NCBI GenBank assembly: GCA_902786275.1
Contig: CADACC010000002.1
Span: 7,600 to 71,599, forward strand
Direction of reading: 5' to 3'
DNA: 64,000 nt
Source of the DNA: an uncultured Erysipelotrichaceae bacterium
Lineage (GTDB): Bacteria; Bacillota_I; Bacilli_A; RF39; UBA660
Shown here one piece after another: positions 1-64,000 of this stretch; positions within the stretch are counted from its first letter, which is position 1; each line of letters opens with the position of its first letter. The notes under the pieces are model-generated. The model did not search any database. It was not told the origin of the DNA and saw only the letters and a list, made by a program, of their open reading frames with translations. Both the position numbers and the translations under genes were made by a program.

Positions 1-1
1 A

Positions 2-544
2 GATGTTGGATCTCACTTAAACAAAAAATATAAGGGAGAAAAAATACCAACATTAACAGAAGTAATTGATTGGGCTATTGAAAATGATGTAAAACTAAAT
101 ATAGAAATAAAACCAACAGGTCATGAAGAAAATATTGAAAAAGATGTAGTAGATATAATAAGTGAAAAAGAATTTATTAATAAATGCGTTGTTACATCGG
201 GAAAATATAATACTATAAGAAAAGTTAAAGAATATAATAAAAATATTAAAACAATATATGTAATGAGTTTAGCTTATGGTGATATATTAGAATTTAATGA
301 TGTTGATGGATTTAGTTTAGAATCATCTAATATAAATGAAAAATTAGTTAATAAAATACATAAGAATAAAAAAGAAATATACGCTTGGACTGTTAATAAT
401 GAAAAGAACATAAACAAGATGATTAAGCTTGGTGTTGATAACATAGTTACTGATGATATTTCTTATACAAAAAAACTAATTGAAGAAAGTAAATCAAGTA
501 ACATAATAATGGAATATATTAATTTTATAGATGAGTTATTTTAA
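2..544 (+). CDS. glycerophosphodiester phosphodiesterase (GDPD family), 5'-truncated by window edge
   Basis: Reading frame is open from nt 2. The translation (…HLNKKYKGEKIPTLTEVIDWAIENDVKLNIEIKP…YAWTVNNEKNINKMIKLGVDNIVTDD) matches the C-terminal half of the UgpQ/GlpQ-type GDPD fold. Confidence 0.65.
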   Translation, partial: DVGSHLNKKYKGEKIPTLTEVIDWAIENDVKLNIEIKPTGHEENIEKDVVDIISEKEFINKCVVTSGKYNTIRKVKEYNKNIKTIYVMSLAYGDILEFNDVDGFSLESSNINEKLVNKIHKNKKEIYAWTVNNEKNINKMIKLGVDNIVTDDISYTKKLIEESKSSNIIMEYINFIDELF

Positions 545-603
545 GTATTTATTTTATTAATAATATGTTATAATAATTATAGATTAAAGTAGGTGTGATA
601 CGT

Positions 604-1050
604 ATGTCTGAAATTATTGATACAATAAAAAATAGTAAAGTTATAGTTGTTCTATTAATACTATATACTGTTATAGCTATTGGTGTAGTTGTAATGGATA
701 GATCAATTGGTGGAAAGAAAAAAGAAGACACTAAAAAAAGTACAGTTATGACTGAAGAAAATATGAAAAAGTTTTCAACTGCATTAGTTGATTTATATGA
801 AGATATAGATGAATATGTTGTTGATAATAATGTACAAGCTAACACATGCGTTATGCTATCTGAAATTTTAGATGATGAAGATGTTCAAGGTAGTGTATAT
901 GTATCAAGCTCTCGTGATTCATATAATGTTTGGTTTACAAAATATGGTTTATATTTAAACGGCACACCAATAAATGACTGGAACATTAATAAAGATGATT
1001 TTGGTACATCATTTGAGTCATCTTACTTCAATAGTTGTGGTGAAGAGTAA
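604..1050 (+). CDS. hypothetical membrane-anchored protein
   Basis: ATG at 604 lies about 8 nt after AGGTG. One N-terminal TM helix, then an acidic soluble domain. No recognisable family. Confidence 0.45.
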   Translation: MSEIIDTIKNSKVIVVLLILYTVIAIGVVVMDRSIGGKKKEDTKKSTVMTEENMKKFSTALVDLYEDIDEYVVDNNVQANTCVMLSEILDDEDVQGSVYVSSSRDSYNVWFTKYGLYLNGTPINDWNINKDDFGTSFESSYFNSCGEE

Positions 1051-1060
1051 AAAATGTTAT

Positions 1061-1113
1061 AATTAGTTGCGTAATTTCCAAGTAAGATTGGTAGTGCGCA
1101 ACTAATTTTTTTG
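1061..1113 (+). terminator. Rho-independent terminator
   Basis: Inverted repeat AATTAGTTGCG … CGCAACTAATT followed by TTTTTTT. Confidence 0.6.
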
Positions 1114-1147
1114 TTATATTTTAGTCATGAAAGCGAGGGAAGTAAGT

Positions 1148-1777
1148 ATGACATTAGGCGAAAGACTTACACTTTTAAGAAAAGAGATGAACTTATCTCA
1201 AGAAGAAGTTGCAGAAAGATTAAATGTAACTAGACAAACTGTATCAAAATGGGAACTTGATCAAAGTACTCCAGATTTTGATAAAGTAATTCCAATTTGT
1301 AAACTATATAATATATCAAGTGAAGAATTACTAACAGGAAGAAAAGCAGATGTAAATAATAATGATCAAGAATACAACTTAATGACTGATCAAGAAATAA
1401 AAAAGAAAACTGCAAAAGCTATTTGTGAAAGTATTGCACTTTTCTTTATAGCTATAGTTTGGATTATTATTGCAAGTACATTTAGTTTCTTAAAAGAAGA
1501 AATAATGGTAGGTATCTTTTTACTTATAGTTGGTGCAGGTGTAATCAATATTATATATAAGGTTTCATCTTTACCAGAAAAAAAGAGTACAGAAATTAGA
1601 AAAGCTAAAAGAAAACAAACTCATAAATATGATGATGCTCTAGCAATACTATTTACAATTGTATATTTATTAGTAAGTTTTATAACTGGCGCATGGCATA
1701 TAACTTGGATCCTTTGGATAGTATATGCTTTAGTTTGTGAAATACTTCACATTATATTAGATAAAGAAGAGGAATAG
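1148..1777 (+). CDS. XRE-family HTH transcriptional regulator with C-terminal transmembrane domain
   Basis: N-terminus MTLGERLTLLRKEMNLSQEEVAERLNVTRQTVSKWE is a canonical Cro/C1-type HTH. The C-terminal half contains three or four hydrophobic helices. RBS GAGGGAAG precedes the ATG at 1148. Confidence 0.7.
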   Translation: MTLGERLTLLRKEMNLSQEEVAERLNVTRQTVSKWELDQSTPDFDKVIPICKLYNISSEELLTGRKADVNNNDQEYNLMTDQEIKKKTAKAICESIALFFIAIVWIIIASTFSFLKEEIMVGIFLLIVGAGVINIIYKVSSLPEKKSTEIRKAKRKQTHKYDDALAILFTIVYLLVSFITGAWHITWILWIVYALVCEILHIILDKEEE

Positions 1778-1790
1778 GAGAATATAAAAT

Positions 1791-2549
1791 ATGGTAAAAG
1801 CAATTAAAATAACATTACTATCATTATTAATAGTATGTTTAGTTGCTGTTATGATTGGTTTCATGACAGGTAACTTTAAATTTGGTTCAAAAGCAAAACT
1901 TGTTTATGATGAAGAATTTGCTTTAGAAGATGTAAAAAACTTTGATATTGATGTTAAAAGTTTAGATATTAAAATTGAAGAATCAAATAGTGATAAAGTA
2001 AGAATTAAAATCTACGCAAATGAAAAAGATGATGTAGATGTAAGTAAAGATAATGAACAAAATATTCTAATTAAACAAAACAATAGAATTTCATGTATAG
2101 GTTTTTGTTTTAACCCTGAAAGAGATATAACAATTTATTTACCAAAAGATTATGATGGAGAATTTAATATCAAAGCAACAAGTGGTGATGTTGAATCAGA
2201 AGTAAAAAATAATTTGGTATACAAGATAAATGTTACTAGTGGTGATATTGATATTGAAAATGCTAAATCAATTGAAGGTAAAACAACATCAGGAGATTTA
2301 GAACTTGGAACTATAACATCATTTATTAAATACAAAACAACATCAGGAGACTTTGAAATTGATAAACTTACTTTAGAAAAAGATTCATCAATTGAAGCAA
2401 CAAGTGGTGATGTTGAAATCGATAACATCAGTAATGCATATGTTGATGCTCATGCAACAAGTGGAGATATCAAAATTAAGAATAATGATAGACATGCTGA
2501 ATATGAACTTAAGATAAAAACAACATCAGGAGATATAACAGTAAGATAA
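1791..2549 (+). CDS. DUF4097-type beta-helical putative adhesin or stress-response protein (YvlB/LiaG-like)
   Basis: N-terminal TM helix followed by about eight repeats built round T(S)SGD[VIF][ED][IL]. This is the DUF4097 repeat signature. It is immediately downstream of the membrane-bound XRE regulator, with a 13-nt gap. Confidence 0.6.
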   Translation: MVKAIKITLLSLLIVCLVAVMIGFMTGNFKFGSKAKLVYDEEFALEDVKNFDIDVKSLDIKIEESNSDKVRIKIYANEKDDVDVSKDNEQNILIKQNNRISCIGFCFNPERDITIYLPKDYDGEFNIKATSGDVESEVKNNLVYKINVTSGDIDIENAKSIEGKTTSGDLELGTITSFIKYKTTSGDFEIDKLTLEKDSSIEATSGDVEIDNISNAYVDAHATSGDIKIKNNDRHAEYELKIKTTSGDITVR

Positions 2550-2577
2550 ACAAGTTTAGAAATAAACTTGTTTTTTT
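2549..2577 (+). terminator. Rho-independent terminator
   Basis: AACAAGTTTA gaaat AAACTTGTT + TTTTTTT. Confidence 0.65.
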
Positions 2578-2610
2578 AAGCATATAGTAATAAAAATAAA
2601 TTTAATTTTA

Positions 2611-2639
2611 TTGACATAATACCTTAAAAGTTAGATAAT
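2611..2639 (+). promoter_or_regulatory. sigma-A type promoter (TTGACA, 17 nt, GATAAT)
   Basis: Consensus -35 TTGACA at 2611-2616, a 17-nt spacer, and -10 GATAAT at 2634-2639. It lies upstream of the 2679 CDS. Confidence 0.4.
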
Positions 2640-2678
2640 TAAAGTATAAAATTTTTGGTTTAGGAGGAGAAAAGAATT

Positions 2679-3188
2679 ATGGCTGAAACTGCAAAGAAAG
2701 GTAAAATTGAAATCAAATTTTCAAAATCAAGATTCTATGGACTACTACTTGCAACATTTACATTTATTATAATGTTCTGCAACTGGTGGAAAGGTGAAAT
2801 CCTAATGGGCGAAAGCATTGGATTTAGTATTTTCCATTCAGATATGTTCGATGTTAATACTTGTCTTGGTCTTGCAAAAGTATTTGCAATTATTGCTTTA
2901 GTTATTGGCTTATTATTCATCATTAATTTATTAATTAATTTTGAAAAATTTGTTCCAGGTCTAAAGAACTTTAAATTTGGATTCAATAGAGTATTTGCTC
3001 TTGCATATTATGGATTCTACGGACTTGCATTATTATTCAACTTAATTGGATGTATTGCAACTGAAGGTGTTGTTCCAACAGTTCGTATTATCTTTATTTT
3101 TGTTCTAGTAATTGGAATAATTTTACATTATGCAATTCCTGCAATTTCAAAATTCTTCAGTAAGAATTTCACTCTTACAATTGAATAA
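2679..3188 (+). CDS. hypothetical polytopic membrane protein
   Basis: 169 aa with at least four hydrophobic helices. RBS AGGAGGAG precedes the ATG. A terminator hairpin follows at about 3204-3238. Confidence 0.5.
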   Translation: MAETAKKGKIEIKFSKSRFYGLLLATFTFIIMFCNWWKGEILMGESIGFSIFHSDMFDVNTCLGLAKVFAIIALVIGLLFIINLLINFEKFVPGLKNFKFGFNRVFALAYYGFYGLALLFNLIGCIATEGVVPTVRIIFIFVLVIGIILHYAIPAISKFFSKNFTLTIE

Positions 3189-3271
3189 TAGGAAATGATA
3201 AAAAAGAGTAAGATTTAAAATCTTGCTCTTTTTATTTTGCTACTATATAATTTAATAGTAGGTGATATAGT

Positions 3272-3991
3272 ATGAAAAAAGTATTAATAATTTTATTGTC
3301 TGTTATCTTATTAACAGGTTGTTCTTTTTTTGATAAAAAGGAAGATAAGAAAAAAGAAGAATCTAAAAAAATTGAAGAAGTAAAAGAACCAGAGAATACA
3401 GAACCAGAAGAACCAAAATATGTAGATGATAATACAACACCAATTGGTTTATATGAAAGAAGTGGAAGTAAATTAAAAAAACTATCTGAGTTTTCAACAA
3501 GTATTAATGGAAGAATGGATATTAAAACATTTCAAGCATTTCCATCAAGTGAAGAAGAGATTAACCACTCAGGAAAAAGATACGCTGATTATTATTTAGA
3601 AAAATGGAATGAAGTAAATGAATCAAGAAAGTATAAAACAGGTTTTAATCTAAAATATACTTTAAATGATGGAACAGAAATATCACAAAATATATTTGAT
3701 CCATCAACTACACAAACTAATTATGATTATATCGAAGTATATTTATATGATGCTTATACTCATAGAAATGATTCTTTTTATTCACATATTGAAGAAAAAG
3801 ATACAAATAAAGAATACTACATAACTTCAATAAAGTTGACTGCAGGAACTAAGTTTAATGATATTAAATCAAAAATTGTTTTAACTGTATTTACATATGA
3901 TGATGATGATTTTGATGAAAATAATGAGTATCGTGGTAATAGTAAATATAGTGTTGTTATAAGTAATAAAAATAAAACTTATGAAGAGTAA
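3272..3991 (+). CDS. hypothetical lipoprotein
   Basis: Signal peptide MKKVLIILLSVILLTGC with an L-T-G-C lipobox. A K/E-rich linker follows. A terminator follows at about 3994-4022. Confidence 0.6.
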   Translation: MKKVLIILLSVILLTGCSFFDKKEDKKKEESKKIEEVKEPENTEPEEPKYVDDNTTPIGLYERSGSKLKKLSEFSTSINGRMDIKTFQAFPSSEEEINHSGKRYADYYLEKWNEVNESRKYKTGFNLKYTLNDGTEISQNIFDPSTTQTNYDYIEVYLYDAYTHRNDSFYSHIEEKDTNKEYYITSIKLTAGTKFNDIKSKIVLTVFTYDDDDFDENNEYRGNSKYSVVISNKNKTYEE

Positions 3992-4097
3992 AAAATTGAT
4001 GATTCATCATCAATTTTTTTTATGTCAAATTAAGTTAATTACTAATTAAAACTCATTTATTATTTGATATACTAATTAAGTGTGAGGATGAATATAT

Positions 4098-6242
4098 ATG
4101 AATGAAGAAATAATAAAAAATGTTGCAAATAGCTTATCGGTAAAAGATTCACAAGTTAAAGCCGTAATAAAATTACTAAGTGAAGGAGCTACAATTCCTT
4201 TTATTGCAAGATATAGAAAAGAAGTAACAGGTTATTTAAACGAAGATGAAATCAGAACTATTCATGAAGCGTATGAATATCAAGTTAACTTAAGTGAAAG
4301 AAAAGAAACTGTTATTAAATTAATTGATGAAAAGAAAATGCTTACTCCTGAAATTAAAGAAGCTATTTTAATGTGCACTAAAATAAGTGAAGTAGATAAT
4401 ATCTACGAACCATTTAAAGAAGAAAGAAAAACTAAAGGAACAGAAGCTATTAAATTAGGTTTAGAACCGCTTGCAAAAGAAATAATGAAACTACCAAATA
4501 AAACTAAAGAAGAGTTAGCTAAGCCTTATTTATCAGATAAAGTTAAAACAGTTGATGATGCCATTGAAAATGCAGGTTATATTATTGCTGATGTTATTAA
4601 TAGTAATATAAAATACAGAGACTATATTACAAACAATACAAGAAAATTTGGTTTTGTTGTAACTAAAAAGAAAAAATCCGCAACTGATGAAAATAAGCTA
4701 TATGAAATATATTATGATTTTAAAGAAAACGTATCTAAAATAAAATCATATCAAGTCTTAGCTATAAATAGAGCAACAAAAGAAAAGATAATTTCATATC
4801 AAATAGAAAATGATCATGAAAGAATGATTAGCTATTTAATATCTAAAATACTTGGAGAAAAAAGTTTCCCTCTTAGAAAAGAGTATGAAAGTTTTATAAC
4901 AGATGCATATAAAAGATTAATGTTTCCAAGCATTGAAAGAATTATTAAAACAGAGTTATTTGATAGAGCAAGTGCAGATGGAATAAAAGAATTTGGTGTA
5001 AATTTAGAAAACTTACTTCTAACTCCGCCTATAAAAGAAGCTGTTGTCCTTGGGTTTGACCCAGCGTTTAGAACTGGATGTAAACTTGCTGTTGTATCAC
5101 CAACAGGTGAGTGTTTAAAAATTGGTGTTATATATCCACATGAACCAAAAAATGATAAAGAAGGAGCAGAGAAAACTCTTCTTGATTTAATAAAAGAATT
5201 TGATGTTAAGATTATCGCTATTGGTAATGGCACTGCATCAAGAGAAAGTGAAAGCTTCGTATCAGATGTTATTAAAAAGAATAGTCTTGATGTTAAGTTC
5301 GTTTTAGTTAGCGAAGCTGGTGCATCAGTTTATTCAGCATCACCACTAGCAAAAAAAGAGTTTCCAGATTTCTCTGTTGAACAAAGAAGTGCAGTATCAA
5401 TCGCAAGAAGACTTCAAGATGCCCTATCTGAACTTGTTAAAATAGACCCAAAATCTATTGGTATTGGACTATATCAACATGATTTAAAACCAAAAGAACT
5501 TGATGAAGAACTTGATTTCGTTGTAAGTAAAATAGTAAACAGAGTAGGAGTAAATATTAATAGTGCATCTGAAAGTTTACTATCACATGTTTCAGGTTTA
5601 GATAAAAAATCAATCAAAGGAATTCTTGATTATAAACAAGATCATGGAAAGATAAAAGAAAGAAAAGAAATCGAAAAAATAAAAGGAGTTAACAAGCTTA
5701 CTTATGAACAGTGTGCAGGTTTCTTAAGAATATTAGATGGAATTAATCCTCTAGATAAAACTAATATCCATCCAGAAGATTATGAACTTGTTAATAATAT
5801 TGTAAAAGATATTAACTTTGATTTATCACTAATAGGTAAAGAAGAAGGAAAGGAAATCCTTGATAAAATAAATGATAATGAAATTATAAGTAAATATAAT
5901 ATATCTAAAGATAAACTAGATACTATAAAGAATAACTTAATTAATGGAGTAATAGATCCAAGAAGTGAAATAAAGAAAGTAACACTTAAAAGTGATGTTC
6001 TTACAATAGATGATTTAAAAATAGGAATGAGCCTAGAAGGAACAGTTAGAAATGTTTTACCATTTGGTGCTTTTGTTGATATTGGACTTCATGATGATGC
6101 TCTAATACATATTTCTAAATTAAGTAAAAACTTTGTATCTCATCCAAGTGAAATATTAAAAGTTGGAGATATAATCACAGTATATATATCTGATATTGAT
6201 AAAGACAAAAATAGAGTTGGATTAAGTTTATTCAAAGATTAA
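4098..6242 (+). CDS. tex: Tex (transcription accessory protein; YqgF-like and S1 RNA-binding domains)
   Basis: 714 aa. N-terminus …SEGATIPFIARYRKEVTGYLNEDEIRTI… is diagnostic for Tex. The C-terminal S1 domain reads …GMSLEGTVRNVLPFGAFVDIG…. Confidence 0.9.
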   Translation: MNEEIIKNVANSLSVKDSQVKAVIKLLSEGATIPFIARYRKEVTGYLNEDEIRTIHEAYEYQVNLSERKETVIKLIDEKKMLTPEIKEAILMCTKISEVDNIYEPFKEERKTKGTEAIKLGLEPLAKEIMKLPNKTKEELAKPYLSDKVKTVDDAIENAGYIIADVINSNIKYRDYITNNTRKFGFVVTKKKKSATDENKLYEIYYDFKENVSKIKSYQVLAINRATKEKIISYQIENDHERMISYLISKILGEKSFPLRKEYESFITDAYKRLMFPSIERIIKTELFDRASADGIKEFGVNLENLLLTPPIKEAVVLGFDPAFRTGCKLAVVSPTGECLKIGVIYPHEPKNDKEGAEKTLLDLIKEFDVKIIAIGNGTASRESESFVSDVIKKNSLDVKFVLVSEAGASVYSASPLAKKEFPDFSVEQRSAVSIARRLQDALSELVKIDPKSIGIGLYQHDLKPKELDEELDFVVSKIVNRVGVNINSASESLLSHVSGLDKKSIKGILDYKQDHGKIKERKEIEKIKGVNKLTYEQCAGFLRILDGINPLDKTNIHPEDYELVNNIVKDINFDLSLIGKEEGKEILDKINDNEIISKYNISKDKLDTIKNNLINGVIDPRSEIKKVTLKSDVLTIDDLKIGMSLEGTVRNVLPFGAFVDIGLHDDALIHISKLSKNFVSHPSEILKVGDIITVYISDIDKDKNRVGLSLFKD

Positions 6243-6255
6243 AATTTATAATGTA

Positions 6256-6294
6256 AATACATCGCTTTATAAATCTAAGCGATGTATTTTTTTG
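6256..6294 (+). terminator. Rho-independent terminator
   Basis: AATACATCGCT … AGCGATGTATT + T-run. Confidence 0.7.
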
Positions 6295-6329
6295 TTTATT
6301 ATGTTATTATAAATAAAGGATGGTAGAGT

Positions 6330-7586
6330 ATGAAAAAGAAGTTACTAATAATTATGATATTTGTAGTATTGATTATAAGTTCTATCTTAGTTTATTTTTT
6401 TGTATTTAATAAAGATAAAAAAACTACTAAGAAAAAAGAAAAGATAATTTATACTGATGTAAAAGAAGATACAAATATAAAAATAAATAATGATTTAACA
6501 CTTGAATTTGGTGATAATAAATCTTTAAGTGATTATATAACTATTGATAATAGTGAGTTTAAAGATAAAGAAATTACTTATGATGAACTTGGAACTAAGA
6601 AAATAGAGTTTAGTTATAAGGACGCAGATGGAAAAATTAATTATCGATTTATTAATATAGATGTTGTTGATACAACAAGCCCATATGCATCAGTGCCTTC
6701 ATATAAAAAAATAAAAGTAAACTCTGATATATCATTTATAGATGACTTTTTATGTGCTGATAATCATGATAGAGTTCTAGAAAAAAGGTTAGACGGAGAG
6801 TTTGATTTACTTAGGGAAGGAACTTATACTGTTAAATTTGTAGCAGTTGATTCATCAGAAAATAAAACTGAAAAAACATTTATCTTAGATGTCGTAGCAG
6901 AGTTACCTAAACCAAGTCCTGGTGGTGGTAGTTCACAAATTAATTATTTAAATTATAGTGATTTATATAATCAATATAAAAACTCAAATACAAAAATTGG
7001 TATTGATATCTCTAGATGGCAAGGAGATGTTGATTTTAAAAAATTAAAAGAAAATAATGTTGAGTTCATAATGATAAGACTAGGTGGACAAGATGGAATA
7101 GATGGAGAATATTATATCGATTCTAAGTTCACTCAAAATATTACTGGTGCTTTAGAAAATGGTTTTGATGTTGGTGTATATTTTTATAGTTATGCTCATA
7201 CAAAAGAAGATGCCATTAATCAAGCTAAATATGTTATGGATCATTTAAAAGGATATAAAATAACTCTTCCAATTGTATTTGACTGGGAGTGCTGGAATAA
7301 GTTTAATAAGATGGGTATGAGTTTATTTGATTTAAAAAATGTCCAAGAAACTTTTATAAATGAAGTAGAGAAAAAAGGTTATACAGGATCAAGATATGGA
7401 AGTAAAAATTATTTAACAAATCTATGGCTTCCATCAAACAAACTTACTTGGCTTGCTCACTATGTATCTAATACTACTTATGAAGGAGAATACTACATGT
7501 GGCAAAGATGTGACACAGGTAAAGTAAGTGGTATAAATGGAGCAGTTGATGTTGATATCCTATATTTAGATAAATATAAAATATAA
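6330..7586 (+). CDS. membrane-anchored GH25-family lysozyme/muramidase with N-terminal extra domain
   Basis: N-terminal TM helix. C-terminal …KIGIDISRWQGDVDFKKLKENNVEFIMIRLG…GVYFYSYA… matches the GH25 (LytC/Cpl-1 type) catalytic signature. Confidence 0.7.
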   Translation: MKKKLLIIMIFVVLIISSILVYFFVFNKDKKTTKKKEKIIYTDVKEDTNIKINNDLTLEFGDNKSLSDYITIDNSEFKDKEITYDELGTKKIEFSYKDADGKINYRFINIDVVDTTSPYASVPSYKKIKVNSDISFIDDFLCADNHDRVLEKRLDGEFDLLREGTYTVKFVAVDSSENKTEKTFILDVVAELPKPSPGGGSSQINYLNYSDLYNQYKNSNTKIGIDISRWQGDVDFKKLKENNVEFIMIRLGGQDGIDGEYYIDSKFTQNITGALENGFDVGVYFYSYAHTKEDAINQAKYVMDHLKGYKITLPIVFDWECWNKFNKMGMSLFDLKNVQETFINEVEKKGYTGSRYGSKNYLTNLWLPSNKLTWLAHYVSNTTYEGEYYMWQRCDTGKVSGINGAVDVDILYLDKYKI

Positions 7587-7615
7587 AACATATACTTTTA
7601 TCATGGTGATAATAA

Positions 7616-8128
7616 TTGATAAAAGTCATATGTTTTTTTCTTTTAATAAGCATAAGTGATACTTTGCTTCATTTTACTTATAAATTGTCAAATAAAAGTA
7701 TAGTTGTTGGAATATTTTCAAGTGTTAATGAATCTGTTTGGGAGCATATTAAACTATTATTAACTCCTATATTTTTCTTTAATACTATAAAATATATATT
7801 AGGTTGTAGAAACAACTTTTTTATAGCTTTATTTGTAGAATTAGTATTATCAATAATATTAATAATTGTATTATCAAATTTAAAAGTAAAAATATTTAAA
7901 GATAAATATAACTATATAAATATAATAATATTTTATATAACTGCTTTTATAGTATCACTAGCTGGATATGTAACTGAGAATATAAATGTATGTAATAATG
8001 TTAATTTAATATTTTCAATTCCCTGTTTAGTTATTTTTATAATGTATTTAACATTTTCCGTATTTCCACCAAAGACTAAAATATTTCTTGATCCCATAAC
8101 TAATACTTATGGAATAAACAAAATGTAA
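7616..8128 (+). CDS. hypothetical polytopic membrane protein (TTG start, weak)
   Basis: 170-aa uninterrupted ORF in an AT-rich genome, very hydrophobic. No clear RBS, so the start is uncertain. Confidence 0.3.
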   Translation: MIKVICFFLLISISDTLLHFTYKLSNKSIVVGIFSSVNESVWEHIKLLLTPIFFFNTIKYILGCRNNFFIALFVELVLSIILIIVLSNLKVKIFKDKYNYINIIIFYITAFIVSLAGYVTENINVCNNVNLIFSIPCLVIFIMYLTFSVFPPKTKIFLDPITNTYGINKM

Positions 8129-8209
8129 ATAAAAGTGTACAATTGTACACTTTATTTAATTTAGTTTACGATATTTGTTATACTAATAGTAGAAAAGAGG
8201 TTTTCTATT

Positions 8210-8878
8210 ATGAGCAAAAGAAATCAAGAAGAATCAATAGAAGGATTTAATGATGCTGCAAAAACATATCACAGTTTAGTAGAATCATTAGAAAGAAGAA
8301 AATTTAAAAAGAAAAAACTTAAATTAACTGATGGAGGAAAAAAATTAATTGCTTCACTTATTTTAGCTGCAGCAATTCCAACATCTATATATGGTTTATA
8401 TAATTCATCTTGGGCAAAAAGAAATAGAAAATTAAAAGAAGCTCATAATTATGTTGATGAAGTTATAATAGCTCAAATTCTAGACGAAGAAGGCTATAAA
8501 CCAATAAATAAAGACCTTGATGTTAAAGTAACAAAAAGTAAAGAAGAAGTGGAAATGCTTGTAAGAAGAATTCAATCTGTAATGCATGTTGATAGAGATA
8601 CAGCTTATTATATTGTTTTCTCATATTATGGGTTTGATAAAGAAGTATTTAACAATTTAGGATATGCTAATGCAGATGAATGGGCAAAAGCACATGATTA
8701 TAAAAATCCTGGAGATTCTATGGATAGTTTAGTTTACAGTGCTGCTGATTCATTCGAAAACATGGCAGAAGAAGAATTCTTAGAAGCATATGATGAATAT
8801 GTTATAGCAGCAGAAAAAATAGGTAATGTTGATATACATGATGTTTCAAATGAGGTGAGTGGCAATGAATCAAGATAA
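8210..8878 (+). CDS. hypothetical protein (one TM helix); first gene of a pilin-containing operon
   Basis: RBS AAAGAGG precedes the ATG. It overlaps the next ORF by 20 nt and ends 224 nt upstream of the 9102 pilin gene. Confidence 0.5.
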   Translation: MSKRNQEESIEGFNDAAKTYHSLVESLERRKFKKKKLKLTDGGKKLIASLILAAAIPTSIYGLYNSSWAKRNRKLKEAHNYVDEVIIAQILDEEGYKPINKDLDVKVTKSKEEVEMLVRRIQSVMHVDRDTAYYIVFSYYGFDKEVFNNLGYANADEWAKAHDYKNPGDSMDSLVYSAADSFENMAEEEFLEAYDEYVIAAEKIGNVDIHDVSNEVSGNESR

Positions 8879-9095
8879 TGATTTAGAAGTAACTGCATAT
8901 GAAATAGATGGAAAAGATTACGTTATTTCCAAAATAGTTGATTATGAGGGAAGTAATTACTGTTATTTAGTTAATGTTGATGACGGACATGATGTATTTA
9001 TAAAAAAATACGTTGATGGAGAACTTGAACCAGTTGAATCAAAAGAAATAGCATTTAATGTTTTACTTAAGATTGGTAGTCAAGAGGAAGCGTAA
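8859..9095 (+). CDS. hypothetical small protein, translationally coupled
   Basis: 78 aa. The start overlaps the end of the 8210 gene. It ends 7 nt before the pilin gene at 9102. Confidence 0.45.
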   Translation: MAMNQDNDLEVTAYEIDGKDYVISKIVDYEGSNYCYLVNVDDGHDVFIKKYVDGELEPVESKEIAFNVLLKIGSQEEA

Positions 9096-9101
9096 GTTTA
9101 T

Positions 9102-9476
9102 ATGAATAAAAAAGGGTTTACTTTAATAGAACTTATTGCAGCAATCATGCTTTTAGGAATTATTTTAGTAATGGTTTCTTTAAATGTTGTTAGACACTTA
9201 GAGAAAAATAAAAGAAAAATAATTCTTGAAAGTGCCAAAAGTTATGTAACAGTAATTAATGATAATAATTATATAAATGATCCAGATAAAGTAATATCAA
9301 GTAGTACAGTTGAATCTATTAATCCAAAGATAAAAAAACAAATAGCAGGAGATTTACCTTCAAGTGGATCTGTAACTGTTAATGCTACAACTAAAAAAGT
9401 ATCTTCTGCAACACTGGTATTTGATAAATACAGAGTTGTATTTAATGGAACTAAATATACAATATCGGCTAATTAA
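9102..9476 (+). CDS. type IV pilin / pseudopilin (prepilin-type N-terminal cleavage/methylation domain, ComGC-like)
   Basis: MNKKGFTLIELIAAIMLLGIILVMV… has the class III signal peptide: G|FTLxE with Glu at +5 and a hydrophobic helix. Length is 124 aa. Confidence 0.75.
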   Translation: MNKKGFTLIELIAAIMLLGIILVMVSLNVVRHLEKNKRKIILESAKSYVTVINDNNYINDPDKVISSSTVESINPKIKKQIAGDLPSSGSVTVNATTKKVSSATLVFDKYRVVFNGTKYTISAN

Positions 9477-9511
9477 AAGTCTATTATTTTAGAAAAATAA
9501 TAGGCTTTTTT
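9477..9511 (+). terminator. Rho-independent terminator
   Basis: AAGTCTATTATTTT agaa AAATAATAGGCTT + TTTT. Confidence 0.55.
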
Positions 9512-9514
9512 AGT

Positions 9515-9543
9515 TTGACAAAATATAAGCAATAATCTATACT
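9515..9543 (+). promoter_or_regulatory. near-consensus sigma-A promoter (TTGACA, 17 nt, TATACT)
   Basis: -35 TTGACA at 9515-9520, a 17-nt spacer, and -10 TATACT at 9538-9543. It lies 37 nt upstream of the ATG of the large pilin-like gene. Confidence 0.5.
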
Positions 9544-9579
9544 AAATATAGTATGAAAAATAGAGTATGGAGAGTAGCA

Positions 9580-11968
9580 ATGAAGAAGAGAAACGGTTTT
9601 ACATTAATAGAACTTATTGCAACAATTGCAATACTTACAGTTGTATCCCTTGTTGCAACTATTACTTATAATAAAATTAGAAAAGATGTTTTAGAACATC
9701 AATATTTAAATTTAAAGACTCTTATTGAAACTGCTGCAATTAAATACTCATCTAAAAATGGATACTCTAGTTTTTTTGTTCAAGACTTAATTGAAAATGG
9801 TTTTTTAGAACCAGATGATGAAACAGATGTATATGACCCAAGAAACGATAAATCTTTAAATTGTCATATTTTAAGTATTAGTGTTGAAAAAAATGGTATG
9901 CTTTCAGCTGATATGAGTGATAAATCATATGATGAAAGTGGTAAATGTAAAACATCATCACTTGATATATATGAAGCTAATTTAAGAATGAATGCTAAGA
10001 TTGAAGGAACTAGTGTAACATATCCTGTTAATTCACTTAATACAGGTACTAGTGCTCCATATATCTTTGAAGGATGGACAAGATTTAATCTTGATATAAC
10101 AGCTGATCCATCAAGTATTCCTGAATCTCTTCAAAATGGTAAATATGTATGGAATAGAAATAATGATGTAACTACTATAGAACCTAATAGAACTATTACA
10201 ACTAATGAGTATGGTGTTTATAATAATTATTATTACTTAGATTTCTATACAGAAGCTGGTACAAGATATCAAGCTAAAATGTTATATAAATTTGATAATG
10301 AAAAACCAACTATCTATCGTGACTCTAATGGAAAAGATAGAATAAAGTTTGTTGATCAAGAAGATAATAATAGATGGGCTAAATCTAAAAATGTCTTTAT
10401 CTATGCATCTGATAAAAATGGATCTGGTTTAAGCAAAATATATATTGGACGTGAAAAATGTGAATACGCTCTTGAAAATAATTTAACAAGACCTGCAATT
10501 CCAGGTATCATCCAAGTTTATGAAGTAAAAATTGAAACTGGTGATGCTAGAAATCAAAATGAAGAATATAATGTATGTGTTATTGATAAAGCAGGTAATA
10601 TAGCTAAATCAAAAACTAAAGTTACACTTGTTGATATAACTCCTCCAAGATGTGATCATGTGTCACCTGATTTAGGATCTATTGATGAACCTATTATTAT
10701 GGCTAACTGGATTAGACCAGATAGAACAATTAGAACATTCTGTGCAGATGATCACTATATAACTGAAGATGGTGTTGAAAGACACTTATGGGGTTCTGGA
10801 TGTGTACAAGATTATTATGATAAAACATATTCACCAACTACTATAAATGGTACAACAGAAATAACAGATAATGTTGGTTGGGTTTCAACTTGTGAATATA
10901 GAGTTTTAGTTGATAAAACTCCACCTATATGTGGTGTATCTGAAGATGAATCAACTGTATGGCAATATGAAGATAGAACTATAAAACAACACTATCATGA
11001 TGAACATAGTGGTCCACTTGAAGATACAGTAAATGTTAAAACATTCGTACCAACAACTTTATGTTGATAAAACTCCTCCATACATTTCATATGCAAGATA
11101 TGGTAGTGGAGCATCATTTTATGAATCTAGTTGTCCTGGATTAATATCATTTACATGGACTGACGATGAAAGTGGATTTGCTTCAGGAACTCTTAGCGCT
11201 TGGTATGGAGGAACAAAAACTGCTGATGGTATGGAAACATCTGATGATGTTAATGCTAAGTTATGGACTAATTCATCAAGGACATCAAGATGTGCTCTTG
11301 GAAATTATAGATTTGAGTTACAAGGAACGGATAATGTTGGAAATAAGTCAGCTGTAAAAACTTATAGTTATTCTGTTATACCTGATCCGCCACCACCACC
11401 ACAACCTCCAAGCAATTCCGGTTGTAATTCAAACAAATTTGAAGAATTTAGGGTAAAAGATTCTCATAGCTGTACATATTATATGGAGGTTAGTTATGAT
11501 GAACAAAGATGTCCAAGGTATGGTTGCAAGGAAACTGAATCCCTTTCTGATCTAACATTTACATACTATGCTCAAAAAGAAGGAGAAGCTGTTGATAGGG
11601 CATATAATGCAGTATCTACATCCGCTAATGCAGTTGCCAATCGTATGGGTACACAAATGTATTCCGCTGGTGATAATGGAACACTGTTTATATGGGCAGA
11701 TTGCTCAGCAGGCTCAAATGGATTATCTTGTACAGATAATCGTGACGGTTTTGCTACGTCATATACTCTTGGTAAATCAACATGTTCTGATCCAGAACTT
11801 GTTACTTCTGGATACCATCTTGGTGAATACAAGGTAACATGTAAAGTCAAAAGAACTAGATGTTTAAAATATAAAAATGGCGGGGAATACATGCAAAATA
11901 GTTCTACAGAGTATGTATATTATTGTTGTAAATCATTAAATTCTGATACACATTGTAAAGTAAGATGA
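9580..11968 (+). pseudogene. large (about 800 aa) prepilin-signal surface protein with repeated …VDKTPP… boundaries and a Cys-rich C-terminal domain; interrupted by a frameshift near 11030-11067
   Basis: The N-terminus MKKRNGFTLIELIATIAILTVVSLVA is a class III signal. The frame-1 ORF ends at 11067 (…VPTTLC*). A frame-2 ORF opens at 11033 and immediately reads …LYVDKTPPY…, the same motif as RVLVDKTPPICG at about 10905. This indicates one gene split by a 1-nt indel. The C-terminal part carries a PPPPQPP linker and about 14 Cys. Confidence 0.6.
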
Positions 11969-12005
11969 TATAATATACGGTAATTACAAAAAAGGAAGTG
12001 TTAAT

Positions 12006-13169
12006 TTGAAAAAAAAATTATCAGTTATAGCTGCTAGTGCGGTTGTTATATCGACACTTGCATCATGTATGAATGCTAATAAAATCGAATCTCAAACATT
12101 TGAAACATATCCAAGCAGTGAAACTATAGTAAGTGAAACATCTGAGACATCTGTTGACACTACAACTATATCTGAAAGTAGTGATTTAGAAACATCTTAC
12201 ACAGTTGAAACAGCGCCCCATAGTAATCCACTTTTGGACTATGCTATGAGTAACCCAAGTGAATATGCTTTAAATGCGTATTTAATTATGTGTCCGACAG
12301 ATTATAAAGTGGATTTATCTTATGGATTTGATAATCCATACACAGTTGCAAAATTTCAAAGTTATGTTTACGATGTTACTGGAATTCAAGATAATTCATT
12401 AAGTTTATCTGATGTTTCATATTTTCAGTATACTAGCTACTTTGATGATTATTCATCTACTACATTTGCTGAAACCCTATATACATGCGATGTTGAGGCA
12501 GTTAGAGCAGTTTTAGTATCCCAAGGTCTTAGATTTGGAGTTGATGAAATACCTGCATCATATATACAAGAAAGATTTCCTATGTTTTATTATGATGCTA
12601 TGGCTTTTAATCGACCAAATAAAGCCCTTGTGGATTCAAATATGACAATTTTAGATCCAAAAACAATGACTAGCATTTGGGATCCTGAAACAGATTTGGA
12701 AAGGGATTTCAAACTATTTAAAGCATGCTTGAATTATAACTTTGCTAGAAGTTGTTACATGTATAATAACCCATACAATACAGCTCCTATTCAACAAGTG
12801 AGAGATGCAGCTACTGGAAAAAATATACTTTTGCCAACTGAAGACCAAGTCAAAGAATTACAGCAAGATATTAACAGTATCCCTGGATGTGAGAATATAG
12901 ATATATATAAAGTAGAAGATCGTCAAAGTTTCTATGACTGTTATGGATACTATCCAGAAGAATTAATAGATGCTCGTTGGGAGGGTAATACAAAAGAAGG
13001 CTTCCAAGAATATTATAATGGACTTTCTTCATCTGACCAGTATGAAATCTATGCTGTACAACCTCCAACATTTGTGTATACTTATTCTGCAGATACAGAT
13101 AGTTATGTTGTTACACAAACTACTTATGACTATTCTGATCCACAAAAAGGAAAAGGTAAATCTAGATAA
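12006..13169 (+). CDS. hypothetical lipoprotein (TTG start)
   Basis: MKKKLSVIAASAVVISTLASC contains the lipobox LASC. RBS AAGGAAG precedes the start. S/T/E-rich linker. A terminator follows at 13180-13216. Confidence 0.55.
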   Translation: MKKKLSVIAASAVVISTLASCMNANKIESQTFETYPSSETIVSETSETSVDTTTISESSDLETSYTVETAPHSNPLLDYAMSNPSEYALNAYLIMCPTDYKVDLSYGFDNPYTVAKFQSYVYDVTGIQDNSLSLSDVSYFQYTSYFDDYSSTTFAETLYTCDVEAVRAVLVSQGLRFGVDEIPASYIQERFPMFYYDAMAFNRPNKALVDSNMTILDPKTMTSIWDPETDLERDFKLFKACLNYNFARSCYMYNNPYNTAPIQQVRDAATGKNILLPTEDQVKELQQDINSIPGCENIDIYKVEDRQSFYDCYGYYPEELIDARWEGNTKEGFQEYYNGLSSSDQYEIYAVQPPTFVYTYSADTDSYVVTQTTYDYSDPQKGKGKSR

Positions 13170-13179
13170 AAATATATAA

Positions 13180-13216
13180 AAGTGAATAAACAATCGTTTA
13201 TTCACTTTTTTATTTT
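13180..13216 (+). terminator. Rho-independent terminator
   Basis: AAGTGAATAAAC aatc GTTTATTCACTT + TTTTATTTT. Confidence 0.7.
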
Positions 13217-13264
13217 ATATATGTTATACTAATTAATAAGAAAGGAAAGGTATGTTATGTTAAC

Positions 13265-13585
13265 ATGAACTGTGTACTTAGATCATTTTCTAAAGCGTTA
13301 AATAGAACTCCATTTGATATTGAAAATGAACTTATGGTTATAAGTAAAGATTATCGAAAAGAAAAGGTATTTGATAAATACCTTTCTAAAAATTCTTTTA
13401 CGATTATAAATACTTATAATGGTAAGAATTTACTTGATACTAACTTAGTTGGTACCAATATAGCATACGCAAAAGATAAATCCTGGTACCATTTGGTTTG
13501 CGTTATAGATAACTGTGTATATGATAAAGCTTCTTTAGAAGAATTATCTAATATGAGAATTATAAAAATATATAGATTAAAATAA
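13265..13585 (+). CDS. hypothetical small protein
   Basis: 106-aa ORF with no recognisable motif. It ends 25 nt before trpS. Confidence 0.3.
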   Translation: MNCVLRSFSKALNRTPFDIENELMVISKDYRKEKVFDKYLSKNSFTIINTYNGKNLLDTNLVGTNIAYAKDKSWYHLVCVIDNCVYDKASLEELSNMRIIKIYRLK

Positions 13586-13610
13586 TTAATATTTAAGAAA
13601 GGTGATATAT

Positions 13611-14711
13611 ATGAAAAATATTATATTAACAGGTGATAGACCAACTGGTAAGCTTCATATTGGACACTATGTTGGTTCACTTAAAAATAGAGTTAAACTT
13701 CAAAATGAAGGTAACTATGAAAAAATGTATATAATGATAGCTGATGCTCAAGCATTAACTGATAATTCAGGTAATCCACAAAAGGTAAGAGATAATATTA
13801 TTACTGTAATGCTTGATTACTTATCAATTGGACTTGATCCAGAAAAAGTAACATTTTTTATTCAATCAGAGGTAAGAGCATTACCTGAAATAACAGCTTA
13901 CTATATGAATTTAGTAACACTTCCAAGACTTCTTAGAAATCCAACTGTAAAATCAGAAATTACAATGAGAGGTTATGATTCAGAATCAAAAGGTATACCT
14001 GTTGGATTTGCTAATTATCCAATTAGCCAAGCTGCAGATATTACAGCATTTGATGCTAATATTATACCTGTTGGTGATGATCAACTTCCAATGATAGAGC
14101 AAGCAAGAGAAATAGTTAGAAGTTTTAATGGAACATATAATAAAGAAGTTTTAATTATGCCTGAACCAAAACTTCCAGATAATGAAGCTTGCTTAAGACT
14201 TCCAGGTTTAGATGGAAATGCTAAAATGAGTAAATCACTAAATAACTGTATTTATTTATCTGATGATTCTAAAACAGTAAAAGAAAAAGTATTTAGTATG
14301 TATACAGATCCAAATCATATTAAAGTTGAAGATCCTGGTAAAGTAGAAGGTAATATGGTATTTACTTATTTAGATGCTTTTTCATCTGATGAAGACTTTA
14401 AAAAGTATTATCCAGAATTTAATAATCTAGATGAACTTAAAAAAGCTTATTCAAATGGTGGAATTGGTGATATGAGAATTAAAAAATTCTTATATGAAGT
14501 AATTGAAGAACTACTTACTCCAATAAGAGAAAAAAGAAAAGAATATATAAATAAAATTCCATATATTGTTGAAGCTCTTGAAAAAGGAACAAAAGAAGCT
14601 AACGAAAAAGCTGATGAAGTTTTAGATAGAATAAAAGATGCTCTTGGAATAAGATATTTTAATAAAGAATTTATTGAAGAACAAACAAAAAGATTTAATG
14701 AAGAAAATTAA
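13611..14711 (+). CDS. trpS: tryptophan--tRNA ligase
   Basis: Class I aaRS with the HIGH-type motif (TGKLHIGHYVG) and KMSKS. RBS AAAGGTGA is 5 nt upstream of ATG 13611. The ORF track's 13602 start is an in-frame GTG. Confidence 0.9.
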   Translation: MKNIILTGDRPTGKLHIGHYVGSLKNRVKLQNEGNYEKMYIMIADAQALTDNSGNPQKVRDNIITVMLDYLSIGLDPEKVTFFIQSEVRALPEITAYYMNLVTLPRLLRNPTVKSEITMRGYDSESKGIPVGFANYPISQAADITAFDANIIPVGDDQLPMIEQAREIVRSFNGTYNKEVLIMPEPKLPDNEACLRLPGLDGNAKMSKSLNNCIYLSDDSKTVKEKVFSMYTDPNHIKVEDPGKVEGNMVFTYLDAFSSDEDFKKYYPEFNNLDELKKAYSNGGIGDMRIKKFLYEVIEELLTPIREKRKEYINKIPYIVEALEKGTKEANEKADEVLDRIKDALGIRYFNKEFIEEQTKRFNEEN

Positions 14712-14797
14712 TACATTTTTTAGAAAGTAATACATGTGTATTACTTTCTTTTTATTTAGGATAAAATATGATAAAATAATCAATATGGAAGGTGATT

Positions 14798-15907
14798 ATG
14801 ATGTATTATTTTGATTATAGTGCAACAACTAAAACAGATAAAAAAGTTTTAGAAAGATTCACTGAAGTATCACAAGAATACTTCGGTAATGCAAATTCAT
14901 CATATGAGTTTGCAAGAAAATGCAAGAAAGTTATTGATGATACAAGCTGTATAATCGCCGACTACTTTGGCGTTTTACCTAATGAAATTATTTATACTTC
15001 TGGTGCAAGTGAAGCTAATAATTTAGCTATCAAGGGAACAGCAGAACTTACAAATAAAAAGCATATTATTACAACTAAGATTGAGCACTCATCAGTTGTA
15101 TCAACATTATCTTATTTACAAAGTAAAGGTTATAAAGTTGATTTCGTAAATATGACTGATGAAGGAACTGTTGATATAGAGCATTTTAAAAGCTTAATAA
15201 ATGACGATACTTTTTTAGTTACAATGTGCGCTGTTGATAGTGAACTAGGTATTAAGCAACCTATTGAAGAAATAGGTAATATTTTAAAAGATTATGATGA
15301 CATAATTTTCCATGTTGATATAACTCAGTGTGTTGGAAAAGTTCCAGTTAATTTAGATAATATTGATCTTGCATCATTTTCAGGACATAAAATTTATGCT
15401 CCAAAAGGAATAGGTGCTTTAATTAAGAAAAATACTGTTAAATTATCACCACTTATTCATGGTGGTAAATCAACAACTGTTTATAGAAGTGGTACTCCAC
15501 AAAACGAACTTATTGCATCACTTGGAAAAGCATTTGAAATATTAATGCCAAATGTTGAAAATAACATGAAATATGTTCAAGAGTTAAACGATTATTTAAA
15601 AGAAAAATTAAATGGTATTGCGCTAATTAATTCAACAAATAAGTCTATTCCAAATGTTTTAAATATAAGTATTCCAGGTGTTGTAAAACAAGATATACAA
15701 AACTATTTATCAGATAGAGAAATATATGTTTCACTTAATACTGCATGTAGTTTAAATACTGATTATTCTAAAGTAGTATATGAACTTTATAGTGATATGG
15801 ATAGGGCTAAATCATCAATTAGAATTAGTTTATCTTATTTAACAACAAAAGATGAAATAGATTATCTTGTTGATAATATAAGAGGGTATTTAAATGAAAA
15901 TAATTAA
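14798..15907 (+). CDS. cysteine desulfurase (NifS/IscS class V aminotransferase)
   Basis: …YFDYSATT…GASEANNLAIKG…SFSGHKIYAPKGIGAL… are hallmark NifS motifs. The start is ambiguous between ATG 14798 and ATG 14801. Confidence 0.85.
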   Translation: MMYYFDYSATTKTDKKVLERFTEVSQEYFGNANSSYEFARKCKKVIDDTSCIIADYFGVLPNEIIYTSGASEANNLAIKGTAELTNKKHIITTKIEHSSVVSTLSYLQSKGYKVDFVNMTDEGTVDIEHFKSLINDDTFLVTMCAVDSELGIKQPIEEIGNILKDYDDIIFHVDITQCVGKVPVNLDNIDLASFSGHKIYAPKGIGALIKKNTVKLSPLIHGGKSTTVYRSGTPQNELIASLGKAFEILMPNVENNMKYVQELNDYLKEKLNGIALINSTNKSIPNVLNISIPGVVKQDIQNYLSDREIYVSLNTACSLNTDYSKVVYELYSDMDRAKSSIRISLSYLTTKDEIDYLVDNIRGYLNENN

Positions 15908-16148
15908 AATAACAGCTTCTTGGTGTCCATCTTGTTTAATAATGAATGGTATGATAGATGATATTATTTCTAAATATAATTTAGAAATGATTAGTTTAGA
16001 TTTTGATTTAGATCAAAGTGAAGTTGAAAAATATAATGTTGGAACTTTGCTTCCAGTACTTATTAAATTAGATGATAATGATAATGAAATATCAAGAATA
16101 AAGGGAGAAAAATCAGAAAAAGAAATCGTAGAATTTATAGAAGGATAA
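15894..16148 (+). CDS. thioredoxin-family small protein (WCPSC active site)
   Basis: 84 aa containing …TASWCPSCLIM…. It overlaps the nifS-like gene by 14 nt. Confidence 0.7.
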   Translation: MKIIKITASWCPSCLIMNGMIDDIISKYNLEMISLDFDLDQSEVEKYNVGTLLPVLIKLDDNDNEISRIKGEKSEKEIVEFIEG

Positions 16149-16155
16149 ATGTTTT

Positions 16156-17373
16156 ATGAAGAAGTATATAACGCTAATTATTGCACTTATTTTATTAATT
16201 ACACCAATATATACTAAAGCTTTATCTGTTTCTAAAAAATCAAATGAAAAAATCTATTTATTTTATGGAAGAGAGTGTCCTCATTGTGAAGAACTAATGA
16301 AATATTTAGATGAGTTATTTTTAGATAAGAAATATAAAGATGTAAAGCTTGAGAAATATGAAGTGTGGCATAATAAAGAAAATAATAGTAAGCTTGTTGA
16401 AGTAGCGAAGATTCTTAAAGAAGATGCTGTTGGGGTTCCATACATGGTAATTGGAACAAATGTTGTTCAAGGATTTTCTGATGCAAATAAAGAAGAAGTA
16501 AAAGCCATTATAGATTTTTACCTTTATGAAGAATATTTTGATCCAGCAGGTGACTATTTAAATAAAACTGATACATCAAAACTACCAACTTTAAAATATG
16601 AAAAAGAAAATAAAGAAGAATATGATGTTCCGGTTTTAGGTAAAATAAATGCAAAAAATGTATCTTTATTATTAGTATCAGTTATTATAGGTGCAGTTGA
16701 TGGATTTAATCCTTGTGCTATGTGGATACTACTTTTCTTACTTAGTTTACTTATTTCAACTAAAGATAGAAAGAAAATGTGGATACTTGGTTTAACATTT
16801 ATTTTAACTAGTGGAATTGTATATCTATTATTTATGCTTTCTTGGTTAAATGTAGCTAAATATACATCAAGCATTATTGTAATAAGATACTTAATAGGTG
16901 TATTTGCTTTAGTATTTGGATCTATTAATTTATATAGGTTTATTAAAACTTTAAAAGAAAAAGATGTTGGTTGTGATGTAACTGATGCTAACAAAAAAAG
17001 AAAAATAATGGATAGAATAAGAAAAGTCCTTGATCAAAACAAATTACTTTTAGCAGTTCTTGGTATTATGCTTTTAGCAGTATCAGTAAATTTAATAGAA
17101 CTATTATGTTCACTAGGTCTTCCTGTTATGTATACAGAAATACTTGGTTTGAATAATTTATCAACTCTTGAGTATGGCTTTTATATGTTTATATATATCT
17201 TATTCTTCTTAATAGATGATCTAGTAATATTTATTATTGCTATGAAAACATTAAAACTTAAAGGTATATCAAATAAATATATGAAATACTCACATCTAAT
17301 AGGTGGCTTAATAATGTTAATCATAGGTCTTTTAATGATAATTAAACCATCTTGGTTATTATTTAATTTTTAA
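16156..17373 (+). CDS. secreted thioredoxin-like domain (CPHC) fused to a CcdA/DsbD-type thiol-disulfide transporter membrane domain
   Basis: Signal peptide, then …FYGRECPHCEEL…, then the membrane core …GAVDGFNPCAMWILLFLL… (CcdA/DsbD signature), with a second Cys in CSLGLPV. Confidence 0.7.
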   Translation: MKKYITLIIALILLITPIYTKALSVSKKSNEKIYLFYGRECPHCEELMKYLDELFLDKKYKDVKLEKYEVWHNKENNSKLVEVAKILKEDAVGVPYMVIGTNVVQGFSDANKEEVKAIIDFYLYEEYFDPAGDYLNKTDTSKLPTLKYEKENKEEYDVPVLGKINAKNVSLLLVSVIIGAVDGFNPCAMWILLFLLSLLISTKDRKKMWILGLTFILTSGIVYLLFMLSWLNVAKYTSSIIVIRYLIGVFALVFGSINLYRFIKTLKEKDVGCDVTDANKKRKIMDRIRKVLDQNKLLLAVLGIMLLAVSVNLIELLCSLGLPVMYTEILGLNNLSTLEYGFYMFIYILFFLIDDLVIFIIAMKTLKLKGISNKYMKYSHLIGGLIMLIIGLLMIIKPSWLLFNF

Positions 17374-17377
17374 AATA

Positions 17378-17407
17378 ATGCTTTAAACTTAAAGCATTAT
17401 TTTTTTG
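17378..17407 (+). terminator. Rho-independent terminator
   Basis: AATGCTTTAA actt AAAGCATT + ATTTTTTTT. Confidence 0.65.
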
Positions 17408-17428
17408 TAAATAATAATAATAGATTAA

Positions 17429-17457
17429 TTGAATATAAATAGATTTATTGTTATAAT
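17429..17457 (+). promoter_or_regulatory. sigma-A promoter (TTGAAT, 17 nt, TATAAT)
   Basis: -35 TTGAAT at 17429-17434, a 17-nt spacer, and consensus -10 TATAAT at 17452-17457. It lies about 30 nt upstream of the pilin-LRR gene. Confidence 0.5.
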
Positions 17458-17485
17458 TTAAACATAATAAGGGATTGTGAATAGT

Positions 17486-19447
17486 ATGAAAAAGAAAAAT
17501 GGTTTTACATTAGTTGAACTTATTGTTACTTTAGTAATCTTAATTGTCTTAACTTTAATTGCAACAAATATTATTTTAAGTCGTATAAATAAAACAAGAC
17601 AAGAAGCCTTTTTAGATAAAGTAAAAATATATATTAAAGGCTTAGATGCTGATGTTATGGATAACAAAGAATACGATGAGTTTAAGGTATATAACTTTCC
17701 AGGATATAAAATAAAAGCTGTTGATGAACAACCTGATGCTGGCTTCATTATGAAAAATGAAGATAATGAATACCGTGCTCAAATATGGAATAACAAACTT
17801 GAAAAATGTGCAGTAAAAGGTTTTTCAGATACCGATGTTAAAATATCTAAAACTATAAAAAATAAAGCAGACTGTGTATCAAGTTATGCATCAGCTAATA
17901 ATGTTATTGGACAAAGTATATATAATTTATTTGGTATTGAAATGAAAGATTCTGATGGAAATGATGTTGTTATTAAAGAATCTTGTTATACAGTTAATAG
18001 TAGTGGACAAATAACTGACTATGATGCTGACAAATGTGGTTATATTTTTATAACTCCAGATAAAATAGATGGTAAGGATATAACAGGTTTTAATACTGAT
18101 TTTTATAATAATTTAAGAAATAAGGATGTAACTGACTTTTATATAGCTAATGTTCCTAAACTTACAACAATCCCATCTGGATTTTTATCAGGCAATTCAA
18201 ATGTTAAGAATATTATGATTTATGGAAATCCTTTATTAACAGAAATACCTGCTGGATTCTTATCAGGTGATAGAAATCTAGATAGTGTAAGAATAATAAA
18301 TAATCCAAACCTTACCACTTTTGCTCAAGGTAATTTCTTCTTCAGTCAAACAGATCATGGATTTATTAAAAAAATAGAATTTGCTGATTTACCAAAACTT
18401 TCTACTTTCTCAGCTGTATTTGCTTATGTAGATTTTGAAGAATTTATTTTAAGAAATATTGGTGAGGACTCTGGTGATGGAATTCAAATAAAAGATAATG
18501 CATTAACAAACAATATAGGAGTTAATAACGCAAGACTTATTATTGAAGATAATAAAGGTTTATATTATGGTTCTGATGGTGCTATGTCATCATTCTATGC
18601 TGCAGATCACGATAAATCCAGTATAAGTTATGTGTCTATTAAAAATAATAAAAGACTAGATCTTTTATCATATAGTTTTCTTTGTAATGTTAAATATAAT
18701 AATGCAGAAATATATATTGAAAATAATGACTCTTTAACAGGTATTAGAAATAGTGCTTTTATTGGTGATGGTACTATAAAAAAATTAATTATTAAAAATA
18801 ATAAAAATTTAACAGGATTTGGTGAATCTGCATTAAGTGGTAATACATCAAATGGTGGACTACAATTTGTTAATGGCGATTTAATTATTGAAAACAATGA
18901 TAGCCTTGCGGAAATAACTAATAGTGCTATGGGTGGTTTAGCAGGAACAATTAATAAGTTCTCAATATCAAATAATAAGAGCTTATTAACATTTACAAAT
19001 GGAGCCCTAACAAATGATTCTAATAACAAACCAAATATAAAAGAATTTATTGTTAAAAATAATGCAAAATTATCAATTATTGACAATGGTACAATTTCTA
19101 ACTATAAGATTGATAAGGCAGTATTTGAAAATAATGCATCTCTTGATAATTTATGTCGATATAGTGCCTTTTCAAATAATGAGATAAATGTTCTTGATTT
19201 GTCCAAATCACAATTTACTACAGTTGAACCATCATGCGGAATATATAATAATTCAATAAATACCTTAATACTACCAACAACACTTACTAACTTTACACCA
19301 GGTCATTTAACAAGTGGTGTTAAAAAAGAAGTATATGCGGGTGGGCCAAATAAATGCGCACTTAATAACTATTTTATAAATTATAATCCAGATGGATCAA
19401 TAGCAGGATATAATGTTAATCCATCAATAGTGCCTGTTTGTGATTAA
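17486..19447 (+). CDS. prepilin-signal protein fused to BspA-type leucine-rich repeats (LRR_5-like), about 650 aa
   Basis: N-terminus MKKKNGFTLVELIVTLVILIVLTLIA is a class III signal. The C-terminal two thirds are tandem about 23-aa repeats (…IPSGFLSGNSNVKNIMIYGNPLLTEIPAGFLSGDRNLDSVRIINNPNLTTF…) typical of BspA/Treponema LRR surface proteins. ATG 17486 is preferred over the in-frame GTG 17477. Confidence 0.75.
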   Translation: MKKKNGFTLVELIVTLVILIVLTLIATNIILSRINKTRQEAFLDKVKIYIKGLDADVMDNKEYDEFKVYNFPGYKIKAVDEQPDAGFIMKNEDNEYRAQIWNNKLEKCAVKGFSDTDVKISKTIKNKADCVSSYASANNVIGQSIYNLFGIEMKDSDGNDVVIKESCYTVNSSGQITDYDADKCGYIFITPDKIDGKDITGFNTDFYNNLRNKDVTDFYIANVPKLTTIPSGFLSGNSNVKNIMIYGNPLLTEIPAGFLSGDRNLDSVRIINNPNLTTFAQGNFFFSQTDHGFIKKIEFADLPKLSTFSAVFAYVDFEEFILRNIGEDSGDGIQIKDNALTNNIGVNNARLIIEDNKGLYYGSDGAMSSFYAADHDKSSISYVSIKNNKRLDLLSYSFLCNVKYNNAEIYIENNDSLTGIRNSAFIGDGTIKKLIIKNNKNLTGFGESALSGNTSNGGLQFVNGDLIIENNDSLAEITNSAMGGLAGTINKFSISNNKSLLTFTNGALTNDSNNKPNIKEFIVKNNAKLSIIDNGTISNYKIDKAVFENNASLDNLCRYSAFSNNEINVLDLSKSQFTTVEPSCGIYNNSINTLILPTTLTNFTPGHLTSGVKKEVYAGGPNKCALNNYFINYNPDGSIAGYNVNPSIVPVCD

Positions 19448-19478
19448 AAGCTATACATATAATGTATAGCTTTTTTTC
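19448..19478 (+). terminator. Rho-independent terminator
   Basis: AAAGCTATACAT ataa ATGTATAGCTTT + TTTT. Confidence 0.7.
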
Positions 19479-19536
19479 TTTTCTTGATTAAAACAAGATT
19501 AAAAGTTAAAATAAAATTATAGTAGGTGAATGTAAA

Positions 19537-20730
19537 ATGGAATTAGTACCAAAACTTGTTCTTGCTAAGAATTTATATTTTTCACTATCAACTGTTAGAA
19601 ATCAACATCACTTTAAAATGAGAGATATTGATTCACTTGATGCAAGAAAAATAAAGGGAAAAAAATATATATTAGTTAAACTAAATAGTGGTAGAACTTT
19701 TACAACACCACTTAGAGAATTTAAACTAAATAAAAAAGGTAAAATAGCCTTAGGAACATTATCAGTTTTAACTGCAGGAACAATTGCTGCATCAATTGCG
19801 GGTTTTAAATACACAAAAACTGATGATGGTAAAGTAAAAATAACAGATGAGAAAGTTTATGCAACTGCAGAAGATATATTTATTGATGAAGATGATAATG
19901 TAGTTGATTATACTAGTGATGAAATAAATTCAGTTGAGTATATTGCTAATGAAGAAACTGTAACCGATGAAGTTACTTTAGCGGAGGCAATGGATATTGA
20001 TGAAACAACTAGTGTAGATGAAACTCAGTATATAGAAAATGAATATAGTAATATTAGAACGTTATCCGTTGAAGGAGATTCAACAAGAGGTATTGATGCA
20101 TATAATAGAATAATAGATAACTATTATGATGATATTGTTAAATATGGTGAAATGTATGGAATAGATCCTGCTATTATTGCAGCTCTTATGATGGAAGAAG
20201 GCGGAACTACATATGATCCTAATGCTGAAGAAAACATGGGAGCAATCGGTTTTGGACAAGTAAGTTCTAGTGATTGGAATAATCATGAGTTTAATACATA
20301 TAACTTTATAACTGGTGAATATGATTATTACAAACTTGATGTAAATGACTTAAAAAATAATCCGACAAAACAAATCGAGGCAATTGCAAGAATGCTTCAA
20401 GAATCAGCTATTAGGTACCATGGTAATTTCTCAGCTATAACTGTTTGTTATAATCAAGGCTGTGGAACAGTTGCTAATATTACAAATAATTTAATAAATA
20501 GTGGTGATTATTCATCATCTATGGATGTATACAATAATGAAAATGCTTTATTAATATTTGAAAATGATCCATATACATATGGAAATAAAGATTATACAAA
20601 TAGAATTGTTACATATTTGGATGAAATATTAAAAAATGAAGTATTTGGTAGTAGCGTTGCTACTATTAAACTTCCAGATGGAAGTGTATTTAATTACGAA
20701 ACAAGTATTCAAAATGAACTATCAAGATAG
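19537..20730 (+). CDS. membrane-anchored lytic transglycosylase-like protein (SLT/GH23-type domain)
   Basis: TM anchor followed by …GEMYGIDPAIIAALMMEEGGTTYDPNAEENMGAIGFGQVS…. This matches the SLT motif pattern (E-S/G … GAxGLMQ). Confidence 0.55.
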   Translation: MELVPKLVLAKNLYFSLSTVRNQHHFKMRDIDSLDARKIKGKKYILVKLNSGRTFTTPLREFKLNKKGKIALGTLSVLTAGTIAASIAGFKYTKTDDGKVKITDEKVYATAEDIFIDEDDNVVDYTSDEINSVEYIANEETVTDEVTLAEAMDIDETTSVDETQYIENEYSNIRTLSVEGDSTRGIDAYNRIIDNYYDDIVKYGEMYGIDPAIIAALMMEEGGTTYDPNAEENMGAIGFGQVSSSDWNNHEFNTYNFITGEYDYYKLDVNDLKNNPTKQIEAIARMLQESAIRYHGNFSAITVCYNQGCGTVANITNNLINSGDYSSSMDVYNNENALLIFENDPYTYGNKDYTNRIVTYLDEILKNEVFGSSVATIKLPDGSVFNYETSIQNELSR

Positions 20731-20789
20731 GCAAATTAGACAAATATTTAATGTTTTGATATAATAGCGAAAGCAGGTGAATAATATTT

Positions 20790-21371
20790 ATGCAAATTAA
20801 TAGTGTAGATTTAAAAAGTATTGCTGTTAGAACTAGTCAGTATCCAGAAGATAATCTTCCAGAGTTTTTACTTGTTGGAAGAAGTAACGTTGGTAAATCT
20901 AGTTTTATTAACACTTTAATAGAAAGAAAAAACTTTGCACATACATCAAGTAAACCAGGTAAGACAACAACACTTAATTTTTATTTAGTTAATAATGAGT
21001 TTTATATCGTTGACGTACCAGGTTATGGCTTTGCTCTTGGTGGAAGAGAAAAACAAAAGAAATTTGGTATGATGATTGAAGAGTATTTAAAAACTAGATC
21101 TTCAATGAGAAAAGTATTTCTTTTAGTTGATTATCGTCATAAACCAACTGAAGATGATGTTTTGATGTATAACTTTTTAACTTATTACAATATTGATGTT
21201 GAAGTTGTTGCAACTAAATATGATAAAGTAAATAAAAGTGGAAGAGCAAAACAAGATAAAGTAATTAGAGAAACTTTAAAACTTCCTGAAGATAAACCAT
21301 TTATTCCTTTTTCAACTATAACTAAAAAGGGAAAAGAAGAAGTTTATAGTATTATAGAAAGTAAATTATAA
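20790..21371 (+). CDS. engB: ribosome-biogenesis GTPase YsxC/EngB
   Basis: …FLLVGRSNVGKSSFINTL… (G1), DVPGYGF (G3), and a size of 193 aa. Confidence 0.85.
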   Translation: MQINSVDLKSIAVRTSQYPEDNLPEFLLVGRSNVGKSSFINTLIERKNFAHTSSKPGKTTTLNFYLVNNEFYIVDVPGYGFALGGREKQKKFGMMIEEYLKTRSSMRKVFLLVDYRHKPTEDDVLMYNFLTYYNIDVEVVATKYDKVNKSGRAKQDKVIRETLKLPEDKPFIPFSTITKKGKEEVYSIIESKL

Positions 21372-21378
21372 TAAATAA

Positions 21379-21407
21379 AGCTAGATAGTAAACTATCTAG
21401 TTTTTTA
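21379..21407 (+). terminator. Rho-independent terminator
   Basis: AAGCTAGATAGT aa ACTATCTAG + TTTTTT. Confidence 0.7.
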
Positions 21408-21409
21408 TA

Positions 21410-21438
21410 TTGTTAATAATAATTTATTTAGTTATAAT
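21410..21438 (+). promoter_or_regulatory. sigma-A promoter (TTGTTA, 17 nt, TATAAT)
   Basis: -35 TTGTTA at 21410-21415, a 17-nt spacer, and -10 TATAAT at 21433-21438. It lies directly upstream of the 21456 pilin/Gly-rich gene. Confidence 0.45.
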
Positions 21439-21455
21439 TAATAATAGGTGATAGT

Positions 21456-22727
21456 ATGAAAAATAGTAAGGCTTTTACACTAATTGAACTTATAGCTGTA
21501 CTTGTTATTTTAAGTTTATTAACAGTTATAGCAGTTCCAGCTATTTCTCATTTAATAAAGAGAAATAAAGATAAATCATTTAATACAAAAGTAAATGTAA
21601 TTATTAAACAAGCTAAACAATATTCATATGATAATGAAAACTTTTTAAATGGTAGTAACAAAAAATACGATGGTTATGTATGTAATACCATAACTGTAGG
21701 AGAGTTAAAAAATCTTGGTTACTTAGAAGAATTAGAAAAAGAATCAGGAACTAATAAAATAACTGATCCTAGAACTAATGAATCTATGGAAAACTATACA
21801 GTTATGCTTTATATAAAAAGTAATACAACAGGAACTGGTACAAATAAAACTGCTGGTGCCTTGGTTGGAACTATAAAAAATATTGATAAATGTGAATCAA
21901 GTGGAGACATATTTATTTATACAGGAAGAGAAGAAGTTTTTACTGCAGCAACAGCGGGAAAATATAAAATTGAAGCCTGGGGTGCAGAAGGTGGATCTGC
22001 AAGTAAAACATACCGTGGTGGATATGGTGCATATTCATATGGTGAGATAACTCTTGCTCAAAATGAAAAACTATATGTAAACGTTGGTGGCCAAGGTGGA
22101 GTAACATTACAAGCAAATGTTATAGAACTTGGTGGATATAATGGTGGAGGAATTGCTGTTAATGGTAATTCTGACTCACTAAGTTTAAATGTTGGAGCAG
22201 GAGGTGGAGCATCGTCCGTTGCTTTATCATCTGGACTACTTAGAAGTTTTGAAAATGACCCATCACAAGTTATTATTGTAGCTGCTGGTGGAGGCGGAGG
22301 AAAATATTACGCCGATAGATACCATGCAACCGGTGGAGATGCTGGAGGAATTGCTGGTGGCGATGCCAAAGACTTACAATGGTATGATAACTACGGTCGC
22401 GGTGCATCTCAAACTGCAGCCGGTTGTAATTCAACTGGTGGAAGTTGTGGTTCATTTGGTGCATCTAACTTACCAGGTTCTCCAACACCAACAACTGGTG
22501 GTGGCGGAGGCTACTATGGTGGTTCTGGTGGACAATATGGTGGAGGCGGAGGCTCAAGCTATATAGGAAACTCTAGATTAACTAATAAAGAAATGTATTG
22601 TTATAACTGTACTGAATCATCAGATGCATCAACTAAGACAACTTCAACAACGTGTGTTGAAGCTGATGCAAAAATAAACTGTGCTAAAAAAGGAGCAGGT
22701 GCAGTTAGAATTACTCACGTTGAATAG
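21456..22727 (+). CDS. prepilin-signal protein with C-terminal glycine-rich (GGxGG-repeat) domain; paralogue 1
   Basis: N-terminus MKNSKAFTLIELIAVLVILSLLTVIAVPA. The C-terminal domain is …KIEAWGAEGG…YRGGYGAYSYGEITL…LYVNVGGQGG…GGYNGGG…AAGGGGG…GGGGGYYGGSGGQYGGGGGSSYIGN…AKKGAGAVRITHVE. Its motif order is shared with the three genes at 26727-31527. Confidence 0.75.
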   Translation: MKNSKAFTLIELIAVLVILSLLTVIAVPAISHLIKRNKDKSFNTKVNVIIKQAKQYSYDNENFLNGSNKKYDGYVCNTITVGELKNLGYLEELEKESGTNKITDPRTNESMENYTVMLYIKSNTTGTGTNKTAGALVGTIKNIDKCESSGDIFIYTGREEVFTAATAGKYKIEAWGAEGGSASKTYRGGYGAYSYGEITLAQNEKLYVNVGGQGGVTLQANVIELGGYNGGGIAVNGNSDSLSLNVGAGGGASSVALSSGLLRSFENDPSQVIIVAAGGGGGKYYADRYHATGGDAGGIAGGDAKDLQWYDNYGRGASQTAAGCNSTGGSCGSFGASNLPGSPTPTTGGGGGYYGGSGGQYGGGGGSSYIGNSRLTNKEMYCYNCTESSDASTKTTSTTCVEADAKINCAKKGAGAVRITHVE

Positions 22728-22801
22728 TTTAACTAATTTGACTTTTTAAGTTATAAAGGTTAGAATATCAAATGCTTTTATAAATGAAAGGAGGAATTAT
22801 T

Positions 22802-24109
22802 ATGAAAAAAACTGTATGTATAATAGGTAAACCTAATGTAGGTAAATCAACTATTTTTAATAGATTAATTAAAGATAAAAAAGCTATTATTATGGATGAA
22901 CCTGGTGTAACTAGAGATAGAATATATGGTACAGCAACATATAATAATAAATCCTTTCTTTTAATTGACACAGGTGGTATTGAAGTTGGTAATAATAACT
23001 TTAATGAAGATATTAAAGCTCAAGCAGAACTTGCAATAGATGAATCTGATTTAATACTATTTGTTGTTGATGGAAAAAATGATTTAGATGCCAATGATTA
23101 CTTGATTAAAGACATGCTTTTAAGAAGTAAAAAAGAAGTAATTGTTGTTGCAAATAAAATTGATAATGATAATAGAAAAGATAATATTTATGCATTTTAT
23201 GAATTAGGTTTTGAAAAAATCTTTCCTGTAAGTGCTGAGCATAATTTAGGTTTTAGAGAATTACTTGATTATGTAACAAGTAAAATGACAGAAACTGAAG
23301 AAGTTATAGATAGTAATTTAAAATTTGCTATTATAGGAAGACCTAATGTTGGTAAAAGTAGTTTAATTAATGCTTTATTAAATGAAGAACGAGTTATTGT
23401 TGGAAATGAAGCTGGAACTACTCGTGACGCTATTGATACAGTATTTAATTATAATGGTGAAGAATTTACAGCAATTGATACTGCTGGTATGAGAAAAAAA
23501 GGTAAAATCTATGAAAATATTGAAAAATACAGTATCATTAGATCTTTAAAAGCTATTGAAAGATCAGATGTATGTGTTATTGTAATTGATGCAAGTGAAG
23601 GCATTATCGAGCACGATAAACATATCGTTTCATATGCTGTTGATGCTGGAAAAGGAATTGTTATATGCGTTAATAAGTGGGATACAGTTGATAATCAAAA
23701 TGAAGCTATTAAAAAATGGAAATTATTAATAGAAAATGAATTTCAATTTGTACCATATGCTAAAGTTGTCTTTTTATCAGCAAAAAATAAAAAGAGAATT
23801 CATACCCTTATGCCTGAGGTAATAAGTGCATATGAAAATAACCATAAGGAGTTACAAACATCACTTTTAAATGATGTTATAACAGAAGCAACATCACTTC
23901 ATCCAGCTCCATCATATAAAAATAAAAGATTAAAGATATACTTCGTAACTCAAACTGGAACATGTCCTCCTAAATTTACATTTAATGTTAATGATAAAGG
24001 ACTTGTACATTTTAGTTATGAAAGATATTTAGAAAATAGAATTAGAGAGAGTTTCGATTTAACTGGAACTCCAATACAATTACAATTTAAAAATAAGAGT
24101 GATAGATAG
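22802..24109 (+). CDS. der: ribosome-biogenesis GTPase Der (EngA), tandem GTPase domains plus KH-like domain
   Basis: Two G-domains (GKPNVGKST…DTGG; GRPNVGKSS…DTAG). RBS AAGGAGG is 7 nt upstream of ATG 22802. Confidence 0.9.
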   Translation: MKKTVCIIGKPNVGKSTIFNRLIKDKKAIIMDEPGVTRDRIYGTATYNNKSFLLIDTGGIEVGNNNFNEDIKAQAELAIDESDLILFVVDGKNDLDANDYLIKDMLLRSKKEVIVVANKIDNDNRKDNIYAFYELGFEKIFPVSAEHNLGFRELLDYVTSKMTETEEVIDSNLKFAIIGRPNVGKSSLINALLNEERVIVGNEAGTTRDAIDTVFNYNGEEFTAIDTAGMRKKGKIYENIEKYSIIRSLKAIERSDVCVIVIDASEGIIEHDKHIVSYAVDAGKGIVICVNKWDTVDNQNEAIKKWKLLIENEFQFVPYAKVVFLSAKNKKRIHTLMPEVISAYENNHKELQTSLLNDVITEATSLHPAPSYKNKRLKIYFVTQTGTCPPKFTFNVNDKGLVHFSYERYLENRIRESFDLTGTPIQLQFKNKSDR

Positions 24110-24123
24110 GAGAATATAGAAAT

Positions 24124-24549
24124 ATGAAAACATTTACAAGTTTAGATGCATACCTTAAAGAATTTAATTTAACTGAGGATGATATATTTAATATTAAATT
24201 TGCCCAACCAGGAATTGCAGTTGTAAGTAGACTTGGTGAAAGGACTAATGAACCTTACGATGGAGCCATTTATGAACCACCAAAAGATACTCCTGAGTTT
24301 AGAGAAGAAATAGCGGCTGATTATTCAAAAGGTTATGAGATTCAAGCAGATGAAAAAGGAAATATAACTGTCTTTTCATTTTATACACTAAAAAATCCAG
24401 ACAGAAAAAAAGTATTTGCTGGTAGAGCTATTGAAAAGGTATTCTTTTTATATGTTGGAGGTCTTTTAAATTACGCTAAAGAAGAGCAAGAAAAAAAAGA
24501 TCCTAATCAACCAACAATAATTACTAAATTACCAAGAAAAAAAGATTAA
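24124..24549 (+). CDS. hypothetical protein
   Basis: 141-aa ORF 14 nt after der. No recognisable motif. A terminator follows. Confidence 0.45.
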   Translation: MKTFTSLDAYLKEFNLTEDDIFNIKFAQPGIAVVSRLGERTNEPYDGAIYEPPKDTPEFREEIAADYSKGYEIQADEKGNITVFSFYTLKNPDRKKVFAGRAIEKVFFLYVGGLLNYAKEEQEKKDPNQPTIITKLPRKKD

Positions 24550-24580
24550 ACATTTTATATTAAATAAAATGTTTTTTTTA
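24548..24580 (+). terminator. Rho-independent terminator
   Basis: AAACATTTTA tattaaa TAAAATGTTT + TTTTTT. Confidence 0.6.
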
Positions 24581-24647
24581 TGTCCATTTATTGCATTATA
24601 CTTATATTTTTGGTACTATATTTATAGTAAAGTAAGGTGTTTAAGAT

Positions 24648-24788
24648 ATGGATACTAATAATGAAGAAGTAAAAGAAAATAACATTGATTTACTAGTTAT
24701 CACTGAAGAAGATGATTTAGTAGTTGATGCTATACCAAGTGAAGATGAAAGTGAAACAATTGCACTTAATGGTGTAAGTGGTAAGTAG
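24648..24788 (+). CDS. small acidic ORF (46 aa), not in ORF track
   Basis: RBS AAGGTG is about 8 nt upstream of the ATG. The translation is MDTNNEEVKENNIDLLVITEEDDLVVDAIPSEDESETIALNGVSGK*. It ends 9 nt before the next gene. Confidence 0.3.
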   Translation: MDTNNEEVKENNIDLLVITEEDDLVVDAIPSEDESETIALNGVSGK

Positions 24789-24797
24789 GTTATAAAT

Positions 24798-26315
24798 ATG
24801 GAAAAGCAAATGGAAAGACAATACGAAATAAATGATTTCTTAAAAACTTTATTTAGTTATAAGGTTGATAATAATACTGAAATAACACCTGAAGTTGTTT
24901 CTAGTTTTTTGTATACTTATGATCTTTCACCTGAAGAATTAAATTATACATATCGTAATATTTATCCTTACTTTGAAAAAGATTTTCAAAATACAAAAAC
25001 TAAAGTTCATGAAGATCCAAGACAAAAGAATTTCTTACAACTTAGAACAAGAAATAAATTTAATGATAATAATTATATAAAAATGTATATAAATGTTAAC
25101 CCAACATACATCTATAATGTTGTAAAACAAGTAATAGATTTTTTAAATGCAAATGGAATAGATCACAACTCAAAAGTAAGTTCTAGTCCAAGAAGTGATG
25201 GATTTGTTGTTAGATTAAAAAATGCATCTGATGCTAAAGCATTAGCTGATTATATTAATAATGATCAATCACTTGTAAGTGTTATAAGAAAACCTATACC
25301 TTTTATGTTTAGAGATGGTGTTGTAGGTTTATCATATGATAAGAATTTATCATATATAACAGTTTTAACTAATTTAATAACTAAATATATTAATAGTAAA
25401 GAAAATGCAAGTGAAATATCATATAAAGATTTCTGTCAGTTCCAAAGAGATAATATTTATAATATTTTCTCAGCTAAAAATAAACTAGCTGGTTTAAAAG
25501 AATTAGTATCAGGCGATGAATATAAAAAATCACTTGGTAGAATCAGAACTATTAGTAAAGCTTATATGGAAGAAGATTTGTTATCAAATTATTTAAATGT
25601 GTATAATGACTTAGCATTATCTACAATTGAAAATGATGAAAGTAAATATTATCAACTATATAATGGATTTACTAATACAGAACTTCAAAAGAAACAAGTA
25701 GCATCAATTACTGATCTAGTTTCTTTAGTTAAAAAAGATACTATTAATGAGAAGAAAGAATTAATAGATGATTATATTTTATATGCATATAATACATATA
25801 AGAACATAGATACTGTTAGAAAACAATTATTTGAATTTCAAAAAGGTCATTATAGCGCTATAACTAGAGATCAAAATTTTAGAGTAAGACTTGCTGATCT
25901 AGATGAAGAAGATTTAAGAACTATTACCAATCCAAGTATTGATAAATATATTAAAGATGTTTTAGCAAAAGAACTTAATGTCGAATCCGGTGAAAAAGGA
26001 ATCGATAAATATCAAATATTTATTAATGCTTGTAAGGCAACATATCAAACTCATGGTGTTGAGCAACTTAAAAAAGCAATAGAACTTGCTCTAACTAACA
26101 GAAACTATCAAGCATTTACAAATCAAAATGGTGGCTTTAGAAGAGAACTAATAAAATATGTTTTACCTGAAGAAGTTATTAATTTTGTAAATGAAACAAT
26201 TGAAAAGAATGTTAAAGTAAGAAATACATCAATTCCACTTCATGAAGAGTTTACAAATATATTTGTTGCACTAGTAATGCCAAATGAATCAATGTATAAA
26301 GGTTTAGCAGCATAA
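24798..26315 (+). CDS. hypothetical protein (505 aa), no recognisable domain
   Basis: Long uninterrupted ORF, probably co-transcribed with the small acidic ORF upstream. Confidence 0.5.
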   Translation: MEKQMERQYEINDFLKTLFSYKVDNNTEITPEVVSSFLYTYDLSPEELNYTYRNIYPYFEKDFQNTKTKVHEDPRQKNFLQLRTRNKFNDNNYIKMYINVNPTYIYNVVKQVIDFLNANGIDHNSKVSSSPRSDGFVVRLKNASDAKALADYINNDQSLVSVIRKPIPFMFRDGVVGLSYDKNLSYITVLTNLITKYINSKENASEISYKDFCQFQRDNIYNIFSAKNKLAGLKELVSGDEYKKSLGRIRTISKAYMEEDLLSNYLNVYNDLALSTIENDESKYYQLYNGFTNTELQKKQVASITDLVSLVKKDTINEKKELIDDYILYAYNTYKNIDTVRKQLFEFQKGHYSAITRDQNFRVRLADLDEEDLRTITNPSIDKYIKDVLAKELNVESGEKGIDKYQIFINACKATYQTHGVEQLKKAIELALTNRNYQAFTNQNGGFRRELIKYVLPEEVINFVNETIEKNVKVRNTSIPLHEEFTNIFVALVMPNESMYKGLAA

Positions 26316-26370
26316 ATGCTGTTAAACCTTTTTATATTTAATTCATATATTTATAATAGGGTGATATATA

Positions 26371-26613
26371 GTGGGATTAAGTGATTCCCTTTTTGATAAA
26401 ATAGAAAAGAAAACTAATGTAGATAAGAAAACCATTTATGAACTTGCAGCAAAGTTGCAAAATGGACATATGAAAGATGAAAAAACTATAAGAGAAATAA
26501 TTGACACTTTATCAAAGATGACTGGTAAAAAAGTATCTAAGGAAACATCAGATAAAATTGTTAGTAAAATAAAAAATGATGAAGTACCTAAAAAGGTTGA
26601 TAAATATTTTTAA
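26371..26613 (+). CDS. small hypothetical protein, possibly SpoVIF (YjcC)-like
   Basis: 80 aa. MGLSDSLFDKIEKKTNVDKKTIYELAAKLQNGHMKDEKTIREIIDTLSKMTGKKVS… resembles my recollection of the SpoVIF pattern (F..IEKKTGV…F.LA..LQN…DEKTVR.VI..L). This rests on memory only. Confidence 0.35.
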   Translation: MGLSDSLFDKIEKKTNVDKKTIYELAAKLQNGHMKDEKTIREIIDTLSKMTGKKVSKETSDKIVSKIKNDEVPKKVDKYF

Positions 26614-26616
26614 ATT

Positions 26617-26648
26617 AAAAGCAACGAATAATTTCGTTGTTTTTTTTA
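26617..26648 (+). terminator. Rho-independent terminator
   Basis: AAAAGCAACGAA ataat TTCGTTGTTTT + TTTTT. Confidence 0.7.
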
Positions 26649-26669
26649 CAAAAATATTATTGTAATAAA

Positions 26670-26698
26670 TTGACTTTAATTTATTAAATAGATATACT
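26670..26698 (+). promoter_or_regulatory. near-consensus sigma-A promoter (TTGACT, 17 nt, TATACT) for the three-gene pilin/Gly-rich operon
   Basis: -35 TTGACT at 26670-26675, a 17-nt spacer, and -10 TATACT at 26693-26698. RBS AGGAGGT at 26713-26719 precedes ATG 26727. Confidence 0.55.
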
Positions 26699-26726
26699 TA
26701 TATTATATATAATAGGAGGTATATGT

Positions 26727-27977
26727 ATGCCTAAGTATAAAAATAATAAAAAGGGATTTACTTTAGTTGAGCTTTTAGCAGTTGTTATAATTCTAATAAT
26801 CATTATGACAATTGCAATTACTACTGTAAATAAACAAATGGAAAAAACTAGAAAGAATGCATTTGTTGCAGATGTAAATATTTTTATAAAAGCTGCACAG
26901 CAAAAATATTCATCTGATAGATCTAACCATGCTGCTGGTGAAGATTTATTTCATAATGCTATAGAGGGAAAAGTTTGCTATTCAATAGATCAACAATTAA
27001 TTGGTAAATACGCAGAAAAAACAAGTGAAAGTTATACTGGATCAGTTGAAGTATGTTATGGTGAAGAATGTGAATATGCAATTAAAGTGTGGGCAACAGA
27101 TGGAGAACATTATGTTGACGGGGCAACATATTTTAGAGATAAAAAAGATATCAAAAAGAAATATACAACTGATTATCCTTTAACTTGTGGTGTTGAAGCT
27201 TTAGGTGGCGGTGGAACAGGTGGAGACTTACTTACTGCTGAATTCGAATCTAGACCTGAAGAATATAAAATGACAATTGTTAAAGATGGTGTATATTCCC
27301 TAGAAGCTTGGGGAGGACAAGCAGGACGTTACATGGAACTTCGTGGTGGTTATGGCGGATATGCATATACTGAAATTGAACTTCATGTTGGAGACACACT
27401 ATACATTAATGTAGGTGGAGCTGGAGGCGATTATAGTTCTGTTACTGGATATGGTAAGGGAGGCTATAATGGCGGTGCTAATGGAGCCAGTAATAGACAT
27501 GCAGGTGGCGGAGGAGCTACTACAATAACAACAAAACCAGGTTTTCTTTATGATAATGTACTACCAGATTATGTTTATTTAGTTGCAGGTGGCGGAGGAG
27601 CTAGATCTGGTTCAGAATGCTGCTGCAATGCCATGACAAGTGGAAATAGTGGTGGAGGAGCATGTGATGAATCAAATAGAATTTGCCAGTCTAATCACAA
27701 TTACGGGAAAGCGACATACCCTGGTGCTGGTGGTGGGTTTAGAGCTCAAGCTTCAGATATAGGTTGTGGCTATCCATCAGGTGGATCAGGTTATATTGGT
27801 AATCCACTAACAAAAAATGGTGTTATGTATGGTTATAATGCTACTGAAAACACATCTGCAAAAACTAAAACTATACCAACTACAAATATAAGTGAAAAAC
27901 CAATCTCTGGTTATGCTAAACAGGGTGCAGGTTTTGCAAGAATAACTTATATAGGAACATTTACTAATCAAGAATAA
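26727..27977 (+). CDS. prepilin-signal protein with glycine-rich GGxGG-repeat domain and CCC motif; paralogue A
   Basis: …NKKGFTLVELLAVVIILIIIMTIAI… followed by a conserved globular region (…KVCYSIDQQLIGKY…GSVEVCYGEECEY…WATDGEHY…). The Gly-rich domain reads EAWGGQAGRYMELRGGYGGYAYTEIELHVGDTLYINVGGAGG…GGYNGG…AGGGGATTI…VAGGGGARSGSECCCNAM…GGSGYIGNPLTKNG…AKQGAGFARITYIGTF. Confidence 0.75.
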   Translation: MPKYKNNKKGFTLVELLAVVIILIIIMTIAITTVNKQMEKTRKNAFVADVNIFIKAAQQKYSSDRSNHAAGEDLFHNAIEGKVCYSIDQQLIGKYAEKTSESYTGSVEVCYGEECEYAIKVWATDGEHYVDGATYFRDKKDIKKKYTTDYPLTCGVEALGGGGTGGDLLTAEFESRPEEYKMTIVKDGVYSLEAWGGQAGRYMELRGGYGGYAYTEIELHVGDTLYINVGGAGGDYSSVTGYGKGGYNGGANGASNRHAGGGGATTITTKPGFLYDNVLPDYVYLVAGGGGARSGSECCCNAMTSGNSGGGACDESNRICQSNHNYGKATYPGAGGGFRAQASDIGCGYPSGGSGYIGNPLTKNGVMYGYNATENTSAKTKTIPTTNISEKPISGYAKQGAGFARITYIGTFTNQE

Positions 27978-28015
27978 GTAATATTATAGAAATATAGAAG
28001 AAAGTGGTGTTTAAA

Positions 28016-29245
28016 TTGAATAAGAAAGGATTTACTTTAGTAGAACTTTTAGCAGTTACAATAATACTTATAATTATTACAACTATTGTAATATTTACCG
28101 TTAATAAACAAATGGAGAAAAGTAGACTTAATGCATTTTTAGATGAAGCTAATGTATTTGCTAAAGCTGCTCAACAAAAATATTCAACAGATAGAACTAC
28201 CGAAGCCATTTCAGAGGATTTATTCCATAATGCAATAAAGGGGAAGGTTTGTTATTCAATTGAACAACAACTTTTAGGTAAGTATGTTGAAAAACCTAAT
28301 AGTAAATATACTGGATCAGTTGAAGTATGTTATGGACTTGACTGTGAATATACTTATAAAGTATGGATTACAGATGGAGAACATTACATTGATGGACAAA
28401 CTGAAATAAATGATTACAATGACATAAAAGAAAAATATACAACTGAGTATCCTTTGACATGTGGTGTTGAAGCTGCTGGTGGTGGAGGATCTGGCGGAGA
28501 CTTACTTACTGCAGAGTTTAAATTTTCAGGATCTCAATATGAAATGACTATTGCAAAAGATGGAGTATATGCTCTTGAGGCTTGGGGTGCTCAAGGAGGA
28601 CGCTTTGGAGAAACACGTGGAGGATATGGCGGATATGCTTATACAGAAGTTGAACTTCATGTTGGTGATAAACTTTATATTCAAGTTGGAGGCCAAGGTG
28701 GTGTAAACGGTGTTGGAAATCCAGGTGGATATAATGGTGGTGCAGATGGTCAAGGTTCCGGTGGCGGTGGAGCAACAACAATTGCAACCAAACCAGGATT
28801 CATATATGATCCTATATTAATTGATTATGTATATATCATTGCCGGAGGTGGCGGCGGAGTTGCAAGATGGTGCTGCTGCTGTGGTGGAATCTCTAGAGGA
28901 TTTAATGGTGGTGGATACTGTGCAGAACCTTCGCCTAATAGAGGTACTATTTGTCAAGCTGGACATAGTTATGGAAAAGCTACTGGCTACGGAGGCGGTG
29001 GAGGATATCGTGCCCAAAGTAGCCAAGTTGATAGTGATCATCATATGGGTGGATCTGGTTATATTGGTAACCCACTTACAAAAAATGGCATCATGGCTGG
29101 ATTCAACGTTCCAGAAAGTACTGCTGCAAATACAAGAACTATTAGTACAACAAATGTATCAGAAAAACCTATATCACAATATGCAAAACAAGGTGATGGG
29201 TTTGCAAAAATAACTTATATAGGAACATTTAGTGACCAAGAATAA
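28016..29245 (+). CDS. prepilin-signal protein with glycine-rich domain and CCCC motif; paralogue B (TTG start)
   Basis: Same architecture as paralogue A: …NKKGFTLVELLAVTIILIIITTIVIF…EAWGAQGGRFGETRGGYGGYAYTEVELHVGDKLYIQVGGQGG…ARWCCCCGGISRGFNGGGYC…GGSGYIGNPLTKNG…AKQGDGFAKITYIGTF. The start is placed at TTG 28016 by alignment with ATG 29287 of paralogue C; both are preceded by GAAAGTGGTG. Confidence 0.7.
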   Translation: MNKKGFTLVELLAVTIILIIITTIVIFTVNKQMEKSRLNAFLDEANVFAKAAQQKYSTDRTTEAISEDLFHNAIKGKVCYSIEQQLLGKYVEKPNSKYTGSVEVCYGLDCEYTYKVWITDGEHYIDGQTEINDYNDIKEKYTTEYPLTCGVEAAGGGGSGGDLLTAEFKFSGSQYEMTIAKDGVYALEAWGAQGGRFGETRGGYGGYAYTEVELHVGDKLYIQVGGQGGVNGVGNPGGYNGGADGQGSGGGGATTIATKPGFIYDPILIDYVYIIAGGGGGVARWCCCCGGISRGFNGGGYCAEPSPNRGTICQAGHSYGKATGYGGGGGYRAQSSQVDSDHHMGGSGYIGNPLTKNGIMAGFNVPESTAANTRTISTTNVSEKPISQYAKQGDGFAKITYIGTFSDQE

Positions 29246-29286
29246 AACTATATAAAGAATAAACCATTGAAAGTGGTGAAATATAA

Positions 29287-31527
29287 ATGAATAAAAAAGG
29301 ATTTACATTAGTAGAGTTACTAGCGGTTATGACACTTCTTCTTGTCATAATCTTCTTTGGTTTTAGAAATTTTATTAAATCTTTTGAAAAAAACAGAATG
29401 AAAACATTTTTATCTGAAGCTTTAATAATTTCAGAAGGTGCTCGAAATAAATATGCTGATGATAGATTAAATGAAGTTAATATCCAAGATGCATATTTTG
29501 GATCATCTGAAACTAGTACATGTTATGTATTTGAGTCAGCTTTAAAAGATAAATATGTATCTAAGTATAGTTACAAATATAGTGGATCTGTTGAAGTATG
29601 CCATGATATAGATTGTGACTATGATACAAAAATATGGCTTACTAATGGAGAGTTTTATTTAAACGGAGTAATAACTGATCATACATTAAAAAATACTGTA
29701 ATAGATTATAAATTTAATGATAATAATTATTTAACTTGTGGAGTTTCATCTAACACACTAAATCCTGCATATGCAATTGACTATACTGGTAAAGAAGAAA
29801 CAATTACTATTATAAGAGATGGTGTATATGCTTTAGAAACATGGGGAGCTCAAGGCGGACATAGAGGAACATATCGTGGTGGATATGGTGGATATGCATA
29901 TGACGAAATAGAACTTAGTGTTGGTGATAAACTATATGTAAATGTTGGCGAACTTGGAACTGATACTAAATCTGGTTATAACGGCGGAGGACCTGTTGGA
30001 AGTAATAGATCTGGTGGCGGAGGTGCAACTACAATTGCTGGTAAATCCGGTTTAATCAGTTCACCAATTGTTCCAGATTATGTTTATAATGTCGCCGGAG
30101 GTGGCGGCGGTGCTACTAGTTATTGCTGCTGCTGTGGTGGATATGAAACTGGATATAGCGGTGGAGGAGCCGTTAGTGAAAGAAATATAATCGGACAATC
30201 TGGATATAGCTATGGAAAAGCAACAGGCTACGGAGGCGGTGGAGGATACCGTGCACAAAGTGGTGATAATGGTGATGGTCGTGGACTAGGTGGATCTGGT
30301 TATATTGGTAATCCTCTTACATATAATGGTGTGATGTATGGGTTTAATGTTCCTGAAAACACTGGTGCAACGACCAAAACATATTCAACCACTAATGTAT
30401 CTTCAGAACCAATATCACGATATGCAAAACAAGGTAATGGTTATGCCAAGATAACATATTTATCTGAATTTAGTATTAAATATGATTTAAATGGTGGTAC
30501 AGTTCAAACACCTAATCCAACATATTATAGTCACACAAGTAGTGCTATTACTTTAAATAATCCAACTAAATATGCATATATATTTGATGGTTGGTTTGGA
30601 AGTAATGGACCTGTTCCACAAACTAATTTAACTATTCCATCTGGTAGTGTTGGTAACAAATTCTACACAGCACACTATGTACCAGTTGAATATTCAATTA
30701 CGTATAACTTAAATGGTGGATCATTTGGTGAAAATGCCACTCATCCATCTACATATAATATTGAAAGTAGCAATATAACATTAAGTGAACCAAAGAAAGA
30801 TGGTTATGTATTTATTGGATGGACAGGAAGCAATGGTGAAGATCCACAAAGAACTGTAACCATTTCAAATGGAAGTTCAGGTAATAAAACATATACTGCT
30901 GTATTTGAAAAGGTATATACTGTAACACTTGATTATAATATTGATAACTATACATTTGCATCTGATGGTTCATATATGGATTCAGGATTAATTCTTGATT
31001 TTGATAATAATTATAATATTAACATGGATGTAAATATACCAACATCTGGTAAGCGTTATTTACTAATCGGAAACTATAATACATCAAGGCAATTAAACTT
31101 AGAAATTACAACTGGTAATAATGTAAGAATCTATCAAAGTGGGGATAGAGGAAATACTGGCGCAATTACGATTGGTGAAGATGCAAACTTTGTATTTGAT
31201 TACACAGCTGCAAGTAAAGCATATAATGCAACGTTTACAAGTGCATCAACTAATGCATCAAACTCAGGTTCTTTAAGTCAAACTGGTTTTTCAACGGCAA
31301 CACTTAGACTTGGTCAGGATATGCGTGGTGGAGCAACATTTACTGGATATAACCTAAAAGGATTAAAAATAACATCAGGACTTACAATGAGTAAGCTTCC
31401 AACAAATGTATCACTTCCTGGTTCTAACTTTGTTGGTTGGTTTACAAGTAAAACTGGAGGAACTCAAGTTACATCATCAACTGTTCCAGCTTCAGAAAGT
31501 GTTACTTACTATGCTCGTTGGAATTAA
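29287..31527 (+). CDS. prepilin-signal protein with glycine-rich/CCCC domain plus C-terminal Listeria-Bacteroides (Flg_new) repeats; paralogue C (746 aa)
   Basis: MNKKGFTLVELLAVMTLLLVIIFFG…ETWGAQGGHRGTYRGGYGGYAYDEIELSVGDKLYVNVGELG…SYCCCCGGYETGYSGGGA…GGSGYIGNPLTYNG…AKQGNGYAKITY. These are followed by about 50-aa repeats: KYDLNGGTVQTPNPTYYSHTSSAITLNNPTKYAYIFDGWFGSNG / ITYNLNGGSFGENATHPSTYNIESSNITLSEPKKDGYVFIGWTGSNG / …FVGWFTSKTGGTQV…YYARWN. Confidence 0.75.
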   Translation: MNKKGFTLVELLAVMTLLLVIIFFGFRNFIKSFEKNRMKTFLSEALIISEGARNKYADDRLNEVNIQDAYFGSSETSTCYVFESALKDKYVSKYSYKYSGSVEVCHDIDCDYDTKIWLTNGEFYLNGVITDHTLKNTVIDYKFNDNNYLTCGVSSNTLNPAYAIDYTGKEETITIIRDGVYALETWGAQGGHRGTYRGGYGGYAYDEIELSVGDKLYVNVGELGTDTKSGYNGGGPVGSNRSGGGGATTIAGKSGLISSPIVPDYVYNVAGGGGGATSYCCCCGGYETGYSGGGAVSERNIIGQSGYSYGKATGYGGGGGYRAQSGDNGDGRGLGGSGYIGNPLTYNGVMYGFNVPENTGATTKTYSTTNVSSEPISRYAKQGNGYAKITYLSEFSIKYDLNGGTVQTPNPTYYSHTSSAITLNNPTKYAYIFDGWFGSNGPVPQTNLTIPSGSVGNKFYTAHYVPVEYSITYNLNGGSFGENATHPSTYNIESSNITLSEPKKDGYVFIGWTGSNGEDPQRTVTISNGSSGNKTYTAVFEKVYTVTLDYNIDNYTFASDGSYMDSGLILDFDNNYNINMDVNIPTSGKRYLLIGNYNTSRQLNLEITTGNNVRIYQSGDRGNTGAITIGEDANFVFDYTAASKAYNATFTSASTNASNSGSLSQTGFSTATLRLGQDMRGGATFTGYNLKGLKITSGLTMSKLPTNVSLPGSNFVGWFTSKTGGTQVTSSTVPASESVTYYARWN

Positions 31528-31539
31528 TTTATAAAGTTA

Positions 31540-31576
31540 AAAAACTTTTAGATAGTTAATCTAAAAGTTTTTTTAT
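31540..31576 (+). terminator. Rho-independent terminator ending the pilin/Gly-rich operon
   Basis: AAAACTTTTAG atagttaat CTAAAAGTTTT + TTTTATT. Confidence 0.7.
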
Positions 31577-31577
31577 T

Positions 31578-31606
31578 GCATAAAAATAAAGATATATACA
31601 TAACTA
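31578..31606 (+). promoter_or_regulatory. candidate sigma-E-type (mother-cell) promoter for spoIVA
   Basis: GCATAAA at 31578-31584, a 14-nt spacer, then CATAACTA at 31599-31606. This loosely resembles the sigma-E consensus (kmATATT, 14 nt, CATACAnT). It is inferred only from spacing and partial matches. Confidence 0.25.
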
Positions 31607-31630
31607 TTATTAAATGAAAGAGGTTATAAA

Positions 31631-33109
31631 ATGAAGAAGAAGGAAATTATAGAAGCTATCTCTAAAAGAGGTGGTGGGGAAATATATTTAGGTGTAGTTG
31701 GCCCAGTTAGATGTGGTAAATCTACATTTATTAAAAAGTTTATTGAAAACATGGTAGTGCCTAATATTGAAGATGAGTTTACTAAAAAGAAATGTTTAGA
31801 TGAAATTCCACAAACGGCTGAAGGTAAAACAATTATGACAACAGAACCAAAATTTGTACCTTCTCAAGGAGCAACTATTAATGTAGATAAGTTTGAAACT
31901 AATATTAAATTAGTTGATTGTGTTGGGTATATTGTTCCAGGGTCAAATGGTTTTGAAGATGAAAATGGTAATCCTAGAATGGTAAAGACTCCTTGGTTTC
32001 AAGATGCTATTCCATTTGTAGAAGCAGCCGAGCTTGGTACACAAAAAGTAATAGAGGATCATGCAACTATTGGAATCGTAATTACAACTGATGGATCTTT
32101 TGGTGAACTTAAAAGAGAAAATTATATAAATGCTGAAGAAAAAATCGTAAATGAACTAAAAAATATAAATAAACCATTTATTATTGTTTTAAATTCATCA
32201 TTTCCAAATAAAGAGGAGACAATTAATTTAAAAAATGAACTAGAAGTAAAATATGATACCCCAGTAATTAACTTAAATATTGAAAATATGAGTGAAGCAG
32301 ATATAACAAATATATTAAGAGTTTCACTAGATGAGTTTAAAATAGAAGATATTCTATTTAATATGCCTAAATGGATAAGTGAACTACCAAAAGAAAATGA
32401 GATAAAATTATCTTATTTAAACAGTATTAAAAATACAATAATAAGTGTTGATAAATTAAAAGATGTAAAAGATATAATAAGTAATTTTGAAAATAATGAA
32501 TATATAAAAGAAGCATATATTAGTGAACTTAATCCATCAACTGGTATTGTTAAAATAAATATCGAAGAAAAAGAGAATTTATTTAGTGATGTTATTTCTA
32601 ATATAATAGGAGAAGATTCCATATCTCAGTCAAAACTTATAAGTATATTTACAACATATAAAGAAACTAAAGAAGAATATGAAAACACTAAAAAGGCTAT
32701 GCAAATGGCGATTAAAACGGGATATGGCATAATATATCCAGAACTTAAAGATATGAAGCTTGGAACACCTGAGGTTATTAAACAAGGTTCTAGATATGGA
32801 GTAAAACTAAAAGCTGTTGCATCTAGTATTCATTTAATGAAAGTAGATGTAGAATCTACATTTGAACCTATCATCGGAACTGAATCTCAGAGTAAAGAAT
32901 TAATAGATTATATTATGAAAGATTATAAAGATAATCCAGAAAATATTTGGCATAGTGAAATATTTGGTAGAAGCTTAGAATGTATTGTTAAAGAAGGTAT
33001 TCAAGCTAAACTTTCTTTAATGCCAGATCAAACAAGAAATAAACTATCTCAAACAGTAACAAAGATAGTTAATAAGGGTTCAAATAACCTAATAGCATTT
33101 GTATTTTAG
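31631..33109 (+). CDS. spoIVA: stage IV sporulation protein A (spore-coat basement-layer ATPase)
   Basis: N-terminus …GGEIYLGVVGPVRCGKSTFIKKFIENMVVPNI… is the characteristic SpoIVA Walker-A region. Length is 492 aa. The HU gene lies immediately downstream, as in B. subtilis. Confidence 0.85.
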   Translation: MKKKEIIEAISKRGGGEIYLGVVGPVRCGKSTFIKKFIENMVVPNIEDEFTKKKCLDEIPQTAEGKTIMTTEPKFVPSQGATINVDKFETNIKLVDCVGYIVPGSNGFEDENGNPRMVKTPWFQDAIPFVEAAELGTQKVIEDHATIGIVITTDGSFGELKRENYINAEEKIVNELKNINKPFIIVLNSSFPNKEETINLKNELEVKYDTPVINLNIENMSEADITNILRVSLDEFKIEDILFNMPKWISELPKENEIKLSYLNSIKNTIISVDKLKDVKDIISNFENNEYIKEAYISELNPSTGIVKINIEEKENLFSDVISNIIGEDSISQSKLISIFTTYKETKEEYENTKKAMQMAIKTGYGIIYPELKDMKLGTPEVIKQGSRYGVKLKAVASSIHLMKVDVESTFEPIIGTESQSKELIDYIMKDYKDNPENIWHSEIFGRSLECIVKEGIQAKLSLMPDQTRNKLSQTVTKIVNKGSNNLIAFVF

Positions 33110-33267
33110 TTAAGTAAATGTATATCACAAGTAAATAGAGTGTTATATTGATATAAATTTCCCTAAAAATGGAACATTTTTCTTGTATTTTTTCCAAGAT
33201 TTTGCTAATCTTAATATGTAAGGGTAATGACCCTACAAGATAATAAATCTATGGGAGGTATTAGATT

Positions 33268-33540
33268 ATGTCAAAAACTGAATTAGTTGAAATCATTGCT
33301 TCAAAAGCTGGTTTAACTAAAGCTGACGCTGCTCGTGCTTTAGACGCTGCTATTGAAGGTATTACAACTGGTCTTAAAAAAGAAGGAAAGGTTGCTTTAG
33401 TTGGTTTCGGAACTTTCTCAGCTAAAAAAAGAGCTGCTCGTGAAGGTATCAACCCTCTAACAAAAGCTGCTATCAAAATTCCTGCTAAGACTGTTGCATC
33501 TTTCAAAGCTGGAAGCAAATTAAAAGACGCTTTAAATTAA
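33268..33540 (+). CDS. hup: DNA-binding protein HU
   Basis: 90 aa. MSKTELVEIIASKAGLTKADAARALDAAIEGIT…GFGTFSAKKRAAREGINP… is the canonical HU/IHF signature. Confidence 0.9.
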   Translation: MSKTELVEIIASKAGLTKADAARALDAAIEGITTGLKKEGKVALVGFGTFSAKKRAAREGINPLTKAAIKIPAKTVASFKAGSKLKDALN

Positions 33541-33551
33541 TCTAATAGCAA

Positions 33552-33580
33552 AAAACTAAGCTTTACGCTTAGTTTTTTTG
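33552..33580 (+). terminator. Rho-independent terminator
   Basis: AACTAAGC tttac GCTTAGTT + TTTTT. Confidence 0.7.
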
Positions 33581-33638
33581 TTTAATTGAATATATATATA
33601 ATAAGTGTTATTCTATAAATAATAAAGGACGTGTTGAA

Positions 33639-34508
33639 ATGAAAGAAAAGAAAACCCGCATATTACTAATATCACTTATTTGTTTAGTAGTTGTTTTAGG
33701 AGTAGTATGCACAATTTTGTTAATTAACAATAATAAGAAAAATAAAAATGATGACAAACCTAAGTCATCTGAAAAAATAAAAAAAGATGATAGTGTTTTA
33801 CCTGATGATAATACTAAGCCAGATGATACAACTAAACCAGATGAAAAAGATTTAGCTACAAATGTGTTAACAATTGATGAAGAAAGATCTATTATGAGTG
33901 TAATAGGTAAGTATTATTTTAGAGTATTATCATGGTATGGAAAAGATCATAAGTTTACTGATAATAAAGTAGATGGACTTATGGGTTATCTACTATATAG
34001 CTATATGGTAAGTATTGATGGAGATAACTATATTGAACATTTTGACACAAATGAAAAATGGACATTTACAAAACAGCAAGCTGATTCATATTTTAAAAAA
34101 GCATTCAATATGACTCCAAAAAAATATGAAGACATCTTATGTCCTGAAGATAATGAAGTTTTAGTTATCTATGATGATGTTAATGAAAAATTTATATTTG
34201 ATGATAATCACCCAGGTCATGGACTTGCTCCAATAGATTATCTTGATTATTACATAGCTTCATCAACAAAAAAAGATAATATTTATACTGTATCCATAAT
34301 ATTCTTATATGGAAATGAAATGGATGGTTATTATATAAATGATCAAGAATTAGATCTCGAACTTGATGACGCAGAAGATTATGCAAAAGCATATAAGTCT
34401 TACTTCAAAAATAATATAAAGAAATACTTAGATGTTCCAAAATACACTTATGTATTTGAAAAAAGTAATGGTAACTATTTTATAAAAGAATTTAAATTAG
34501 AAAAATAG
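33639..34508 (+). CDS. hypothetical membrane-anchored protein (tandem paralogue 1)
   Basis: N-terminal TM helix and K/D/P-rich linker. The conserved C-terminal domain shares …NHPGHG…IFLYGNEMDGYYINDQELDL…YTYVFEKSNGNYFIKEFKLEK with the next gene. Confidence 0.5.
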   Translation: MKEKKTRILLISLICLVVVLGVVCTILLINNNKKNKNDDKPKSSEKIKKDDSVLPDDNTKPDDTTKPDEKDLATNVLTIDEERSIMSVIGKYYFRVLSWYGKDHKFTDNKVDGLMGYLLYSYMVSIDGDNYIEHFDTNEKWTFTKQQADSYFKKAFNMTPKKYEDILCPEDNEVLVIYDDVNEKFIFDDNHPGHGLAPIDYLDYYIASSTKKDNIYTVSIIFLYGNEMDGYYINDQELDLELDDAEDYAKAYKSYFKNNIKKYLDVPKYTYVFEKSNGNYFIKEFKLEK

Positions 34509-34518
34509 TGATAGATTT

Positions 34519-34548
34519 AAAAATCCATGAATATCATGGATTTTTTTA
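34519..34548 (+). terminator. Rho-independent terminator
   Basis: AAAATCCATGA atat TCATGGATTTT + TTTT. Confidence 0.7.
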
Positions 34549-34623
34549 TTAAATATTTATCTTCAATCAGTTAATTAATTATGTTATAATAAAAACATCT
34601 AAAAAAAGAGGGAACGTGATACT

Positions 34624-35397
34624 ATGGACGACTCTAGAAGAAAAACTTTACTTATTACTATTTTTATATTTATTCTTATAACAGCAACAGCTATATTATA
34701 TTTTACATATACAAAGGATGTTAAAACTGTTAAATCTAATAATGATTCTGAAATTAATAATAAACCTACTAAAAAAACAGATGAAGAATTGATTATCGAA
34801 AAAATAAAAAAATATAACTTAATTGCTTTAAGATACTATAAAAATGATCTATCTTTTAAGAAGAGTGAAGTAACTGAAGCAATTAGTTATTCTGAACCAA
34901 TGGGAGAGTTACTATTTGCATATGTAAGTGATCATGGAAGCTTAAATAGAGAAGCTGCAGATAAACTATATAAAGATTTATTTGGATATGCTCCAGAAAC
35001 TATGATTCCATATGTTTGTCCACTTGATAATGAAGAACTATTATCTGTTGATGATTCTAAAGAATTATATTATATAAATGAAAATCATCCATGTCATGGT
35101 GGTAGAACATATGATTATATTGATTTAAAAATTATAGATACTAAAAAAACAGAAAACATATATGAAGTATCTGTTGCTTTCTTATACGGAAATAACGCTG
35201 ATGGATTTTATATAAATGATAAAGAAATAGATCTACCTTCTTCTGACGAAAAAGAATATACTGAAGAAGATTACATAAAAGCTTATAAAGATTTCTTTAA
35301 AGAAAAAACAGATTTTACTGATGTAGAAAAGTATACATATACATTTGAAAAAGAAAATAACAATTATATTTTAAAAGAATTTAAAAGAACAATATAA
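34624..35397 (+). CDS. hypothetical membrane-anchored protein (tandem paralogue 2)
   Basis: …NHPCHGG…AFLYGNNADGFYINDKEIDL…YTYTFEKENNNYILKEFKRTI is alignable with the 33639 gene. Confidence 0.5.
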   Translation: MDDSRRKTLLITIFIFILITATAILYFTYTKDVKTVKSNNDSEINNKPTKKTDEELIIEKIKKYNLIALRYYKNDLSFKKSEVTEAISYSEPMGELLFAYVSDHGSLNREAADKLYKDLFGYAPETMIPYVCPLDNEELLSVDDSKELYYINENHPCHGGRTYDYIDLKIIDTKKTENIYEVSVAFLYGNNADGFYINDKEIDLPSSDEKEYTEEDYIKAYKDFFKEKTDFTDVEKYTYTFEKENNNYILKEFKRTI

Positions 35398-35452
35398 TGT
35401 ATTGAATTAAATAACTTTTTAATATATAATACAAGCAATTTATTAGGAACTG

Positions 35453-36076
35453 GTGAAGAGTTTGGAACATTACTTTATAAACAATGAGAACTTAAAAAGC
35501 GAAATAAATAAACTTAGTTATTCTTATGATAACTATGTTTTTTCGTTTTTAAGCGATAATGGAGTATTCTCAAAATTAAAGATAGATTATGGTAGTAAGT
35601 TTCTGCTTGAAACTTATTTAAAAGAACATAAAGAAAAACCTAAGTCATTTTTAGATGTTGGGTGTGGATATGGTTACATTGGTATTTGTTTGTCTAAAAT
35701 ACTTGGTATTAAGGGAACACTTATTGATGTTAATAAACGAGCGGTACATTTAACTAAAAGAAACATTGAACAAAATAAAGTTGATATTGAAGCATTTTTA
35801 AGTTCGTGTTATGAAAATGTAAAAGATAAATATGATCTTATTATTACAAATCCACCAATAAGAGCAGGGAAAGCAGTACTACTAGAAATATTGGGTGAGG
35901 CAAAGAATCATCTTAATAAAAATGGTGAGTGCTGGTTTGTAATGAGAAAAGATCATGGGGTTAAATCAATGATAAAAACCTTAGAAAATTCATATATTTG
36001 TGAAATAATTGACAAAAGTAAAGGTTTTTATGTCGTAAAGTTAAAAATTAAGGAAAATCCGTTGACAACAGACTGA
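35453..36076 (+). CDS. class I SAM-dependent methyltransferase (YbxB/RsmC-like small-domain MTase)
   Basis: …LDVGCGYGYIGI… (motif I) and …LIITNPPIRAGK… (N-methyltransferase NPP motif). Its position directly upstream of rpoB matches B. subtilis ybxB. The start is ambiguous between GTG 35453 and TTG 35462. Confidence 0.65.
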   Translation: MKSLEHYFINNENLKSEINKLSYSYDNYVFSFLSDNGVFSKLKIDYGSKFLLETYLKEHKEKPKSFLDVGCGYGYIGICLSKILGIKGTLIDVNKRAVHLTKRNIEQNKVDIEAFLSSCYENVKDKYDLIITNPPIRAGKAVLLEILGEAKNHLNKNGECWFVMRKDHGVKSMIKTLENSYICEIIDKSKGFYVVKLKIKENPLTTD

Positions 36077-36163
36077 TAAACTGATAAAATCTTAAGTTGG
36101 TGACATGTCTGTTTTTAGAAGAAAATCAATCATGTAAAAAAATTAGATATTGGGGTGAAATGC

Positions 36164-39100
36164 GTGGCATATAAGGTTCAAAAATTTGGAGATTACACAG
36201 AAAGAAGAAATTTTTCTAAAACAAAAAATACTTTAGAGTTACAGGATTTATTGGAGGTTCAAAAGAAGTCTTATCAAGAGTTCCTTGAAAATGGAATTAA
36301 GGAAGTTTTTGATGAGCTTTTTCCAGTTGAAAGTTTTACTGGAAATATCTCACTTGAATTTGGAGATTATTCTTTTGACTCACCAAGATATTCTGTAAAA
36401 GAAGCTAAAGAAAGAATGGTAAACTATGCTGCACCTTTAAAGGTTCAAGCTAGATTATTCATTCACGAAACTGGTGAAGTTAAGGAACAAGAAATATTCT
36501 TAGGCGATATGCCTTTAATGACTGAGGCCGGAACATTTATCATTAACGGAGCAGAACGTGTTATTGTTTCACAATTAGTTCGTTCTCCATCTATTTATTT
36601 CAAAAAAGAAATAGATAAAAATGGTAGATTAATTGTTTCAGGTGAAGTTATACCTAATAAAGGTACTTGGCTAGAATATGAACTTGATGCAAGAGATGTT
36701 GTTTATGTAAGAATTGATAGAACTAGAAAAGTTCCTGTTACAACATTCTTAAGAGCATTAGGTTTATCTAATGATGAAGATATCATTAGTGTTTTTGGTG
36801 ACAATAAATATATTCAAAATACTATTGAAAAAGATTCAACTAAAAATACTGATGAAGCTTTAATCGAAATCTATGAAAAGTTAAGACCTGGAGAACCAGC
36901 AACACTTGATTCTGCTAAGAACCAATTAGTAACTAGATTCTTTGATAGATTTAGATATGACTTAGCAAAAGTTGGTCGTTATAAATTTAATAAGAAATTA
37001 AATGTTGTTGATAGACTTTTAGGTTGTACACTTGCTGAAGACATTAAAGATGGTAAGAAAGTACTTGCTAAGAAAGGTACTTTAGTTACTAAAGATGTTT
37101 TAAAGGAAATTAAACCTGCATTTGCTAATGGTTTTAATTTAAAAGAAACAATTACTAACGAAGAGTTAGATGAATATAATAAAATTCAAACAGTTAAAGT
37201 TTATAATAAAGAAAATGAACAAGAAATTATCAATATTATTGGTAATGATCAATCAACTGATACTAAACGTTTAACTATTCCTGATGTTTATGCATCTGTA
37301 TCATATTATTTAAATTTACTTGATGATATTGGTAATATTGATGAAATCGATAACTTAGGAAATAGACGTGTAAGACAAGTTGGAGAATTAATCCAAACTC
37401 AATTTAGAGTAGGTATGGCTCGTATGGAAAGAGTTATCAGAGAAAGAATGACAACTCAAGAAATCGAAACTGTTACTCCAAAAACATTAATTAATATTAG
37501 ACCAGTAACTGCTGCTTTAAAAGAATTCTTTGGTTCATCTCAATTATCAAAATTCATGGATCAAATTAACCCAATTGCAGAGTTAACTGATAAGAGACGT
37601 TTATCATCTCTTGGTCCAGGTGGACTTTCAAGAGATAGAGCAAGTATGGATGTTCGTGACGTTAACCCATCACACTATGGTCGTATTTGTCCAATTGAAT
37701 CTCCAGAAGGACAAAACATCGGCCTTATTACATCACTTGCTGGATATGCAAAAATAAATGAATATGGTTTCATTATGACTCCTTATAGAAAAGTTAATAA
37801 TGGAATCGTATCTGATGAAATTTGTTATTTAACTGCTGATGAAGAACAAGATAATTACATTTCTCAAGCAGCTATTCAACTTGATAAAGATAATAGAATT
37901 GCTGATGAAAAAATTATCGTACGTATTAATGGTGACAACGTAATCGTTCCAAGAGAACAAGTTGATTACATTGACGTATCTCCATCACAAATCGTATCTA
38001 TTACAACAAGTTGTATTCCATTCCTTGAATACGACGATGCACACAGAACATTAATGGGTGCAAACATGCAACGTCAAGCAGTTCCACTTTTACAAGCAGA
38101 AGCTCCAATTGTTGGAACAGGTGTTGAATATATTGCAGCTCGTGATTCAGGATCAACAATCGTAGCTAAAGCTGATGGTGTTGTTGAATATGCTGATTCA
38201 CTAAAAATTATTGTTAAAACTGCAAAAGATAAAGATACATATTATTTAGCTAATTATGAAAGAAGTAATGCAGCTTCTTGTGTAAATCATGTTCCTATTG
38301 TTAAAAAAGGTGACAAGATTCATAAAGGTCAAGTTATTGCTGATGGACCATCTACTAAAAATGGAGAACTTGCTCTTGGTAAAAATATGACTGTTGCTTT
38401 CATGACATATAATGGTTATAACTACGAGGATGCTGTTATTCTTAATGAAAGATTAGTAAAAGATGATGTTTATACATCACTACATATAGATCACTATGAT
38501 ATTGAATGCCGTGATACTAAACTTGGTCCAGAAGAAATTACAAGAGACATTCCAAATGTTGGAGATGATGCTCGTAAGAACTTAGATGCTGATGGTATCG
38601 TAAGAATTGGTACTGAAGTTAGAGAAGGCGATATCCTAGTTGGTAAAGTTACACCAAAAGGTGTACAAGAACTTACTAGTGAAGAAAAATTATTACATGC
38701 TATCTTTGGTGAAAAAACTAGAGAAGTTAGAGATACTTCACTAAGAGTTGAACACGGAGCAGATGGTATTGTTCATAACATTAAAATTTATACTAAAGAA
38801 AATAGTGATGAACTTCCTGCTGGTGTTTCAAAAATTATTCGTGTTTATATAATTCAAAAACGTAAGATTCAAGTTGGAGATAAGATGTCAGGTCGTCATG
38901 GTAATAAAGGTGTTATTTCACTTATTTTACCAGAAGAAGATATGCCATTCTTACCAGATGGTAGACCAGTTGATATCATGCTTAACCCAATGGGTGTTCC
39001 ATCTCGTATGAACATCGGACAAATCTTAGAACTACATTTAGGTATGGCTGGTTCTAAATTAGGTGTTAAATATGCATCTCCAGTATTTGATAGTGCAACA

Positions 39101-39766
39101 TGGGAAGATATTAAAGAAGAAATGAAAGAAGCCGGTATTGACGAAGACGGTAAAACTATTGTTTACGATGGACGTACTGGTGAAGCATTTGATAATAGAA
39201 TTGCTGTTGGTGTAATGTACATGGTTAAACTACACCACATGGTTGATGATAAATTACATGCTCGTGCAACTGGACCTTATTCACTAGTTACACAACAACC
39301 ATTAGGTGGTAAAGCACAATTTGGTGGTCAACGTTTCGGAGAAATGGAAGTTTGGGCACTATATGCTTATGGTGCTGCTCATGTACTACAAGAAATATTA
39401 ACAGTTAAAGCCGATGATATCGTAGGTCGTGTTAAAGTTTACGAAGCTTTAGTTAAAGGTAAAACAGTTAACCAAGCTGGTGTACCAGAATCATTTAGAG
39501 TACTTGTTAAAGAGTTCCAAGCTTTAGGCTTAGACATGCAAGTAGTAACTAATGATGATGAAGTAGTTGACTTTAAAGACCTTGAAGAAGATGACGGCGA
39601 TGACTTAAGAATTAATGAACTAGAAAACATTGCTACAAATGTTGATGAACCAGAAGAACCTATGGATTCTGATGAATCTGATGATTATGAAGATGATGAA
39701 TTTGATGATGAACCAGATTTAGATGACCTAGAGTTTCCTGGTGATGAAATAGAGGAGGGTGAATAA
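36164..39766 (+). CDS. rpoB: DNA-directed RNA polymerase subunit beta
   Basis: About 1200 aa with many conserved blocks (…[13 protein letters not shown]…, …[15 protein letters not shown]…, …[24 protein letters not shown]…). GTG 36164 with an upstream GGGGTG is preferred over the ORF-track start at 36155. Confidence 0.95.
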
Positions 39767-39768
39767 TT

Positions 39769-42700
39769 ATGATAGATGTAAGAAATTTTAAAGGTATCAA
39801 AATTGGAATTGCCTCTCCTGAAAAAATTCGTAGTTGGTCTTATGGTGAAGTTAAAAAACCAGAAACTATTAACTACAGAACTCAAAAACCTGAACGTGAC
39901 GGACTTTTCTGCGAGAAGATTTTTGGTCCAACTAAGGACTACGAATGTTCTTGCGGAAAGTACAAACGTTTAAGATATAAAAATGTTGTATGTGATAGAT
40001 GTGGTGTTGAGGTAACTCAAAGTAAGGTAAGACGTGAACGTATGGGTCATATCGAACTTGCTGCACCATGTTCACATATTTGGTTCTTTAAGGGTGTACC
40101 TTCTAAAATGGGTCTTGTTCTAGATATGTCTCCAAGAGATCTAGAAGAAGTACTATATTTTGTTAGTTACGTTGTAATTGATCCAGGAACTGCACCACTT
40201 GAGAAAAAACAAATATTATCTGATAAAGAATATAGAGCTTTCTATGAAAAATACGGAAACAGCTTTAAAGTAGGTATGGGTGCTGAAGCTATCCAAACAT
40301 TACTTAAAGAAGTTGATGTTAAAAAAGAAGTAGAAGACTTAAGAAAAGAACTTGAAAGTGCAACAGGACAAAAAAGAATTCGTCTTGTAAAAAGACTTGA
40401 TTGTTTAGTTGCATTTGAAGAATCAAATAATCGTCCTGAATGGATGGTTCTAGATGTTCTTCCAGTTATTCCACCAGATTTAAGACCAATGATTCAACTT
40501 GATGGTGGAAGATTTGCAACATCTGATTTAAATGATTTATATAGAAGAATTATTAACAGAAATAATCGTCTTAAAAAATTACTTGAATTAGGTGCTCCTA
40601 CAATTATCGTTCAAAATGAAAAACGTATGCTTCAAGAAGCAGTTGATTCACTATTTGATAATGGTAGAAGAGGAAGAAGTATAACTGCTGCTGGTAATAG
40701 ACCACTTAAATCACTATCTAGTATGCTTAAAGGTAAACAAGGACGTTTCCGTCAAAACTTATTAGGTAAACGTGTTGACTATTCTGGTCGTTCAGTTATC
40801 GTTGTTGGACCAAACCTTAAAATGTATCAATGTGGTATTCCAAAAGAAATGGCTCTTGAGCTATTTAAACCACATGTTATTCATGGTCTAGTTGAAAGAG
40901 ATTTAGCTCACAATATTAAAGGTGCTAAAAAGTTAATTGATTCAAGAGATGAATGTGTATGGGATGTTGTTGAGGATGTTATTACTGAACATCCAGTAAT
41001 GCTTAACCGTGCACCAACTCTACATAGACTTGGTATTCAAGCATTCGAACCAAAACTTGTTGGTGGTAAAGCAATTCGTCTTCACCCATTAGTATGTACA
41101 GCATTTAACGCTGACTTCGATGGTGACCAAATGGCTGTTCACGTACCACTTTCTGAAGAAGCTAAAGCTGAAGCAAGACTTCTAATGCTTGGTGCTAATA
41201 ATATTCTATCTCCAAAAGATGGAAAACCAATCGTTACTCCTTCACAAGACATGGTTTTAGGTAACTACTATCTAACTATGGAAAAAGCTGGAGAAGAAAA
41301 CGAAGGTAAAGTTTATAAAAACCCTAATGATGTTTTAATGGCTTACGAAAGAAGAGAAATTACACTTCATACAAGAATTGCTCTTCCTGTTGATTCATTT
41401 AGACATAAATTATTTGTTGATGAACAAAAGGGTAAATACTTAGTAACAACTGCTGGTAAGTTAATCTTTAATGAAATCTTACCAGATTCATTCCCATACC
41501 TAAATGAAGGTACTAAAGACAATATTGAAGGATTTACTCCTGATAAATATTTACTTGAAATGGGAACAAATATTCCAGAAGCTATTAAAGAAATGCCACT
41601 TGTTGCTCCATTTGCTAAAAAGACTTTTGGTAATATCATTGCTCAAGTATTTAAAAGATACAAAACAACTGAAACATCTATAATGCTAGATAAATTAAAA
41701 GATTTAGGATTTAAATATTCTACAATCGCTGGTATTACAGTATCTGCTGCTGATGTTATCACAACAGATAAGAAAGATGAAATTGTTGCTCGTGCACAAG
41801 AAGTTGTTGATAAAATTAATAAACAATACCAAAGAGGTTTAATTACTGATGAAGAAAGACACGAAGCTGTATGTGCTCAGTGGAACAAAGCATCAGACGA
41901 AGTTGCAGATGACCTTAAGAGAATATCTGAAGAAAATCCTGATAACCCAATATTCATGATGATGAATTCAGGTGCTCGTGGTAATATCGGTAACTTTAGA
42001 CAACTTGCTGGTATGCGTGGTTTAATGGCTAAACCAAATGGTGAATCTGTTGAAATTCCAATCCTATCAAACTTCTTTGAAGGATTACACGTTTCAGAAT
42101 TCTTCTTATCAACACATGGTTCTCGTAAAGGAGATGCCGATACAGCCCTTAAGACTGCTGACTCAGGATATTTAACTCGTCGTTTAGTAGACGTTGCTCA
42201 AGATATTTTAGTTAGAGAAGAAGATTGCGGATGCACTAAAGGTGTAGTTGTTAAAGATTTAATTAATGATAAAGATGGTTCTGTAATTGAACCTTTAGAA
42301 GAACGTATTTTAGGAAGATTTACTGCTCAAAAAGTAATTAATCCTGAAACTAAAGAAGTAATTGTTGATAAAAATGAAATGATTACTGAAACAATTTGTT
42401 CTAAGATTAAAAGAGCTGGAATTAAACAAGTTGAAATTAGAAGTGTTCTAACTTGTCGTACAATTAATGGTGTTTGTCAAAAATGTTACGGACGTAACCT
42501 TGCAACAGGTAACCTTGTTGAAACAGGTGAAGCTGTTGGTGTTATGGCTGCACAATCAATTGGTGAACCTGGTACACAGTTAACAATGCGTACATTCCAC
42601 TCAGGTGGTGTTGCCCATGGTGGTGATGCGGATATCACTCAAGGTCTTCCAAGAGTTGAAGAATTATTCGAAGCACGTACACCAAAAGGTAAAGCTACTA

Positions 42701-43458
42701 TTGCTGAAGTTGCTGGTAAAGTTATTTCAATTGAAGAATCTGGTGGAAAACACAAGATCATGATTGAAAACGAAGCTGGTGTAACTGATCAAACTACATT
42801 ATATAATCAAAAAGTTATTGTTAATGTTGGTGATGAAGTTGTTGCTGGTCAAAAACTTACTCAAGGTGTTATTTCACCTAAAGAGTTACTAGCTGTAACA
42901 GACCCACTTACTGCACAAGAATATATTATTAAAGAAATTCAATCAGTTTATAAATTACAAGGTGTTGATATTTCTGATAAACACGTTGAAATTTTAGCTA
43001 AGAGAATGATTAATAAGATTAAGATTATAGATGGTGGAGATACAGAATTCGTTGAAGGATTAACAGTATCACTAAGAGAATTTGCTGATGGAAATAAACC
43101 AGTAATTCTAAATGGTGGTGTTCCTGCAACAGGTAGACCAATAATGCTTGGTATTACTAAGAGTGCTCTTGAAACTGATTCATTCTTATCTGCTGCATCA
43201 TTCCAAGAAACTACAAGAGTTTTAACAGATGCTGCAATTAGAGGAAAAGTTGACTATCTACAAGGATTAAAAGAAAATGTTATCATTGGTAAGTTAATTC
43301 CTGCAGGTACTGGAGCAAGACAATATGCTGACATTGATCTACTTCTAGAAAAAGAATTCTTAGATGATGATCCTAGTGAAAAATTAGAAGAAAAATTAAT
43401 GGGTGATGATTCAATAGCTGAGGAAACTCAAGTTGAAGCGGAACCTGTAGAAGCTTAA
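39769..43458 (+). CDS. rpoC: DNA-directed RNA polymerase subunit beta'
   Basis: 1229 aa with the zinc-binding CSCGKY…[20 protein letters not shown] (catalytic DFDGD), and trigger-loop regions. It starts 3 nt after rpoB. Confidence 0.95.
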
Positions 43459-43467
43459 TTAAAAAAT

Positions 43468-43502
43468 GAAGAGTTTACTAATTATTTAGTAAACTCTTTT
43501 TA
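43468..43502 (+). terminator. Rho-independent terminator after rpoC
   Basis: AAGAGTTTACT aattattt AGTAAACTCTT + TTTAT. Confidence 0.7.
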
Positions 43503-43560
43503 TGTGTTGAATATTTAAATTACATAGACTATAATTTTAATATAATAGAAGGAGAAAATT

Positions 43561-44973
43561 ATGGAAGAAGAAAAAAATGAAAATGTTGTTGAAGAGGTAA
43601 CTGAATCAGTTACTACTAATAAGAAAAAGAAAAATCCAATAATATTAATAATAATTCTGCTGGTATTAATAATACTTGGTTTAACAGGTTATATATTAAT
43701 AGATAAAGGAATTATTTTTGGAAAGGATTCCAAAGAAAGTAGTAGCAAAAAAGATACTAACAAAGATGAAAAACCTACTGATAAGGAACCAGAAAAAGAA
43801 CCAGAGAAAGAGCCTGAAAAGATTTCTTATCCTACTGAAAAGTCTACTGTAGTTAATACTAGTGGTGGAACTGGTTTTGATGAGTTTACTTATAAAATAG
43901 GTAATTATAAGTTTATAGTTACTGAAGAGTTCGAAGAAGAATATATTTTTTATGATGTAACTAATAAAGATGGAAAAGACATAGCAACATTTAAAGGATC
44001 ACATCCTGATGGAGCTACATTCGCATTTAATAGTGATGGTTCTGTTTCTTATCTTGATGCTTACAATAAAAATAAAGAATGTTATACATATAAAAGATTT
44101 AGCTATGATGGAAAAGAAATAAAAACAACAGAGTGTGTTGAAACAATTGTAGATAATTATCTTATTTTAAAAGAAAATAATCATATTAAACTTAAAACAT
44201 ACGATGGTAACTATGTTAAAGATTTTGACTTTGATTTGTCAAAAGGTAATTACACACTTCACTCAATGCTATCTGGTTGGTTCACTGATGAAGGCAAAAA
44301 AGGTATTTACTTAGTAATTGAAAATAAAGATATTGAATACGGAGAATCAGGTGCTGGACTTGAGTATTATTTTGAACCATCTACAGGAAAAGTAGGTACT
44401 ATAAAAACTGAAGGTATTGGTGGTTATGCTAAACCAGTATTATACCTATATCCTGAAAAAGAAACTAACGTTAGTGTAAGCTTTGAAAATCCAAATCTGC
44501 TTACCACAACATATCCTAAATTTGTAAATAGCTGGAATGTTACTGCTAAACCAAATGGTGATTTATTTGACTCAAATGGTAAATACTATTATGGATTATA
44601 CTGGGAAGAAAGTGGATCTACTAAAGTAGATTTTATTGAAGGATTCTATGTAACTAAAAATAATGCTATCAAATTTTTAGAAGATAAATTATCATTTATT
44701 GGACTAAATGGTAAAGAAAGAAATGAATTTATCATGTACTGGCTTCCAATATTGGAAAAAAACAATAAGTCAGTAGTATATTTTGAATTAACTAAAGAAA
44801 GAGATTCTTATAATAAACTTAACATTTCTCCAAAACCAGACTCATTACTTAGATTAGCAATTCATGTTAAGAAAGTAGATAAGAAACCAAATAACATGAA
44901 AGAAGAAAAACTTACAAGATTTGAAAGAAAAGGATTTACTGCTGTTGAATGGGGCGGAGTAATCCATAATTAA
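43561..44973 (+). CDS. hypothetical membrane-anchored protein with KEPEKEPEKEPEK linker
   Basis: 470 aa. Acidic N-terminus, one TM helix, an (EPEK)n repeat, then a large extracytoplasmic domain. No family recognised. Confidence 0.5.
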   Translation: MEEEKNENVVEEVTESVTTNKKKKNPIILIIILLVLIILGLTGYILIDKGIIFGKDSKESSSKKDTNKDEKPTDKEPEKEPEKEPEKISYPTEKSTVVNTSGGTGFDEFTYKIGNYKFIVTEEFEEEYIFYDVTNKDGKDIATFKGSHPDGATFAFNSDGSVSYLDAYNKNKECYTYKRFSYDGKEIKTTECVETIVDNYLILKENNHIKLKTYDGNYVKDFDFDLSKGNYTLHSMLSGWFTDEGKKGIYLVIENKDIEYGESGAGLEYYFEPSTGKVGTIKTEGIGGYAKPVLYLYPEKETNVSVSFENPNLLTTTYPKFVNSWNVTAKPNGDLFDSNGKYYYGLYWEESGSTKVDFIEGFYVTKNNAIKFLEDKLSFIGLNGKERNEFIMYWLPILEKNNKSVVYFELTKERDSYNKLNISPKPDSLLRLAIHVKKVDKKPNNMKEEKLTRFERKGFTAVEWGGVIHN

Positions 44974-44976
44974 TGT

Positions 44977-45013
44977 AAAGTATTTGCCTTTAGTTTAAGG
45001 CAAATACTTTTTA
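44977..45013 (+). terminator. Rho-independent terminator
   Basis: AAAGTATTTGCCTT tagttt AAGGCAAATACTTT + TTA. Confidence 0.65.
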
Positions 45014-45068
45014 TATGTGTAAAAGTATGTTATTCTTTATATATAAAATAGAGAAAGTAGGTTTAAAA

Positions 45069-45236
45069 ATGGCAACTGCTAAGAAAACTACTGCAAAGAA
45101 AACAACAAAGAAAGCTCCAGTTAAAGCTACTCCTAAAAAAGTAGGTCTAACAGAAGAAGATAAAAGAGCTTTATGGCTTGCAATAACAATTATTGTTGTT
45201 CTAGCTGGATATTTTGTTTTAACGTACTTTGCATAA
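45069..45236 (+). CDS. small Lys/Thr-rich single-TM protein (55 aa)
   Basis: RBS AAAGTAGG precedes ATG 45069. MATAKKTTAKKTTKKAPVKATPKK… plus a C-terminal TM helix. A terminator hairpin immediately follows at 45237-45267. Confidence 0.4.
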   Translation: MATAKKTTAKKTTKKAPVKATPKKVGLTEEDKRALWLAITIIVVLAGYFVLTYFA

Positions 45237-45310
45237 AAAATCCTTTATTTTAAAGGGATTTTTTTATTTACTCATATTTTTTTTGATATAATAACAAGTA
45301 GGTGATAAAA

Positions 45311-46423
45311 ATGACTATAACTGATAATATGACTAAAAAAAATTTAAACTTATCAAAATATGCAACACTTGATAAAGATGCTATTAGATACTTTGATCAA
45401 AAAGAAGATATACGTACTCCTTTTTATCATGATATAGATAGAATTATATATTCTTTATCATATACAAGATATATGGATAAAACTCAAGTTTTTTCATTTA
45501 ATGAAAATGATCATATTTCTAAAAGAATGATTCATGTACAGTTTGTAAGTAAAATAGCTAGAACAATTGGAAGAGCCTTAGGATTAAACGAAGACCTAAT
45601 CGAAGCTGGTGCTTTAGGTCACGATTTAGGTCACGTTCCATTTGGTCATGTAGGCGAGCATATATTAAGTAAGATAAGTGAAAAACATAATGAAGGTTGT
45701 TTTAATCACAATGTTCAAAGTTTTAGACTTTTATATTTTTTAGAAAATCATGGAAAAGGCAATAACATTTCTGTTCAAGTTCTTGATGCAATAATATCAC
45801 ATAATGGTGAGTTTTTAATGGGTGAATATAAACCAGTTAAGAAAACAAAAGAAGAGTTACTAAAAGAATATGAAGATAGTTATAAATCAAATAACTGTAA
45901 TTTAATTCCAATGACACTAGAAGGTTGTGTTGTTAGAATTAGTGATTTAATTGGTTATATTGGAAGAGATATTGAAGATGCCATTAGACTTGGCATTATA
46001 ACAATAGATGATATCCCAGAAGATATTAAAAATACCTTAGGTACTACAAATAGTGAGATTGTAAATACTATTGTTTTAGATGTAATAAATAATAGTTTAG
46101 ATAAACCTTATATTAAGTTAAGTGATAATGTATATAATGCAATAAAAGATTTAAAAGATTTTAACTATAAAAATATTTATGCAAAAGCAAATTCAAAAGA
46201 AGCTATTGAAAAATATGAACTTATGTTTAATAGACTTTTTGATAAATATTTGGATGATCTCAATAAAGAAGATGAATCATCTATAATATATATTGCATAT
46301 TTAAACGATATGTGCGAAAAATATAAATTAGAAAATACAAATGAAAGAATAGTAATAGATTTCATCGCTGGTATGACAGATGATTTCTTTATAAAGGAAT
46401 ATAACAAGTATTTTAAAGATTAA
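45311..46423 (+). CDS. HD-domain phosphohydrolase, dGTP triphosphohydrolase-like
   Basis: …IEAGALGHDLGHVPFGHVGEHIL… is the HD motif arrangement of dGTPase-like proteins. RBS AGGTGA is 7 nt upstream of ATG 45311. Confidence 0.7.
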   Translation: MTITDNMTKKNLNLSKYATLDKDAIRYFDQKEDIRTPFYHDIDRIIYSLSYTRYMDKTQVFSFNENDHISKRMIHVQFVSKIARTIGRALGLNEDLIEAGALGHDLGHVPFGHVGEHILSKISEKHNEGCFNHNVQSFRLLYFLENHGKGNNISVQVLDAIISHNGEFLMGEYKPVKKTKEELLKEYEDSYKSNNCNLIPMTLEGCVVRISDLIGYIGRDIEDAIRLGIITIDDIPEDIKNTLGTTNSEIVNTIVLDVINNSLDKPYIKLSDNVYNAIKDLKDFNYKNIYAKANSKEAIEKYELMFNRLFDKYLDDLNKEDESSIIYIAYLNDMCEKYKLENTNERIVIDFIAGMTDDFFIKEYNKYFKD

Positions 46424-46438
46424 TAAAGGAGGGCAAAT

Positions 46439-47713
46439 ATGAAATATAAAACAATAAAAGAAAAAAACTATAACTTACAACTAATAGATGTACCTAATTT
46501 TCGTAGTTGTCATTTTGCATTAATTTTTAGAGATGATTTTGATCCTAAAAAAGCTGTATGTTATGCATTATTATCTGATATGATAACTGATGCTAATAAA
46601 GACTTACCATCAAGTAAGTATGTTTTAAGAAAAATGGAAGACAACTATATATTAAATTTCTATGGTTCTTTTTCAAATGTAGGAAATAAAATGCAAACAT
46701 ATATTGTTTGTGACTATGTTGATCCAAGATACATTAGAGAAGATAATTACCTAGATAATGTATACAAGTTTATTTTTGACATGCTTAAAAAACCTCTTGT
46801 AAAAAATAATGTATTTGATGAAAAATTATTTAATTTAGCAAAAAGAAGATTATTAACTGATTTAAAATCTTGTAAAGATGATAATAACTTCTTAAGTATC
46901 AATAAAGCATTAAAGTTGTTTGCACCATCATCACCAACAAGTTTTCACTTATTTGATATGATTGATTTTATTGAAAACTTAAAATGTGAAGATATGTATA
47001 AATACTATGAAGAATTAATAAAAGAACATGTAGATATATTTATAACTGGTGGTCTTAATAATGGTAAAGAAGAAAAACTAATTAAAAAATATTTTCCATT
47101 TAAATCAACTAAAAAATTAGATCGAAATGAAGTTATTAATCATAATTATCGTATGATTCCAATAAAGAAAGTTGAAAAATCAAAATTTAAACAAAGTACT
47201 ATTGTTACAATATATAATGTTAATAATTTATCTATGTTTGAAAGAGAATTTGTTGCATCATATTATTTAAATATTTTAAATACTGCAAATCTTAACTCAA
47301 AGCTATATCAGTATTTAAGAAATGAAAATAGCTTATGCTACACTATAAACTCTTATCCAATTGATAGAAGTAATATATTAATAATTAAAGTTACAGTAAA
47401 AGCTGGGGAAGAAAGAAAAGCACTTAAATTAATCAAAAAAGCTTTTAGTGATATGAAAAACAAAATATCAAATGAAGAATTTGTAAGAGCATATTATGCT
47501 TATGAAAGTTCTTTAAAAGGTATGGTTGATAGCATTGGAGCTATAAATAGATTATATATGAATATGTATTATGGCGGTTTTTCAAATTATGATATAAAGA
47601 AAAAAGAATTTAAGAAAGTTACGATTGATGACATATATTCTTTAGCAAAAAAAGTAAAACTAAATACAGTATATGTTTTAAAGGGGGATATAAATGAAAG
47701 AAATCAAGATTAA
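46439..47713 (+). CDS. M16-family (insulinase-like) protein, probably the non-catalytic partner
   Basis: 424 aa with no HxxEH motif. It overlaps the downstream M16 peptidase by 20 nt. The pairing resembles YmfF/YmfH-type M16 pairs. Confidence 0.45.
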   Translation: MKYKTIKEKNYNLQLIDVPNFRSCHFALIFRDDFDPKKAVCYALLSDMITDANKDLPSSKYVLRKMEDNYILNFYGSFSNVGNKMQTYIVCDYVDPRYIREDNYLDNVYKFIFDMLKKPLVKNNVFDEKLFNLAKRRLLTDLKSCKDDNNFLSINKALKLFAPSSPTSFHLFDMIDFIENLKCEDMYKYYEELIKEHVDIFITGGLNNGKEEKLIKKYFPFKSTKKLDRNEVINHNYRMIPIKKVEKSKFKQSTIVTIYNVNNLSMFEREFVASYYLNILNTANLNSKLYQYLRNENSLCYTINSYPIDRSNILIIKVTVKAGEERKALKLIKKAFSDMKNKISNEEFVRAYYAYESSLKGMVDSIGAINRLYMNMYYGGFSNYDIKKKEFKKVTIDDIYSLAKKVKLNTVYVLKGDINERNQD

Positions 47714-48983
47714 GAGTTCTAATGAATCAATATATACATTTAATGCCCCAACAGGACTTCCTGTTTATATGTGGGTAAATAAGGATAAAACTAATGTTCA
47801 TATGACCTTAACAGTTAAATATGGATCATCCGGTATAAATTTTACATGTGCAGGTGTTAAATATAGTGTTCCAACTGGAACAGCACATTATCTTGAACAT
47901 ATAAAATTTAATATAAAAGATCAAGATGTATCTAAACTATTTTATGATTTAGGCTGTGATTCAAATGCATATACATCACTTAATGAAACATCCTATGAAG
48001 TATACGCTAATACAAATTTAAAAGAAGTATTAAAATTACTTTTAGATTTCGTTTATGATAACTATTTCACAAAGAAATTAGTTGATAATGAACGTGGAAT
48101 TATTCTTGAGGAATGCAATTATGGAAAAGATGATCCAGAACATGAATTTTACAGAAGAAATGTTGAAAGTTATCTTCCTAAAAGTACTCATAGAATTCCC
48201 GTTATAGGTTATGAAAAAGATATTAAAAGTATAACGATAGATGATATTGCATTAATTCATGATTTTTTCTATCGACCTGAAAATATGTTTTTAACCATAA
48301 CAGGAAACTTTGATAAAGAAGAATTAGAAAAGGTAATAAATGAAAACGAAAAAGAACGTAAGTTCAAAGATATAGGTAAGATTAAAATAAATTTACCTAA
48401 AGAATCCAAAAAGATGTTGGAAAAAGATTTTGTTATTGAATCTGACAAATGTTCTAACACTTTAGGTAAATATATAATTAAATCAATGCTTAGTGATTTT
48501 AAAGGAAAAAGTAAAAAAGAAGTGCTTGTTAGTTTAAGAGCACTTATTAATGCAAACTTTGGACCAACAAGTGACTTTTATGAAAATGTTATACAAAATG
48601 GTCTAGCAACTAAGTGCCGTGCATCTGTTACTTTTGATGATGATGTTGTTGGTATTTTCTTTAACGTAATAAGTGATAACCCTGAAAATATATTTAATTT
48701 AATTGAAGAAAAATTAAATAATATGGATATTACTAAAGAAGATATAAGTAGAATTTTAAAGAAGAATATAACTTCATCAATTCTTAGATATGATAATATC
48801 TATGAAGTTTCAGGTTATATAATTTCATCTATTATTGATGATGGTCAAATTAATGATGATAGATTTGAAATATTAAAAAAACTTACACCAAAGAAAGTTA
48901 TGGATATATATAAGTGTGTTGATTTAAGTAATAAAATGACATCTATATTAAAACCAATAAAAAAAGAAACTATTAAAAAATAG
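47694..48983 (+). CDS. M16-family zinc peptidase (HxxEH inverzincin motif)
   Basis: …GTAHYLEHIKFN… carries the HxxEH zinc-binding motif, with a downstream E in …NERGIILEE…. Confidence 0.7.
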   Translation: MKEIKIKSSNESIYTFNAPTGLPVYMWVNKDKTNVHMTLTVKYGSSGINFTCAGVKYSVPTGTAHYLEHIKFNIKDQDVSKLFYDLGCDSNAYTSLNETSYEVYANTNLKEVLKLLLDFVYDNYFTKKLVDNERGIILEECNYGKDDPEHEFYRRNVESYLPKSTHRIPVIGYEKDIKSITIDDIALIHDFFYRPENMFLTITGNFDKEELEKVINENEKERKFKDIGKIKINLPKESKKMLEKDFVIESDKCSNTLGKYIIKSMLSDFKGKSKKEVLVSLRALINANFGPTSDFYENVIQNGLATKCRASVTFDDDVVGIFFNVISDNPENIFNLIEEKLNNMDITKEDISRILKKNITSSILRYDNIYEVSGYIISSIIDDGQINDDRFEILKKLTPKKVMDIYKCVDLSNKMTSILKPIKKETIKK

Positions 48984-48991
48984 TTTCTTTT
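48962..48991. terminator. bidirectional terminator shared by the convergent M16 gene (+) and rpsD (-)
   Basis: Perfect inverted repeat AAAGAAACTA (48962-48971) / TAGTTTCTTT (48982-48991). T-runs flank it on both strands. Confidence 0.55.
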
Positions 48992-49002
48992 TATTTTTAA
49001 TA

Positions 49003-49605
49003 TTATCTGTTGTAGAATTCAACGATTAATGCTTCATTGATATCTTGGTTAAGTTCAGATCTATCTGGATATCTTACATAAGTACCAGACATTTTCTTAT
49101 TATCAAATTCAACAAATGCAGGTTTAGTATTATTAGCTTCTAAAGCTGCTTTAATTGCTGGATGTTCTAATGAGTTTTCCTTAACGCTTACAGTATCACC
49201 AGGTTTAACTATGTATGATGGAATATCAACTTTAATTCCATTTACAAGAATATGTCCATGGTTAACAACTTGTCTAGCACCACGACGAGTATTAGCAAGT
49301 CCCATACGGTAAACAACATTATCAAGTCTACTTTCAAGAAGTCTAAGTAGGTTTTCACCAGCAATACCGCTCATCTTTTGAGCTTTTTCAAAAGTTCTAC
49401 GGAATTGTTTTTCATTTAAACCATACATTAATCTTACTTTTTGTTTTTCTTGTAATTGGATACCATATTCAGATAGTTTATGACGTCTATCTGCACCATG
49501 TTGTCCTGGAGCATAAGGTCTTTTAGCTGTTTCTTTACCATTTTCTAGTAAAGAAAAGTTTAAACGACGAGCTTTTTTGTATGCAGGTCCTGTATATCTT
49601 GCCAT
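49003..49605 (-). CDS. rpsD: 30S ribosomal protein S4
   Basis: [25 protein letters not shown]… is 200 aa from the ATG at 49605. The ORF-track start 33 nt further upstream lacks conservation. Confidence 0.9.
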
Positions 49606-49940
49606 AAAATAATTTCTCCTTTCATTATATTTGCACATAACTTAAGGGTTTGTTATTTCTTAAAAATAGGGAGTTTACTTATAACTGTTCCTTAGGGCAG
49701 CCCTAATTACTTAGTTACCTTAAATATTTAAGGATATAAACACATTAATTTTAATGAAACAACGCTGCCAAATGTAATTGCATTAATATTATACAATATA
49801 TTCGCTAAAAGTCAAATAAATACTGGTTATAAGGTAGTTTATAATATATCTATATAAATATTATTCTAAAAAAATATTACTTCATTATAGAATATTTAAC
49901 TCATATATGTTAAAATGTATAAGAAGGTAAGTGATTATAT

Positions 49941-51656
49941 ATGGGTAAGACAACACAAATACTTTTAACAAGTTCATATATTCTTGTTGGTATAATTATT
50001 ATAATCGCTGTGCTTATTATCTTTAAAAATAAAAAGAAAAAAGCTTTTGCTCAAGAACTATCTGATCTTGAAAGAGATAAAAATTTAATTATTTCTGCTC
50101 AAATACTTGCTGAACTAAATAAAGTTGAAAGCTTAATAAATAATGATCTATTAAAAGAAAAATTTAATAACTGGAAAGAACGCTTTAATAAAATTAAAGA
50201 TGTTGATCTACCTAAGATTACTGATAAACTTATTAACTTAGAAGAGTTATTTCAAACTAAGAATTATCAAGAACTTAAAGCTGGTATTACAGATTGTGAG
50301 CTTGAAATAACTTATTTAAAAACAAAAACAAATTTCTTACTTGATGAAATAAAAGAAATCACATTAAGTGAAGAAAAAAATAGAGAAGCAATAATCAAAC
50401 TTAAAACTGAATATCGTGAAATTCAAAACAAATATAAAACTAATAAAAATGATTATGTTGATGTTGCTAAACCTTTAGAACTTCAATTTGAAAATGTAGA
50501 TAAATTATTTCAAACATTTGAAATGGCAATGGATCAAAATGCTTATACTGAAGTAGGTAAAATAGTTAAAGCAATTAGCAATTCTGTCGGTAACTTAAAA
50601 GAAGTTATTGAAGAAGCTCCAGTTATTATCATGCTTGGAAAAACTGCTATTCCTAAAAAAATAGAGGATATTAAATTAATTGCTGATAAACTTACTAAAG
50701 AAGGCTACAATATTGAGTATTTAAATATTGAACACAATGTTAAAGAAACTGATAAAAAAATACAAGATATATTCCAAAGATTAAATGTTTTAAATATTGA
50801 AGATTCTGTATTTGAACTAAAAACAATGCTTGATTACTATGATTCATTATATTTCGATTTTGATAAAGAAAGAACTTCAAGAAAGTTATTTGAAGGTTAT
50901 ATTAGATCTATATTACTTAAAGTAACTAAATTAGAAAAAATTAATAATGATATATATCGAAGATTAGATGATATTAAATATAGTTATGATTTAGAAGATA
51001 GTGAAGTCCAAGTTATTGAAAACATTAAAGATGAGTTAATTGATATAAGATCTAGTTATGATAGAGTAATTAGTATGCATCGTAATCATACTTTTGCTTA
51101 TTCAAGACTAAATAAAGAAATGGAAATCATTAATAGTAAATTAACTAAGACTGAAGAAAAGTTAGAAATTGCTTTAAAAACACTTAGTAGTTTAAAAGAT
51201 GATGAACTTAGAGCTAAAGATCAATTAGATGAAATAAAAGACATTTTAGTTCAAGCTAAGAAAAAATCTAAAACTTATAAATTACCTGTTATTCCTAAAA
51301 ACTATTTTGTTGAACTTAATGAAGCATCAATGGCTATAAACGAAATGGTTAAGGAACTAGAAAAAAGACCTATTTCAATTAAAACTTTAAATTTAAGAGT
51401 TGATACTGCAAGGGATTTAGTTTTAAAGGTATATAACACAATTAATGAAACTATTAAAACTGCTAAAATGGCAGAGCAAGCCATAGTTTATGGAAATCGT
51501 TATAGACCAGTTAACAAAGAGGTTGATTTTGGACTTGCCAAAGCTGAAAGTTTATTCTTAAAAGGTAACTTTAAAAATAGTTTAGAACAAGCAATTATAT
51601 CAATAAATATAATTGAACCTGGAATACATGAAAAACTCATGAATGAGTATAATTAA
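49941..51656 (+). CDS. ezrA: septation ring formation regulator EzrA-like protein
   Basis: 571 aa. A single N-terminal TM helix (ILVGIIIIIAVLIIF) is followed by a long predicted coiled-coil body. Its position next to rpsD and upstream of a nifZ-thiI pair mirrors the B. subtilis ezrA neighbourhood. Sequence-level similarity could not be verified here. Confidence 0.55.
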   Translation: MGKTTQILLTSSYILVGIIIIIAVLIIFKNKKKKAFAQELSDLERDKNLIISAQILAELNKVESLINNDLLKEKFNNWKERFNKIKDVDLPKITDKLINLEELFQTKNYQELKAGITDCELEITYLKTKTNFLLDEIKEITLSEEKNREAIIKLKTEYREIQNKYKTNKNDYVDVAKPLELQFENVDKLFQTFEMAMDQNAYTEVGKIVKAISNSVGNLKEVIEEAPVIIMLGKTAIPKKIEDIKLIADKLTKEGYNIEYLNIEHNVKETDKKIQDIFQRLNVLNIEDSVFELKTMLDYYDSLYFDFDKERTSRKLFEGYIRSILLKVTKLEKINNDIYRRLDDIKYSYDLEDSEVQVIENIKDELIDIRSSYDRVISMHRNHTFAYSRLNKEMEIINSKLTKTEEKLEIALKTLSSLKDDELRAKDQLDEIKDILVQAKKKSKTYKLPVIPKNYFVELNEASMAINEMVKELEKRPISIKTLNLRVDTARDLVLKVYNTINETIKTAKMAEQAIVYGNRYRPVNKEVDFGLAKAESLFLKGNFKNSLEQAIISINIIEPGIHEKLMNEYN

Positions 51657-51683
51657 CCAATACCAAAAGGTATTGGTTTTTTA
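51656..51683 (+). terminator. Rho-independent terminator
   Basis: ACCAATACC aaaa GGTATTGGT + TTTTTATT. Confidence 0.7.
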
Positions 51684-51755
51684 TTGTATTAATGTTGATT
51701 TTTGTAGTAAAAAGTAATAAAATATTGCAAACATTTAGGAAGTGGGGGTGTAAAT

Positions 51756-53303
51756 ATGGAATCTGGATTTAGTTATAATAATGATGAGTATGATTATGCT
51801 ATGAGCTTACAAAGATTATTAAGAAACTATAAACATGAAAAAAATAAGCAAGAAGATTTAAGAGCACAGTGTTTAATAACTAAAGCTTTTATGTATGCCA
51901 TGGTAGCTCATGATAACGTCAGAAGAAAAAGCGGAGAAGCATATGTTACACACCCAATTGCTGTAGCTTTAGGACTTGAAAAAAAACAAGCTGATTATCA
52001 AACAATATGTGGGGCTTTACTTCATGACACAATTGAAGATTGCGACTGGATTACAAGGGAAACAATAGAAAAAGAGTTTGGTGAAAATATTGCAACCAAA
52101 GTCTATGGTGTTACAAAAGTATCAATTAAAGATGTATCTGACAAAAAACATCAGATTATATTAACTCAAAATAAATTGGTTATATCTATAATTGAAGACT
52201 TAGGAATTATTGAAATTAAAATCGAAGATAGAAAACATAATATGTCAACAATAAATGGACATAAAGATCCTAAAAAGAGAAAAGAAATAGCAGCTGAAAC
52301 ACTTGATATATATGTTCCACTTGCAAGACATTTTGGTCAGTATAACGATAAAGAGTTACTTGAAGGAATGAGTTTTAGAATTCTTCATCCTCATATAGAT
52401 AAAAAAATAAGAGATATGAAAAGTGAGTTAATTTATGGTAATAAAGAACTTAGTAAACTTTTATTTGATTTACAGTATGATGCAAGTCCAAGATCAATAA
52501 AAAAAGAATTAATTAAACAAGGAATTAATGTTTACGATGTTGAGTATAAACTAAAGGAAAATCCAGGAATTTATAGACAATTAAAAAAAGGGAAGAAATT
52601 TGATAAAATCCCTGACCTTATGACATTTATTATCAAAGTTGATACTGTTGATGATGTTTATAGAGCTCTTCAAGTAATAAATAAGAATTCAGTTCCTATT
52701 AATGAGGGTGAATATCAAATGAAAGACCATATATCTCATCCTAAGTATCCATATTATAGAGCACTTCATACATATAATATTGTTGAAAGTGAAGGTAAAA
52801 AATATTTATTACATTTCCAAATTCAAACAATGGAAATGTGGAGAGAATCAGTTGATGGTATAGCATCAAAATGGAAATATGATGTTAATGATGAAGGTGC
52901 AATGCTGATGAAAAAATCATTAACTCAAGACTTCCCATTTTATGAAGATTTAAAAAGATTAATAGATGAATATAAAAGAGGGGACATAAGTGATATTGAT
53001 TTTAATAAAAAAGTCAAACACTTAATTCTTCCAAGACTGATTTATATTAATATGGGAGATTTTACTCATGAAGAGACTTATGATGGAAGTACCATTAAAG
53101 ATTTTGTTATAAGATTATGTCGTAAAGGAAAAATTGATAAGATTTGTCCAAATCAAGAATATTACATTAATGGTTGTAAAAAAGATCTTAATTATAAATT
53201 AAAAGATGAAGATACCTTTGAGATTCGTATTAAAAAACCAGAAGTTATGGATAGTGAAGGTAACGGAGAAAACTCTTTTCAAAGAACAAAAAAGCAAAGA
53301 TAA
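51756..53303 (+). CDS. RelA/SpoT-family protein: HD (p)ppGpp-hydrolase domain plus nucleotidyltransferase (synthetase) domain, lacking TGS/ACT C-terminal region
   Basis: …RRKSGEAYVTHPIAVA…LLHDTIEDC… is the HD hydrolase signature. …PLARHFGQYNDKELLEGMSFRILHP… is the Rel inter-domain helix. …IPDLMTFIIKVDTVDDVYRALQVI…HISHPKYPYYRALHTYNI…HFQIQTMEMW… is alignable to the RelA_SpoT synthetase core. Total length is only 515 aa. Confidence 0.6.
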   Translation: MESGFSYNNDEYDYAMSLQRLLRNYKHEKNKQEDLRAQCLITKAFMYAMVAHDNVRRKSGEAYVTHPIAVALGLEKKQADYQTICGALLHDTIEDCDWITRETIEKEFGENIATKVYGVTKVSIKDVSDKKHQIILTQNKLVISIIEDLGIIEIKIEDRKHNMSTINGHKDPKKRKEIAAETLDIYVPLARHFGQYNDKELLEGMSFRILHPHIDKKIRDMKSELIYGNKELSKLLFDLQYDASPRSIKKELIKQGINVYDVEYKLKENPGIYRQLKKGKKFDKIPDLMTFIIKVDTVDDVYRALQVINKNSVPINEGEYQMKDHISHPKYPYYRALHTYNIVESEGKKYLLHFQIQTMEMWRESVDGIASKWKYDVNDEGAMLMKKSLTQDFPFYEDLKRLIDEYKRGDISDIDFNKKVKHLILPRLIYINMGDFTHEETYDGSTIKDFVIRLCRKGKIDKICPNQEYYINGCKKDLNYKLKDEDTFEIRIKKPEVMDSEGNGENSFQRTKKQR

Positions 53304-53366
53304 AATCTTTGCTTTTTTTAAATCTCTATTTAGTGTATAATTAGTTTTATAAAGGATGTGATTAAA

Positions 53367-54506
53367 ATGATATATCTGGATTATAGTGCAACAACTCCTG
53401 TATCATTTGAAGTACTTGATACTTTTAATAGAACTACAAAGGATTTTATTGGAAATCCTAATTCACTTCATAAACTTGGTGTTAAATCTCAAGAGTTAAT
53501 AACATCTGCAACTAAGCAAATTGCAGACATTTGTAATATTATGCCAAGAGAAGTAATTTATACATCAAATGCAACTGAAGCTAATAATTTAGCTTTAATT
53601 GGTGTTATGATGGCTAATTATCATCAAGGAAAGCATTTAATAGTATCAAAGCTTGAACATCCAAGTATTTATAAAATATGTGATTATCTTGAAAGCAATG
53701 GTTTTGAAGTAAGCTACGTTGATAACGATGAGGATGGTTTAATTAATTTTGATCATTTAAAGAAACTTGTTAGAGAAGATACAGTTCTTGTTTCAATATG
53801 TGCTGTTAATAGTGAAACCGGTGTAAGACAACCACTTAAGATGATTAGACAAATAATTAAAAAAGAGAATAATAATACACTTTTACATTCTGATTTTACT
53901 CAAGCTATAGGTAAAGTATCAGTTAATTTTAATGATGTTGATTTAGCATCATTATCTGGTCATAAATTCTTTGCTCCAAAAGGTATAGGTATGCTATATC
54001 GAAATGAGAAGGTTAAAATTAAACCTTTAATATACGGATCTAGTAAATCAAATGAACTACATCCCGGAACTCCAGCAGTTGCTTTAATAGCATCTTTTTC
54101 TAAAGCTCTAAGAATAGCTTTAACAGATTTAGAAAAGAAAGAAAGATTTGTAACTAGATTAAACGAAAAACTAGTTAAGGAATTTAGTGTTCATAAAGAT
54201 ATTTTAATAAATCAAACTAAATATTCAATTCCTCATATTTTAAATATTAGTTTGCTTAATATAAAACCGGAAACTTTTATCCACGCTATGGAAGAAAAAG
54301 ACATATATTTAAGCACTAATACAGCATGCTCATCTGGTGATTTATCTACATCTGTAATGGCAATTTATAATGATAAAAAAAGAGCAACTACTACTATTAG
54401 AATAAGTATTTCACATATTACTACTAGTGATGAAATAAATCAGTTTATTTCACAGTTTAACTCAGTTTATAATAACTTGAATAATTTAACATCAAAAGAG
54501 GCTTAA
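53367..54506 (+). CDS. cysteine desulfurase (NifZ/IscS-like), partner of ThiI
   Basis: …YLDYSATTP…SNATEANNLALIG…SLSGHKFFAPKGIGML…. It lies immediately upstream of thiI, as in the B. subtilis nifZ-thiI pair. Confidence 0.85.
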   Translation: MIYLDYSATTPVSFEVLDTFNRTTKDFIGNPNSLHKLGVKSQELITSATKQIADICNIMPREVIYTSNATEANNLALIGVMMANYHQGKHLIVSKLEHPSIYKICDYLESNGFEVSYVDNDEDGLINFDHLKKLVREDTVLVSICAVNSETGVRQPLKMIRQIIKKENNNTLLHSDFTQAIGKVSVNFNDVDLASLSGHKFFAPKGIGMLYRNEKVKIKPLIYGSSKSNELHPGTPAVALIASFSKALRIALTDLEKKERFVTRLNEKLVKEFSVHKDILINQTKYSIPHILNISLLNIKPETFIHAMEEKDIYLSTNTACSSGDLSTSVMAIYNDKKRATTTIRISISHITTSDEINQFISQFNSVYNNLNNLTSKEA

Positions 54507-54508
54507 TT

Positions 54509-55693
54509 ATGGAAAAATTAATAATAATTAAATATGCTGAACTAAATACCAAAAAATCAAATATTAATTATTTTATTAAAATACTAAAAGATAATATTAA
54601 AAAATCACTTGATGGAATTGACGCAAATATTCACTTTGATAAAGGAAGAATGTTTATTGAATCAAGTGAAAACAATTATAATATTATTTTAAATAAGATA
54701 AAAAATATTTTTGGTATTCACGAAATAATTATAGGATATAAACTTCTTGATAGAGATTTAGAAGTAATTAAATCAACAGTAGTTGATTTAATAAAAGATG
54801 AAAATATTTCTACATTTAAAGTAATTACTAAAAGAAGTGATAAGAATTATCCATTTGATAGTATGGAAATATCAAGAAAAGTTGGTGGTGCTGTTTTAAA
54901 AGCATACTCTAACTCTAAAGTTGATGTTCATAATCCCGAAAAAGAGATTTATTTAGAAGTAAGACTTGATGCAGTATATATTTACTTTAATAGAGAAAAG
55001 GGAATTGGTGGATATCCAGTTGGTTCTCTTGGAAAAGGTATTCTAATGCTTAGTGGTGGAATTGATTCACCGGTTGCAGGGTATCTTGCTATGAAAAGAG
55101 GAATAAAACTAGAAGCTCTTTATTTCGAATCACCTCCTCATACAAGTGACCAAGCAAAAAATAAAGTACTAGAACTTGCTAAAAAGTTATCAAGCTATAA
55201 TGGTGAGATGAAAGTACACATAATTAATTTTACTAAGATTCAAGAGGAAATTTACAAAAATATTCCACATGAATATCTAATAACCATTATGAGAAGAATG
55301 ATGTATCGAATAAGCATGAAAGTAGCAAAAAGAAATAAATGTTTAGCTATTATTAATGGTGAATCTGTAGGTCAAGTTGCAAGTCAAACATTAACAAGTA
55401 TGCAAGTTATAAACGAGGTAATAAATATGCCTGTAATTAGACCTGTTGCTTGTTTAGATAAACTTGAAATAATTGACATAGCTAAGAAAATAGATACTTA
55501 TGAAACAAGTATTTTACCGTTTGAGGATTGCTGCACAATATTTGTTCCAGAACATCCAGTAATAAATCCATTATCAGATAAATGTGAAGAATATGAAAAA
55601 TTAATTGATTATGAAGAGTTAATTAATGATGCTGTTATTAATCATAATGTTGTTAAAATTTCAAATAAAAATAAATACGAAGATTTATTATAA
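54509..55693 (+). CDS. thiI: tRNA 4-thiouridine(8) synthase ThiI
   Basis: THUMP-type N-terminus and PP-loop …LSGGIDSPVAGYLAMKRG…. It starts 3 nt after the desulfurase gene. Confidence 0.9.
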   Translation: MEKLIIIKYAELNTKKSNINYFIKILKDNIKKSLDGIDANIHFDKGRMFIESSENNYNIILNKIKNIFGIHEIIIGYKLLDRDLEVIKSTVVDLIKDENISTFKVITKRSDKNYPFDSMEISRKVGGAVLKAYSNSKVDVHNPEKEIYLEVRLDAVYIYFNREKGIGGYPVGSLGKGILMLSGGIDSPVAGYLAMKRGIKLEALYFESPPHTSDQAKNKVLELAKKLSSYNGEMKVHIINFTKIQEEIYKNIPHEYLITIMRRMMYRISMKVAKRNKCLAIINGESVGQVASQTLTSMQVINEVINMPVIRPVACLDKLEIIDIAKKIDTYETSILPFEDCCTIFVPEHPVINPLSDKCEEYEKLIDYEELINDAVINHNVVKISNKNKYEDLL

Positions 55694-55956
55694 TTTATAA
55701 ATATTAGTGCAATATATTACTAGGTGATATATTTGAGAAAAAGTACTCTATATTTATTAAATAAATCAAATATAAATGAAAAAGACTTTGTATGTAATTT
55801 TGATTTTATAAATCAAAGAATAGATACTTATAATGATATAACGAATAAAAATAGTAAAAAAGTAGAAAATAATTATGTAAAAGTCAAGCATTTAAAAGGA
55901 AAAAGATAGATATCTTTTTCTTTTTTTTGTATAATTATACATGAGGTGTTTAATTA

Positions 55957-57150
55957 ATGAAATTATTATGTGTTAATGCTGGTAGTTCATCTTTAAAATA
56001 TCAATTATTTGAAATGCCAGAAGAAAAAGTTTTAATTAGTGGTTACATTGAAAAAATTGGACTTGAAGATAGTTTCTGGACTACTAAGGTAAACGGTGAA
56101 AAAATAAAAGGAGCTAAATATTTAAAAAATCATAGTGAAGCTGTTAAAGTAATGCTTGATGAATTAATTGATCATGAAGTAGTTAAATCACTTGATGAAA
56201 TTAAAGGTGTAGGACATAGAGTTTTACATGGTGGTGAAAAATATAGTGATTCAGTACTTATAACTGATGAAGTTATCCAAGATATTAAAGACTTAACAAA
56301 ACTTGGCCCACTTCATCATCCAGGTAATTTAGCTGGTATTGAATCTTTAAAAGAAGTTTTACCAGACGTTCCAATGGTTGCTGTATATGATACTGCATTC
56401 CATCAAACAATGCCTAAAGAAAACTTTATGTATCCAGTTCCATATGAATGGTATTTAAACTATGGGGTTAGAAAATATGGATTCCATGGAACAAGTCATA
56501 AATACATTACTACTGTAATGAAAGAAAAATTAGGTAAAGAAGATGTTAACTTAATTATCTGTCATATTGGTAGTGGTGCTAGTATTTCTGCTATTAAGGG
56601 TGGTAAATGTTTTGATACAACAATGGGTATTACACCACTAGATGGTTTAATGATGGGTACTCGTTCAGGATCAATCGATCCATCTATCTTAGAATACGTT
56701 TGTAAAGAATCTGGAGAAAGTATTTCAGATATTACAAATGCTTTAAATAAGAAAAGTGGTCTATTAGGTATTTCAGGATTCTCTGATTCAAGAGATGTTG
56801 AAACTGCAGCTGCTAATGGAGATGAAAGAGCACAGTTAGCCCTTAAAATGTATAATGATAGAGTAGCTAAATATATAGCTGATTATTATATTGAACTTGA
56901 AGGAAAAGTTGATGCTATTGTATTTACTGCAGGTGTTGGTGAAAACGGTGCAGAAGCAAGAAGTGAAATAATTAAAAAACTTGCTCCTCTTGGAATCAAA
57001 TTAAATGAAGAAGAAAACTCACAAATTGCTTCATTTAAAGATAAACATGAAGGAATTATTTCTTCAAAAGATTCTTCTATAGATGTTTGGGTAGTACCAA
57101 CTAATGAAGAATTAATGATTATTAAAGATACATATAAATTTGTTAAATAA
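55957..57150 (+). CDS. ackA: acetate kinase
   Basis: MKLLCVNAGSSSLKYQLFEM…GHRVLHGG…GFHGTSH… are canonical acetate/propionate kinase motifs. Length is 397 aa. Confidence 0.9.
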   Translation: MKLLCVNAGSSSLKYQLFEMPEEKVLISGYIEKIGLEDSFWTTKVNGEKIKGAKYLKNHSEAVKVMLDELIDHEVVKSLDEIKGVGHRVLHGGEKYSDSVLITDEVIQDIKDLTKLGPLHHPGNLAGIESLKEVLPDVPMVAVYDTAFHQTMPKENFMYPVPYEWYLNYGVRKYGFHGTSHKYITTVMKEKLGKEDVNLIICHIGSGASISAIKGGKCFDTTMGITPLDGLMMGTRSGSIDPSILEYVCKESGESISDITNALNKKSGLLGISGFSDSRDVETAAANGDERAQLALKMYNDRVAKYIADYYIELEGKVDAIVFTAGVGENGAEARSEIIKKLAPLGIKLNEEENSQIASFKDKHEGIISSKDSSIDVWVVPTNEELMIIKDTYKFVK

Positions 57151-57167
57151 AAAGAATATAGAAGGAT

Positions 57168-58148
57168 GTGATATGTATCACAAAGCCAGTTATTAATCAA
57201 ATATTAAAGAAGATTAAAAAATATAATAATATTGTTATTGCAAGACATGTATCACCAGATCCTGATGCTATAGCTTCACAAATGGCTTTAAGAGATTCTA
57301 TAAGAGAAACTTTTAAAAATAAAAAAGTAATCGCAGTAGGTATTGGTGTATCTAAGTTTAAAAATTATGGTATTCTTGATAGACAAGATTATGAAAACTA
57401 TCAAGATTCACTTTTAATAGTTTTAGATGTTCCTAATCTACATAGAGTAGATGGAATAGAAGGACTTAAATACAAAGAAATATTAAGAATCGATCATCAT
57501 CCAACAGAAGATATTAAAGGACCTGTTGACTGGTGTGATATTACATATTCATCTACATGTCAAATGGTAGCAGAGTTAATACTCGAAACAAAATTAGTTT
57601 TAAATACTAAAATTGCTTCAAATTTATTTTTAGGTATGGTATCAGATAGTGATAGATTCTTACTTAAAAATACAACAGCAGGTACATTTGAAACTGCTGC
57701 TAGATTAATTAGAACATCAAATCTTGATTTTACACCACTATATGATGAACTTTATATAAGACCATTTAGTGAAATTAAATTCCAAGCTTTTCTAATTAAT
57801 AATTTAATTGTAGAAGATAATTTTGCATACATTAAAATTAATGATGAGATTTTAAGAGAATATAATGTTGATGCTCCAACAGTAACAAACATGATAAATA
57901 ATTTTAATTTTACTGCTGATTATGTTTGTTGGGCATTTGTTGTAAATGATCCTAGAAATGATCAAATAAAGGTTTCTATTAGAAGTAGAGGGCCAATTAT
58001 AAATACAATTGCAAATAGATATAATGGTGGAGGTCATAAACTTGCATCAGGTTGTAGACTTAAAACTGATGAAGAAGTTAATAATCTACTAAAAGAACTA
58101 AAAGAAGCCTCAATTGAATATGTTTCGACAATAAAGGATAGTGAATAA
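57168..58148 (+). CDS. DHH/DHHA1-family phosphoesterase (NrnA-like oligoribonuclease / pAp phosphatase)
   Basis: …IVIARHVSPDPDAIASQMAL… (DHH motif) and …RYNGGGHKLASGC… (DHHA1 GGGH motif). GTG start at 57168. Confidence 0.75.
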   Translation: MICITKPVINQILKKIKKYNNIVIARHVSPDPDAIASQMALRDSIRETFKNKKVIAVGIGVSKFKNYGILDRQDYENYQDSLLIVLDVPNLHRVDGIEGLKYKEILRIDHHPTEDIKGPVDWCDITYSSTCQMVAELILETKLVLNTKIASNLFLGMVSDSDRFLLKNTTAGTFETAARLIRTSNLDFTPLYDELYIRPFSEIKFQAFLINNLIVEDNFAYIKINDEILREYNVDAPTVTNMINNFNFTADYVCWAFVVNDPRNDQIKVSIRSRGPIINTIANRYNGGGHKLASGCRLKTDEEVNNLLKELKEASIEYVSTIKDSE

Positions 58149-58200
58149 CTATTCTTTTTTTGTTATGATAATTTCTAAAAAAAGGAGAACGTACATAAAT

Positions 58201-58587
58201 ATGGAAGACATCAATAAATATGCTTTAAGAATTATCAAAAGAAAATCATATTTCATAAAGGAGTTCAGAGATAAGTTATTATTAAGTTATGATGAAGTAA
58301 AAACAAATAAACTTATAAGAGAGTTTATTTGTTTAGATTTACTCAATGATAAAGAATTGATTTATCTAAAGATGAATAATCTCATAAATCAAAAATTATA
58401 TGGCAAAAACTACATAGTAGATTATTTCTTAAATAAAAATATATCTACTAATTTAATCAATTACACATTAAATTTATTTGATGATAATTTATTTATAGCA
58501 AATAAAGAAAAGATTATAAACAAACTTATAGAGAAGGGGAAAACAACTGAGTATATTGAAAAGTATTTATCTTATAAAGGGTATTAA
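58201..58587 (+). CDS. RecX-like regulatory protein (tentative)
   Basis: RBS AAGGAG precedes ATG 58201. MEDINKYALRIIKRKSYFIKEFRDKLL… shows the three-helix-repeat pattern of RecX (A.R.L.R..S..EL..KL). This is pattern-level similarity only. Confidence 0.35.
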   Translation: MEDINKYALRIIKRKSYFIKEFRDKLLLSYDEVKTNKLIREFICLDLLNDKELIYLKMNNLINQKLYGKNYIVDYFLNKNISTNLINYTLNLFDDNLFIANKEKIINKLIEKGKTTEYIEKYLSYKGY

Positions 58588-58589
58588 AA

Positions 58590-58616
58590 AAACTGCTATT
58601 TAGTAGCAGTTTTTAA
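58590..58616. terminator. bidirectional terminator between the RecX-like gene (+) and prsA (-)
   Basis: AAACTGCTA tttag TAGCAGTTT with A/T runs on both sides. Confidence 0.55.
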
Positions 58617-58617
58617 A

Positions 58618-59643
58618 TTATTTATTAGTATTTTCTTCTTTTGTTGTTGCATCTTTTATATATGCTTCATATTCTTTTTTGATATCACTATCAATTATTG
58701 AAACGCCATACTCGTCTCTATAATGTTTCATTGCTTTAGCATTAATTTGAGCATCACTTGATAAAGTGCTTTGAGCAAGTGTTTCTCTAATAGTATCTTT
58801 AACATCTTCTAAAGAAGCTTTCTTCTTTTGTCCTTCTTTTAAGATTACATGATATCCTAAATCAGTAGTAATAACTTTAGATGAATATTCTCCATCTTTA
58901 AGTTTAATAGCAGCATTAATAAGTTCATCATAATTTGAACCTAATTGGTTTAAATTAATATAACCAAGTTTACCACCATCATTTTTAGTTTTATCATCTT
59001 TAGAATATTCTTTAGCTAACTTCGCAAATTCTTCTTTAATATCTTTTTTATTTTTCTTAGCTTCATCTAGTTTTTTAATAACTTCTTCAGCTTTAGCTTT
59101 AGCTTCTTTTTCAGCAGCTTTCTTTTCTTCATCAGTAGCACCTGATTTAACAGATGAAGTAATTAAAATATGATCTATAGATACATCACCAAAATAAATA
59201 TCTTTATAGTAGTTTTCAATGCTATTATTTGATACTAAATCTTTAGCATATTGTTCAGCAGCTTTATTTTGTAAGTAATTAATATAAAGGAAATTCTTAT
59301 AAGCATCTATATTAGAAAAACCTGTATACATTCTTATAGCTTCTAGCAATTTATCATCACTACCATAAGATTCTTTCATTGACTTAATAGTATCTTCAGC
59401 ATACTTTTCAGCATCCTTAACATCTTTTTTGAATTCTTTTTCTAAAATCTTTTGATCAATAAGTGAAAGTGTAGCATCAAGTGAATAATCCTTTTTCATA
59501 GTATTATAAACTTCGTTAGCACTAATCTTATCTCCATTTTTAAATGTAACAACAGCTTCTTCACCATTTTTTAGTTTAGGTATTTTCCCACAACCTGTAA
59601 TTAAAAATAGTGATAAAGTAATTAAAAATATTTTCTTTTTCAT
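58618..59643 (-). CDS. prsA: foldase lipoprotein PrsA (parvulin-type PPIase)
   Basis: MKKKIFLITLSLFLITGC (lipobox ITGC). The parvulin domain reads …VSIDHILITS…GGKLGYINLNQLGSNYDELINAAIKLKDGEYSSKVITTDLGYHVILKE. Confidence 0.8.
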   Translation of the reverse strand: MKKKIFLITLSLFLITGCGKIPKLKNGEEAVVTFKNGDKISANEVYNTMKKDYSLDATLSLIDQKILEKEFKKDVKDAEKYAEDTIKSMKESYGSDDKLLEAIRMYTGFSNIDAYKNFLYINYLQNKAAEQYAKDLVSNNSIENYYKDIYFGDVSIDHILITSSVKSGATDEEKKAAEKEAKAKAEEVIKKLDEAKKNKKDIKEEFAKLAKEYSKDDKTKNDGGKLGYINLNQLGSNYDELINAAIKLKDGEYSSKVITTDLGYHVILKEGQKKKASLEDVKDTIRETLAQSTLSSDAQINAKAMKHYRDEYGVSIIDSDIKKEYEAYIKDATTKEENTNK

Positions 59644-59769
59644 ATATCCTCCTAATACTTAATTATTATAGCACATCAAAAAAAATAAGAGAAGAAAGTT
59701 TACACTCACATATTTTTATTATTTGTATAAACTATAAATGAAAAGACAAAAATAAAAGGAGGAATGAAC

Positions 59770-59859
59770 ATGAGTGTTAACTGTGGCGGAGGATTAGGAG
59801 CATCTATTATCTTAGTTTTATTTATTTTATTAATTATCATATTAGGAGCAGCTATTTAA
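59770..59859 (+). CDS. YjcZ-family tiny transmembrane sporulation peptide (29 aa), not in ORF track
   Basis: RBS AAGGAGG at 59755-59761 precedes ATG 59770. MSVNCGGGLGASIILVLFILLIIILGAAI matches the tiny_TM_bacill/YjcZ pattern: a Gly-rich N-terminus followed by FALIVVLFILLIIVG-like hydrophobic stretch. Confidence 0.45.
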   Translation: MSVNCGGGLGASIILVLFILLIIILGAAI

Positions 59860-59896
59860 GTCTTTTTATAAATAAGGAGGTGCCACAAAACTTATT

Positions 59897-60013
59897 ATGG
59901 GTACACTAAATAAAAACTGTGGAGGAGCAACACCTAAATCTACAAATAGTGCATTTGTAATTTTAATATTATTTATTTTAATGGCTATAGTAATAGGTGG
60001 AAGATTCTTCTAA
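59897..60013 (+). CDS. second YjcZ-family tiny TM peptide (38 aa), tandem paralogue
   Basis: RBS AAGGAGG precedes ATG 59897. MGTLNKNCGGATPKSTNSAFVILILFILMAIVIGGRFF shares the NCGG…ILILFIL core with the upstream peptide. Confidence 0.45.
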   Translation: MGTLNKNCGGATPKSTNSAFVILILFILMAIVIGGRFF

Positions 60014-60022
60014 TTAAAATAA

Positions 60023-60056
60023 AAAAGTACTGATTTACCAGTACTTTTTATTTTTA
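60023..60056. terminator. bidirectional terminator (YjcZ-like peptides + / CapA-family gene -)
   Basis: AAAAGTACTG attta CCAGTACTTTT with T-runs on both strands. Confidence 0.55.
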
Positions 60057-61232
60057 TTCATAAGCAGGAGTAATAATAAACTCTTCATTACCACCAGTAG
60101 TTATATTTTTATACTTTTCAAATATATTTTTATAATTACTTAGATATTTACCTATATTTGAATTACTAAATGGAACTACTTTATAGTTACTATGAGCAGA
60201 AGTGTAGTATGTATAATGAAGTTCTCCACCAACATTACTTATTTCTATTTTTGTTTCACCTTTATCAACAGTTTTAGTAATATCAAGGGTTCCAAGTAAA
60301 CCAACACGTTTATTTTCATCACCTTGATTTGATATGAAATTACCTAAAGAGTAGTAAACAATGGTATTTTCTTCCTTTTCAATAGGTTGAATAACATGTG
60401 GGTGAGCACCAATTATAACATCAACGCCAAGTTCAGATAAATATTTAGCAGTTTCTCTTTGGTTAGAATTTGGTTTATGAGTATATTCTTCACCCCAGTG
60501 CATTGCAACAAATAATACATCTACATTAGGTCTAACTGCTTCAATATCAGCTTTTACTTTATCTTTATTATATACATTTACAAGATATGGTTTTCCAGAA
60601 GGAACTGGAAGACCATTAGTATGCATTGTATAAGATAGCATTGCATATTTAATACCATTTACTTCACCATATATATGTCCAAGTCTATCTTCTTCACTAT
60701 CTGATTGACCATTCCATACAATGTTATTTTTTTCTTTCCAATAAGCAACAGAGTTTAAAACACCTTTCTCACCTTGATCCATAGAGTGATTATTAGCAAG
60801 TGATACCATATTAAATCCGATATCAATCATATTATCACCAAATTCAGAAGGTGAGTTAAATCTTGGATAACCAGAATATCCTCGTTCTTTTCCACCAAAT
60901 ATAGTTTCTTGATTCCAATATTTAATATCGTAATCTTTAATTAAATCTTTAACATATTCTAATTGATGTGAAAAGTTATAAGAACCATTTGTTGCAGCAT
61001 CTCTATATACATAACCATGTAAAAGACCATCTCCAGCCATAATTACTTTAGCTTTATAAACTTTAGGTTTATCATCTTCTTTTTTCATAGTTTTACTTGA
61101 TTTAGAACTACTACTAGATTTAGAAGATTTATTATTAAGTTTAGGATAAATAAAACATAAGATAGTACCCAAGATAATTAAAAATACAAAAACCTTAAAT
61201 AAAGGCTTAAATTTTTTCTTTCTTCTAGCCAT
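60054..61232 (-). CDS. CapA-family (PGA_cap) metallophosphatase-like protein, membrane-anchored
   Basis: N-terminal TM helix. …VIMAGDGLLHGYVY…, …GFNMVSLANNHSMDQG…, …VDVIIGAHPHVIQP… and …YSLGNFIS… are the CapA/PgsA-type motifs. Confidence 0.75.
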   Translation of the reverse strand: MARRKKKFKPLFKVFVFLIILGTILCFIYPKLNNKSSKSSSSSKSSKTMKKEDDKPKVYKAKVIMAGDGLLHGYVYRDAATNGSYNFSHQLEYVKDLIKDYDIKYWNQETIFGGKERGYSGYPRFNSPSEFGDNMIDIGFNMVSLANNHSMDQGEKGVLNSVAYWKEKNNIVWNGQSDSEEDRLGHIYGEVNGIKYAMLSYTMHTNGLPVPSGKPYLVNVYNKDKVKADIEAVRPNVDVLFVAMHWGEEYTHKPNSNQRETAKYLSELGVDVIIGAHPHVIQPIEKEENTIVYYSLGNFISNQGDENKRVGLLGTLDITKTVDKGETKIEISNVGGELHYTYYTSAHSNYKVVPFSNSNIGKYLSNYKNIFEKYKNITTGGNEEFIITPAYE

Positions 61233-61235
61233 TAA

Positions 61236-61604
61236 TTAATCCTCCGTCATAAGTTTATAAACTTCATCTTGAGATTTATTAATCTTTTGATTATAACCAG
61301 GAATAATATGTTGATGAAAATGTTTTATAACTTGTGCATCCATATAATTAACTATGAAAGTAGTACTATTTTTATGAAGCTTTTCTTCAAGTTTATCAGC
61401 TAACTTTCTCATAACTTTATTTATATGTAAAACTAATTCATCAGGTAATTCTTTATAATCTGTATAATGTTTTTTAGGAATAATTAATGTATGTCCTTCG
61501 CCATTAGGATATAAATCTAAAATACCTATGACTAAATCATCTTCATATATTTTTTTACTTGGTACATCACCATTTACTATTTTACAAAATAAACAATCAT
61601 CCAT
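61236..61604 (-). CDS. HIT-family (histidine triad) hydrolase
   Basis: MDDCLFCKIVNGDVPSKKIYEDDLVIGILDLYPNGEGHTLIIPKKH… and the HIT motif region …KHFHQHIIPGY…. Confidence 0.8.
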   Translation of the reverse strand: MDDCLFCKIVNGDVPSKKIYEDDLVIGILDLYPNGEGHTLIIPKKHYTDYKELPDELVLHINKVMRKLADKLEEKLHKNSTTFIVNYMDAQVIKHFHQHIIPGYNQKINKSQDEVYKLMTED

Positions 61605-61709
61605 AACTTTATTTCACTCCAATTCTAGATTAATTATAACAAATATAAAATATTTTGGGTACGTTTTTTTGGGTTATCGCATAAGGTATATTAAAAGGAG
61701 GATATTATT

Positions 61710-62234
61710 TTGGCTAGTTATAAAGAAATCGTTACTAAAACAGTAATTGGTAAGTCTAAAAAAACAATCAAGGATAAAGTTAAAATAATGCCTGAACAAA
61801 ATCCAAGTACTGTTTTAGGTTGCTGGGTTATAAATCACGAATTTAGTGGAAGTGTTACTAACAATAAAGCTCATGTAAATGGATCATATGATGTAAATGT
61901 GTGGTATTCTTACGATCAAGATCATAAAACTGCGGTTACTCAAAAAACATATACATACTCTGATGAATTAAATGTAAATATAAAGAATAATCAAACTTTA
62001 TCAAATAATACTGAAATAATTGTTAGAAGTTTAAAACAACCAACTGTATCTGATGTTAAAATAAATGGAAGTGAAATAGATTTGACAATTGAAAAAGAAT
62101 TAGGCGTTGAAATTGTCGGAGAAGCAAAAATTAAAGTGCCTATTGAAGATGATTTTGATGATTATGAAGAAATAATTGATGAAGAAAATATTGATGAAAT
62201 AATTGAAGAAATAGAACCAGAATATTTAAAATAG
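61710..62234 (+). CDS. cotE: spore coat morphogenetic protein CotE homologue (TTG start)
   Basis: MASYKEIVTKTVIGKSKK…MPEQNPSTVLGCWVINHEF…GSYDVNVWYSYDQDHKTAVTQKTY… aligns block-for-block with B. subtilis CotE (MSEYREIITKAVVAKGRK…PSSILGGWIINHKY…[22 protein letters not shown]…). The acidic C-terminus ends …EEIEPEYLK (compare …EDINPEFLV). RBS AAAGGAGGA is 7 nt upstream. Confidence 0.75.
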   Translation: MASYKEIVTKTVIGKSKKTIKDKVKIMPEQNPSTVLGCWVINHEFSGSVTNNKAHVNGSYDVNVWYSYDQDHKTAVTQKTYTYSDELNVNIKNNQTLSNNTEIIVRSLKQPTVSDVKINGSEIDLTIEKELGVEIVGEAKIKVPIEDDFDDYEEIIDEENIDEIIEEIEPEYLK

Positions 62235-62305
62235 GTGTTAACCAAAATTAGTTGACATATAATAGAATATATAGTAAAATTAATTGCATTAGAGGAGGTA
62301 TTATC

Positions 62306-62710
62306 ATGGCAGTTAAATTAAGATTAAAAAGAATGGGTTCAAAACAAAAACCTTTCTATCGTATTGTAGCAGCTGATTCTCGTTTTCCAAGAGATGGACG
62401 TTTTATTGAAATAGTTGGAACATATGATCCAACTAAGAAAGATGCTGATGTTACAGTAGACGAAGAAAAAGCATTAAAATGGTTAAATAATGGTGCTCAA
62501 CCAACTGATACTGTTAGAAGTATTTTATCTGGTAAAGGCATTATGGCTAAATATGCTGCATCTAAAGTAAAAAAAGGTGCTAAAAAAGTTGCATCTGCAG
62601 CAAAAGAAGAAAAAGTTGAAGAAAAGAAAACTGTAGCTAAAAAAACAACTACAGCTAAAAAAACTACAACAGCTAAGAAAACAACAACAACTAAAAAAGC
62701 AGGTAAATAA
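62306..62710 (+). CDS. rpsP: 30S ribosomal protein S16 with Lys/Thr-rich repetitive C-terminal extension
   Basis: [35 protein letters not shown]… is canonical S16. RBS GGAGGT precedes ATG 62306. The tail reads [28 protein letters not shown]. Confidence 0.85.
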
Positions 62711-62712
62711 TT

Positions 62713-62958
62713 ATGGATATAATTACATTTACTGAAGAACTTGTAAAAAGTATTGTTAAAGAACCAGATATGGTTAAAGTACAAAGCTTTGGTGGTGAAG
62801 AAGAAGCTCAAATCCTTGAAATTATCGTTGCTGATTCTGATAAAGGAGCAGTAATTGGTAAAAATGGACGTATGGCTAATTCTCTTAGAACTATCGTACA
62901 AGCTTATGCTTATTTACATGATAACAAAAAGATTAAACTAAATATTGATTCTTTTTAA
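62713..62958 (+). CDS. KH-domain RNA-binding protein (YlqC/UPF0109 family)
   Basis: 81 aa. …VIGKNGRMANSLRTIV… is the KH GxxG loop. It sits in the usual position after rpsP. Confidence 0.8.
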   Translation: MDIITFTEELVKSIVKEPDMVKVQSFGGEEEAQILEIIVADSDKGAVIGKNGRMANSLRTIVQAYAYLHDNKKIKLNIDSF

Positions 62959-62986
62959 TGATTTCTTAAAAGAAATCATTTTTTTG
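62957..62986 (+). terminator. Rho-independent terminator
   Basis: AATGATTTCTT aa AAGAAATCATT + TTTTTT. Confidence 0.7.
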
Positions 62987-63016
62987 TGCTACAATATTTT
63001 TTAAGAGGTATCTAAT

Positions 63017-63469
63017 ATGGCTTTATCAGAAAAAAGAAGACAAGAGATTAATCGTCGTGTTGATTTAACTGGTGACTTTTTAATAAAAACTCATTTATCT
63101 ACAAGAGAAATAGCAGAACATTTCTCTGATAATTCAGATATTTATTTTAAAGCAAGCCATGTATCAATATCAGATTACGTAAAAAAATATATAATGAAAT
63201 ATCCTGAAAAAGAGAATTTAATTAAAGATATATTAGATGAAAACAAAGGATCAAGTCTTAATCAAGAAAGAATATTAAAAAGAATAAATGATGCGTATGC
63301 ATTCTTAGAACAAGGCTTAAACTTTGAAGAAATTGCTTATAAGCTAAGCGAAAGTTATTGGGTTATTTATTATGATATACATTTAAGATTACGTAAACTG
63401 GATAATCATCGTTATAAAATAGCTAAAGAATTTATAAAAAATAATCAAAAAAATAAAAACAAAAAGTAA
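63017..63469 (+). CDS. hypothetical protein (150 aa)
   Basis: Clean ORF with a sigma-A-like upstream region. No recognisable family. Confidence 0.45.
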   Translation: MALSEKRRQEINRRVDLTGDFLIKTHLSTREIAEHFSDNSDIYFKASHVSISDYVKKYIMKYPEKENLIKDILDENKGSSLNQERILKRINDAYAFLEQGLNFEEIAYKLSESYWVIYYDIHLRLRKLDNHRYKIAKEFIKNNQKNKNKK

Positions 63470-63536
63470 ATATAAACCAATTTATGAGTGTAAAGATTAT
63501 AAAAATAATGGTATACTTAAATAGTAGGTGATATGT

Positions 63537-63947
63537 ATGAATAAAAATGGGTTCACATTTATTGAATTATTAGCAGTTATTGTTTTAATTGCGTTAATTA
63601 CAGTTATTGCTGTTCCAACAATTAAGCTAGCTGATAAAAAGATTCAAACAAAAAATTTAAATGCAAAGTTAGAATTAATAAAAACCGCTGCTGAAAGTTA
63701 TGGTGACGATAATAAAGATGTACTTCTTTATCAAACAACAACAACTTATACAGACCCATCAAATAATGCTAAATATCCAAGCATAACAGTTACAGTTAGA
63801 GATTTACTTAATAATGGATATTTAGTAAAAGATAAAAATGAAAAAGGCGAAGATATTAAAAATCCTGTAACAAAGGAAAGCCTTCTTAATAAGACGATAA
63901 CAATTTACTATAAGAATAATAGGGTAAAAGCAAAACTTAATTTCTAG
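63537..63947 (+). CDS. type IV pilin / pseudopilin (prepilin-type N-terminal domain)
   Basis: MNKNGFTFIELLAVIVLIALITVIAVP… RBS TAGGTGA precedes ATG 63537. An extended -10 TGgTATACT lies at 63509-63517 upstream. Confidence 0.7.
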   Translation: MNKNGFTFIELLAVIVLIALITVIAVPTIKLADKKIQTKNLNAKLELIKTAAESYGDDNKDVLLYQTTTTYTDPSNNAKYPSITVTVRDLLNNGYLVKDKNEKGEDIKNPVTKESLLNKTITIYYKNNRVKAKLNF

Positions 63948-63962
63948 TTAGGGGGATATACC

Positions 63963-64000
63963 TTGAAACCAAAAGTAATATTTATGGGAACTCCAGACTT
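63963..64000 (+). CDS. fmt: methionyl-tRNA formyltransferase, 5' end only (TTG start), truncated by window edge
   Basis: RBS AGGGGGA then TTG. …KPKVIFMGTPD… is the typical Fmt N-terminus. Confidence 0.45.
   Translation, partial: MKPKVIFMGTPD

Follow-up and report, generated by a model that had tools for sequence, protein, structure and literature searches.

The window, a 64-kb stretch of DNA from an uncultured spore-forming "Bacilli bacterium" of about 27% GC known from rumen and gut metagenomes, contains eight open reading frames (ORFs) with a class III (prepilin) signal. All are on the + strand; two encode small pilins and six encode proteins with large passengers. The ORFs are named here by their start positions, which are given with their domain matches in Table 1. 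For 28016 and 63537, alternative GTG starts are found at 28004 and 63528, respectively, and 9580 is listed in two parts.

Table 1. Genes with a class III signal in the window, with their coordinates, strand and supporting matches
Feature	Coordinates	Strand	Matches
Small classical type IV pilin, 124 aa	9102..9476	+	PF07963 E=3.6e-7; TIGR02532 E=4e-7
Cys-rich modular pilin, N-terminal part (class III signal and first beta-rich repeats)	9580..11067	+	PF07963 E=1.7e-7
Cys-rich modular pilin, C-terminal part, other reading frame	11033..11968	+	98.7% match to residues 511-816 of an orthologue from another locus
Modular pilin, 653 aa: class III signal, pilin-module region, candidate LRR-like beta-solenoid	17486..19447	+	PF07963 E=7.5e-7
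Bimodular pilin, 423 aa: pilin module and ALK/LTK-type GRD	21456..22727	+	PF12810 E=4.8e-35; PF07963 E=1.2e-6
GRD modular pilin, 416 aa, first of three tandem paralogues	26727..27977	+	PF12810 E=9e-16; PF07963 E=1.4e-6
GRD modular pilin, second tandem paralogue	28016..29245	+	PF12810 E=2.7e-19; PF07963 20.4 bits
Multimodular pilin, 746 aa	29287..31527	+	PF12810 E=1.4e-15; Flg_new E=4e-20 (3 stretches); PF07963 E=4.9e-5; TIGR02543 E=1e-21
Small classical type IV pilin, 136 aa (139 aa from GTG 63528)	63537..63947	+	PF07963 E=2.9e-5; TIGR02532 E=1.1e-5

The eight signals share the same layout: a Lys/Asn-rich leader of 5-10 residues, a Gly, the sequence F-T-[LF]-[IV]-E-[LI]-[LI] and about 20 hydrophobic residues. 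Residue -1 is Gly in seven proteins and Ala in 21456, whose orthologues keep the Ala. All eight proteins strictly conserve Glu5 and the complete alpha1-N, and two of them (21456 and 63537) conserve Pro22 as well. Six-frame translation of the window gives eight matches to [GA]F[TS][LF][IV]E[LI][LI], against none in 200 Markov-1 simulations. According to Pfam, seven of the eight proteins score above the N_methyl cut-off (PF07963, 21.2 bits) and 28016 is slightly under it; the same seven exceed the TIGR02532 cut-off of 16.3 bits, with 28016 at 15.8 bits. Signal motif, N_methyl and TIGR02532 thus agree with the first-pass annotation of this DNA, made from the letters alone, which had counted eight prepilin-signal proteins, two of them of pilin size (9102 and 63537). 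The profile of the GRD pilins matches, at its N-terminus, the solved pilins geopilin, MshA, S. sanguinis PilE1, PilA and GspG, and its GRD part matches the ALK homologue scd-2.

Neither of the small pilins contains Cys. The 9102 pilin has the leader MNKKG, its gene is translationally close to two small upstream ORFs (8210-8878 and 8865-9095) and shows an AT-rich hairpin. The identical protein was found on at least 17 contigs, with one source name being prepilin-type N-terminal cleavage/methylation domain protein. The 63537 gene lies between a 150-aa ORF and fmt; its position after khpA is conserved in three further loci and in one locus of a relative, and its best sub-threshold NCBIfam match is ComGC.

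The Cys-rich protein of roughly 800 residues described earlier is not encoded by an intact gene here. In comparison with an otherwise identical contig, 62 nt are absent from the window at about 11058, and the frameshift splits the gene in two ORFs, 9553-11067 and 11033-11968. Residues 1-493 of the intact 816-aa orthologue are 100% identical to the window, in a single frame, by tblastn. Intact genes, present in seven other loci, encode proteins of 816-819 aa that contain 24 Cys and three repeats of the D[KI]TPP type. Past its signal, the 816-aa protein matched neither Pfam models nor PDB sequences; OmpL47-type beta-barrel matches, all below threshold, were the only ones obtained.

The 17486 protein shows repeats of about 24 residues, roughly between residues 210 and 600. 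This region matches LRR_8 with E=0.0022, under the cut-off, and the LRR of GPIb-alpha with E of about 8e-4. Its single-sequence AF2 model (pLDDT 61) has regular strands and a pilin-module region of low confidence; LRR ectodomains account for all top Foldseek matches of the model, none of which has an E-value below 0.007. These results hint at a generic LRR-like solenoid. The BspA-type LRR proposed by the first-pass annotation was not confirmed: LRR_5 (PF13306) gave no match at E<=0.01 and BLASTP alignment to LRR_5 pilins of relatives was confined to the N-terminal helix.

The other passengers named in that annotation, a Gly-rich domain in four copies and Flg_new repeats, were recovered. The Gly-rich domain corresponds to ALK_LTK_GRD (PF12810), with E-values of 5e-35 to 1e-15 and scores of 58-122 bits against a cut-off of 24.5. 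In 21456 the GRD is of the TNF-like/polyglycine type. The AF2 model of this protein, the one member modelled confidently (pLDDT 85.4), shows a helix of about 50 residues (9-59), strands at 69-80, 115-121 and 135-139 and then a separate GRD, and so contains the pilin fold of a long alpha1 on a small beta-sheet. Foldseek against PDB returned ALK/LTK TG/GRD structures as all of its top 21 matches (E 7e-9 to 7e-6, probability 1.0). At 37-38% identity, the pilin module of 21456 matches both the small pilin 63537 and a small pilin which, in a related locus, occupies the same place upstream of der-spoVIF-spoIVA; this homology to stand-alone pilins, which for 63537 extends over the whole module, is as predicted by module grafting.

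Among the tandem paralogues, 26727 and 28016 are 68% identical. The start codon of 28016 is ambiguous (409 aa from TTG 28016 or 413 aa from GTG 28004); its signal motif is perfect, and its orthologue in another strain is disrupted by a 17-nt deletion. The 29287 protein shows, in this order, a pilin module, a GRD, two Flg_new repeats, a region without domain assignment and a third Flg_new repeat. Extra Cys clusters, including the CCCC motif present in 28016, are found in three of the GRD paralogues. Some GRD homologues carry an ordinary hydrophobic N-terminal anchor instead of a class III signal, so the pilin N-terminus could act as a plain anchor; a SipW-type signal in these non-pilin homologues was considered and rejected, as it had no NCBIfam support. 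A literature search on bacterial GRD proteins found nothing specific.

Orthologues of the window proteins, 55-98% identical, are of full length and retain the signal together with the two Pfam domains. The C-terminal extensions are therefore not annotation artefacts, a doubt raised with the first description, and judged by sequence the passenger domains behind the prepilin signals are real and conserved.

As that description stated, the genes are scattered among housekeeping genes, with der, spoIVA and fmt among their neighbours. The 21456 gene runs directly into der (22784), with which it is probably co-transcribed, and 63537 runs into fmt; no terminator was found at either. Four loci had been credited with their own terminators, of which a scored one is found at 17486 only, as a hairpin at 19446-19474. 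The sigma-A promoter sites reported at 9515, 17429, 21410 and 26670 do exist; however, promoter-like sites in the region (136) are no commoner than in shuffled sequence (140.8 +/- 12.5) in this 27% GC genome, and the sites are thus uninformative.

Homologues of PilB, PilC, PilD, PilT and PilM are absent from the window and from the adjacent 8 kb upstream and 10 kb downstream (about 84 kb in all), and tblastn and Pfam context bear out the earlier remark that the window holds no ATPase, platform or peptidase gene. Furthermore, with the PilD or the long T2SSF protein of a relative as query, none of the 120 matches listed for each lay on contigs of this species or of its close relative. In related MAGs of low-GC gut Bacilli, a long T2SSF protein and a prepilin peptidase form a stand-alone pair among housekeeping genes, and both genes are common and likewise dispersed in "Bacilli bacterium" MAGs. 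Since platform and peptidase genes are isolated in the relatives too, the missing machinery of the window is no sign of an unusual pathway. No PilB/PilT-type ATPase was found in a partial sampling of about 1.0 Mb of related low-GC loci, and the assembly motor for these pilins is therefore assumed rather than demonstrated. Two ATPase matches in related loci were discarded: a marginal one near pilins is Lon protease, and the other belongs to a Tad-type (CpaF-like) locus.

Related low-GC loci show a similar class III repertoire, with 39 of 98 complete ORFs having at least 300 aa and passengers that include LRR_5, DUF6273, dockerins, Ig-like domains, Flg_new and GRD. Tandem arrays are also present, with at least eight GRD pilins in one locus and five LRR_5 pilins in another. 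A GTDB scan with the GRD-pilin alignment gave a best relative of 43% identity among the matches listed. Because the same pattern is shown by these related gut MAGs, dispersal of pilin genes looks typical of the lineage; a search of the literature on type IV pili in RF39/RFN20-type Bacilli found nothing specific.

We consider it probable, at about 0.68, that the window encodes two classical and six modular type IV pilins whose modules are displayed on a filament. Glu5, the full alpha1-N and Pro22 matter for filament assembly, beyond mere anchoring. We infer processing, incorporation into a filament, location at its tip and adhesive function as follows. The pilin precursor would be inserted into the membrane, where a prepilin peptidase, its gene lying at another place in the genome, would cut after Gly/Ala(-1) and methylate Phe1. 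The alpha1-N helix with Glu5 would then allow entry into a type IV filament made mainly of small pilin, and the bulky modules would remain exposed, most probably at the filament tip, and act as heads for binding or adhesion that can be interchanged. For the set as a whole, the likeliest role is to display adhesin-like modules at the surface. Six bulky subunits are many for one filament, a number which counts against the filament reading, as do the peptidase and platform searches that gave no match on contigs of this species, the lack of an ATPase in the related loci sampled and the GRD homologues with an ordinary anchor.

A less likely explanation, advanced by the first-pass annotation, is a general display route without a fibre, in which the class III signal would be a cleavable anchoring or export signal as in archaeal substrates such as sugar-binding proteins. 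Processed proteins would then be anchored by alpha1-N, or short pseudopili would push the modules through the wall. The unusual number and variety of passengers per genome region is consistent with such a route, as are the alternation of GRD homologues between class III signal and ordinary hydrophobic N-terminus and the lack of a PilB/PilT-type ATPase beside the pilins or the T2SSF-peptidase pair in the related loci, although this lack is based on partial sampling. Against it, the filament-assembly features, Glu5 and full alpha1-N in all eight proteins and Pro22 in two, are retained, the candidate fibre-forming small pilins 9102 and 63537 are present, and relatives conserve a T2SSF platform protein beside the peptidase; we know of no role for this protein except filament assembly.

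The proteins could also be extra subunits of a competence (Com) pilus, which would be the sole type IV filament of the genome, its ComGA/GB/ComC machine doubling as a display system. Com systems are near-universal in Bacilli, and several pilin modules have ComGC, ComGD and ComGE as their strongest NCBIfam matches, albeit below threshold. However, no pilin module reached any NCBIfam equivalog cut-off that would mark the filament as T4P or Com-like, those of ComGC, ComGD, ComGE and ComGF included; the best scores, 39 bits against 75 for ComGC and 34 against 49 for ComGE, cover the N-terminal helix alone. In addition, a comG operon context was seen nowhere in the data examined, and the relatives pair the platform gene with a peptidase rather than a ComGA-like ATPase. 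We regard a Com pilus as improbable. Chance motifs, or small pilins with falsely extended ORFs, could be suspected from the broken Cys-rich gene and the ambiguous start of 28016, but this artefact is already refuted by the simulations, by passengers that match curated Pfam models within the same ORF and by full-length orthologues in many independent assemblies.

Beyond the window, it is conceivable, though we would not expect it, that in this group of low-GC Bacilli from gut and rumen the pilin module serves as general carrier for a large, fast-changing surface repertoire, with GRD and LRR arrays, dockerin pilins and strain-specific frameshifts as off-switches, served by a minimal, dispersed machinery (the peptidase and, paired with it, the long T2SSF protein, which has an additional membrane region at its N-terminus) possibly devoid of a PilB-type ATPase. 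If modules are displayed on a filament as proposed, the window shows how far their grafting on pilins goes in abundant, uncultured gut and rumen organisms, with six different heads for one filament type in 64 kb and arrays of eight in close relatives. Furthermore, exposure on a pilus would give the bacterial domains related to the ligand-binding domain of human ALK/LTK a concrete cellular setting, and this could help in a search for their ligands. The understanding of type IV filaments would be unchanged unless an ATPase-free or fibre-free variant proves true.

The window proteins resemble several known systems. Archaeal class III substrates, among them the sugar-binding proteins of the Sulfolobus bindosome, are functionally diverse extracellular proteins with a prepilin-type signal and scattered genes; however, they come from another domain of life, in which the processing peptidase is PibD, whereas the signals of the window are of the bacterial GFTLIE type with Glu5 and match bacterial pilin structures. 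ETEC CofB, T2SS GspK, Thermus ComZ and the PilY1/PilC tip adhesins present an effector domain on a carrier that docks to the filament, as proposed for the window proteins. Unlike the window genes, those of the large minor pilins of diderms adjoin other minor pilin genes, and their extra domains mostly have no Pfam signature; PilY1, in contrast to the window proteins, is not a pilin. The GRD resembles the extracellular glycine-rich (TG) domain of ALK/LTK (PDB 7LS0, 7NX0 and 7LIR), as the four PF12810 scores indicate, but identity is about 20% and TM-scores are 0.3-0.43, and the bacterial proteins contain neither kinase nor EGF-like domain.

The closest parallel is with the modular pilins defined in the Firmicute Streptococcus sanguinis, PilB with a vWA module and PilC with a lectin module (Raynaud et al. 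2021, PMC8179133; PMC9934059). By the definition of Raynaud et al. 2021, PF12810 in four window proteins and Flg_new in one identify modular pilins; 17486 and the 816-aa protein show an evident extra region, yet no passenger Pfam model above cut-off. The view of the first-pass annotation that such proteins are chiefly an archaeal trait and not typical of Firmicutes does not hold, as modular pilins were first shown in S. sanguinis and the catalogue comprises more than 1,200 bacterial proteins in 264 architectures (PMC8179133). The InterPro survey in its Dataset S1 already lists N_methyl with PF12810, with LRR_5 and with two Flg_new, and one PilY1 architecture of that dataset also has PF12810 (PMC8179133). 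As in S. sanguinis, several modular pilins occur in one organism, a monoderm Firmicute, and a short linker joins class III signal and small pilin module to a bulky binding module. The modular pilin genes of S. sanguinis belong to the pil locus, which also carries the machinery, whereas those of the window are interspersed with housekeeping genes such as der, spoIVA and fmt. Their modules also differ (GRD, LRR-like and Cys-rich), are present in more copies, including tandem paralogues, and are so far known from sequence. The modular pilin design is thus already known, and the 64-kb window is a dense new example of it, not a new kind of system.

The six-frame regular-expression scan of the window found exactly eight class III signals, i.e., prepilin cleavage/methylation signals, all on the + strand and at ORF starts, in agreement with the eight prepilin-signal proteins of the first-pass annotation. 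The strict motif was found eight times in the window compared to none in 200 Markov-1 simulations. All eight proteins show a Lys/Asn-rich leader of 5-10 residues, Phe1, Glu5 and a hydrophobic helix, and the -1 residue is Gly, but Ala in 21456. Pfam N_methyl (PF07963) and TIGR02532 exceeded their cut-offs in seven proteins, with 28016 marginally under. An artefact is excluded as explanation of the eight proteins.

Coordinates of the features described in the text (L-numbers are loci in metagenome assemblies or MAGs).
Feature	Source	Position	Strand	Basis
Class III signal ORF	window	9102	+	six-frame regular-expression scan
Class III signal ORF	window	9580 (gene 9580-11968)	+	six-frame regular-expression scan
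Class III signal ORF	window	17486	+	six-frame regular-expression scan
Class III signal ORF	window	21456	+	six-frame regular-expression scan
Class III signal ORF	window	26727-27977	+	six-frame regular-expression scan
Class III signal ORF	window	28016-29245	+	six-frame regular-expression scan
Class III signal ORF	window	29287-31527	+	six-frame regular-expression scan
Class III signal ORF	window	63537	+	six-frame regular-expression scan
62-nt deletion	window	11058
Thioredoxin and 405-aa protein genes	window	15894-17373
SLT lytic transglycosylase	window	19537-20730
505-aa protein	window	24798-26315
289-aa anchored protein	window	33639-34508
257-aa anchored protein	window	34624-35397
T2SSF and A24 peptidase unit	L074	7259-9914
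T2SSF and A24 peptidase unit	L092	8375-10765
T2SSF and A24 peptidase unit	L094	8168-10753
T2SSF and A24 peptidase unit	L096	8168-10735
17-nt deletion	L011	~6600
Tad-like cluster	L037	14160-18744
Dockerin class III protein	L042	5663-6616
N_methyl+LRR_5 array	L059	2848-13609
N_methyl+GRD array	L095	1-12106
Shared contig end	L097-L099	1

The passenger domains are real. According to Pfam, the Gly-rich domain in four copies is the ALK/LTK-type glycine-rich domain (GRD, PF12810) of 21456, 26727, 28016 and 29287, and the Flg_new repeats are three in number, beside the GRD of 29287. The BspA-type LRR assigned to 17486 was weakly borne out as an LRR (LRR_8, E=0.0022; GPIb-alpha LRR, E ~8e-4; best structural matches of a low-confidence single-sequence model, pLDDT 61, all LRR ectodomains with E>=0.007), while its BspA subtype was not, as Pfam gave no PF13306 match in this protein. 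The Cys-rich protein has the proposed size of about 800 residues in other assemblies (816-819 aa); in the window it is cut in two by a 62-nt deletion. The frameshift deletions differ between strains and affect different modular pilin genes: the 62-nt one hits 9580 of the window, and one of 17 nt hits the orthologue of 28016 in the ERZ919344 assembly (L011). This orthologue also shows dense substitutions around the Cys-rich loop of the GRD, with 94% identity vs 98-100% in the flanks. These deletions and the substitution patch could reflect on/off variation, gene conversion or assembly error. Consecutive-Cys runs (WCCCCGG, YCCCCGG, ECCCNA) are found inside the GRD across 28016, 29287 and 26727; neither 21456 nor the consensus of the ALK/LTK family has them. 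The LRR-like pilin 17486 is preceded by a thioredoxin gene and a gene for a 405-aa protein, DsbD/CcdA-like in appearance, in which a multi-span membrane region comes after a thioredoxin-like domain. It is followed by a gene for a membrane-anchored SLT lytic transglycosylase of 397 aa. The three genes could help Cys-rich pilins to form disulfides and to cross the wall, or could be unrelated.

A profile of the GRD pilins matched, at its N-terminus, type IV pilins and pseudopilins of solved structure (geopilin, MshA, S. sanguinis PilE1, PilA and GspG), and in its C-terminal part an invertebrate ALK GRD. In the AlphaFold2 model of 21456, built from a 19-sequence alignment (pLDDT 85.4), a helix (residues 9-59) is followed by a small beta-sheet and a separate domain; the best 21 Foldseek PDB matches of the model were all ALK/LTK TG/GRD structures (E 7e-9 to 7e-6). 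The pilin module of 21456 shares 37-38% identity over about 130 residues with the stand-alone pilin 63537, and likewise 37-38% with a 128-aa pilin of a relative (L014), which occupies the position equivalent to 21456, upstream of der, spoVIF and spoIVA. We regard this resemblance to both 63537 and the syntenic pilin as direct evidence for the joining of a GRD to a pre-existing small pilin. The other three GRD pilins (26727, 28016 and 29287) lie in tandem, as paralogues with 49-68% identity.

The window has a GC content of about 27%, nearly all its genes lie on the + strand, and it contains rpoB/rpoC, der, spoIVA, spoVIF, cotE, ezrA, relA and similar genes, a gene set that identifies the host as a spore-forming Firmicute. 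Its RpoC clusters at >=90% with NCBI proteins from 'Bacilli bacterium' MAGs, and several ENA metagenome assemblies hold identical or near-identical contigs, some of 250-356 kb. Three assemblies of this species, independent of one another (L097-L099), all stop within ~100 bp of a single point about 8 kb before the start of the window, which suggests a repeat there, e.g., an rRNA operon or mobile element; a gene for a HerA/DUF87-type ATPase (525 aa) lies ~3 kb upstream of the window start. Between der and spoVIF, a 505-aa cytoplasmic-looking protein showed a sole, borderline match to the HopA1 effector family (E=5.7e-5, 23.5 bits vs a cut-off of 22.7). Two adjacent paralogues encode N-terminally anchored proteins of 289 and 257 aa, with no Pfam match on record and with a common C-terminal region (…LYGN..DGYYIND.E.DL…YTY.FEK.N..Y..KEFK). 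The near-consensus promoters quoted for four pilin loci exist as hexamers, yet such hexamers are no commoner than in shuffled sequence (136 vs 140.8 +/- 12.5), and the terminator attributed to the 21456 locus was not found: neither 21456 nor 63537 is followed by one, and they continue into der and fmt, respectively.

The tblastn queries for assembly machinery were PilB, PilT, PilC, PilD and PilM of two Firmicute loci, plus the platform and peptidase proteins encoded by related MAGs; none of them matched the window. In the flanks (8 kb upstream and 10 kb downstream), Pfam context gave no machinery gene. The statement of the first-pass annotation that no machinery lies nearby is therefore true for ~84 kb, and the DNA sampled yielded no peptidase, platform or ATPase gene of this species. 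No PilB/PilT-type ATPase was found within 10 kb of pilin genes in low-GC related loci; loci from other phyla do have one at this distance. Prepilin peptidases are common in related Bacilli MAGs. Four independent contexts show one paired with a long T2SSF protein (536-633 aa) and surrounded by housekeeping genes; no T2SSE ATPase occurs within 10 kb of these pairs, and pilins adjoin in only one of the contexts. This two-gene unit is conserved in related Bacilli/'Tenericutes' MAGs: the T2SSF protein has an extra N-terminal region, which in L074 and L094 shows several added hydrophobic segments, and the A24 peptidase gene follows directly. Dispersed type IV filament genes are thus a property of the lineage and no peculiarity of the window. 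In a rabbit-gut Bacilli MAG (L037), a Tad-like cluster lies 4 kb downstream of an orphan pilin and encodes two TadE-like small proteins, a ParA/TadZ-like protein, a CpaF-like ATPase and two TadB/C-like membrane proteins.

Long passengers are also found across these relatives. In 67 low-GC loci, 39 of the 98 complete class III ORFs have >=300 aa; among the passengers are LRR_5, DUF6273, three dockerins, Ig-like domains and Flg_new, and for many there is no Pfam match. L095, from a relative whose RpoC falls inside the 90% cluster of the window species, has a tandem array of eight or more N_methyl+GRD genes (402-747 aa), and another MAG (L059) contains five tandem N_methyl+LRR_5 genes of ~680-690 aa. 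A MAG labelled 'uncultured Clostridium sp.' (L042) encodes a 317-aa class III protein with three type I dockerin repeats, which would make it a pilin able to dock to cohesins.

We consider it probable (about 0.68) that the eight proteins are type IV filament subunits whose machinery is encoded elsewhere, and whose modules are exposed as binding heads. The subunits would be processed and assembled into a filament, and the modules would be adhesive. The GRD pilin has >1,000 homologues; the close ones keep the N_methyl+GRD architecture and many are ~700 aa with two GRDs. Some double-GRD homologues have a class III signal (prepilin-type proteins of 'Bacilli bacterium' in NCBI) and others an ordinary hydrophobic N-terminus. 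Many of the ~700-aa double-GRD proteins (e.g., P0010, P0018, P0063 and P0081, homologues of 21456) begin with MKKTTILIIVVLFMVIGYAAYN… in place of the class III signal, so that one passenger has at least two modes of export or anchoring. An NCBIfam search of this N-terminus gave no named signal type. Such interchangeable N-termini, together with the lack of an ATPase in the sampled DNA, would suit the main rival reading, in which the proteins are anchored in the membrane or displayed but form no true fibre. We nevertheless regard this as unlikely: Glu5 and alpha1-N are strictly conserved, small pilins are present, and the platform protein is conserved among relatives. That the eight proteins belong to a Com pilus, for which the matches were all sub-threshold, is more improbable still.

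Pilins with such passenger domains correspond to modular pilins. Dataset S1 of Raynaud et al. (2021, PMC8179133) lists IPR012902-PF12810 in two proteins and in a further protein that has three PF12810 domains; IPR012902-IPR026906 (LRR_5) in 18 proteins, plus six with two copies; IPR012902 with two IPR013378 in nine proteins; and PF12810 within one PilY1 architecture. Proteins of this kind are thus known and their recognisable architectures already catalogued, though none of these has been studied. The suggestion that such display is not typical of Firmicutes is incorrect: modular pilins were defined from two S. sanguinis proteins, PilB with a vWA module and PilC with a lectin module, and >1,200 of them, in 264 architectures, have been catalogued in monoderms and diderms (PMC8179133).

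Follow-up and report, generated by a model that had tools for sequence, protein, structure and literature searches.

The window, meaning the whole 64-kb stretch of DNA analyzed here, derives from an uncultured, spore-forming, Bacilli-like Firmicute with approximately 27% G+C; the organism encodes SpoIVA and CotE, the former at a distance of 11 kb from the SLT gene described below. Two neighboring genes on the plus strand were investigated, a pilin-LRR gene (gene A) and an SLT gene (gene B). A terminator-like hairpin at about 17380-17406, 3' of the upstream gene, precedes the promoter-like site of gene A. The following features belong to gene A and to the sequence between both genes:

17429-17457, plus strand: promoter-like site TTGAAT-17-TGnTATAAT of the pilin-LRR gene (consensus scan 10/12, extended -10; consensus match only)
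17486-19447, plus strand: gene A, encoding a putative modular type IV pilin of 653 aa (ORF from ATG; also called on public contigs, again with 653 aa)
17486-17581, plus strand: class III (prepilin) signal and hydrophobic alpha1-N helix (read from the sequence; PF07963; helix in the model)
18128-19321, plus strand: LRR-like solenoid, residues ~215-612, ~16 repeats of 22-34 aa (model strands, manual stacking, Foldseek)
19446-19474, plus strand: intrinsic terminator of gene A with a 13-bp stem, a 3-nt loop and a T-run
19484-19512, plus strand: promoter-like site TTGATT-17-TAAAAT of the SLT gene (consensus match only)

From the N- to the C-terminus the gene A product is composed of a prepilin signal, a poorly modeled pilin module, an LRR-like solenoid and a Cys-containing cap. 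The ORF lister set the start at a GTG at 17477 (656-aa translation), while the length of 653 aa is counted from the ATG. As read from the sequence, the protein starts with MKKKNG, directly followed by FTLVELIVTLVILIV; this leader has Gly at -1, Phe at +1 (Phe7) and Glu at +5 (Glu11). With this canonical prepilin motif and with the models PF07963 (N_methyl, 28.9 bits against a cut-off of 21.2, residues 4-29 of the 656-aa translation) and TIGR02532 (19.6 against 16.3) both above their cut-offs, the class III signal proposed in the initial annotation was confirmed. Cleavage before Phe7 and methylation are predicted: processing would take place behind Gly6 by a prepilin peptidase whose gene lies elsewhere, and the hydrophobic N-terminal helix, which covers residues 9-40 in the AlphaFold model, would anchor the product in the membrane, integrate it into a type IV filament, or both. 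The model has a pLDDT of 71 overall, with values of about 85-95 across most of residues 170-647 and below 50 for the pilin globular module at residues 22-165.

Within the confidently modeled solenoid 16 main strands were counted and manual stacking of the repeats, with the consensus I-x-x-L-x-I-x-N-N-x-x-L-x-x-I-x-x-x-A-F-x-G, likewise resulted in about 16 units. A Foldseek search of the model against the PDB returned LRR proteins for all of the best 50 matches, with low TM-scores and E-values of 3.4e-3 or higher (none at or below 0.001). None of the LRR HMMs exceeded its curated cut-off on the gene A protein: LRR_5 (PF13306) reached 14.7 of the 27.7 bits needed, in a single fragment, and LRR_8 scored better with 21.2 bits against a cut-off of 27. 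For the homolog P0037, which is 46% identical to gene A, LRR_8 is above the cut-off with 37.6 bits. The domain calls hold in that gene A joins a pilin-type signal to an LRR-like solenoid. Of the “about 20 BspA-type” repeats named previously, the solenoid as such stands and the count has to be lowered to about 16; the label BspA-type is not substantiated, with LRR_5 staying below its cut-off and scoring lower than LRR_8. Within a filament the protein would most plausibly be located at the tip, with the rod of ~16 coils as its presumed adhesin, or binding, module.

As an accessory gene, gene A is lineage-specific; it belongs to a set of at least eight prepilin-type genes. Eight prepilin ORFs are scattered over the 64 kb as single units among housekeeping genes; they encode bulky and very different C-terminal modules (LRR, glycine-rich ALK_LTK_GRD, Flg_new repeats) and small classical pilins of 124 and 136 aa are present as well. 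The pilin-LRR protein resembles the other prepilins of the window over its first ~50-75 residues only. Genes of the PilB, PilC, PilD or PilM type were detected neither by Pfam among the larger ORFs of the window nor in the annotations of about 80 kb of the 83-kb source contig. The diverse bulky modules encoded outside any pilus operon, the assembly genes not seen in the examined parts of the contig and the poorly modeled globular module would also fit a protein that is not a filament subunit, with the prepilin signal reduced to a cleavable tag for export or membrane anchoring and the LRR rod being displayed directly, in parallel to archaeal substrate-binding proteins with class III signals. 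However, bulky modular pilins such as PilB and PilC of Streptococcus sanguinis are documented as true filament subunits (PMC8179133), gene A retains the Glu at +5 typical of polymerizing subunits, small classical pilins occur in the window and the assembly genes may lie elsewhere in the genome. We therefore regard direct display as conceivable, but rather unlikely.

Gene B and its 3' neighbor comprise the following features:

19537-20730, plus strand: gene B, encoding a putative membrane-anchored SLT/GH23 peptidoglycan lytic transglycosylase of 397 aa (ORF, PF01464, family profile)
19537-19743, plus strand: predicted cytoplasmic N-terminal domain, residues 1-69, ending in a conserved YKLNKKG-like motif (kept in close relatives, alignment A4)
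19744-19806, plus strand: single transmembrane helix, residues 70-90 (IALGTLSVLTAGTIAASIAGF; Kyte-Doolittle)
19807-20136, plus strand: acidic, predicted extracellular linker and pre-domain helix, residues 91-200, poorly conserved
20137-20481, plus strand: SLT domain, residues 201-315 (Pfam; motifs MME-E221-GG, GFGQ at 238-241 and CYNQGCG at 304-310)
20197-20199, plus strand: GAA codon of Glu221, the predicted catalytic acid (codon checked; invariant in alignment A3)
20482-20727, plus strand: C-terminal extension, residues 316-397 (kept in the close family; no known family)
20737-20765, plus strand: promoter-like site TAGACA-17-TGnTATAAT before engB (consensus scan 11/12)
20790-21371, plus strand: engB/ysxC-type GTPase gene, 3' neighbor of the SLT gene (MMR_HSR1 at 2.7e-19)

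The SLT/GH23-like domain suggested earlier for gene B was verified by PF01464 (E = 3.5e-8, 33.4 bits against a cut-off of 21.3, residues 201-315), and the two strings quoted for it, IAALMMEEGG and NMGAIGFGQVS, are both present. Of the two HMMs named for checking the gene pair, LRR_5 and SLT, it is the latter that passes its threshold. Glu221, Gly238, Asn306 and Gly308 are invariant across the 61 sequences of alignment A3. Glu221 aligns with the Glu in the MltE/EmtA motif “AIESGG” and with that in the motif “SRES” of goose-type lysozyme, which we take to be the catalytic residues of those enzymes. The family comprises 242 cluster representatives at E <= 1e-3, mostly of 340-460 aa, is uncharacterized and has so far been seen in low-G+C DNA; its common layout is a cytoplasmic domain, a transmembrane helix, a linker and the SLT domain, the latter being matched by 52 of 61 members. 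The best matches of the family profile among solved structures are MltE/EmtA (9e-10) and MltC (4e-7). As the SLT structure model has a pLDDT of just 41.6, the fold of the domain is deduced from sequence profiles only. The domain calls hold for gene B, too, which most probably encodes a membrane-anchored SLT/GH23 enzyme with the predicted catalytic Glu in place.

The membrane anchor, likewise part of the initial annotation, is supported by the charge distribution and by a single hydrophobic helix: residues 1-69 are basic (17 K/R, 5 D/E), the Kyte-Doolittle maximum of 1.77 is reached in the 19-residue segment that begins with residue 70, and the subsequent linker is acidic (27 D/E and 5 K/R in residues 92-180), of variable length and gapped in the alignments A1 and A4. 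According to the positive-inside rule, an N-in, C-out topology is expected. The N-terminal domain (residues 1-69) has no match in Pfam or NCBIfam and was modeled with modest confidence (pLDDT 63-75 at residues 11-60). Within the C-terminal extension Tyr353, Leu365, Ala375 and Tyr387 are invariant in A4, and the homolog at the related locus L015 aligns with residues 189-397. With this topology, the extracellular SLT/GH23 domain would cleave the MurNAc-GlcNAc bond of peptidoglycan near the membrane via Glu221.

Both genes are separated by a terminator with a folding energy of -16.3 kcal/mol (z = -6.64; none of 200 shuffled sequences was as stable). Gene B starts at 19537, 89 nt past the stop codon of gene A and 62 nt past the terminator stem; the distance of 89 nt given previously is thus correct for the stop codon and not for the terminator. 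The two hexamers of the promoter-like site before the SLT gene are identical and at the same place in the 55% identical relative L003 (3827-3855) and the SLT homolog of L015 is preceded by a TTGATA-17-TAAAAT site (9443-9471; consensus match only). The promoter-like site of engB also occurs in L003 (5068-5096). Between the SLT gene and engB no terminator was found, the first one on the plus strand following engB at 21377-21404. No upstream motif shared by the SLT gene and the pilin genes was seen. With a strong terminator and a promoter-like site between them, genes A and B are probably transcribed separately, which weighs against a functional link.

Comparison of the flanking sequences points in the same direction. 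The engB gene directly follows the SLT gene in L001 (the source-contig locus, i.e., the same DNA as the window), L003, L005, L013, L014 and L015, in the latter with a gap of 3 nt. Directly upstream of the SLT gene an unrelated gene of ~400 aa is located in L003, L004, L006, and L007 (55-58% identical relatives); in L003, the only one of these four contigs which also carries the pilin-LRR gene and in which the full order is visible, it lies between the pilin-LRR and the SLT gene. L015 shows the order thioredoxin-membrane gene, ~400-aa gene, SLT gene, engB and has no pilin-LRR gene; for the majority of the housekeeping genes around this locus the identity with the window is 73-97%. Near nine more distant SLT-family members no prepilin motif was detected in any frame. 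In the window, L003, L005, and L015, which are all four lineages with enough context, engB is in turn followed by a prepilin gene (conserved order SLT-engB-pilin). In L015 these three genes may be co-transcribed, since the gaps amount to 3 and 11 nt and a terminator-like site is absent. Since the relatives with informative synteny are mutually close, their common gene order may carry little weight in either direction. On this gene order the conserved chromosomal partners of gene B appear to be the gene of the ~400-aa protein, lost in the window, and engB, not the pilin-LRR gene.

These findings are probably best explained by two separate transcription units which are neighbors by chance, one encoding a modular type IV pilin and the other a lytic transglycosylase in a housekeeping context. 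The proposal that the SLT enzyme serves the fiber exporting the pilin-like proteins was derived from proximity, and the terminator, the ~400-aa insertion, L015 and the nine distant loci weigh against it. In this reading gene B would be a specialized lytic transglycosylase that opens the thick peptidoglycan for a type IV filament or for the display of prepilin-type proteins. The intact SLT domain, the tethering of the enzyme to the membrane as the expected exit site of a filament, the prepilin genes on both sides of the SLT gene and the retained SLT-engB-pilin order, tightly packed in L015, are consistent with it. Moreover, the passage of filaments through the wall of monoderms has been described as an open question (PMC6916266). 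Peptidoglycan hydrolases can assist type IV filaments in traversing the thick Gram-positive wall, LytF being a monoderm precedent of a hydrolase reported to promote the extrusion of a pilus (PMC13192262). But with eight prepilin genes in 64 kb about one fifth of the non-pilin genes borders a prepilin gene by chance, and together with the separate promoter-like site, the missing common upstream motif and the assembly genes not found in the examined parts of the 83-kb contig this makes a dedicated service to the pilus unlikely. Most likely, gene B is involved in general or locally targeted wall remodeling.

Firmicutes need membrane-tethered, glycan-strand-cleaving enzymes for engulfment and cortex turnover, and SpoIVA and CotE are encoded by the organism, so that a function of gene B in engulfment, cortex remodeling or cortex lysis during sporulation or germination was considered. 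Known sporulation enzymes of this type (SpoIID, SleB, CwlJ) have other folds, though, the SLT gene is not located beside sporulation genes, SpoIVA being 11 kb off, and its sole upstream promoter-like site, kept in L003, resembles that of the housekeeping sigma-70/sigma-A; such a function is improbable. SLT domains are common on mobile elements, as in transglycosylases of the VirB1, CwlT or tape-measure type, and the SLT domain shows weak matches to an internal virion protein of a Delftia phage (34.7% identity, covering 29% of the protein) and to the Tn916-like hydrolase 4hpe (E = 6.5e-4). That the SLT gene belongs to a phage, a plasmid or a conjugative element is hardly credible, as its neighbors are conserved housekeeping genes (trpS, a cysteine desulfurase-like gene, thioredoxin genes, engB, and der) in an order kept in relatives (73-89% identity) and no integrase or transfer genes lie nearby. 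Phages, plasmids and viral contigs yielded no close relatives; A4 has none in viral contigs, and a single weak plasmid match was obtained.

Compared with known LRR proteins, PcpA (4cp6), EUBVEN_01088 (4h09) and BACOVA_01565 (4fdw) occupy the Foldseek ranks 7, 12, and 30 for the gene A model with E-values of 0.009-0.036 and TM-scores of 0.3 at most, no better than animal TLR/LGR ectodomains; none of these PDB entry titles describes a pilin fusion. The “AF” signature of the gene A repeats is common to BspA/TpLRR-type repeats, judged by what we take to be their consensus, and the additional N-N pair resembles the Asn ladder of typical LRRs. The entry IPR026906 is presumably that of BspA-type LRRs. 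Modular pilins are a described and widespread class with IPR026906 among the 15 commonest added modules (PMC8179133, Raynaud et al., 2021); in S. sanguinis PilB combines a pilin with vWA and PilC a pilin with a lectin (PMC8179133). Like these, gene A originates from a monoderm and encodes a class III signal, a pilin helix and then a bulky binding module that folds on its own. Unlike them, it carries a far larger added module (~440 aa, ~16 coils) that stays below every LRR HMM threshold, it is solitary among housekeeping genes outside a pil operon and its filament incorporation is a prediction.

Gene B shares the first-motif Glu and the second motif, G-L/F-x-Q, with the family 1 SLT enzymes MltE/EmtA (2y8p) and MltC (4c5f) of Escherichia coli; the pairwise similarity is marginal (E = 0.04-0.5), and motif I reads E-G, or E-R-G across the wider family, where those enzymes have E-S. 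MltE and MltC are outer-membrane lipoproteins of a diderm, whereas gene B would encode a type II inner-membrane protein which, unlike them, has a cytoplasmic domain of ~70 aa, an acidic linker and a C-terminal extension of ~80 aa. Specialized lytic transglycosylases of trans-envelope machines, reportedly compiled by Koraimann in 2003, are said to include VirB1 (T4SS), EtgA/IagB (T3SS), flagellar SltF/FlgJ-type enzymes as well as BfpH and R64 PilT (type IVb pili). Gene B belongs to the same catalytic domain family, its family profile matches EtgA weakly and some family members match IagB and flagellar LT models. Those enzymes are encoded within the cluster of their own machine, whereas gene B has its own promoter-like site behind a terminator and no assembly genes in the examined parts of the 83-kb contig. 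For the proposed service of gene B to a pilus, a single functional precedent was found in LytF of S. sanguinis, also a wall hydrolase of a monoderm, which is reported to raise extracellular ComGC and thereby to promote extrusion of the Com pilus, a type IV pilus (PMC13192262). LytF is a secreted Bsp-repeat and CHAP peptidase/amidase under competence control, whereas the sequence-unrelated gene B product is a putative membrane-anchored SLT enzyme that would cleave glycan strands.

The two genes considered here and the elements around them are arranged in the window as follows:

15894-16148: thioredoxin gene (84 aa, CPSC)
16156-17373: gene for a 405-aa protein with a thioredoxin-like domain
17486-19447, + strand: gene A, encoding the pilin-LRR protein
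19446-19474: 13-bp hairpin with T-run, directly after the stop codon of gene A
19484-19512: promoter-like site TTGATT-17-TAAAAT
19537-20730, + strand: gene B, encoding the SLT-domain protein
21377-21404, + strand: terminator-like site after engB

Gene A encodes 653 amino acids counted from its ATG, with which the public gene calls concur. The N-terminus consists of MKKKNG followed by FTLVELIVTLVILIVLTLIATNIIL, with G6 at position -1, F7 at +1 and E11 at +5; the ORF as a whole starts with MKKKNG followed by FTLVELIVTLVILIV. It combines a short basic leader ending in Gly, a hydrophobic stretch of about 20 residues and the Glu at +5. The Pfam model N_methyl (PF07963) matched with 28.9 bits (curated cut-off 21.2) and TIGR02532 with 19.6 (curated cut-off 16.3), and none of the equivalog pilin models (ComGC, GspG and others) was reached. 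The pilin-type (class III) signal proposed in the initial annotation is thus borne out by the motif and by two models above their cut-offs.

The remainder of the protein was assessed with an AlphaFold model built from five homologues (mean pLDDT 71). For the presumed pilin module the model proposes a helix (residues 9-40) followed by short strands (68-120), though with low confidence (pLDDT under 50 for residues 22-165); most of residues ~170-647 reach ~85-95. Between residues 217 and 617 the model contains 16 regularly spaced main strands, and stacking of the sequence gives ~16 repeats of 22-34 residues each with the consensus I-x-x-L-x-I-x-N-N-x-x-L-x-x-I-x-x-x-A-F-x-G. In a Foldseek comparison with the PDB the best 50 matches were all LRR proteins, including TLRs, LGR4/5, an NLR and the bacterial structures 4h09, 4cp6 and 4fdw, albeit weakly supported (E values of at least 3.4e-3, none at or below 0.001; TM-scores of at most 0.31). 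No LRR HMM exceeded its threshold on the gene A protein itself: LRR_5 (PF13306) did not match the whole protein at E ≤ 0.1, and LRR_8 (PF13855) scored 18.1-21.2 bits, under its cut-off of 27, which is cleared by a 46% identical homologue (P0037; 37.6 bits). The signal scores, the modelled solenoid and the fold matches to LRR proteins only, taken together, bear out the description of gene A as a fusion of a pilin signal with an LRR solenoid. From the initially proposed ~20 BspA-type repeats, the repeats as such are retained; their number is reduced to ~16, and the assignment to the BspA type is unproven, since LRR_5 scored at best 14.7 bits (E = 0.03) on one fragment against a cut-off of 27.7. 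A word-indexed search of 5.8 billion sequences returned four clusters, which makes this a very narrow family.

Nine Cys residues are present in the pilin-LRR protein, and C624 and C652 are invariant among the homologues. Both thioredoxin-type genes lie directly upstream; the 405-aa protein combines a signal-like N-terminus with a thioredoxin-like domain (CPHC; weak Pfam matches only) and a polytopic membrane domain. These genes and the Cys residues may point to extracytoplasmic disulfide handling.

The gene B protein (397 aa) starts with a basic region (residues 1-69, 17 K/R versus 5 D/E), which is followed by its one hydrophobic helix (residues 70-90) and an acidic linker (27 D/E versus 5 K/R). 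The SLT model PF01464 matched residues 201-315 with 33.4 bits (cut-off 21.3; E = 3.5e-8). E221 is invariant in all 61 sequences of the family alignment and aligns with the Glu of AIESGG in MltE/EmtA and of SRES in g-type lysozyme; the next residue is Gly rather than Ser, so that motif I has the form E-G, or E-R-G across the wider family, instead of the usual E-S. Motif II (GFGQ) was located at 238-241 and motif III (YNQG) at 305-308. E221, G238, N306 and G308 are the only invariant columns among the 61 aligned proteins, and Q241 is conserved in at least 90%. Catalytic Glu, G-F/L-x-Q and Y-N-x-G motifs are therefore all present, and the SLT domain noticed initially was confirmed by HMM, its predicted catalytic Glu by alignment. 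The fold assignment rests on sequence profiles, because the AlphaFold model obtained from 4 sequences is poor (mean pLDDT 41.6). GH23 comprises, besides lytic transglycosylases, which cleave non-hydrolytically and leave 1,6-anhydroMurNAc ends, also hydrolytic lysozymes. Gene B is predicted to encode one of the two, a lytic transglycosylase in the strict sense or a lysozyme of GH23, and sequence cannot separate these activities.

A HMMER search over 1.84 billion cluster representatives yielded 242 relatives of gene B at E ≤ 1e-3, so that the family comprises at least 242 clusters at 50% identity. Most members have 340-460 aa and, where inspected, the same layout as gene B; 52 of the 61 aligned members match the SLT model. 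The word-indexed protein search returned four clusters for the single protein and seven with the 61-sequence profile, and two scans of species-representative genomes, with the protein and with alignment A1, found no relatives. Near-identical copies of the SLT gene are carried by contigs of 326-357 kb. Compared with the PDB, the family profile matched MltE/EmtA (9e-10), MltC, goose-type lysozymes and Slt70; no specific NCBIfam or other curated model names the family. In one subgroup of distant members (P0049-P0052 and P0056) the cytoplasmic domain opens with a conserved 'LDFSWA' motif at the very N-terminus, and other subgroups possess an N-terminal domain of ~100 aa as opposed to ~70 aa in gene B; the family is therefore modular in its cytoplasmic part. 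The family with its cytoplasmic domain is uncharacterised, yet not categorically new. The protein would act as a membrane-tethered cleaver of glycan strands working beside the membrane, and the cytoplasmic domain suggests that it is controlled or localised from within.

According to the initial annotation, the enzyme could serve the fibre which exports the pilin-like proteins. The signals between the two genes argue against such a link. The hairpin terminating gene A is stable (-16.3 kcal/mol, z = -6.6), and the promoter-like site lies downstream of it. An identical site is found at the equivalent place before the SLT gene of the related locus L003 (55% identical) and a similar one in locus L015. 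Between gene B and engB no terminator-like site was detected; the next one on the + strand follows engB. On sequence signals alone, gene B would be transcribed apart from gene A, possibly jointly with engB.

The locus scan for relatives of gene B used a 13-sequence alignment of the close family (A4), as the 61-sequence alignment was too diverse. At four related loci (L003, L004, L006 and L007; SLT proteins 55-58% identical) an unrelated, cytoplasmic-looking gene of ~400 aa is located directly upstream of the SLT gene, and in L003, the only one of these contigs that is long enough, the pilin-LRR gene lies upstream of the ~400-aa gene. Locus L015 is on a 166-kb contig, on which most flanking housekeeping genes are 73-97% identical to those of the window and the order is kept from Tex to RpoB. 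Here the order is thioredoxin-membrane gene, ~400-aa gene, SLT gene, engB, a 155-aa pilin gene and der, and the pilin-LRR gene is absent. The SLT homologue of L015 is 29% identical over residues 189-397 and separated from engB by 3 nt. The positions of the ~400-aa gene are:

L003: 2574-3806
L006: 3-881
L015: 8186-9373
window: absent between 19447 and 19537

The L003 and L015 versions of the ~400-aa protein are homologous, with 27% identity (E = 5e-29). From these gene orders a conserved core of ~400-aa gene, SLT gene and engB is therefore deduced. The pilin-LRR gene is confined to the window and its closest relatives, as would fit its later acquisition on one side. The conserved partners of gene B suggest a housekeeping or growth-linked role. 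Among the upstream partners of the SLT gene the ~400-aa gene is the most conserved; it was lost in the window. Its product has no recorded Pfam match on L003 and no obvious membrane segment. At nine loci of distant family members (L011, L012 and L016-L022) no prepilin motif was found in any frame, and the neighbours are unrelated, among them an RseP-like protease, an HD protein and a helicase-like fragment.

How much weight adjacency to a prepilin gene can bear depends on the frequency of such genes. Eight ORFs with an N-terminal prepilin motif, all eight with an N_methyl match, were identified in the 64 kb:

9102-9476: prepilin ORF
9553-11968: prepilin ORF
start 17486, + strand: gene A
21456-22727: prepilin-type protein with ALK/LTK glycine-rich domain (PF12810, E = 4.8e-35)
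26727-27977: as before (E = 9e-16), first gene of the span 26727-31527
28004-29245: as before (E = 2.5e-19)
29287-31527: as before (E = 1.4e-15), also with three Listeria-Bacteroides (Flg_new) repeats
63537-63947: prepilin ORF

Most of these genes stand alone, flanked by terminator-like hairpins and interspersed with housekeeping genes (before trpS, between engB and der, before spoIVA and before fmt). About 10 of the ~50 non-pilin genes in the window border a prepilin gene, so the chance prior of pilin adjacency is ~1 in 5. Upstream of the SLT gene and the eight prepilin genes, inspection by eye showed only generic promoter- and terminator-like elements and no common regulatory motif. Genes of the PilB, PilC, PilD and PilM type were not found in Pfam scans of the larger ORFs of the window, nor were pilus assembly genes annotated on those parts of the 83-kb source contig that were fetched. 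Gene A and the other prepilin proteins are alike over the first ~50-75 residues only, as expected if modules were grafted on a shared N-terminus. Homologues of the pilins with glycine-rich domain recur in L003, L005 and L015, and this combination seems a more unusual architecture than pilin-LRR. The repertoire varies among relatives: L015 has a 148-aa pilin versus a pair of 124 aa and ~816 aa in the window. Prepilin-type genes are unusually numerous and dispersed in this lineage, and it is this dispersion, rather than the SLT adjacency, that appears most worth pursuing.

The G+C content across the window is 25-35% and nearly every gene lies on the + strand. Encoded products include SpoIVA, CotE, EzrA, RpoB/RpoC, TrpS, EngB and Der. 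In a chain comparison RpoB matched best to 6wvj_C, above 7l7b_C and 8i23_C; we take 6wvj to be the RNA polymerase of Bacillus subtilis and 7l7b that of Clostridioides difficile. This ranking and the presence of EzrA, CotE and SpoIVA therefore indicate chromosomal DNA of a spore-forming, Bacilli-like Firmicute, for which a gut- or rumen-type origin is a guess. The window is 100% identical to the fetched stretches of the metagenome contig ERZ27280387:k141_74279 (82,957 bp), two small indels apart, namely gaps of 61 nt and ~29 nt at or after window position ~11058. The 61 nt are missing at ~11058 relative to this ENA contig and their absence breaks an 816-aa prepilin-type protein into ORFs 9553-11067 (504 aa) and 11033-11968 (311 aa); the cause may be the assembly, a difference between strains or a genuine frameshift. 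The further ~29 nt of gaps fall between ~11058 and 16151. In the whole 64-kb window no Rfam family at gathering score and no tRNA gene were detected, and there was no T-box match upstream of trpS (13602-14711). A second wall hydrolase, a GH25 muramidase (6330-7586, E = 5.6e-27), is encoded upstream of the 9102/9553 pilin pair, a few genes away, and is kept at the equivalent place in L015 (61% identity). The 505-aa protein encoded at 24798-26315, between der and the cluster of pilins with glycine-rich domain, gave a marginal match to the HopA1 effector family (PF17914, 23.5 bits, cut-off 22.7).

In favour of a functional coupling of enzyme and pilin, the order SLT, engB, pilin is shared by the window, L003, L005 and L015; the prepilin gene is here one gene removed from the SLT gene on the downstream side. 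In L015 hardly any DNA separates these three genes, and no terminator-like site was seen between them. There is also a precedent in LytF, a CHAP-type enzyme reported to promote extrusion of the Com pilus in S. sanguinis (PMC13192262), and the passage of filaments through the monoderm wall has been described as open (PMC6916266). However, the informative relatives are closely related, so the common gene order may simply be inherited. The terminator ahead of gene B, its differing upstream neighbour among relatives, the distant loci without prepilin genes, the missing assembly genes in the regions examined and the chance frequency of adjacency all weigh on the other side. Taking both sides together, we therefore consider it unlikely that the SLT enzyme serves the fibre exporting the pilin-like proteins; the coupling is not supported. 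Improbable too, in our view, is the wider scheme in which the prepilin signal of this low-G+C spore-forming lineage is a general display route for a large and fast-changing repertoire of bulky surface modules, and the SLT enzyme beside engB and pilin is the wall-opening factor allowing these filaments or subunits through the thick peptidoglycan. The modules on such a route may be the LRR rod, the ALK/LTK-type glycine-rich domains and the Listeria-Bacteroides repeats, carried by single-gene units among housekeeping genes. A phage, plasmid or conjugative origin of gene B was rejected, since the gene lies in housekeeping synteny and has no close relatives there: none were found in viral contigs, and phage and plasmid records gave generic SLT similarity only.

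Under the wider scheme, gene B would be the first SLT-type pilus-associated transglycosylase in a monoderm; if the coupling were true, it would bear on how type IV filaments cross the thick Gram-positive wall. The practical value is more modest, because the evidence does not support the link. The analysis records, in an uncultured Firmicute, a modular pilin of the LRR type that is very large; it also delimits a family of membrane-anchored SLT enzymes, so far uncharacterised, whose members carry a cytoplasmic domain and come from low-G+C DNA.

Transglycosylases dedicated to a machine are encoded in, or co-regulated with, the cluster of that machine; for gene B, the regions examined gave no sign of either. 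Upon cleavage at Gly6, the helix of the gene A protein would anchor it in the membrane or at a filament tip, where the LRR rod may bind a ligand. The InterPro entry IPR026906 is presumably that of the BspA-type LRR. Gene A most likely encodes one of the modular type IV pilins as understood by Raynaud et al. 2021 (PMC8179133), whose survey found over 1,200 proteins of this type, spread over 264 architectures, and has IPR026906 among the 15 commonest added modules. Both genes thus belong to kinds already known, the modular pilins and the SLT-domain enzymes.

Follow-up and report, generated by a model that had tools for sequence, protein, structure and literature searches.

Why three tandem genes lodged between spoVIF and spoIVA should each join a type IV prepilin N-terminus to a glycine-rich C-terminal domain (GRD), and what such proteins could do at the cell surface, is the question raised by this locus. 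It was analyzed within a 64-kb window, by which we mean the whole stretch of DNA of 64,000 nucleotides. The products are most likely an uncharacterized example of a known design, the modular pilin, acting as sticky pilus subunits.

The three-gene unit

The features of the unit are as follows.
26617-26644, + strand: intrinsic terminator of the upstream spoVIF gene, 12-bp stem and U8
26670-26698, + strand: sigma-70/sigma-A-like promoter candidate, TTGACT-17 nt-TATACT, 10/12 matches
26727-27977, + strand: gene 1, modular prepilin of 416 aa, leader MPKYKNNKKG/F at nt 26727-26756 (here and below the slash follows Gly-1)
28016-29245, + strand: gene 2, modular prepilin of 409 aa (TTG start) or 413 aa (GTG 28004), leader MNKKG/F
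29287-31527, + strand: gene 3, modular prepilin of 746 aa, leader MNKKG/F, pilin module without a Gly linker
31539-31573, + strand: intrinsic terminator ending the unit, an inverted repeat with a 15-bp AT-rich stem and 5-nt loop

Closely spaced tandem genes had been described here in an earlier sequence-only reading, and ORF calling recovers them as described, co-directional and flanked by the two terminators. The intergenic gaps measure 38 and 41 nt when TTG 28016 is taken as the start of gene 2, rather than GTG 28004 or 28007 as picked by gene callers; the TTG codon is plausible because the RBS-like GAAAGTGGTG found 6 nt ahead of it also lies 8 nt ahead of the gene 3 ATG. Gene 1 has the RBS AGGAGG at 26714-26719, 7 nt ahead of its ATG at 26727. 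The spoVIF terminator (-12.3 kcal/mol, z -5.2; 0/200 shuffles as good) shields the unit from upstream transcription, and the strong terminator proposed at its end is borne out by a fold of -16.3 kcal/mol (z -5.0; likewise 0/200). The U-run of the latter is part of the stem plus tail, and the element was overlooked by a consensus scanner because it has few G-C pairs, of which the scanner demands 3. Folding against shuffles gave no significant hairpins in the two intergenic gaps. The near-consensus promoter claimed earlier is present as a 10/12 site in the right position, but promoter-like sites in this AT-rich DNA are not enriched over shuffles (31 found, 38 expected), so it stays a candidate and the argument for it is its position. 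By these signals, the three genes are predicted to be one transcription unit.

Pilin and glycine-rich modules

Each protein carries a class III signal with Gly-1, Phe+1 and Glu+5, the leaders being MPKYKNNKKG/FTLVELLAVVIILIII in gene 1 and MNKKG/FTLVELLAV in genes 2 and 3. The prepilin assignment made in the sequence-only reading thus fits the leaders, and it agrees with PF07963 (N_methyl) scores of 28.1, 20.4 and 23.2 bits for genes 1, 2 and 3 against a cutoff of 21.2, copy 2 falling just under, and with TIGR02532 scores of 18.8, 15.8 and 21.3 against 16.3. Across 54 aligned diverged homologs, F6, T7 and E10 never vary, and conservation of G5 is at least 90%. Behind the leader comes a hydrophobic alpha1 helix, about 55 residues long in each protein, followed by a small beta-sheet pilin head in which four cysteines are conserved, and the predicted fold shows the long alpha1 packed on this head as in pilins. 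The N-terminal 50-70 residues resemble the Com pilus pilins ComGC, ComGD, ComGE and ComGF, whose hosts are also monoderm Bacilli. However, NCBIfam equivalog scores reach at most 32 bits against cutoffs of 49-75 (best, as N-terminal matches only, ComGD 31.9 with cutoff 70, ComGC 28.9 with cutoff 75 and ComGE 24.4 with cutoff 49), the proteins here are 3-6 times larger, and they are outside a comGA/GB context. Given the sub-cutoff scores and no T2SSE or T2SSF genes nearby, we rejected a competence pilin identity.

The order of parts in gene 1 is leader, alpha1 helix, four-Cys pilin head, GGGGTGG linker and ALK-like GRD, the last at aa 184-409 (nt 27276-27953) with a CCC cluster at nt 27618-27626; a protein identical to this product is present on 4 metagenome contigs. 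Gene 2 has alpha1 at aa 8-61, the beta-sheet head at aa 77-128, a GGGGSGG linker and the GRD at aa 181-402 (nt 28556-29221; CCCC, nt 28871-28882), and in gene 3 the GRD spans aa 176-392 (nt 29812-30462; CCCC, nt 30124-30135). Identity to copy 1 is 69% and 50% for the other two copies. Gene 3 alone continues into Flg_new (PF09479) repeats, which had been named earlier and which Pfam finds at 72.1 bits against a cutoff of 27 in 3 stretches (TIGR02543, 77 bits against 21). Their count was given as two and a half; it is three, with repeats 1-2 at aa 395-542 (nt 30469-30912) and the third interrupted by an unassigned insertion of about 150 aa (aa ~557-705), its end lying at aa 706-746. The AF2 pLDDT for gene 3 is >80 up to aa 392, 70-85 in Flg_new repeats 1-2 and <50 at aa 543-703.

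The glycine-rich domain had been likened earlier to PF12810 and the ALK/LTK region, and the Pfam check that was proposed confirms it in all three proteins, with E values of 9e-16, 3e-19 and 1e-15 and scores of 59.0, 70.6 and 58.4 bits (genes 1-3) against a cutoff of 24.5; the matches span positions 4-243 of the 243 in the profile. A profile search of the PDB matched the ALK homolog SCD-2 (E 5.5e-10), human ALK (1.7e-7) and LTK (1.5e-4), with the N-terminus matched by pilins in the same search. The beta-solenoid-like module suggested earlier gives way to a different architecture: the high-confidence prediction for the glycine-rich part is the TNF-like plus glycine-rich fold of ALK/LTK, in which, as the solved ALK/LTK structures show, a glycine-rich lattice is embedded in a TNF-like beta-sandwich. 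DSSP assigns no structure to the glycine blocks, which is compatible with polyglycine-II helices. Profile matches and the modeled fold together indicate that the C-terminal module is a homolog both of the TNF-like/glycine-rich region with which ALK/LTK bind their ligands and of phage tail-fiber tips.

The likeness to either system is confined to this module. Compared with the ALK/LTK TG domain (PDB 7LRZ, 7LIR, 7NX1, 7N00), the present proteins are bacterial, have a pilin N-terminus, and lack the EGF-like module, transmembrane kinase and ALKAL ligand, and their inter-glycine stretches are unrelated and Cys-rich. Membership of the kinase family as whole proteins was rejected: proteins 1 and 2 stop a few residues past the GRD and protein 3 runs on into Flg_new, and Pfam gave no kinase match in the three proteins, so that what is shared with ALK/LTK is the domain only. 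Glycine-rich domains also form the fiber tips of cyanophage Pam3 gp24, Salmonella phage S16 gp38 and mycobacteriophage Bxb1 gp33, which are chaperone-dependent trimers docking to baseplates or fibers, whereas the carrier here is a prepilin helix. A phage tail-fiber identity was likewise rejected, given the chromosomal housekeeping context, no phage genes nearby, and a prepilin N-terminus in place of a docking one.

Between the conserved glycine blocks the domain is variable, and the stretch after VAGGGGG cannot be aligned between homologs. In gene 1, the GRD carries about twice the density of strain-level substitutions seen in the pilin module (p 0.047); this signal is weak, and the fourth paralog described below lacks it, which counts against the ligand-binding reading developed here. 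The CCC(C) cluster reported earlier is present in all three proteins, but it lies in the hypervariable stretch and is restricted to the closest relatives, and so is lineage-specific rather than a feature of the family. GRD cysteine counts are usually even, and the cluster and the other GRD cysteines most likely staple variable loops.

A modular pilin reading

Modular pilins, in which an effector module is grafted onto a pilin, are a described and widespread class (PMC8179133, Raynaud et al. 2021), and the present proteins have its layout, with a pilin module from aa 1 to ~150, in copies 1 and 2 a GGGGxGG linker (GGGGSGG in copy 2), and then PF12810. The earlier claim of a pilus class not yet described went too far, since Dataset S1 of that study lists 'IPR012902 - PF12810' (2 proteins) and a triple-PF12810 version among 264 architectures (PMC8179133). 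None of the papers searched deals with prepilin-GRD proteins, and the 2021 supplementary dataset lists the architecture without studying it. The closest modular pilins are PilB (pilin and vWA) and PilC (pilin and lectin) of Streptococcus sanguinis, also a monoderm (PMC8179133, PMC9934059), which share the class III signal, small pilin module, short linker and bulky non-pilus-specific module, and for which the predicted role is likewise adhesion. They differ in that the module grafted here is an ALK-like TNF-like/glycine-rich domain never studied in a pilin, and in that the present genes lie outside any pil operon and have expanded in tandem arrays (3+1 here, 8 or more in a sister species). One architecture in Dataset S2 is a PilY1 carrying PF12810, a GRD on a pilus-tip carrier, although the PilY1/PilC carrier is a non-pilin beta-propeller of diderms (PMC8179133); its occurrence there suggests that the GRD is reused as a pilus-displayed effector.

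We consider it probable, if by no means assured, that the three proteins are minor pilins displaying a variable ligand-binding module in a type IV filament. Prepilin peptidase would cleave after Gly-1, and the alpha1 helix would insert the subunit into a filament made mainly of small pilins. The modular subunit would probably be of low abundance and at the tip, as proposed for other bulky modular pilins, for which there is adhesin precedent (PMC8179133). With the variable stretches that separate its glycine blocks, the exposed GRD would then bind an external ligand, as in ALK, which binds a cytokine, and in phage receptor-binding proteins; different paralogs would give different specificities, and the Flg_new repeats and insertion of copy 3 may serve as an additional stalk or binding part. 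We know of no ligand of any bacterial GRD, and this counts against the proposal. If these are pilus-displayed binders, the modular-pilin toolbox would gain an unstudied effector, the ALK-type TNF-like/polyglycine domain, whose other known settings are an oncogenic human receptor and phage host-recognition tips, and the genes would mark the main surface-interaction loci of uncultured, small-genome and barely known gut Bacilli. The paralog arrays are a natural series of variable loops on the same scaffold that could teach how a rare fold recognizes ligands, and the bacterial and phage homologs are relevant to where the ALK/LTK ligand-binding region came from.

Paralogs, assembly genes and competing explanations

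The trio is not self-contained as had been thought and belongs to a multigene family, with a fourth pilin-GRD gene in the window and, in a sister species, a tandem array of at least 8 copies and 4 others, making at least 12 in the genome. Besides the four pilin-GRD genes the window holds four further prepilin genes, and the relevant loci include the following.
9102-9476, + strand: small prepilin, 124 aa, MNKKG/FTLIEL (N_methyl 29.9 bits, motif scan)
17477-19447, + strand: modular prepilin, 656 aa, with LRR-like C-terminal region (N_methyl 28.9 bits, weak LRR_8 match)
19537-20730: SLT lytic-transglycosylase gene, 3' of the 17477-19447 prepilin (SLT E 3.5e-8)
21456-22727, + strand: fourth pilin-GRD paralog, 423 aa, between engB and der
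63537-63947, + strand: small prepilin, 136 aa, MNKNG/FTFIEL (motif scan, faint N_methyl match)

The fourth paralog (PF12810 E 4.8e-35, 122 bits; N_methyl 28.3 bits) has the most canonical GRD, without the CCC cluster, at 35% identity to gene 1, and its position is kept in sister species; at the same locus, copy number and C-terminal additions vary between species. The 17477-19447 prepilin, whose region is syntenic in L084 and L086, belongs to the same surface-protein set. A candidate for a conventional pilin, whose filament could bear the large modular subunits, is the 9102-9476 product; a second candidate is the 63537-63947 product, which has housekeeping neighbors.

No PilB, PilC or PilD was found in the window, in flanks of 9.6 kb and 10 kb read from the same contig or sibling contigs, or beside the sister-species arrays, and ~84 kb of this genome gave no A24 prepilin peptidase motif or Pfam match. 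Searches started from the PilB of a relative, and from its partner, a 323-aa pilin, had no match in this lineage. These negative results count against the minor pilin reading, as does the copy number in the sister genome, since a rare-tip-subunit role is not obvious for all of at least 12 copies. Eight prepilin-type genes standing singly among housekeeping genes over 64 kb with no assembly genes nearby would suit display at the cell surface with no long pilus involved; the class III N-terminus would then be mainly a membrane anchor or a short pseudopilus/bindosome-like base, and the family a repertoire of cell-bound receptors or adhesins. So would the very large size of the family, the bulk of 40-80 kDa proteins as filament subunits, and the fact that the same GRD occurs both after N-termini of the ordinary signal-anchor type and, in multiple copies, in giant proteins 4-7 thousand residues long. 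We nevertheless judge this explanation unlikely. Gly-1, Phe+1 and Glu+5 show essentially no variation among diverged homologs, as selection for peptidase cleavage and filament packing would lead one to expect and a simple anchoring role would not; the predicted pilin head fold is kept; and in two diverged Bacilli MAGs (L026, L094) a pilin-Ig-GRD gene directly adjoins pilC, pilD and pilB, which also favors the minor pilin reading.

It is conceivable, if doubtful, that reduced-genome gut Bacilli use the prepilin/type IV filament route for general surface display, with a large, diversifying repertoire of TG/GRD adhesins that resemble phage receptor-binding proteins (at least 12 paralogs per ~1-Mb genome, tandem arrays, hypervariable Cys-stapled loops), the pilin-GRD protein belonging to the core of a minimal pilBCD machine and not being an occasional accessory, and a bacterial/phage module pool being the evolutionary source of the ALK/LTK ligand-binding region.

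A purely structural role, in which the glycine lattice forms a rigid, ice- or mineral-facing surface or a self-association (aggregation/biofilm) module, would accord with there being no known ligand and with the glycine scaffold itself being the conserved part. Antifreeze-type proteins are among the structural proteins that also contain polyglycine-II/PPII bundles (PMC13243192). We regard such a role as improbable: variation is concentrated between the glycine blocks, and the solved-structure homologs, ALK/LTK and the phage fiber tips, all bind a ligand or receptor. Least probable is a sporulation-linked appendage, the location between spoVIF and spoIVA hinting at spore-surface fibers, since the upstream gene is terminated, the promoter candidate is of sigma-A type, and the large L095 array and the pilBCD-linked copies lie away from sporulation genes. 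The der-spoIVA-hbs neighborhood here presumably resembles the B. subtilis map, so the proximity to sporulation genes could be incidental.

Domain composition and layout of the predicted three-gene operon

The ENA metagenome contig ERZ27280387:k141_74279 is identical to the window, whose host is an uncultured spore-forming Bacilli bacterium of low GC content (about 27%) with an RpoC that groups with proteins labelled 'Bacilli bacterium' by NCBI. Three tandem genes in this DNA encode prepilins with a C-terminal glycine-rich domain (GRD). Each protein matches the prepilin N_methyl motif and PF12810, the ALK/LTK glycine-rich domain, the latter at 58-71 bits against a Pfam cutoff of 24.5, and protein 3 alone among the three matches Flg_new. 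These profile matches bear out the annotation of prepilin leader, PF12810 and Flg_new that a sequence-only reading had given. The other two copies share 69% and 50% identity with copy 1. The elements of the unit are as follows.

Upstream of the unit: spoVIF terminator, a hairpin followed by U8 (-12.3 kcal/mol, z -5.2)
26670-26698: candidate promoter TTGACT-17-TATACT, after the spoVIF terminator
7 nt 5' of the gene 1 ATG: ribosome-binding site AGGAGG
26727-27977, + strand: gene 1, an ORF in the same direction as genes 2 and 3
28016-29245, + strand: gene 2, an ORF most likely starting at TTG 28016
29287-31527, + strand: gene 3, an ORF
After gene 3: closing terminator, a 15-bp AT-rich hairpin (-16.3 kcal/mol, z -5.0)

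The TTG start is preferred for gene 2 because GAAAGTGGTG lies at ribosome-binding distance before both TTG 28016 and the gene 3 ATG. Folding detected no significant hairpin in the gaps of 38 and 41 nt between the genes, and the operon layout proposed earlier holds, with co-directional ORFs and terminators on both sides, so that a single transcription unit of genes 1-3 is well supported at the sequence level. Taken alone, the TTGACT-17-TATACT match does not stand out statistically, since 31 promoter-like sites were found in this AT-rich DNA against 38 expected.

A profile of 54 homologues searched against the PDB reached C. elegans SCD-2 (E 5.5e-10), human ALK (1.7e-7) and LTK (1.5e-4), and matched type IV pilins via the N-terminus; a single-sequence phmmer search of the PDB with one paralogue returned pilin N-termini only. 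The AlphaFold model of protein 2 (pLDDT 91.8, pTM 0.87) places a helix at residues 8-61 before a small beta-sheet head (77-128), a glycine linker and a domain of beta structure plus coil. With this model Foldseek returned only ALK/LTK structures as its best 21 PDB matches, and 86 matches at E <=1e-3 among predicted viral structures, many of them tail-fibre or virion proteins. The ALK/LTK and viral matches identify the predicted fold of the GRD as the TNF-like/glycine-rich 'TG' domain. The glycine-rich part had earlier been likened to a beta-solenoid; a beta-solenoid or beta-helix is ruled out, since the predicted model fits the ALK/LTK GRD and solenoids are absent from the matches. Membership of the Com pilus is likewise ruled out, by NCBIfam scores. 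The 54-homologue profile also aligned the GGYNGG...GGGGAT region weakly with the C-terminal domain of the phage T4 baseplate protein gp10 (E 0.02-0.1), a match below significance that is compatible with a phage-fibre relationship.

Gene 3 carries three Flg_new repeats, where the sequence-only reading counted two and a half. The third repeat runs from YTVTLDYN to ...YYARWN and is split by about 150 residues (window 30913-31401, aa 543-705). The insertion has no Pfam or NCBIfam match, is modelled with confidence below 50 (aa 543-703) and varies more between strains than any other part of the protein (16.6% of its positions).

Copies 1-3 do contain the CCC(C) cluster described earlier, but it does not characterise the family: among homologues it is confined to those with about 60% identity or more, and the segment that it opens defies alignment from one homologue to another. 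Its reading as a conserved functional motif, a metal site for instance, is thus unsupported family-wide. The four head cysteines are kept in 52 of the 54 sequences, and the number of GRD cysteines is even in 45 of 54; these even counts favour, without proving, disulfide stapling in the GRD.

Family size, paralogue arrays and variation

The trio is not alone: a fourth paralogue and four more prepilin-type genes in the window bring the prepilin-type genes in these 64 kb to eight, without assembly genes. The additional genes are listed here.

9102-9476: small prepilin (124 aa), alone amid housekeeping genes
9553: start of a further prepilin-type gene
17477: start of a further prepilin-type gene, LRR-like, 656 aa
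21456-22727: fourth paralogue, between engB and der, whose GRD match is the strongest of all (E 5e-35) and which lacks a CCC cluster
63537-63947: small prepilin (136 aa), alone amid housekeeping genes, just 5' of fmt

The pilin-GRD architecture is common in metagenomes. Among the candidates scored, 1562 proteins match at E <=1e-3, and more than 80 of the best 120 homologues have a KKGFTLVEL-type leader. A search with the GRD alone found 1905 cluster representatives out of 1.84 billion, 645 of them at <=1e-10; 56 of the best 150 begin with a canonical prepilin leader, and others carry ordinary signal anchors or are giant multi-GRD proteins. In P0306, P0307, P0312, P0324, P0371 and others, the GRD is found in up to 12 stretches of giant predicted proteins of 4,000-7,000 residues, or behind non-pilin signal anchors such as MKKTTILIIVVLFMVIGYAAYNTTINIYG; a search of NCBIfam assigned these N-termini to no family.

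In sister species the slots engB-[pilin-GRD]-der and spoVIF-[pilin-GRD array]-spoIVA-hbs-rpoB are likewise occupied, by two or three copies with differing C-terminal additions. One sister species has, in addition, at least eight pilin-GRD genes in tandem, at 1-12106 of a 178-kb contig (L095). The encoded proteins, seven of them complete (425, 602, 402, 419, 427, 747, 434 and 701 aa in all), have KKGFTLVEL-type leaders and 33-50% mutual identity, and the genes are spaced by about 95-120 nt.

At the DNA level genes 1-3 are 68-83% identical without long identical tracts. Recent gene conversion, silent cassettes and an invertible promoter were not seen, the terminator being the only local inverted repeat. 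The copies therefore go back to old duplications and do not form a system of switching cassettes. The operon genes have a GC content of 0.32-0.34 against about 0.26. Horizontal transfer is rejected as the source, since rpoBC GC is similarly raised and synteny is conserved in sister species; the raised GC probably reflects the many GGN glycine codons. In gene 1 the GRD has about twice the density of strain substitutions (28/256 positions) of the pilin module (8/160; p 0.047), with the same trend in gene 3 and none in the fourth paralogue, a bias that lends weak support to the proposal that variable stretches of the GRD determine binding and specificity.

Linkage to pilus machinery and proposed role

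No T2SSE (PilB ATPase), T2SSF (PilC platform) or A24 prepilin peptidase (PilD) gene was found in the window by Pfam search of 50 window ORFs or by a motif scan covering the window and 83 loci, in the flanks past the two window ends (9.6 kb and 10 kb), or beside the sister-species pilin-GRD arrays. A PilB-seeded protein search missed the window's lineage, all of its best 120 matches being at least 80% identical to the seed. The linkage is seen in relatives. Two loci from Bacilli MAGs, L026 (3226-10365; NCBI label Mycoplasmatota) and L094 (7314-14754 of a 959-kb contig), contain a compact pilus cluster in which pilC and pilD adjoin a divergently transcribed pilB; next come a prepilin-like gene of 323 aa and one for a prepilin-Ig-like-GRD protein (526 or 537 aa). 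Comparison of the two loci gives identities of 81% for PilB, 51% for the GRD pilin and 41% for the 323-aa partner. The partner family is narrow: a search found 37 proteins, none from the window's lineage. The pilC product is an unusually long T2SSF protein (743-763 aa), and no small major pilin is evident within these clusters.

We propose that a prepilin peptidase would cleave after Gly-1 and that alpha1 would insert the subunit into a filament of small pilins, for which the 124-aa and 136-aa prepilins of the window are candidates. Variable stretches of the GRD would then bind ligand, and the paralogues may differ in specificity. The chief alternative, surface display with no long pilus, is favoured by the scattered genes, the large family and the bulky proteins. 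Against it stand the conserved cleavage and assembly motif and the linkage to pilBCD in relatives. The motif's Gly-1, Phe+1 and Glu+5 are near-invariant across diverged homologues, an indirect sign of continued selection on processing and filament packing.

Modular pilins are a described class, and the sequence-only reading overstated the case in taking pilin-anchored glycine-rich modules for an undescribed pilus class. In S. sanguinis, the pilins PilB and PilC bear grafted modules (vWA and lectin, respectively) that make them adhesins, for which a pilus-tip location has been proposed, and a database survey lists more than 1,200 modular pilins in 264 architectures (PMC8179133). Its Dataset S1 catalogues 'IPR012902 - PF12810' in 2 proteins, a triple-PF12810 form in 1, and IPR012902 with two Listeria-Bacteroides repeats in 9, and Dataset S2 holds one PilY1 with PF12810 (PMC8179133); no further discussion of the IPR012902-PF12810 proteins was found in the literature searched. 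The pilin-GRD proteins thus belong to the modular pilins, as a member yet to be characterised, and do not make up a system of a new kind. The grafted module is of the ALK type here, in contrast to vWA or lectin in S. sanguinis, and has not been studied in any pilin. In the Pam3 tail fibre, which resembles ALK (7LIR) and S16 gp38, domains of TNF-like and glycine-rich type form the receptor-recognising part, with conserved glycine stems and a hypervariable distal tip (PMC9608196). Interest in the family is raised by its size and diversification in small-genome gut Bacilli, by the siting of a GRD pilin within minimal pilBCD clusters, and by the three-way relationship of the pilin GRD, phage receptor-binding tips and the ligand-binding region of ALK/LTK.

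Other prepilin genes and their neighbours

Between der and spoVIF, 24798-26315 encodes a 505-aa protein whose only match, a weak one, is to the HopA1 effector family (23.5 bits, cutoff 22.7); in sister species this slot holds proteins of other sizes (382 and 332 aa) without a Pfam match. The 656-aa prepilin with an LRR-like C-terminal region (17477-19447) is followed by an SLT lytic-transglycosylase gene (19537-20730), and the pair recurs in sister species (L084; LRR_5 is faint in L086). A wall-cutting SLT enzyme beside a pilin could aid passage of a filament through peptidoglycan. At 9553-11968, overlapping ORFs (a prepilin-like one of 504 aa and one of 311 aa) take the place of what is one N_methyl gene of 816-819 aa in sibling strains. 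Apart from a gap of 61 bp at 11058, the window matches the sibling locus L092 with 100% identity; the gap shifts the frame and reflects either a true deletion or an error of assembly. Three other strains are similar to the window at the DNA level (98.7%) only as far as 11057, and the 3' portion of this large pilin-like gene thus differs among strains.

Follow-up and report, generated by a model that had tools for sequence, protein, structure and literature searches.

The TG domains of the receptor kinases ALK and LTK (PF12810; 7LRZ, 7NX1, and 7LIR) are built from near-invariant glycine blocks with variable loops between them, a plan that they have in common with the bacterial domains described here, to which they are related by profile and fold homology. 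For instance, the ALK segment …IIAAGGGGRAYGA… aligns with the [VI]AGGGG block of the bacterial domains and is overlapped by ALK residues 841-848, which are listed as a polyglycine-II helix (PMC13243192). In phage tail-fibre tips, such as Pam3 gp24 and the S16/T4-type gp38, a conserved glycine scaffold likewise carries hypervariable specificity tips; Pam3 gp24 has a TNF-like and glycine-rich fold, and in each of its extended loops a hypervariable distal tip, the proposed receptor-binding part, connects two glycine motifs (PMC9608196). The grafting of modules onto pilins is represented by PilB and PilC of Streptococcus sanguinis, two modular type IV pilins with a vWA module and a lectin module, respectively; modular pilins are said to be widespread and, in monoderm bacteria, are thought to be tip-located adhesins (PMC8179133). 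Adjacent cysteines are found joined in the vicinal disulfides of the von Willebrand factor A2 domain and of cyanobacterial RexT. Vicinal disulfides are rare.

The window, i.e., the whole 64-kb stretch of DNA that was analyzed, encodes three proteins (wA, wB, and wC) with glycine-rich domains of the ALK/LTK type, in which three or four cysteines follow one another directly. The bacterial domain is carried on a pilin module, whereas that of ALK is part of a receptor kinase; it comes with no ALKAL ligand, and the equivalent loop of ALK is devoid of a cysteine run. A cysteine pair equivalent to C306/C317 of wB, described below, is common in the PF12810 family. The phage tips are displayed on the virion, whereas the domain considered here belongs to a cellular pilin-like protein and no chaperone gene was seen; cysteine runs are not described for phage tail-fibre tips. 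The modular pilins and wA, wB, and wC share a class III signal peptide, a pilin module, and a bulky C-terminal graft; however, the graft is a PF12810 domain in this case (extended by Flg_new repeats in the long proteins), the genes lie dispersed between housekeeping genes, and the proteins are known from sequence alone. Vicinal disulfides resemble the runs in that the cysteines are adjacent, but the described cases are single pairs. The run is best placed as an unusual feature within known kinds, namely PF12810 domains, modular pilins, and disulfide-stapled loops, and is not a new system. A literature search for PF12810 and bacterial ALK-like domains returned nothing on these proteins.

Modular pilin-like proteins with ALK/LTK-type domains

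The genes encoding the run-bearing proteins and a more distant paralogue are located in the window as follows:

26727-27977, + strand: wA, short modular type IV pilin-like protein of 416 aa with N_methyl and PF12810 (59 bits)
28004-29245, + strand: wB, short modular pilin of 413 aa with a GTG start and PF12810 (70.7 bits)
29287-31527, + strand: wC, long modular pilin of 746 aa in which Listeria-Bacteroides (Flg_new) repeats are added to the pilin head and the glycine-rich domain
21456-22727, + strand: wD, more distant paralogue of like architecture with six scattered domain cysteines and no run

In all four proteins, a prepilin N-terminus is combined with a pilin head that has four invariant cysteines and with an ALK/LTK-type glycine-rich domain. 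The Pfam N_methyl domain (PF07963) scores above threshold in each of them, and the PF12810 scores, for which the threshold is 24.5, range from 58 to 122 bits. The G/FTLxE motif of a class III signal peptide is present, as is a hydrophobic N-terminal helix (…KKGFTLVELLAV…). On these domain matches and signal features, we assign wA, wB, and wC to the modular type IV pilin-like proteins. Components of a pilus assembly system, namely a prepilin peptidase, an assembly ATPase, and a platform protein, were found nowhere among the scanned ORFs of the 64-kb window.

The AlphaFold2 model of wB (pLDDT 88.3, pTM 0.83) consists of a pilin helix (residues 12-65), a head with a small beta-sheet, and the glycine-rich module, in this order. 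The PDB structures matched by this model are exclusively the TG domains of ALK, LTK, and SCD-2 (E-values from 6e-10 to 1e-6), with modest TM-scores of 0.3-0.46 against the ALK/LTK structures. A single-sequence comparison with PDB sequences yielded no ALK match, and a profile was required: the profile built from 66 homologues matches the solved ectodomains of ALK, LTK, and SCD-2 (7lir, 7lrz). In the BFVD collection, the wB model matches 96 viral proteins at E<=0.001, most of them from phages and including virion structural and tail-fibre proteins, and the glycine-rich domain also matches PHROG families of unknown function. By these profile and model matches, the C-terminal module of wA, wB, and wC is identified as an ALK/LTK-type TNF-like and polyglycine (PF12810) domain. 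Among the homologues, the PF12810-type glycine-rich domain occurs in up to 12 copies in giant proteins of 4,000-7,000 aa from other metagenomic organisms (P0130, P0131, P0145, P0147, P0157, and others).

Seven prepilin-type ORFs (9102-9476, 9553-11067, 17477-19447, 21456-22727, and those within 26727-31527) are distributed among housekeeping genes of the window, such as those for a tRNA synthetase, EngB, Der, SpoIVA, and HU. They include a plain pilin of 124 aa and a protein of 656 aa whose match to leucine-rich repeats is weak and below threshold.

Location, codons, and distribution of the cysteine runs

The three runs have the following positions:

27618-27626, + strand: CCC of wA (C298-C300), TGC TGC TGC, …GSECCCNAM…, in the hypervariable tip loop A
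28871-28882, + strand: CCCC of wB (C290-C293), TGC TGC TGC TGT, …ARWCCCCGG…
30124-30135, + strand: CCCC of wC (C280-C283), TGC TGC TGC TGT, …SYCCCCGG…

The original prediction, which had reported these runs at one position right after the [VI]AGGGG block and their absence from the paralogue at 21456-22727, was borne out when sequences and codons were rechecked. The coordinates of all three runs match, each run starts 4-6 residues downstream of [VI]AGGGG(G) and the three align together, and wD has scattered cysteines instead in both its sequence and the alignment. Cysteine makes up 1.15% of the 17,502 residues in the window ORFs, for which about 0.03 CCC runs are expected by chance, and runs of at least three cysteines occur in wA, wB, and wC only. 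The run is thus far from chance; it is, however, one paralogous feature present in three copies and not three separate events. At a G+C content of 28%, the window prefers TGT as its cysteine codon (159 TGT and 42 TGC, i.e., 79% TGT), contrary to which 9 of the 11 run codons in wA, wB, and wC are TGC.

Within the domain, the run lies in the segment that separates glycine blocks six and seven, termed loop A. The glycine blocks are near-invariant within the clade (column entropy of 0.24-0.64 bits), whereas loop A (after AGGGGG) reaches 2.1-2.5 bits at its non-cysteine positions; loop B has 1.7 bits, and loop C, which comes after GGGGGYR following the eighth block, has 2.4 bits. Loops A and C are therefore the most variable segments of the domain, and the alternation with conserved blocks matches the pattern of the phage tips. 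In the wB model, the run is predicted where a small hairpin (strands 287-290 and 295-297) makes its turn, a region with a pLDDT of about 68, which is the lowest confidence within the domain. By analogy with Pam3 gp24 and S16 gp38, we infer that loops A and C are distal, ligand-contacting tips situated at the same end of the domain.

A homology search yielded 1,194 matches at <=1e-5, of which 120 were inspected together with 150 representatives from an exhaustive HMMER search. Among the homologues inspected, the run is confined to relatives with at least about 58% identity. Four cysteines are carried by P0001-3, P0006, P0009, and P0010, three by P0004, P0008, and P0013, and two by P0005, P0012, and P0121, whereas the site has no cysteine in P0007, P0011, P0014, P0015, P0031, P0040, P0042, and all more distant homologues inspected. 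A scan of genome contigs detected only distant relatives in metagenome-assembled genomes of Bacilli and Clostridia, none of them run-bearing. The homologue search started from wC added no further run-bearing clusters and missed wC's own cluster, hence such searches are not exhaustive. Across the family at large, adjacent CC pairs are rarer than expected (12 observed vs 39±6 in shuffled sequences), and we therefore rejected adjacent cysteines as a general tip device of this family. Isolated CC or C..CC motifs occur in the same loop of the distant members P0203, P0215, and P0083. From this distribution, the run is a lineage-specific feature of a small clade of uncultured gut Bacilli rather than a feature of the family. 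The host lineage is known from metagenomes alone, and related contigs come from gut samples.

That homologues in other genomes might lack the run had been linked, in the earlier reading of this DNA, to a lineage-specific trinucleotide expansion. The alignment upholds the lineage-specific part, as most homologues are without the run, but speaks against an expansion, given mixed codons and fixed lengths. The (TGC)3 repeat is limited to the window copies and two genes of the related locus L012, and other carriers mix TGT and TGC; the run codons in the related loci L011, L012, and L014 include TGT TGT TGC TGT, four consecutive TGT, TGT TGC TGT, TGC TGT TGT, and TGT TGT. Mixed synonymous codons in relatives indicate that cysteine is conserved as an amino acid and not as a bare repeat. 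At the strain level (at least 90% identity), CCC is present in all 14 members of the wA cluster amid variable adjacent residues, and CCCC in 11 of 11 full-length members of the wC cluster. Phase variation by slippage was rejected, since these 25 strain-level sequences show no length polymorphism. All 18 run-bearing sequences have cysteine at positions 291 and 292, compared with 11 at position 290 and 14 at position 293, and the flanks are highly variable; thus, the conserved core of the run is a Cys-Cys pair. Taken at the level of codons and lengths, the run is not a bare repeat expansion.

Gene conversion and co-variation of cysteines

Three syntenic loci (L011, L012, and L014) contain arrays of two or four such pilin genes in a shared order: EngB, a wD-type pilin, Der, SpoVIF, the array, and then SpoIVA or HU. 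Features of these loci and of the window are:

Window 26727-31527; L011 5493-12716; L012 5242-12428; L014 10001-13553: pilin arrays composed of short and long gene pairs
Window 24798-26315; L011 3771-5285; L012 3330-4844: 505-aa protein with a marginal match to the HopA1-effector family (23.5 bits vs a cutoff of 22.7)
Window 26371-26613 and 31631-33109: sporulation genes, SpoVIF-like and SpoIVA, respectively, adjoining the pilin array

The HopA1-like gene is located just upstream of the array in three loci and is absent from L014. Judged by these sporulation genes, the host is a spore-forming lineage of uncultured Bacilli; it is probably an anaerobic gut firmicute.

The pilin-head tree separates the short proteins (~410 aa) from the long ones (~750 aa), with 37-41% identity, whereas in the glycine-rich-domain tree every short gene clusters with its adjacent long gene at 62-77% identity. 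The loop regions within these short/long pairs are 59-86% identical; the window pair wB/wC gives the lowest values, and the other loci have 68-77% in the domain and 74-86% in the loop region. At the DNA level, neighbors are 40-60% identical in the head and 70-96% identical in the domain, with a peak over the loop region. The conflict between the two trees, together with this rise in DNA identity, indicates that the domains have been homogenised by gene conversion. On this sequence evidence, gene conversion keeps the cysteine patterns matched within adjacent short/long pairs. The presence of the run in all three window paralogues had been put forward as conservation; the agreement is real but does not count as independent evidence, because adjacent domains are homogenised by gene conversion. 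Unlike the agreement among wA, wB, and wC, the comparison between genomes provides independent evidence on the run at the level of sequence.

A bias toward even numbers of cysteines is accepted as a computational signature of exported proteins that form disulfides, and cysteine is generally excluded from the exported proteins of Firmicutes (PMC2823432). The pilin head always has four cysteines. The glycine-rich domain has 0, 2, 4, or 6, with an even count in 24 of 25 clade members, and the cysteine total is even in 67 of the 76 short homologues with a pilin head and a glycine-rich domain; shared ancestry and gene conversion exaggerate the statistics of this parity, and only about six independent cysteine patterns are represented. 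The cysteine patterns of the domains are as follows:

wB: CCCC plus the C306/C317 pair
wA, L012_5242, and L012_6511: CCC plus the counterpart of that pair plus one cysteine in loop C; in wA, the cysteines besides the run are C313, C320, and C347
L011_5493 and L011_6768: CCCC plus two loop C cysteines, without the 306/317 pair
wC: CCCC alone
L011_9136 and L011_10440: CC plus a second CC
Both L014 genes: CC alone
P0011 and P0031: none

Two of the cysteine features outside the run are located in the window at:

27765-27767, + strand: C347 of wA in loop C, which accompanies the three-cysteine run across the clade as its presumed partner
28919-28954, + strand: C306…C317 of wB, the intra-loop cysteine pair of loop B

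The C306/C317 pair is widespread in more distant homologues and is present or absent strictly as a pair, from which we infer that it forms a separate intra-loop disulfide. The cysteines flanking the core of the run are gained and lost jointly with cysteines in the second variable loop (loop C), and in the domains with CC alone the two cysteines have only one another as an intramolecular partner. Even counts and compensating loop cysteines point to intramolecular disulfide pairing.

Redox context and explanations of the run

A gene pair with thiol-redox features is also encoded in the window:

15894-16148: small thioredoxin with a WCPSC motif
16156-17373: thioredoxin-fold membrane protein of 405 aa, directly downstream of the small thioredoxin gene

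The same pair is found in L014 (1675-3153). The 405-aa protein combines a signal peptide with a domain of thioredoxin/glutaredoxin fold, in which a CPHC motif is invariant, and with a multi-helix membrane domain that has the invariant cysteines C187 (in NPC), C273, and C318. Its homologues number more than 6,000, all of them unnamed, and searches returned no Pfam domain for the protein and no PDB fold match for its membrane part; a DsbD-, CcdA- or VKOR-like label is thus unjustified. The motifs and topology of the pair suggest an extracytoplasmic thiol-disulfide system, either oxidising or reducing, and the 405-aa protein may represent an undescribed family of extracytoplasmic thiol-disulfide oxidoreductases. 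Other exported proteins encoded in the window are rich in cysteine, mostly with even counts (10, 8, 10, 10, and 8). In addition, a 311-aa ORF (11033-11968), the first part of which overlaps with the end of the pilin-like ORF before it, has 14 cysteines, including the adjacent C298-C299, and a weak match to an OmpL47-type barrel.

With respect to the role of the run, we give about an even chance to a clade-specific disulfide staple within a surface adhesin module, at its hypervariable tip loop, a proposal drawn from the sequence comparisons above and in keeping with the putative thiol-redox pair of the window. In its simplest form, the C291-C292 core of wB would be a vicinal disulfide. In the CCCC forms, C290 and C293 could bond to each other, or else the flanking cysteines of the run could bond to cysteines of the neighboring tip loop (one for CCC plus one, two for CCCC plus two). 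Such pairing would yield an even cysteine count and a rigidified or cross-braced binding tip. The staple would have arisen inside a small lineage of uncultured gut Bacilli, with gene conversion keeping adjacent genes matched. Among the modifications that the original prediction had listed for the run, an unusual disulfide is accordingly favored by the even cysteine count and the co-variation between loops, whereas lipidation or a thioether is disfavored by the absence of a maturase-like gene nearby. The conserved neighborhood (EngB, Der, HopA1-like, SpoVIF, SpoIVA, and HU) lacks radical-SAM, lanthipeptide-type, and acyltransferase genes, and the run is part of a large folded domain rather than of a peptide precursor; a thioether or sactionine bridge, S-lipidation, or another enzymatic modification of the cysteines, for which the unusual cysteine density is the one favorable observation, is therefore very improbable. 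A bolder form of the disulfide reading, in which CCCC would hold two disulfides within four residues (C2-C3 inside C1-C4, or tandem vicinals) and act as a strained, redox-sensitive latch that switches adhesion, appears quite unlikely. The latch would be at the tip of a pilus-displayed, phage-tail-fibre-like adhesin, the tip conformation of which a gut anaerobe could switch with the local redox state, and gene conversion would maintain neighboring short and long pilin genes as matched specificity cassettes. Against the staple itself stand the low model confidence at the run, the rarity of vicinal disulfides, and the arrangement of a vicinal pair inside a second disulfide within four residues, which is not known to have a precedent; in addition, the host is probably an anaerobe from a group that generally keeps cysteine out of its exported proteins, so free thiols or bound metal are conceivable.

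The remaining explanations differ from an intramolecular staple in what the thiols would bind, or in whether they have a role at all. Disulfides could instead be formed between molecules, i.e., between the short and long partners, between pilins in a fibre, or between the adhesin and a host thiol (for example of mucin), so that the tip complex or the attachment would be covalently stabilised. This is consistent with the cysteine pattern that adjacent short and long genes always share, with the L014 domains, which have no intramolecular partner for their cysteines beyond the adjacent CC itself, and with the predicted placement of the run in an exposed hairpin turn; however, gene conversion of whole domains, with up to 96% DNA identity, accounts for this sharing, and intramolecular pairing is a better fit to the even count in every protein and to the compensating loop cysteines of the same protein, which makes bonds between molecules unlikely. 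Contiguous thiols might also bind a soft metal (Zn, Cu, Fe, or Cd) or a small cluster at the tip, as a dense surface thiol patch in a probably anoxic habitat, where thiols would be kept reduced, might suggest. A single site would, however, be ill served by the geometry of four contiguous residues, the flanks lack conserved His or Asp co-ligands, and the cysteine number varies (0, 2, 3, or 4) among relatives with at least 58% identity whose domains are otherwise conserved; moreover, a metal site does not require an even count with compensation elsewhere, and we rate this explanation as rather improbable. Finally, the run might be a near-neutral product of (TGC)n slippage in a tolerant loop, spread by gene conversion and devoid of a specific role. 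The presence of (TGC)3 in all three window copies against the 79% TGT bias, the different run lengths among relatives (CC, CCC, CCCC, or none), the hypervariability of the loop, the demonstrated gene conversion, and the close relatives P0011 and P0031 without any cysteine at this site are all in line with such an origin. It is opposed by the mixed codons of orthologous runs (for example, TGT TGT TGC TGT and TGC TGT TGT), by the central CC that stays invariant while its flanks vary, by the constant length across the 25 strain-level sequences, by the parity compensation with a second loop, and by the avoidance of CC pairs elsewhere in the family, so that we consider a neutral insertion to be unlikely as well.

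If the staple reading is correct, the polyglycine scaffold with variable tips that is found in human ALK/LTK, in phage fibres, and in pilins would have been rigidified in this clade by compact disulfides, and the run would represent natural adjacent-cysteine chemistry in an exported protein of the firmicutes, a group in which cysteine is said to be avoided. The wider setting may outweigh the run itself: as far as can be judged from their genes, gut Bacilli display ALK-like domains on type IV pilin modules, in short/long pairs that appear to be homogenised by gene conversion and that lie near a conserved thioredoxin-fold membrane protein.
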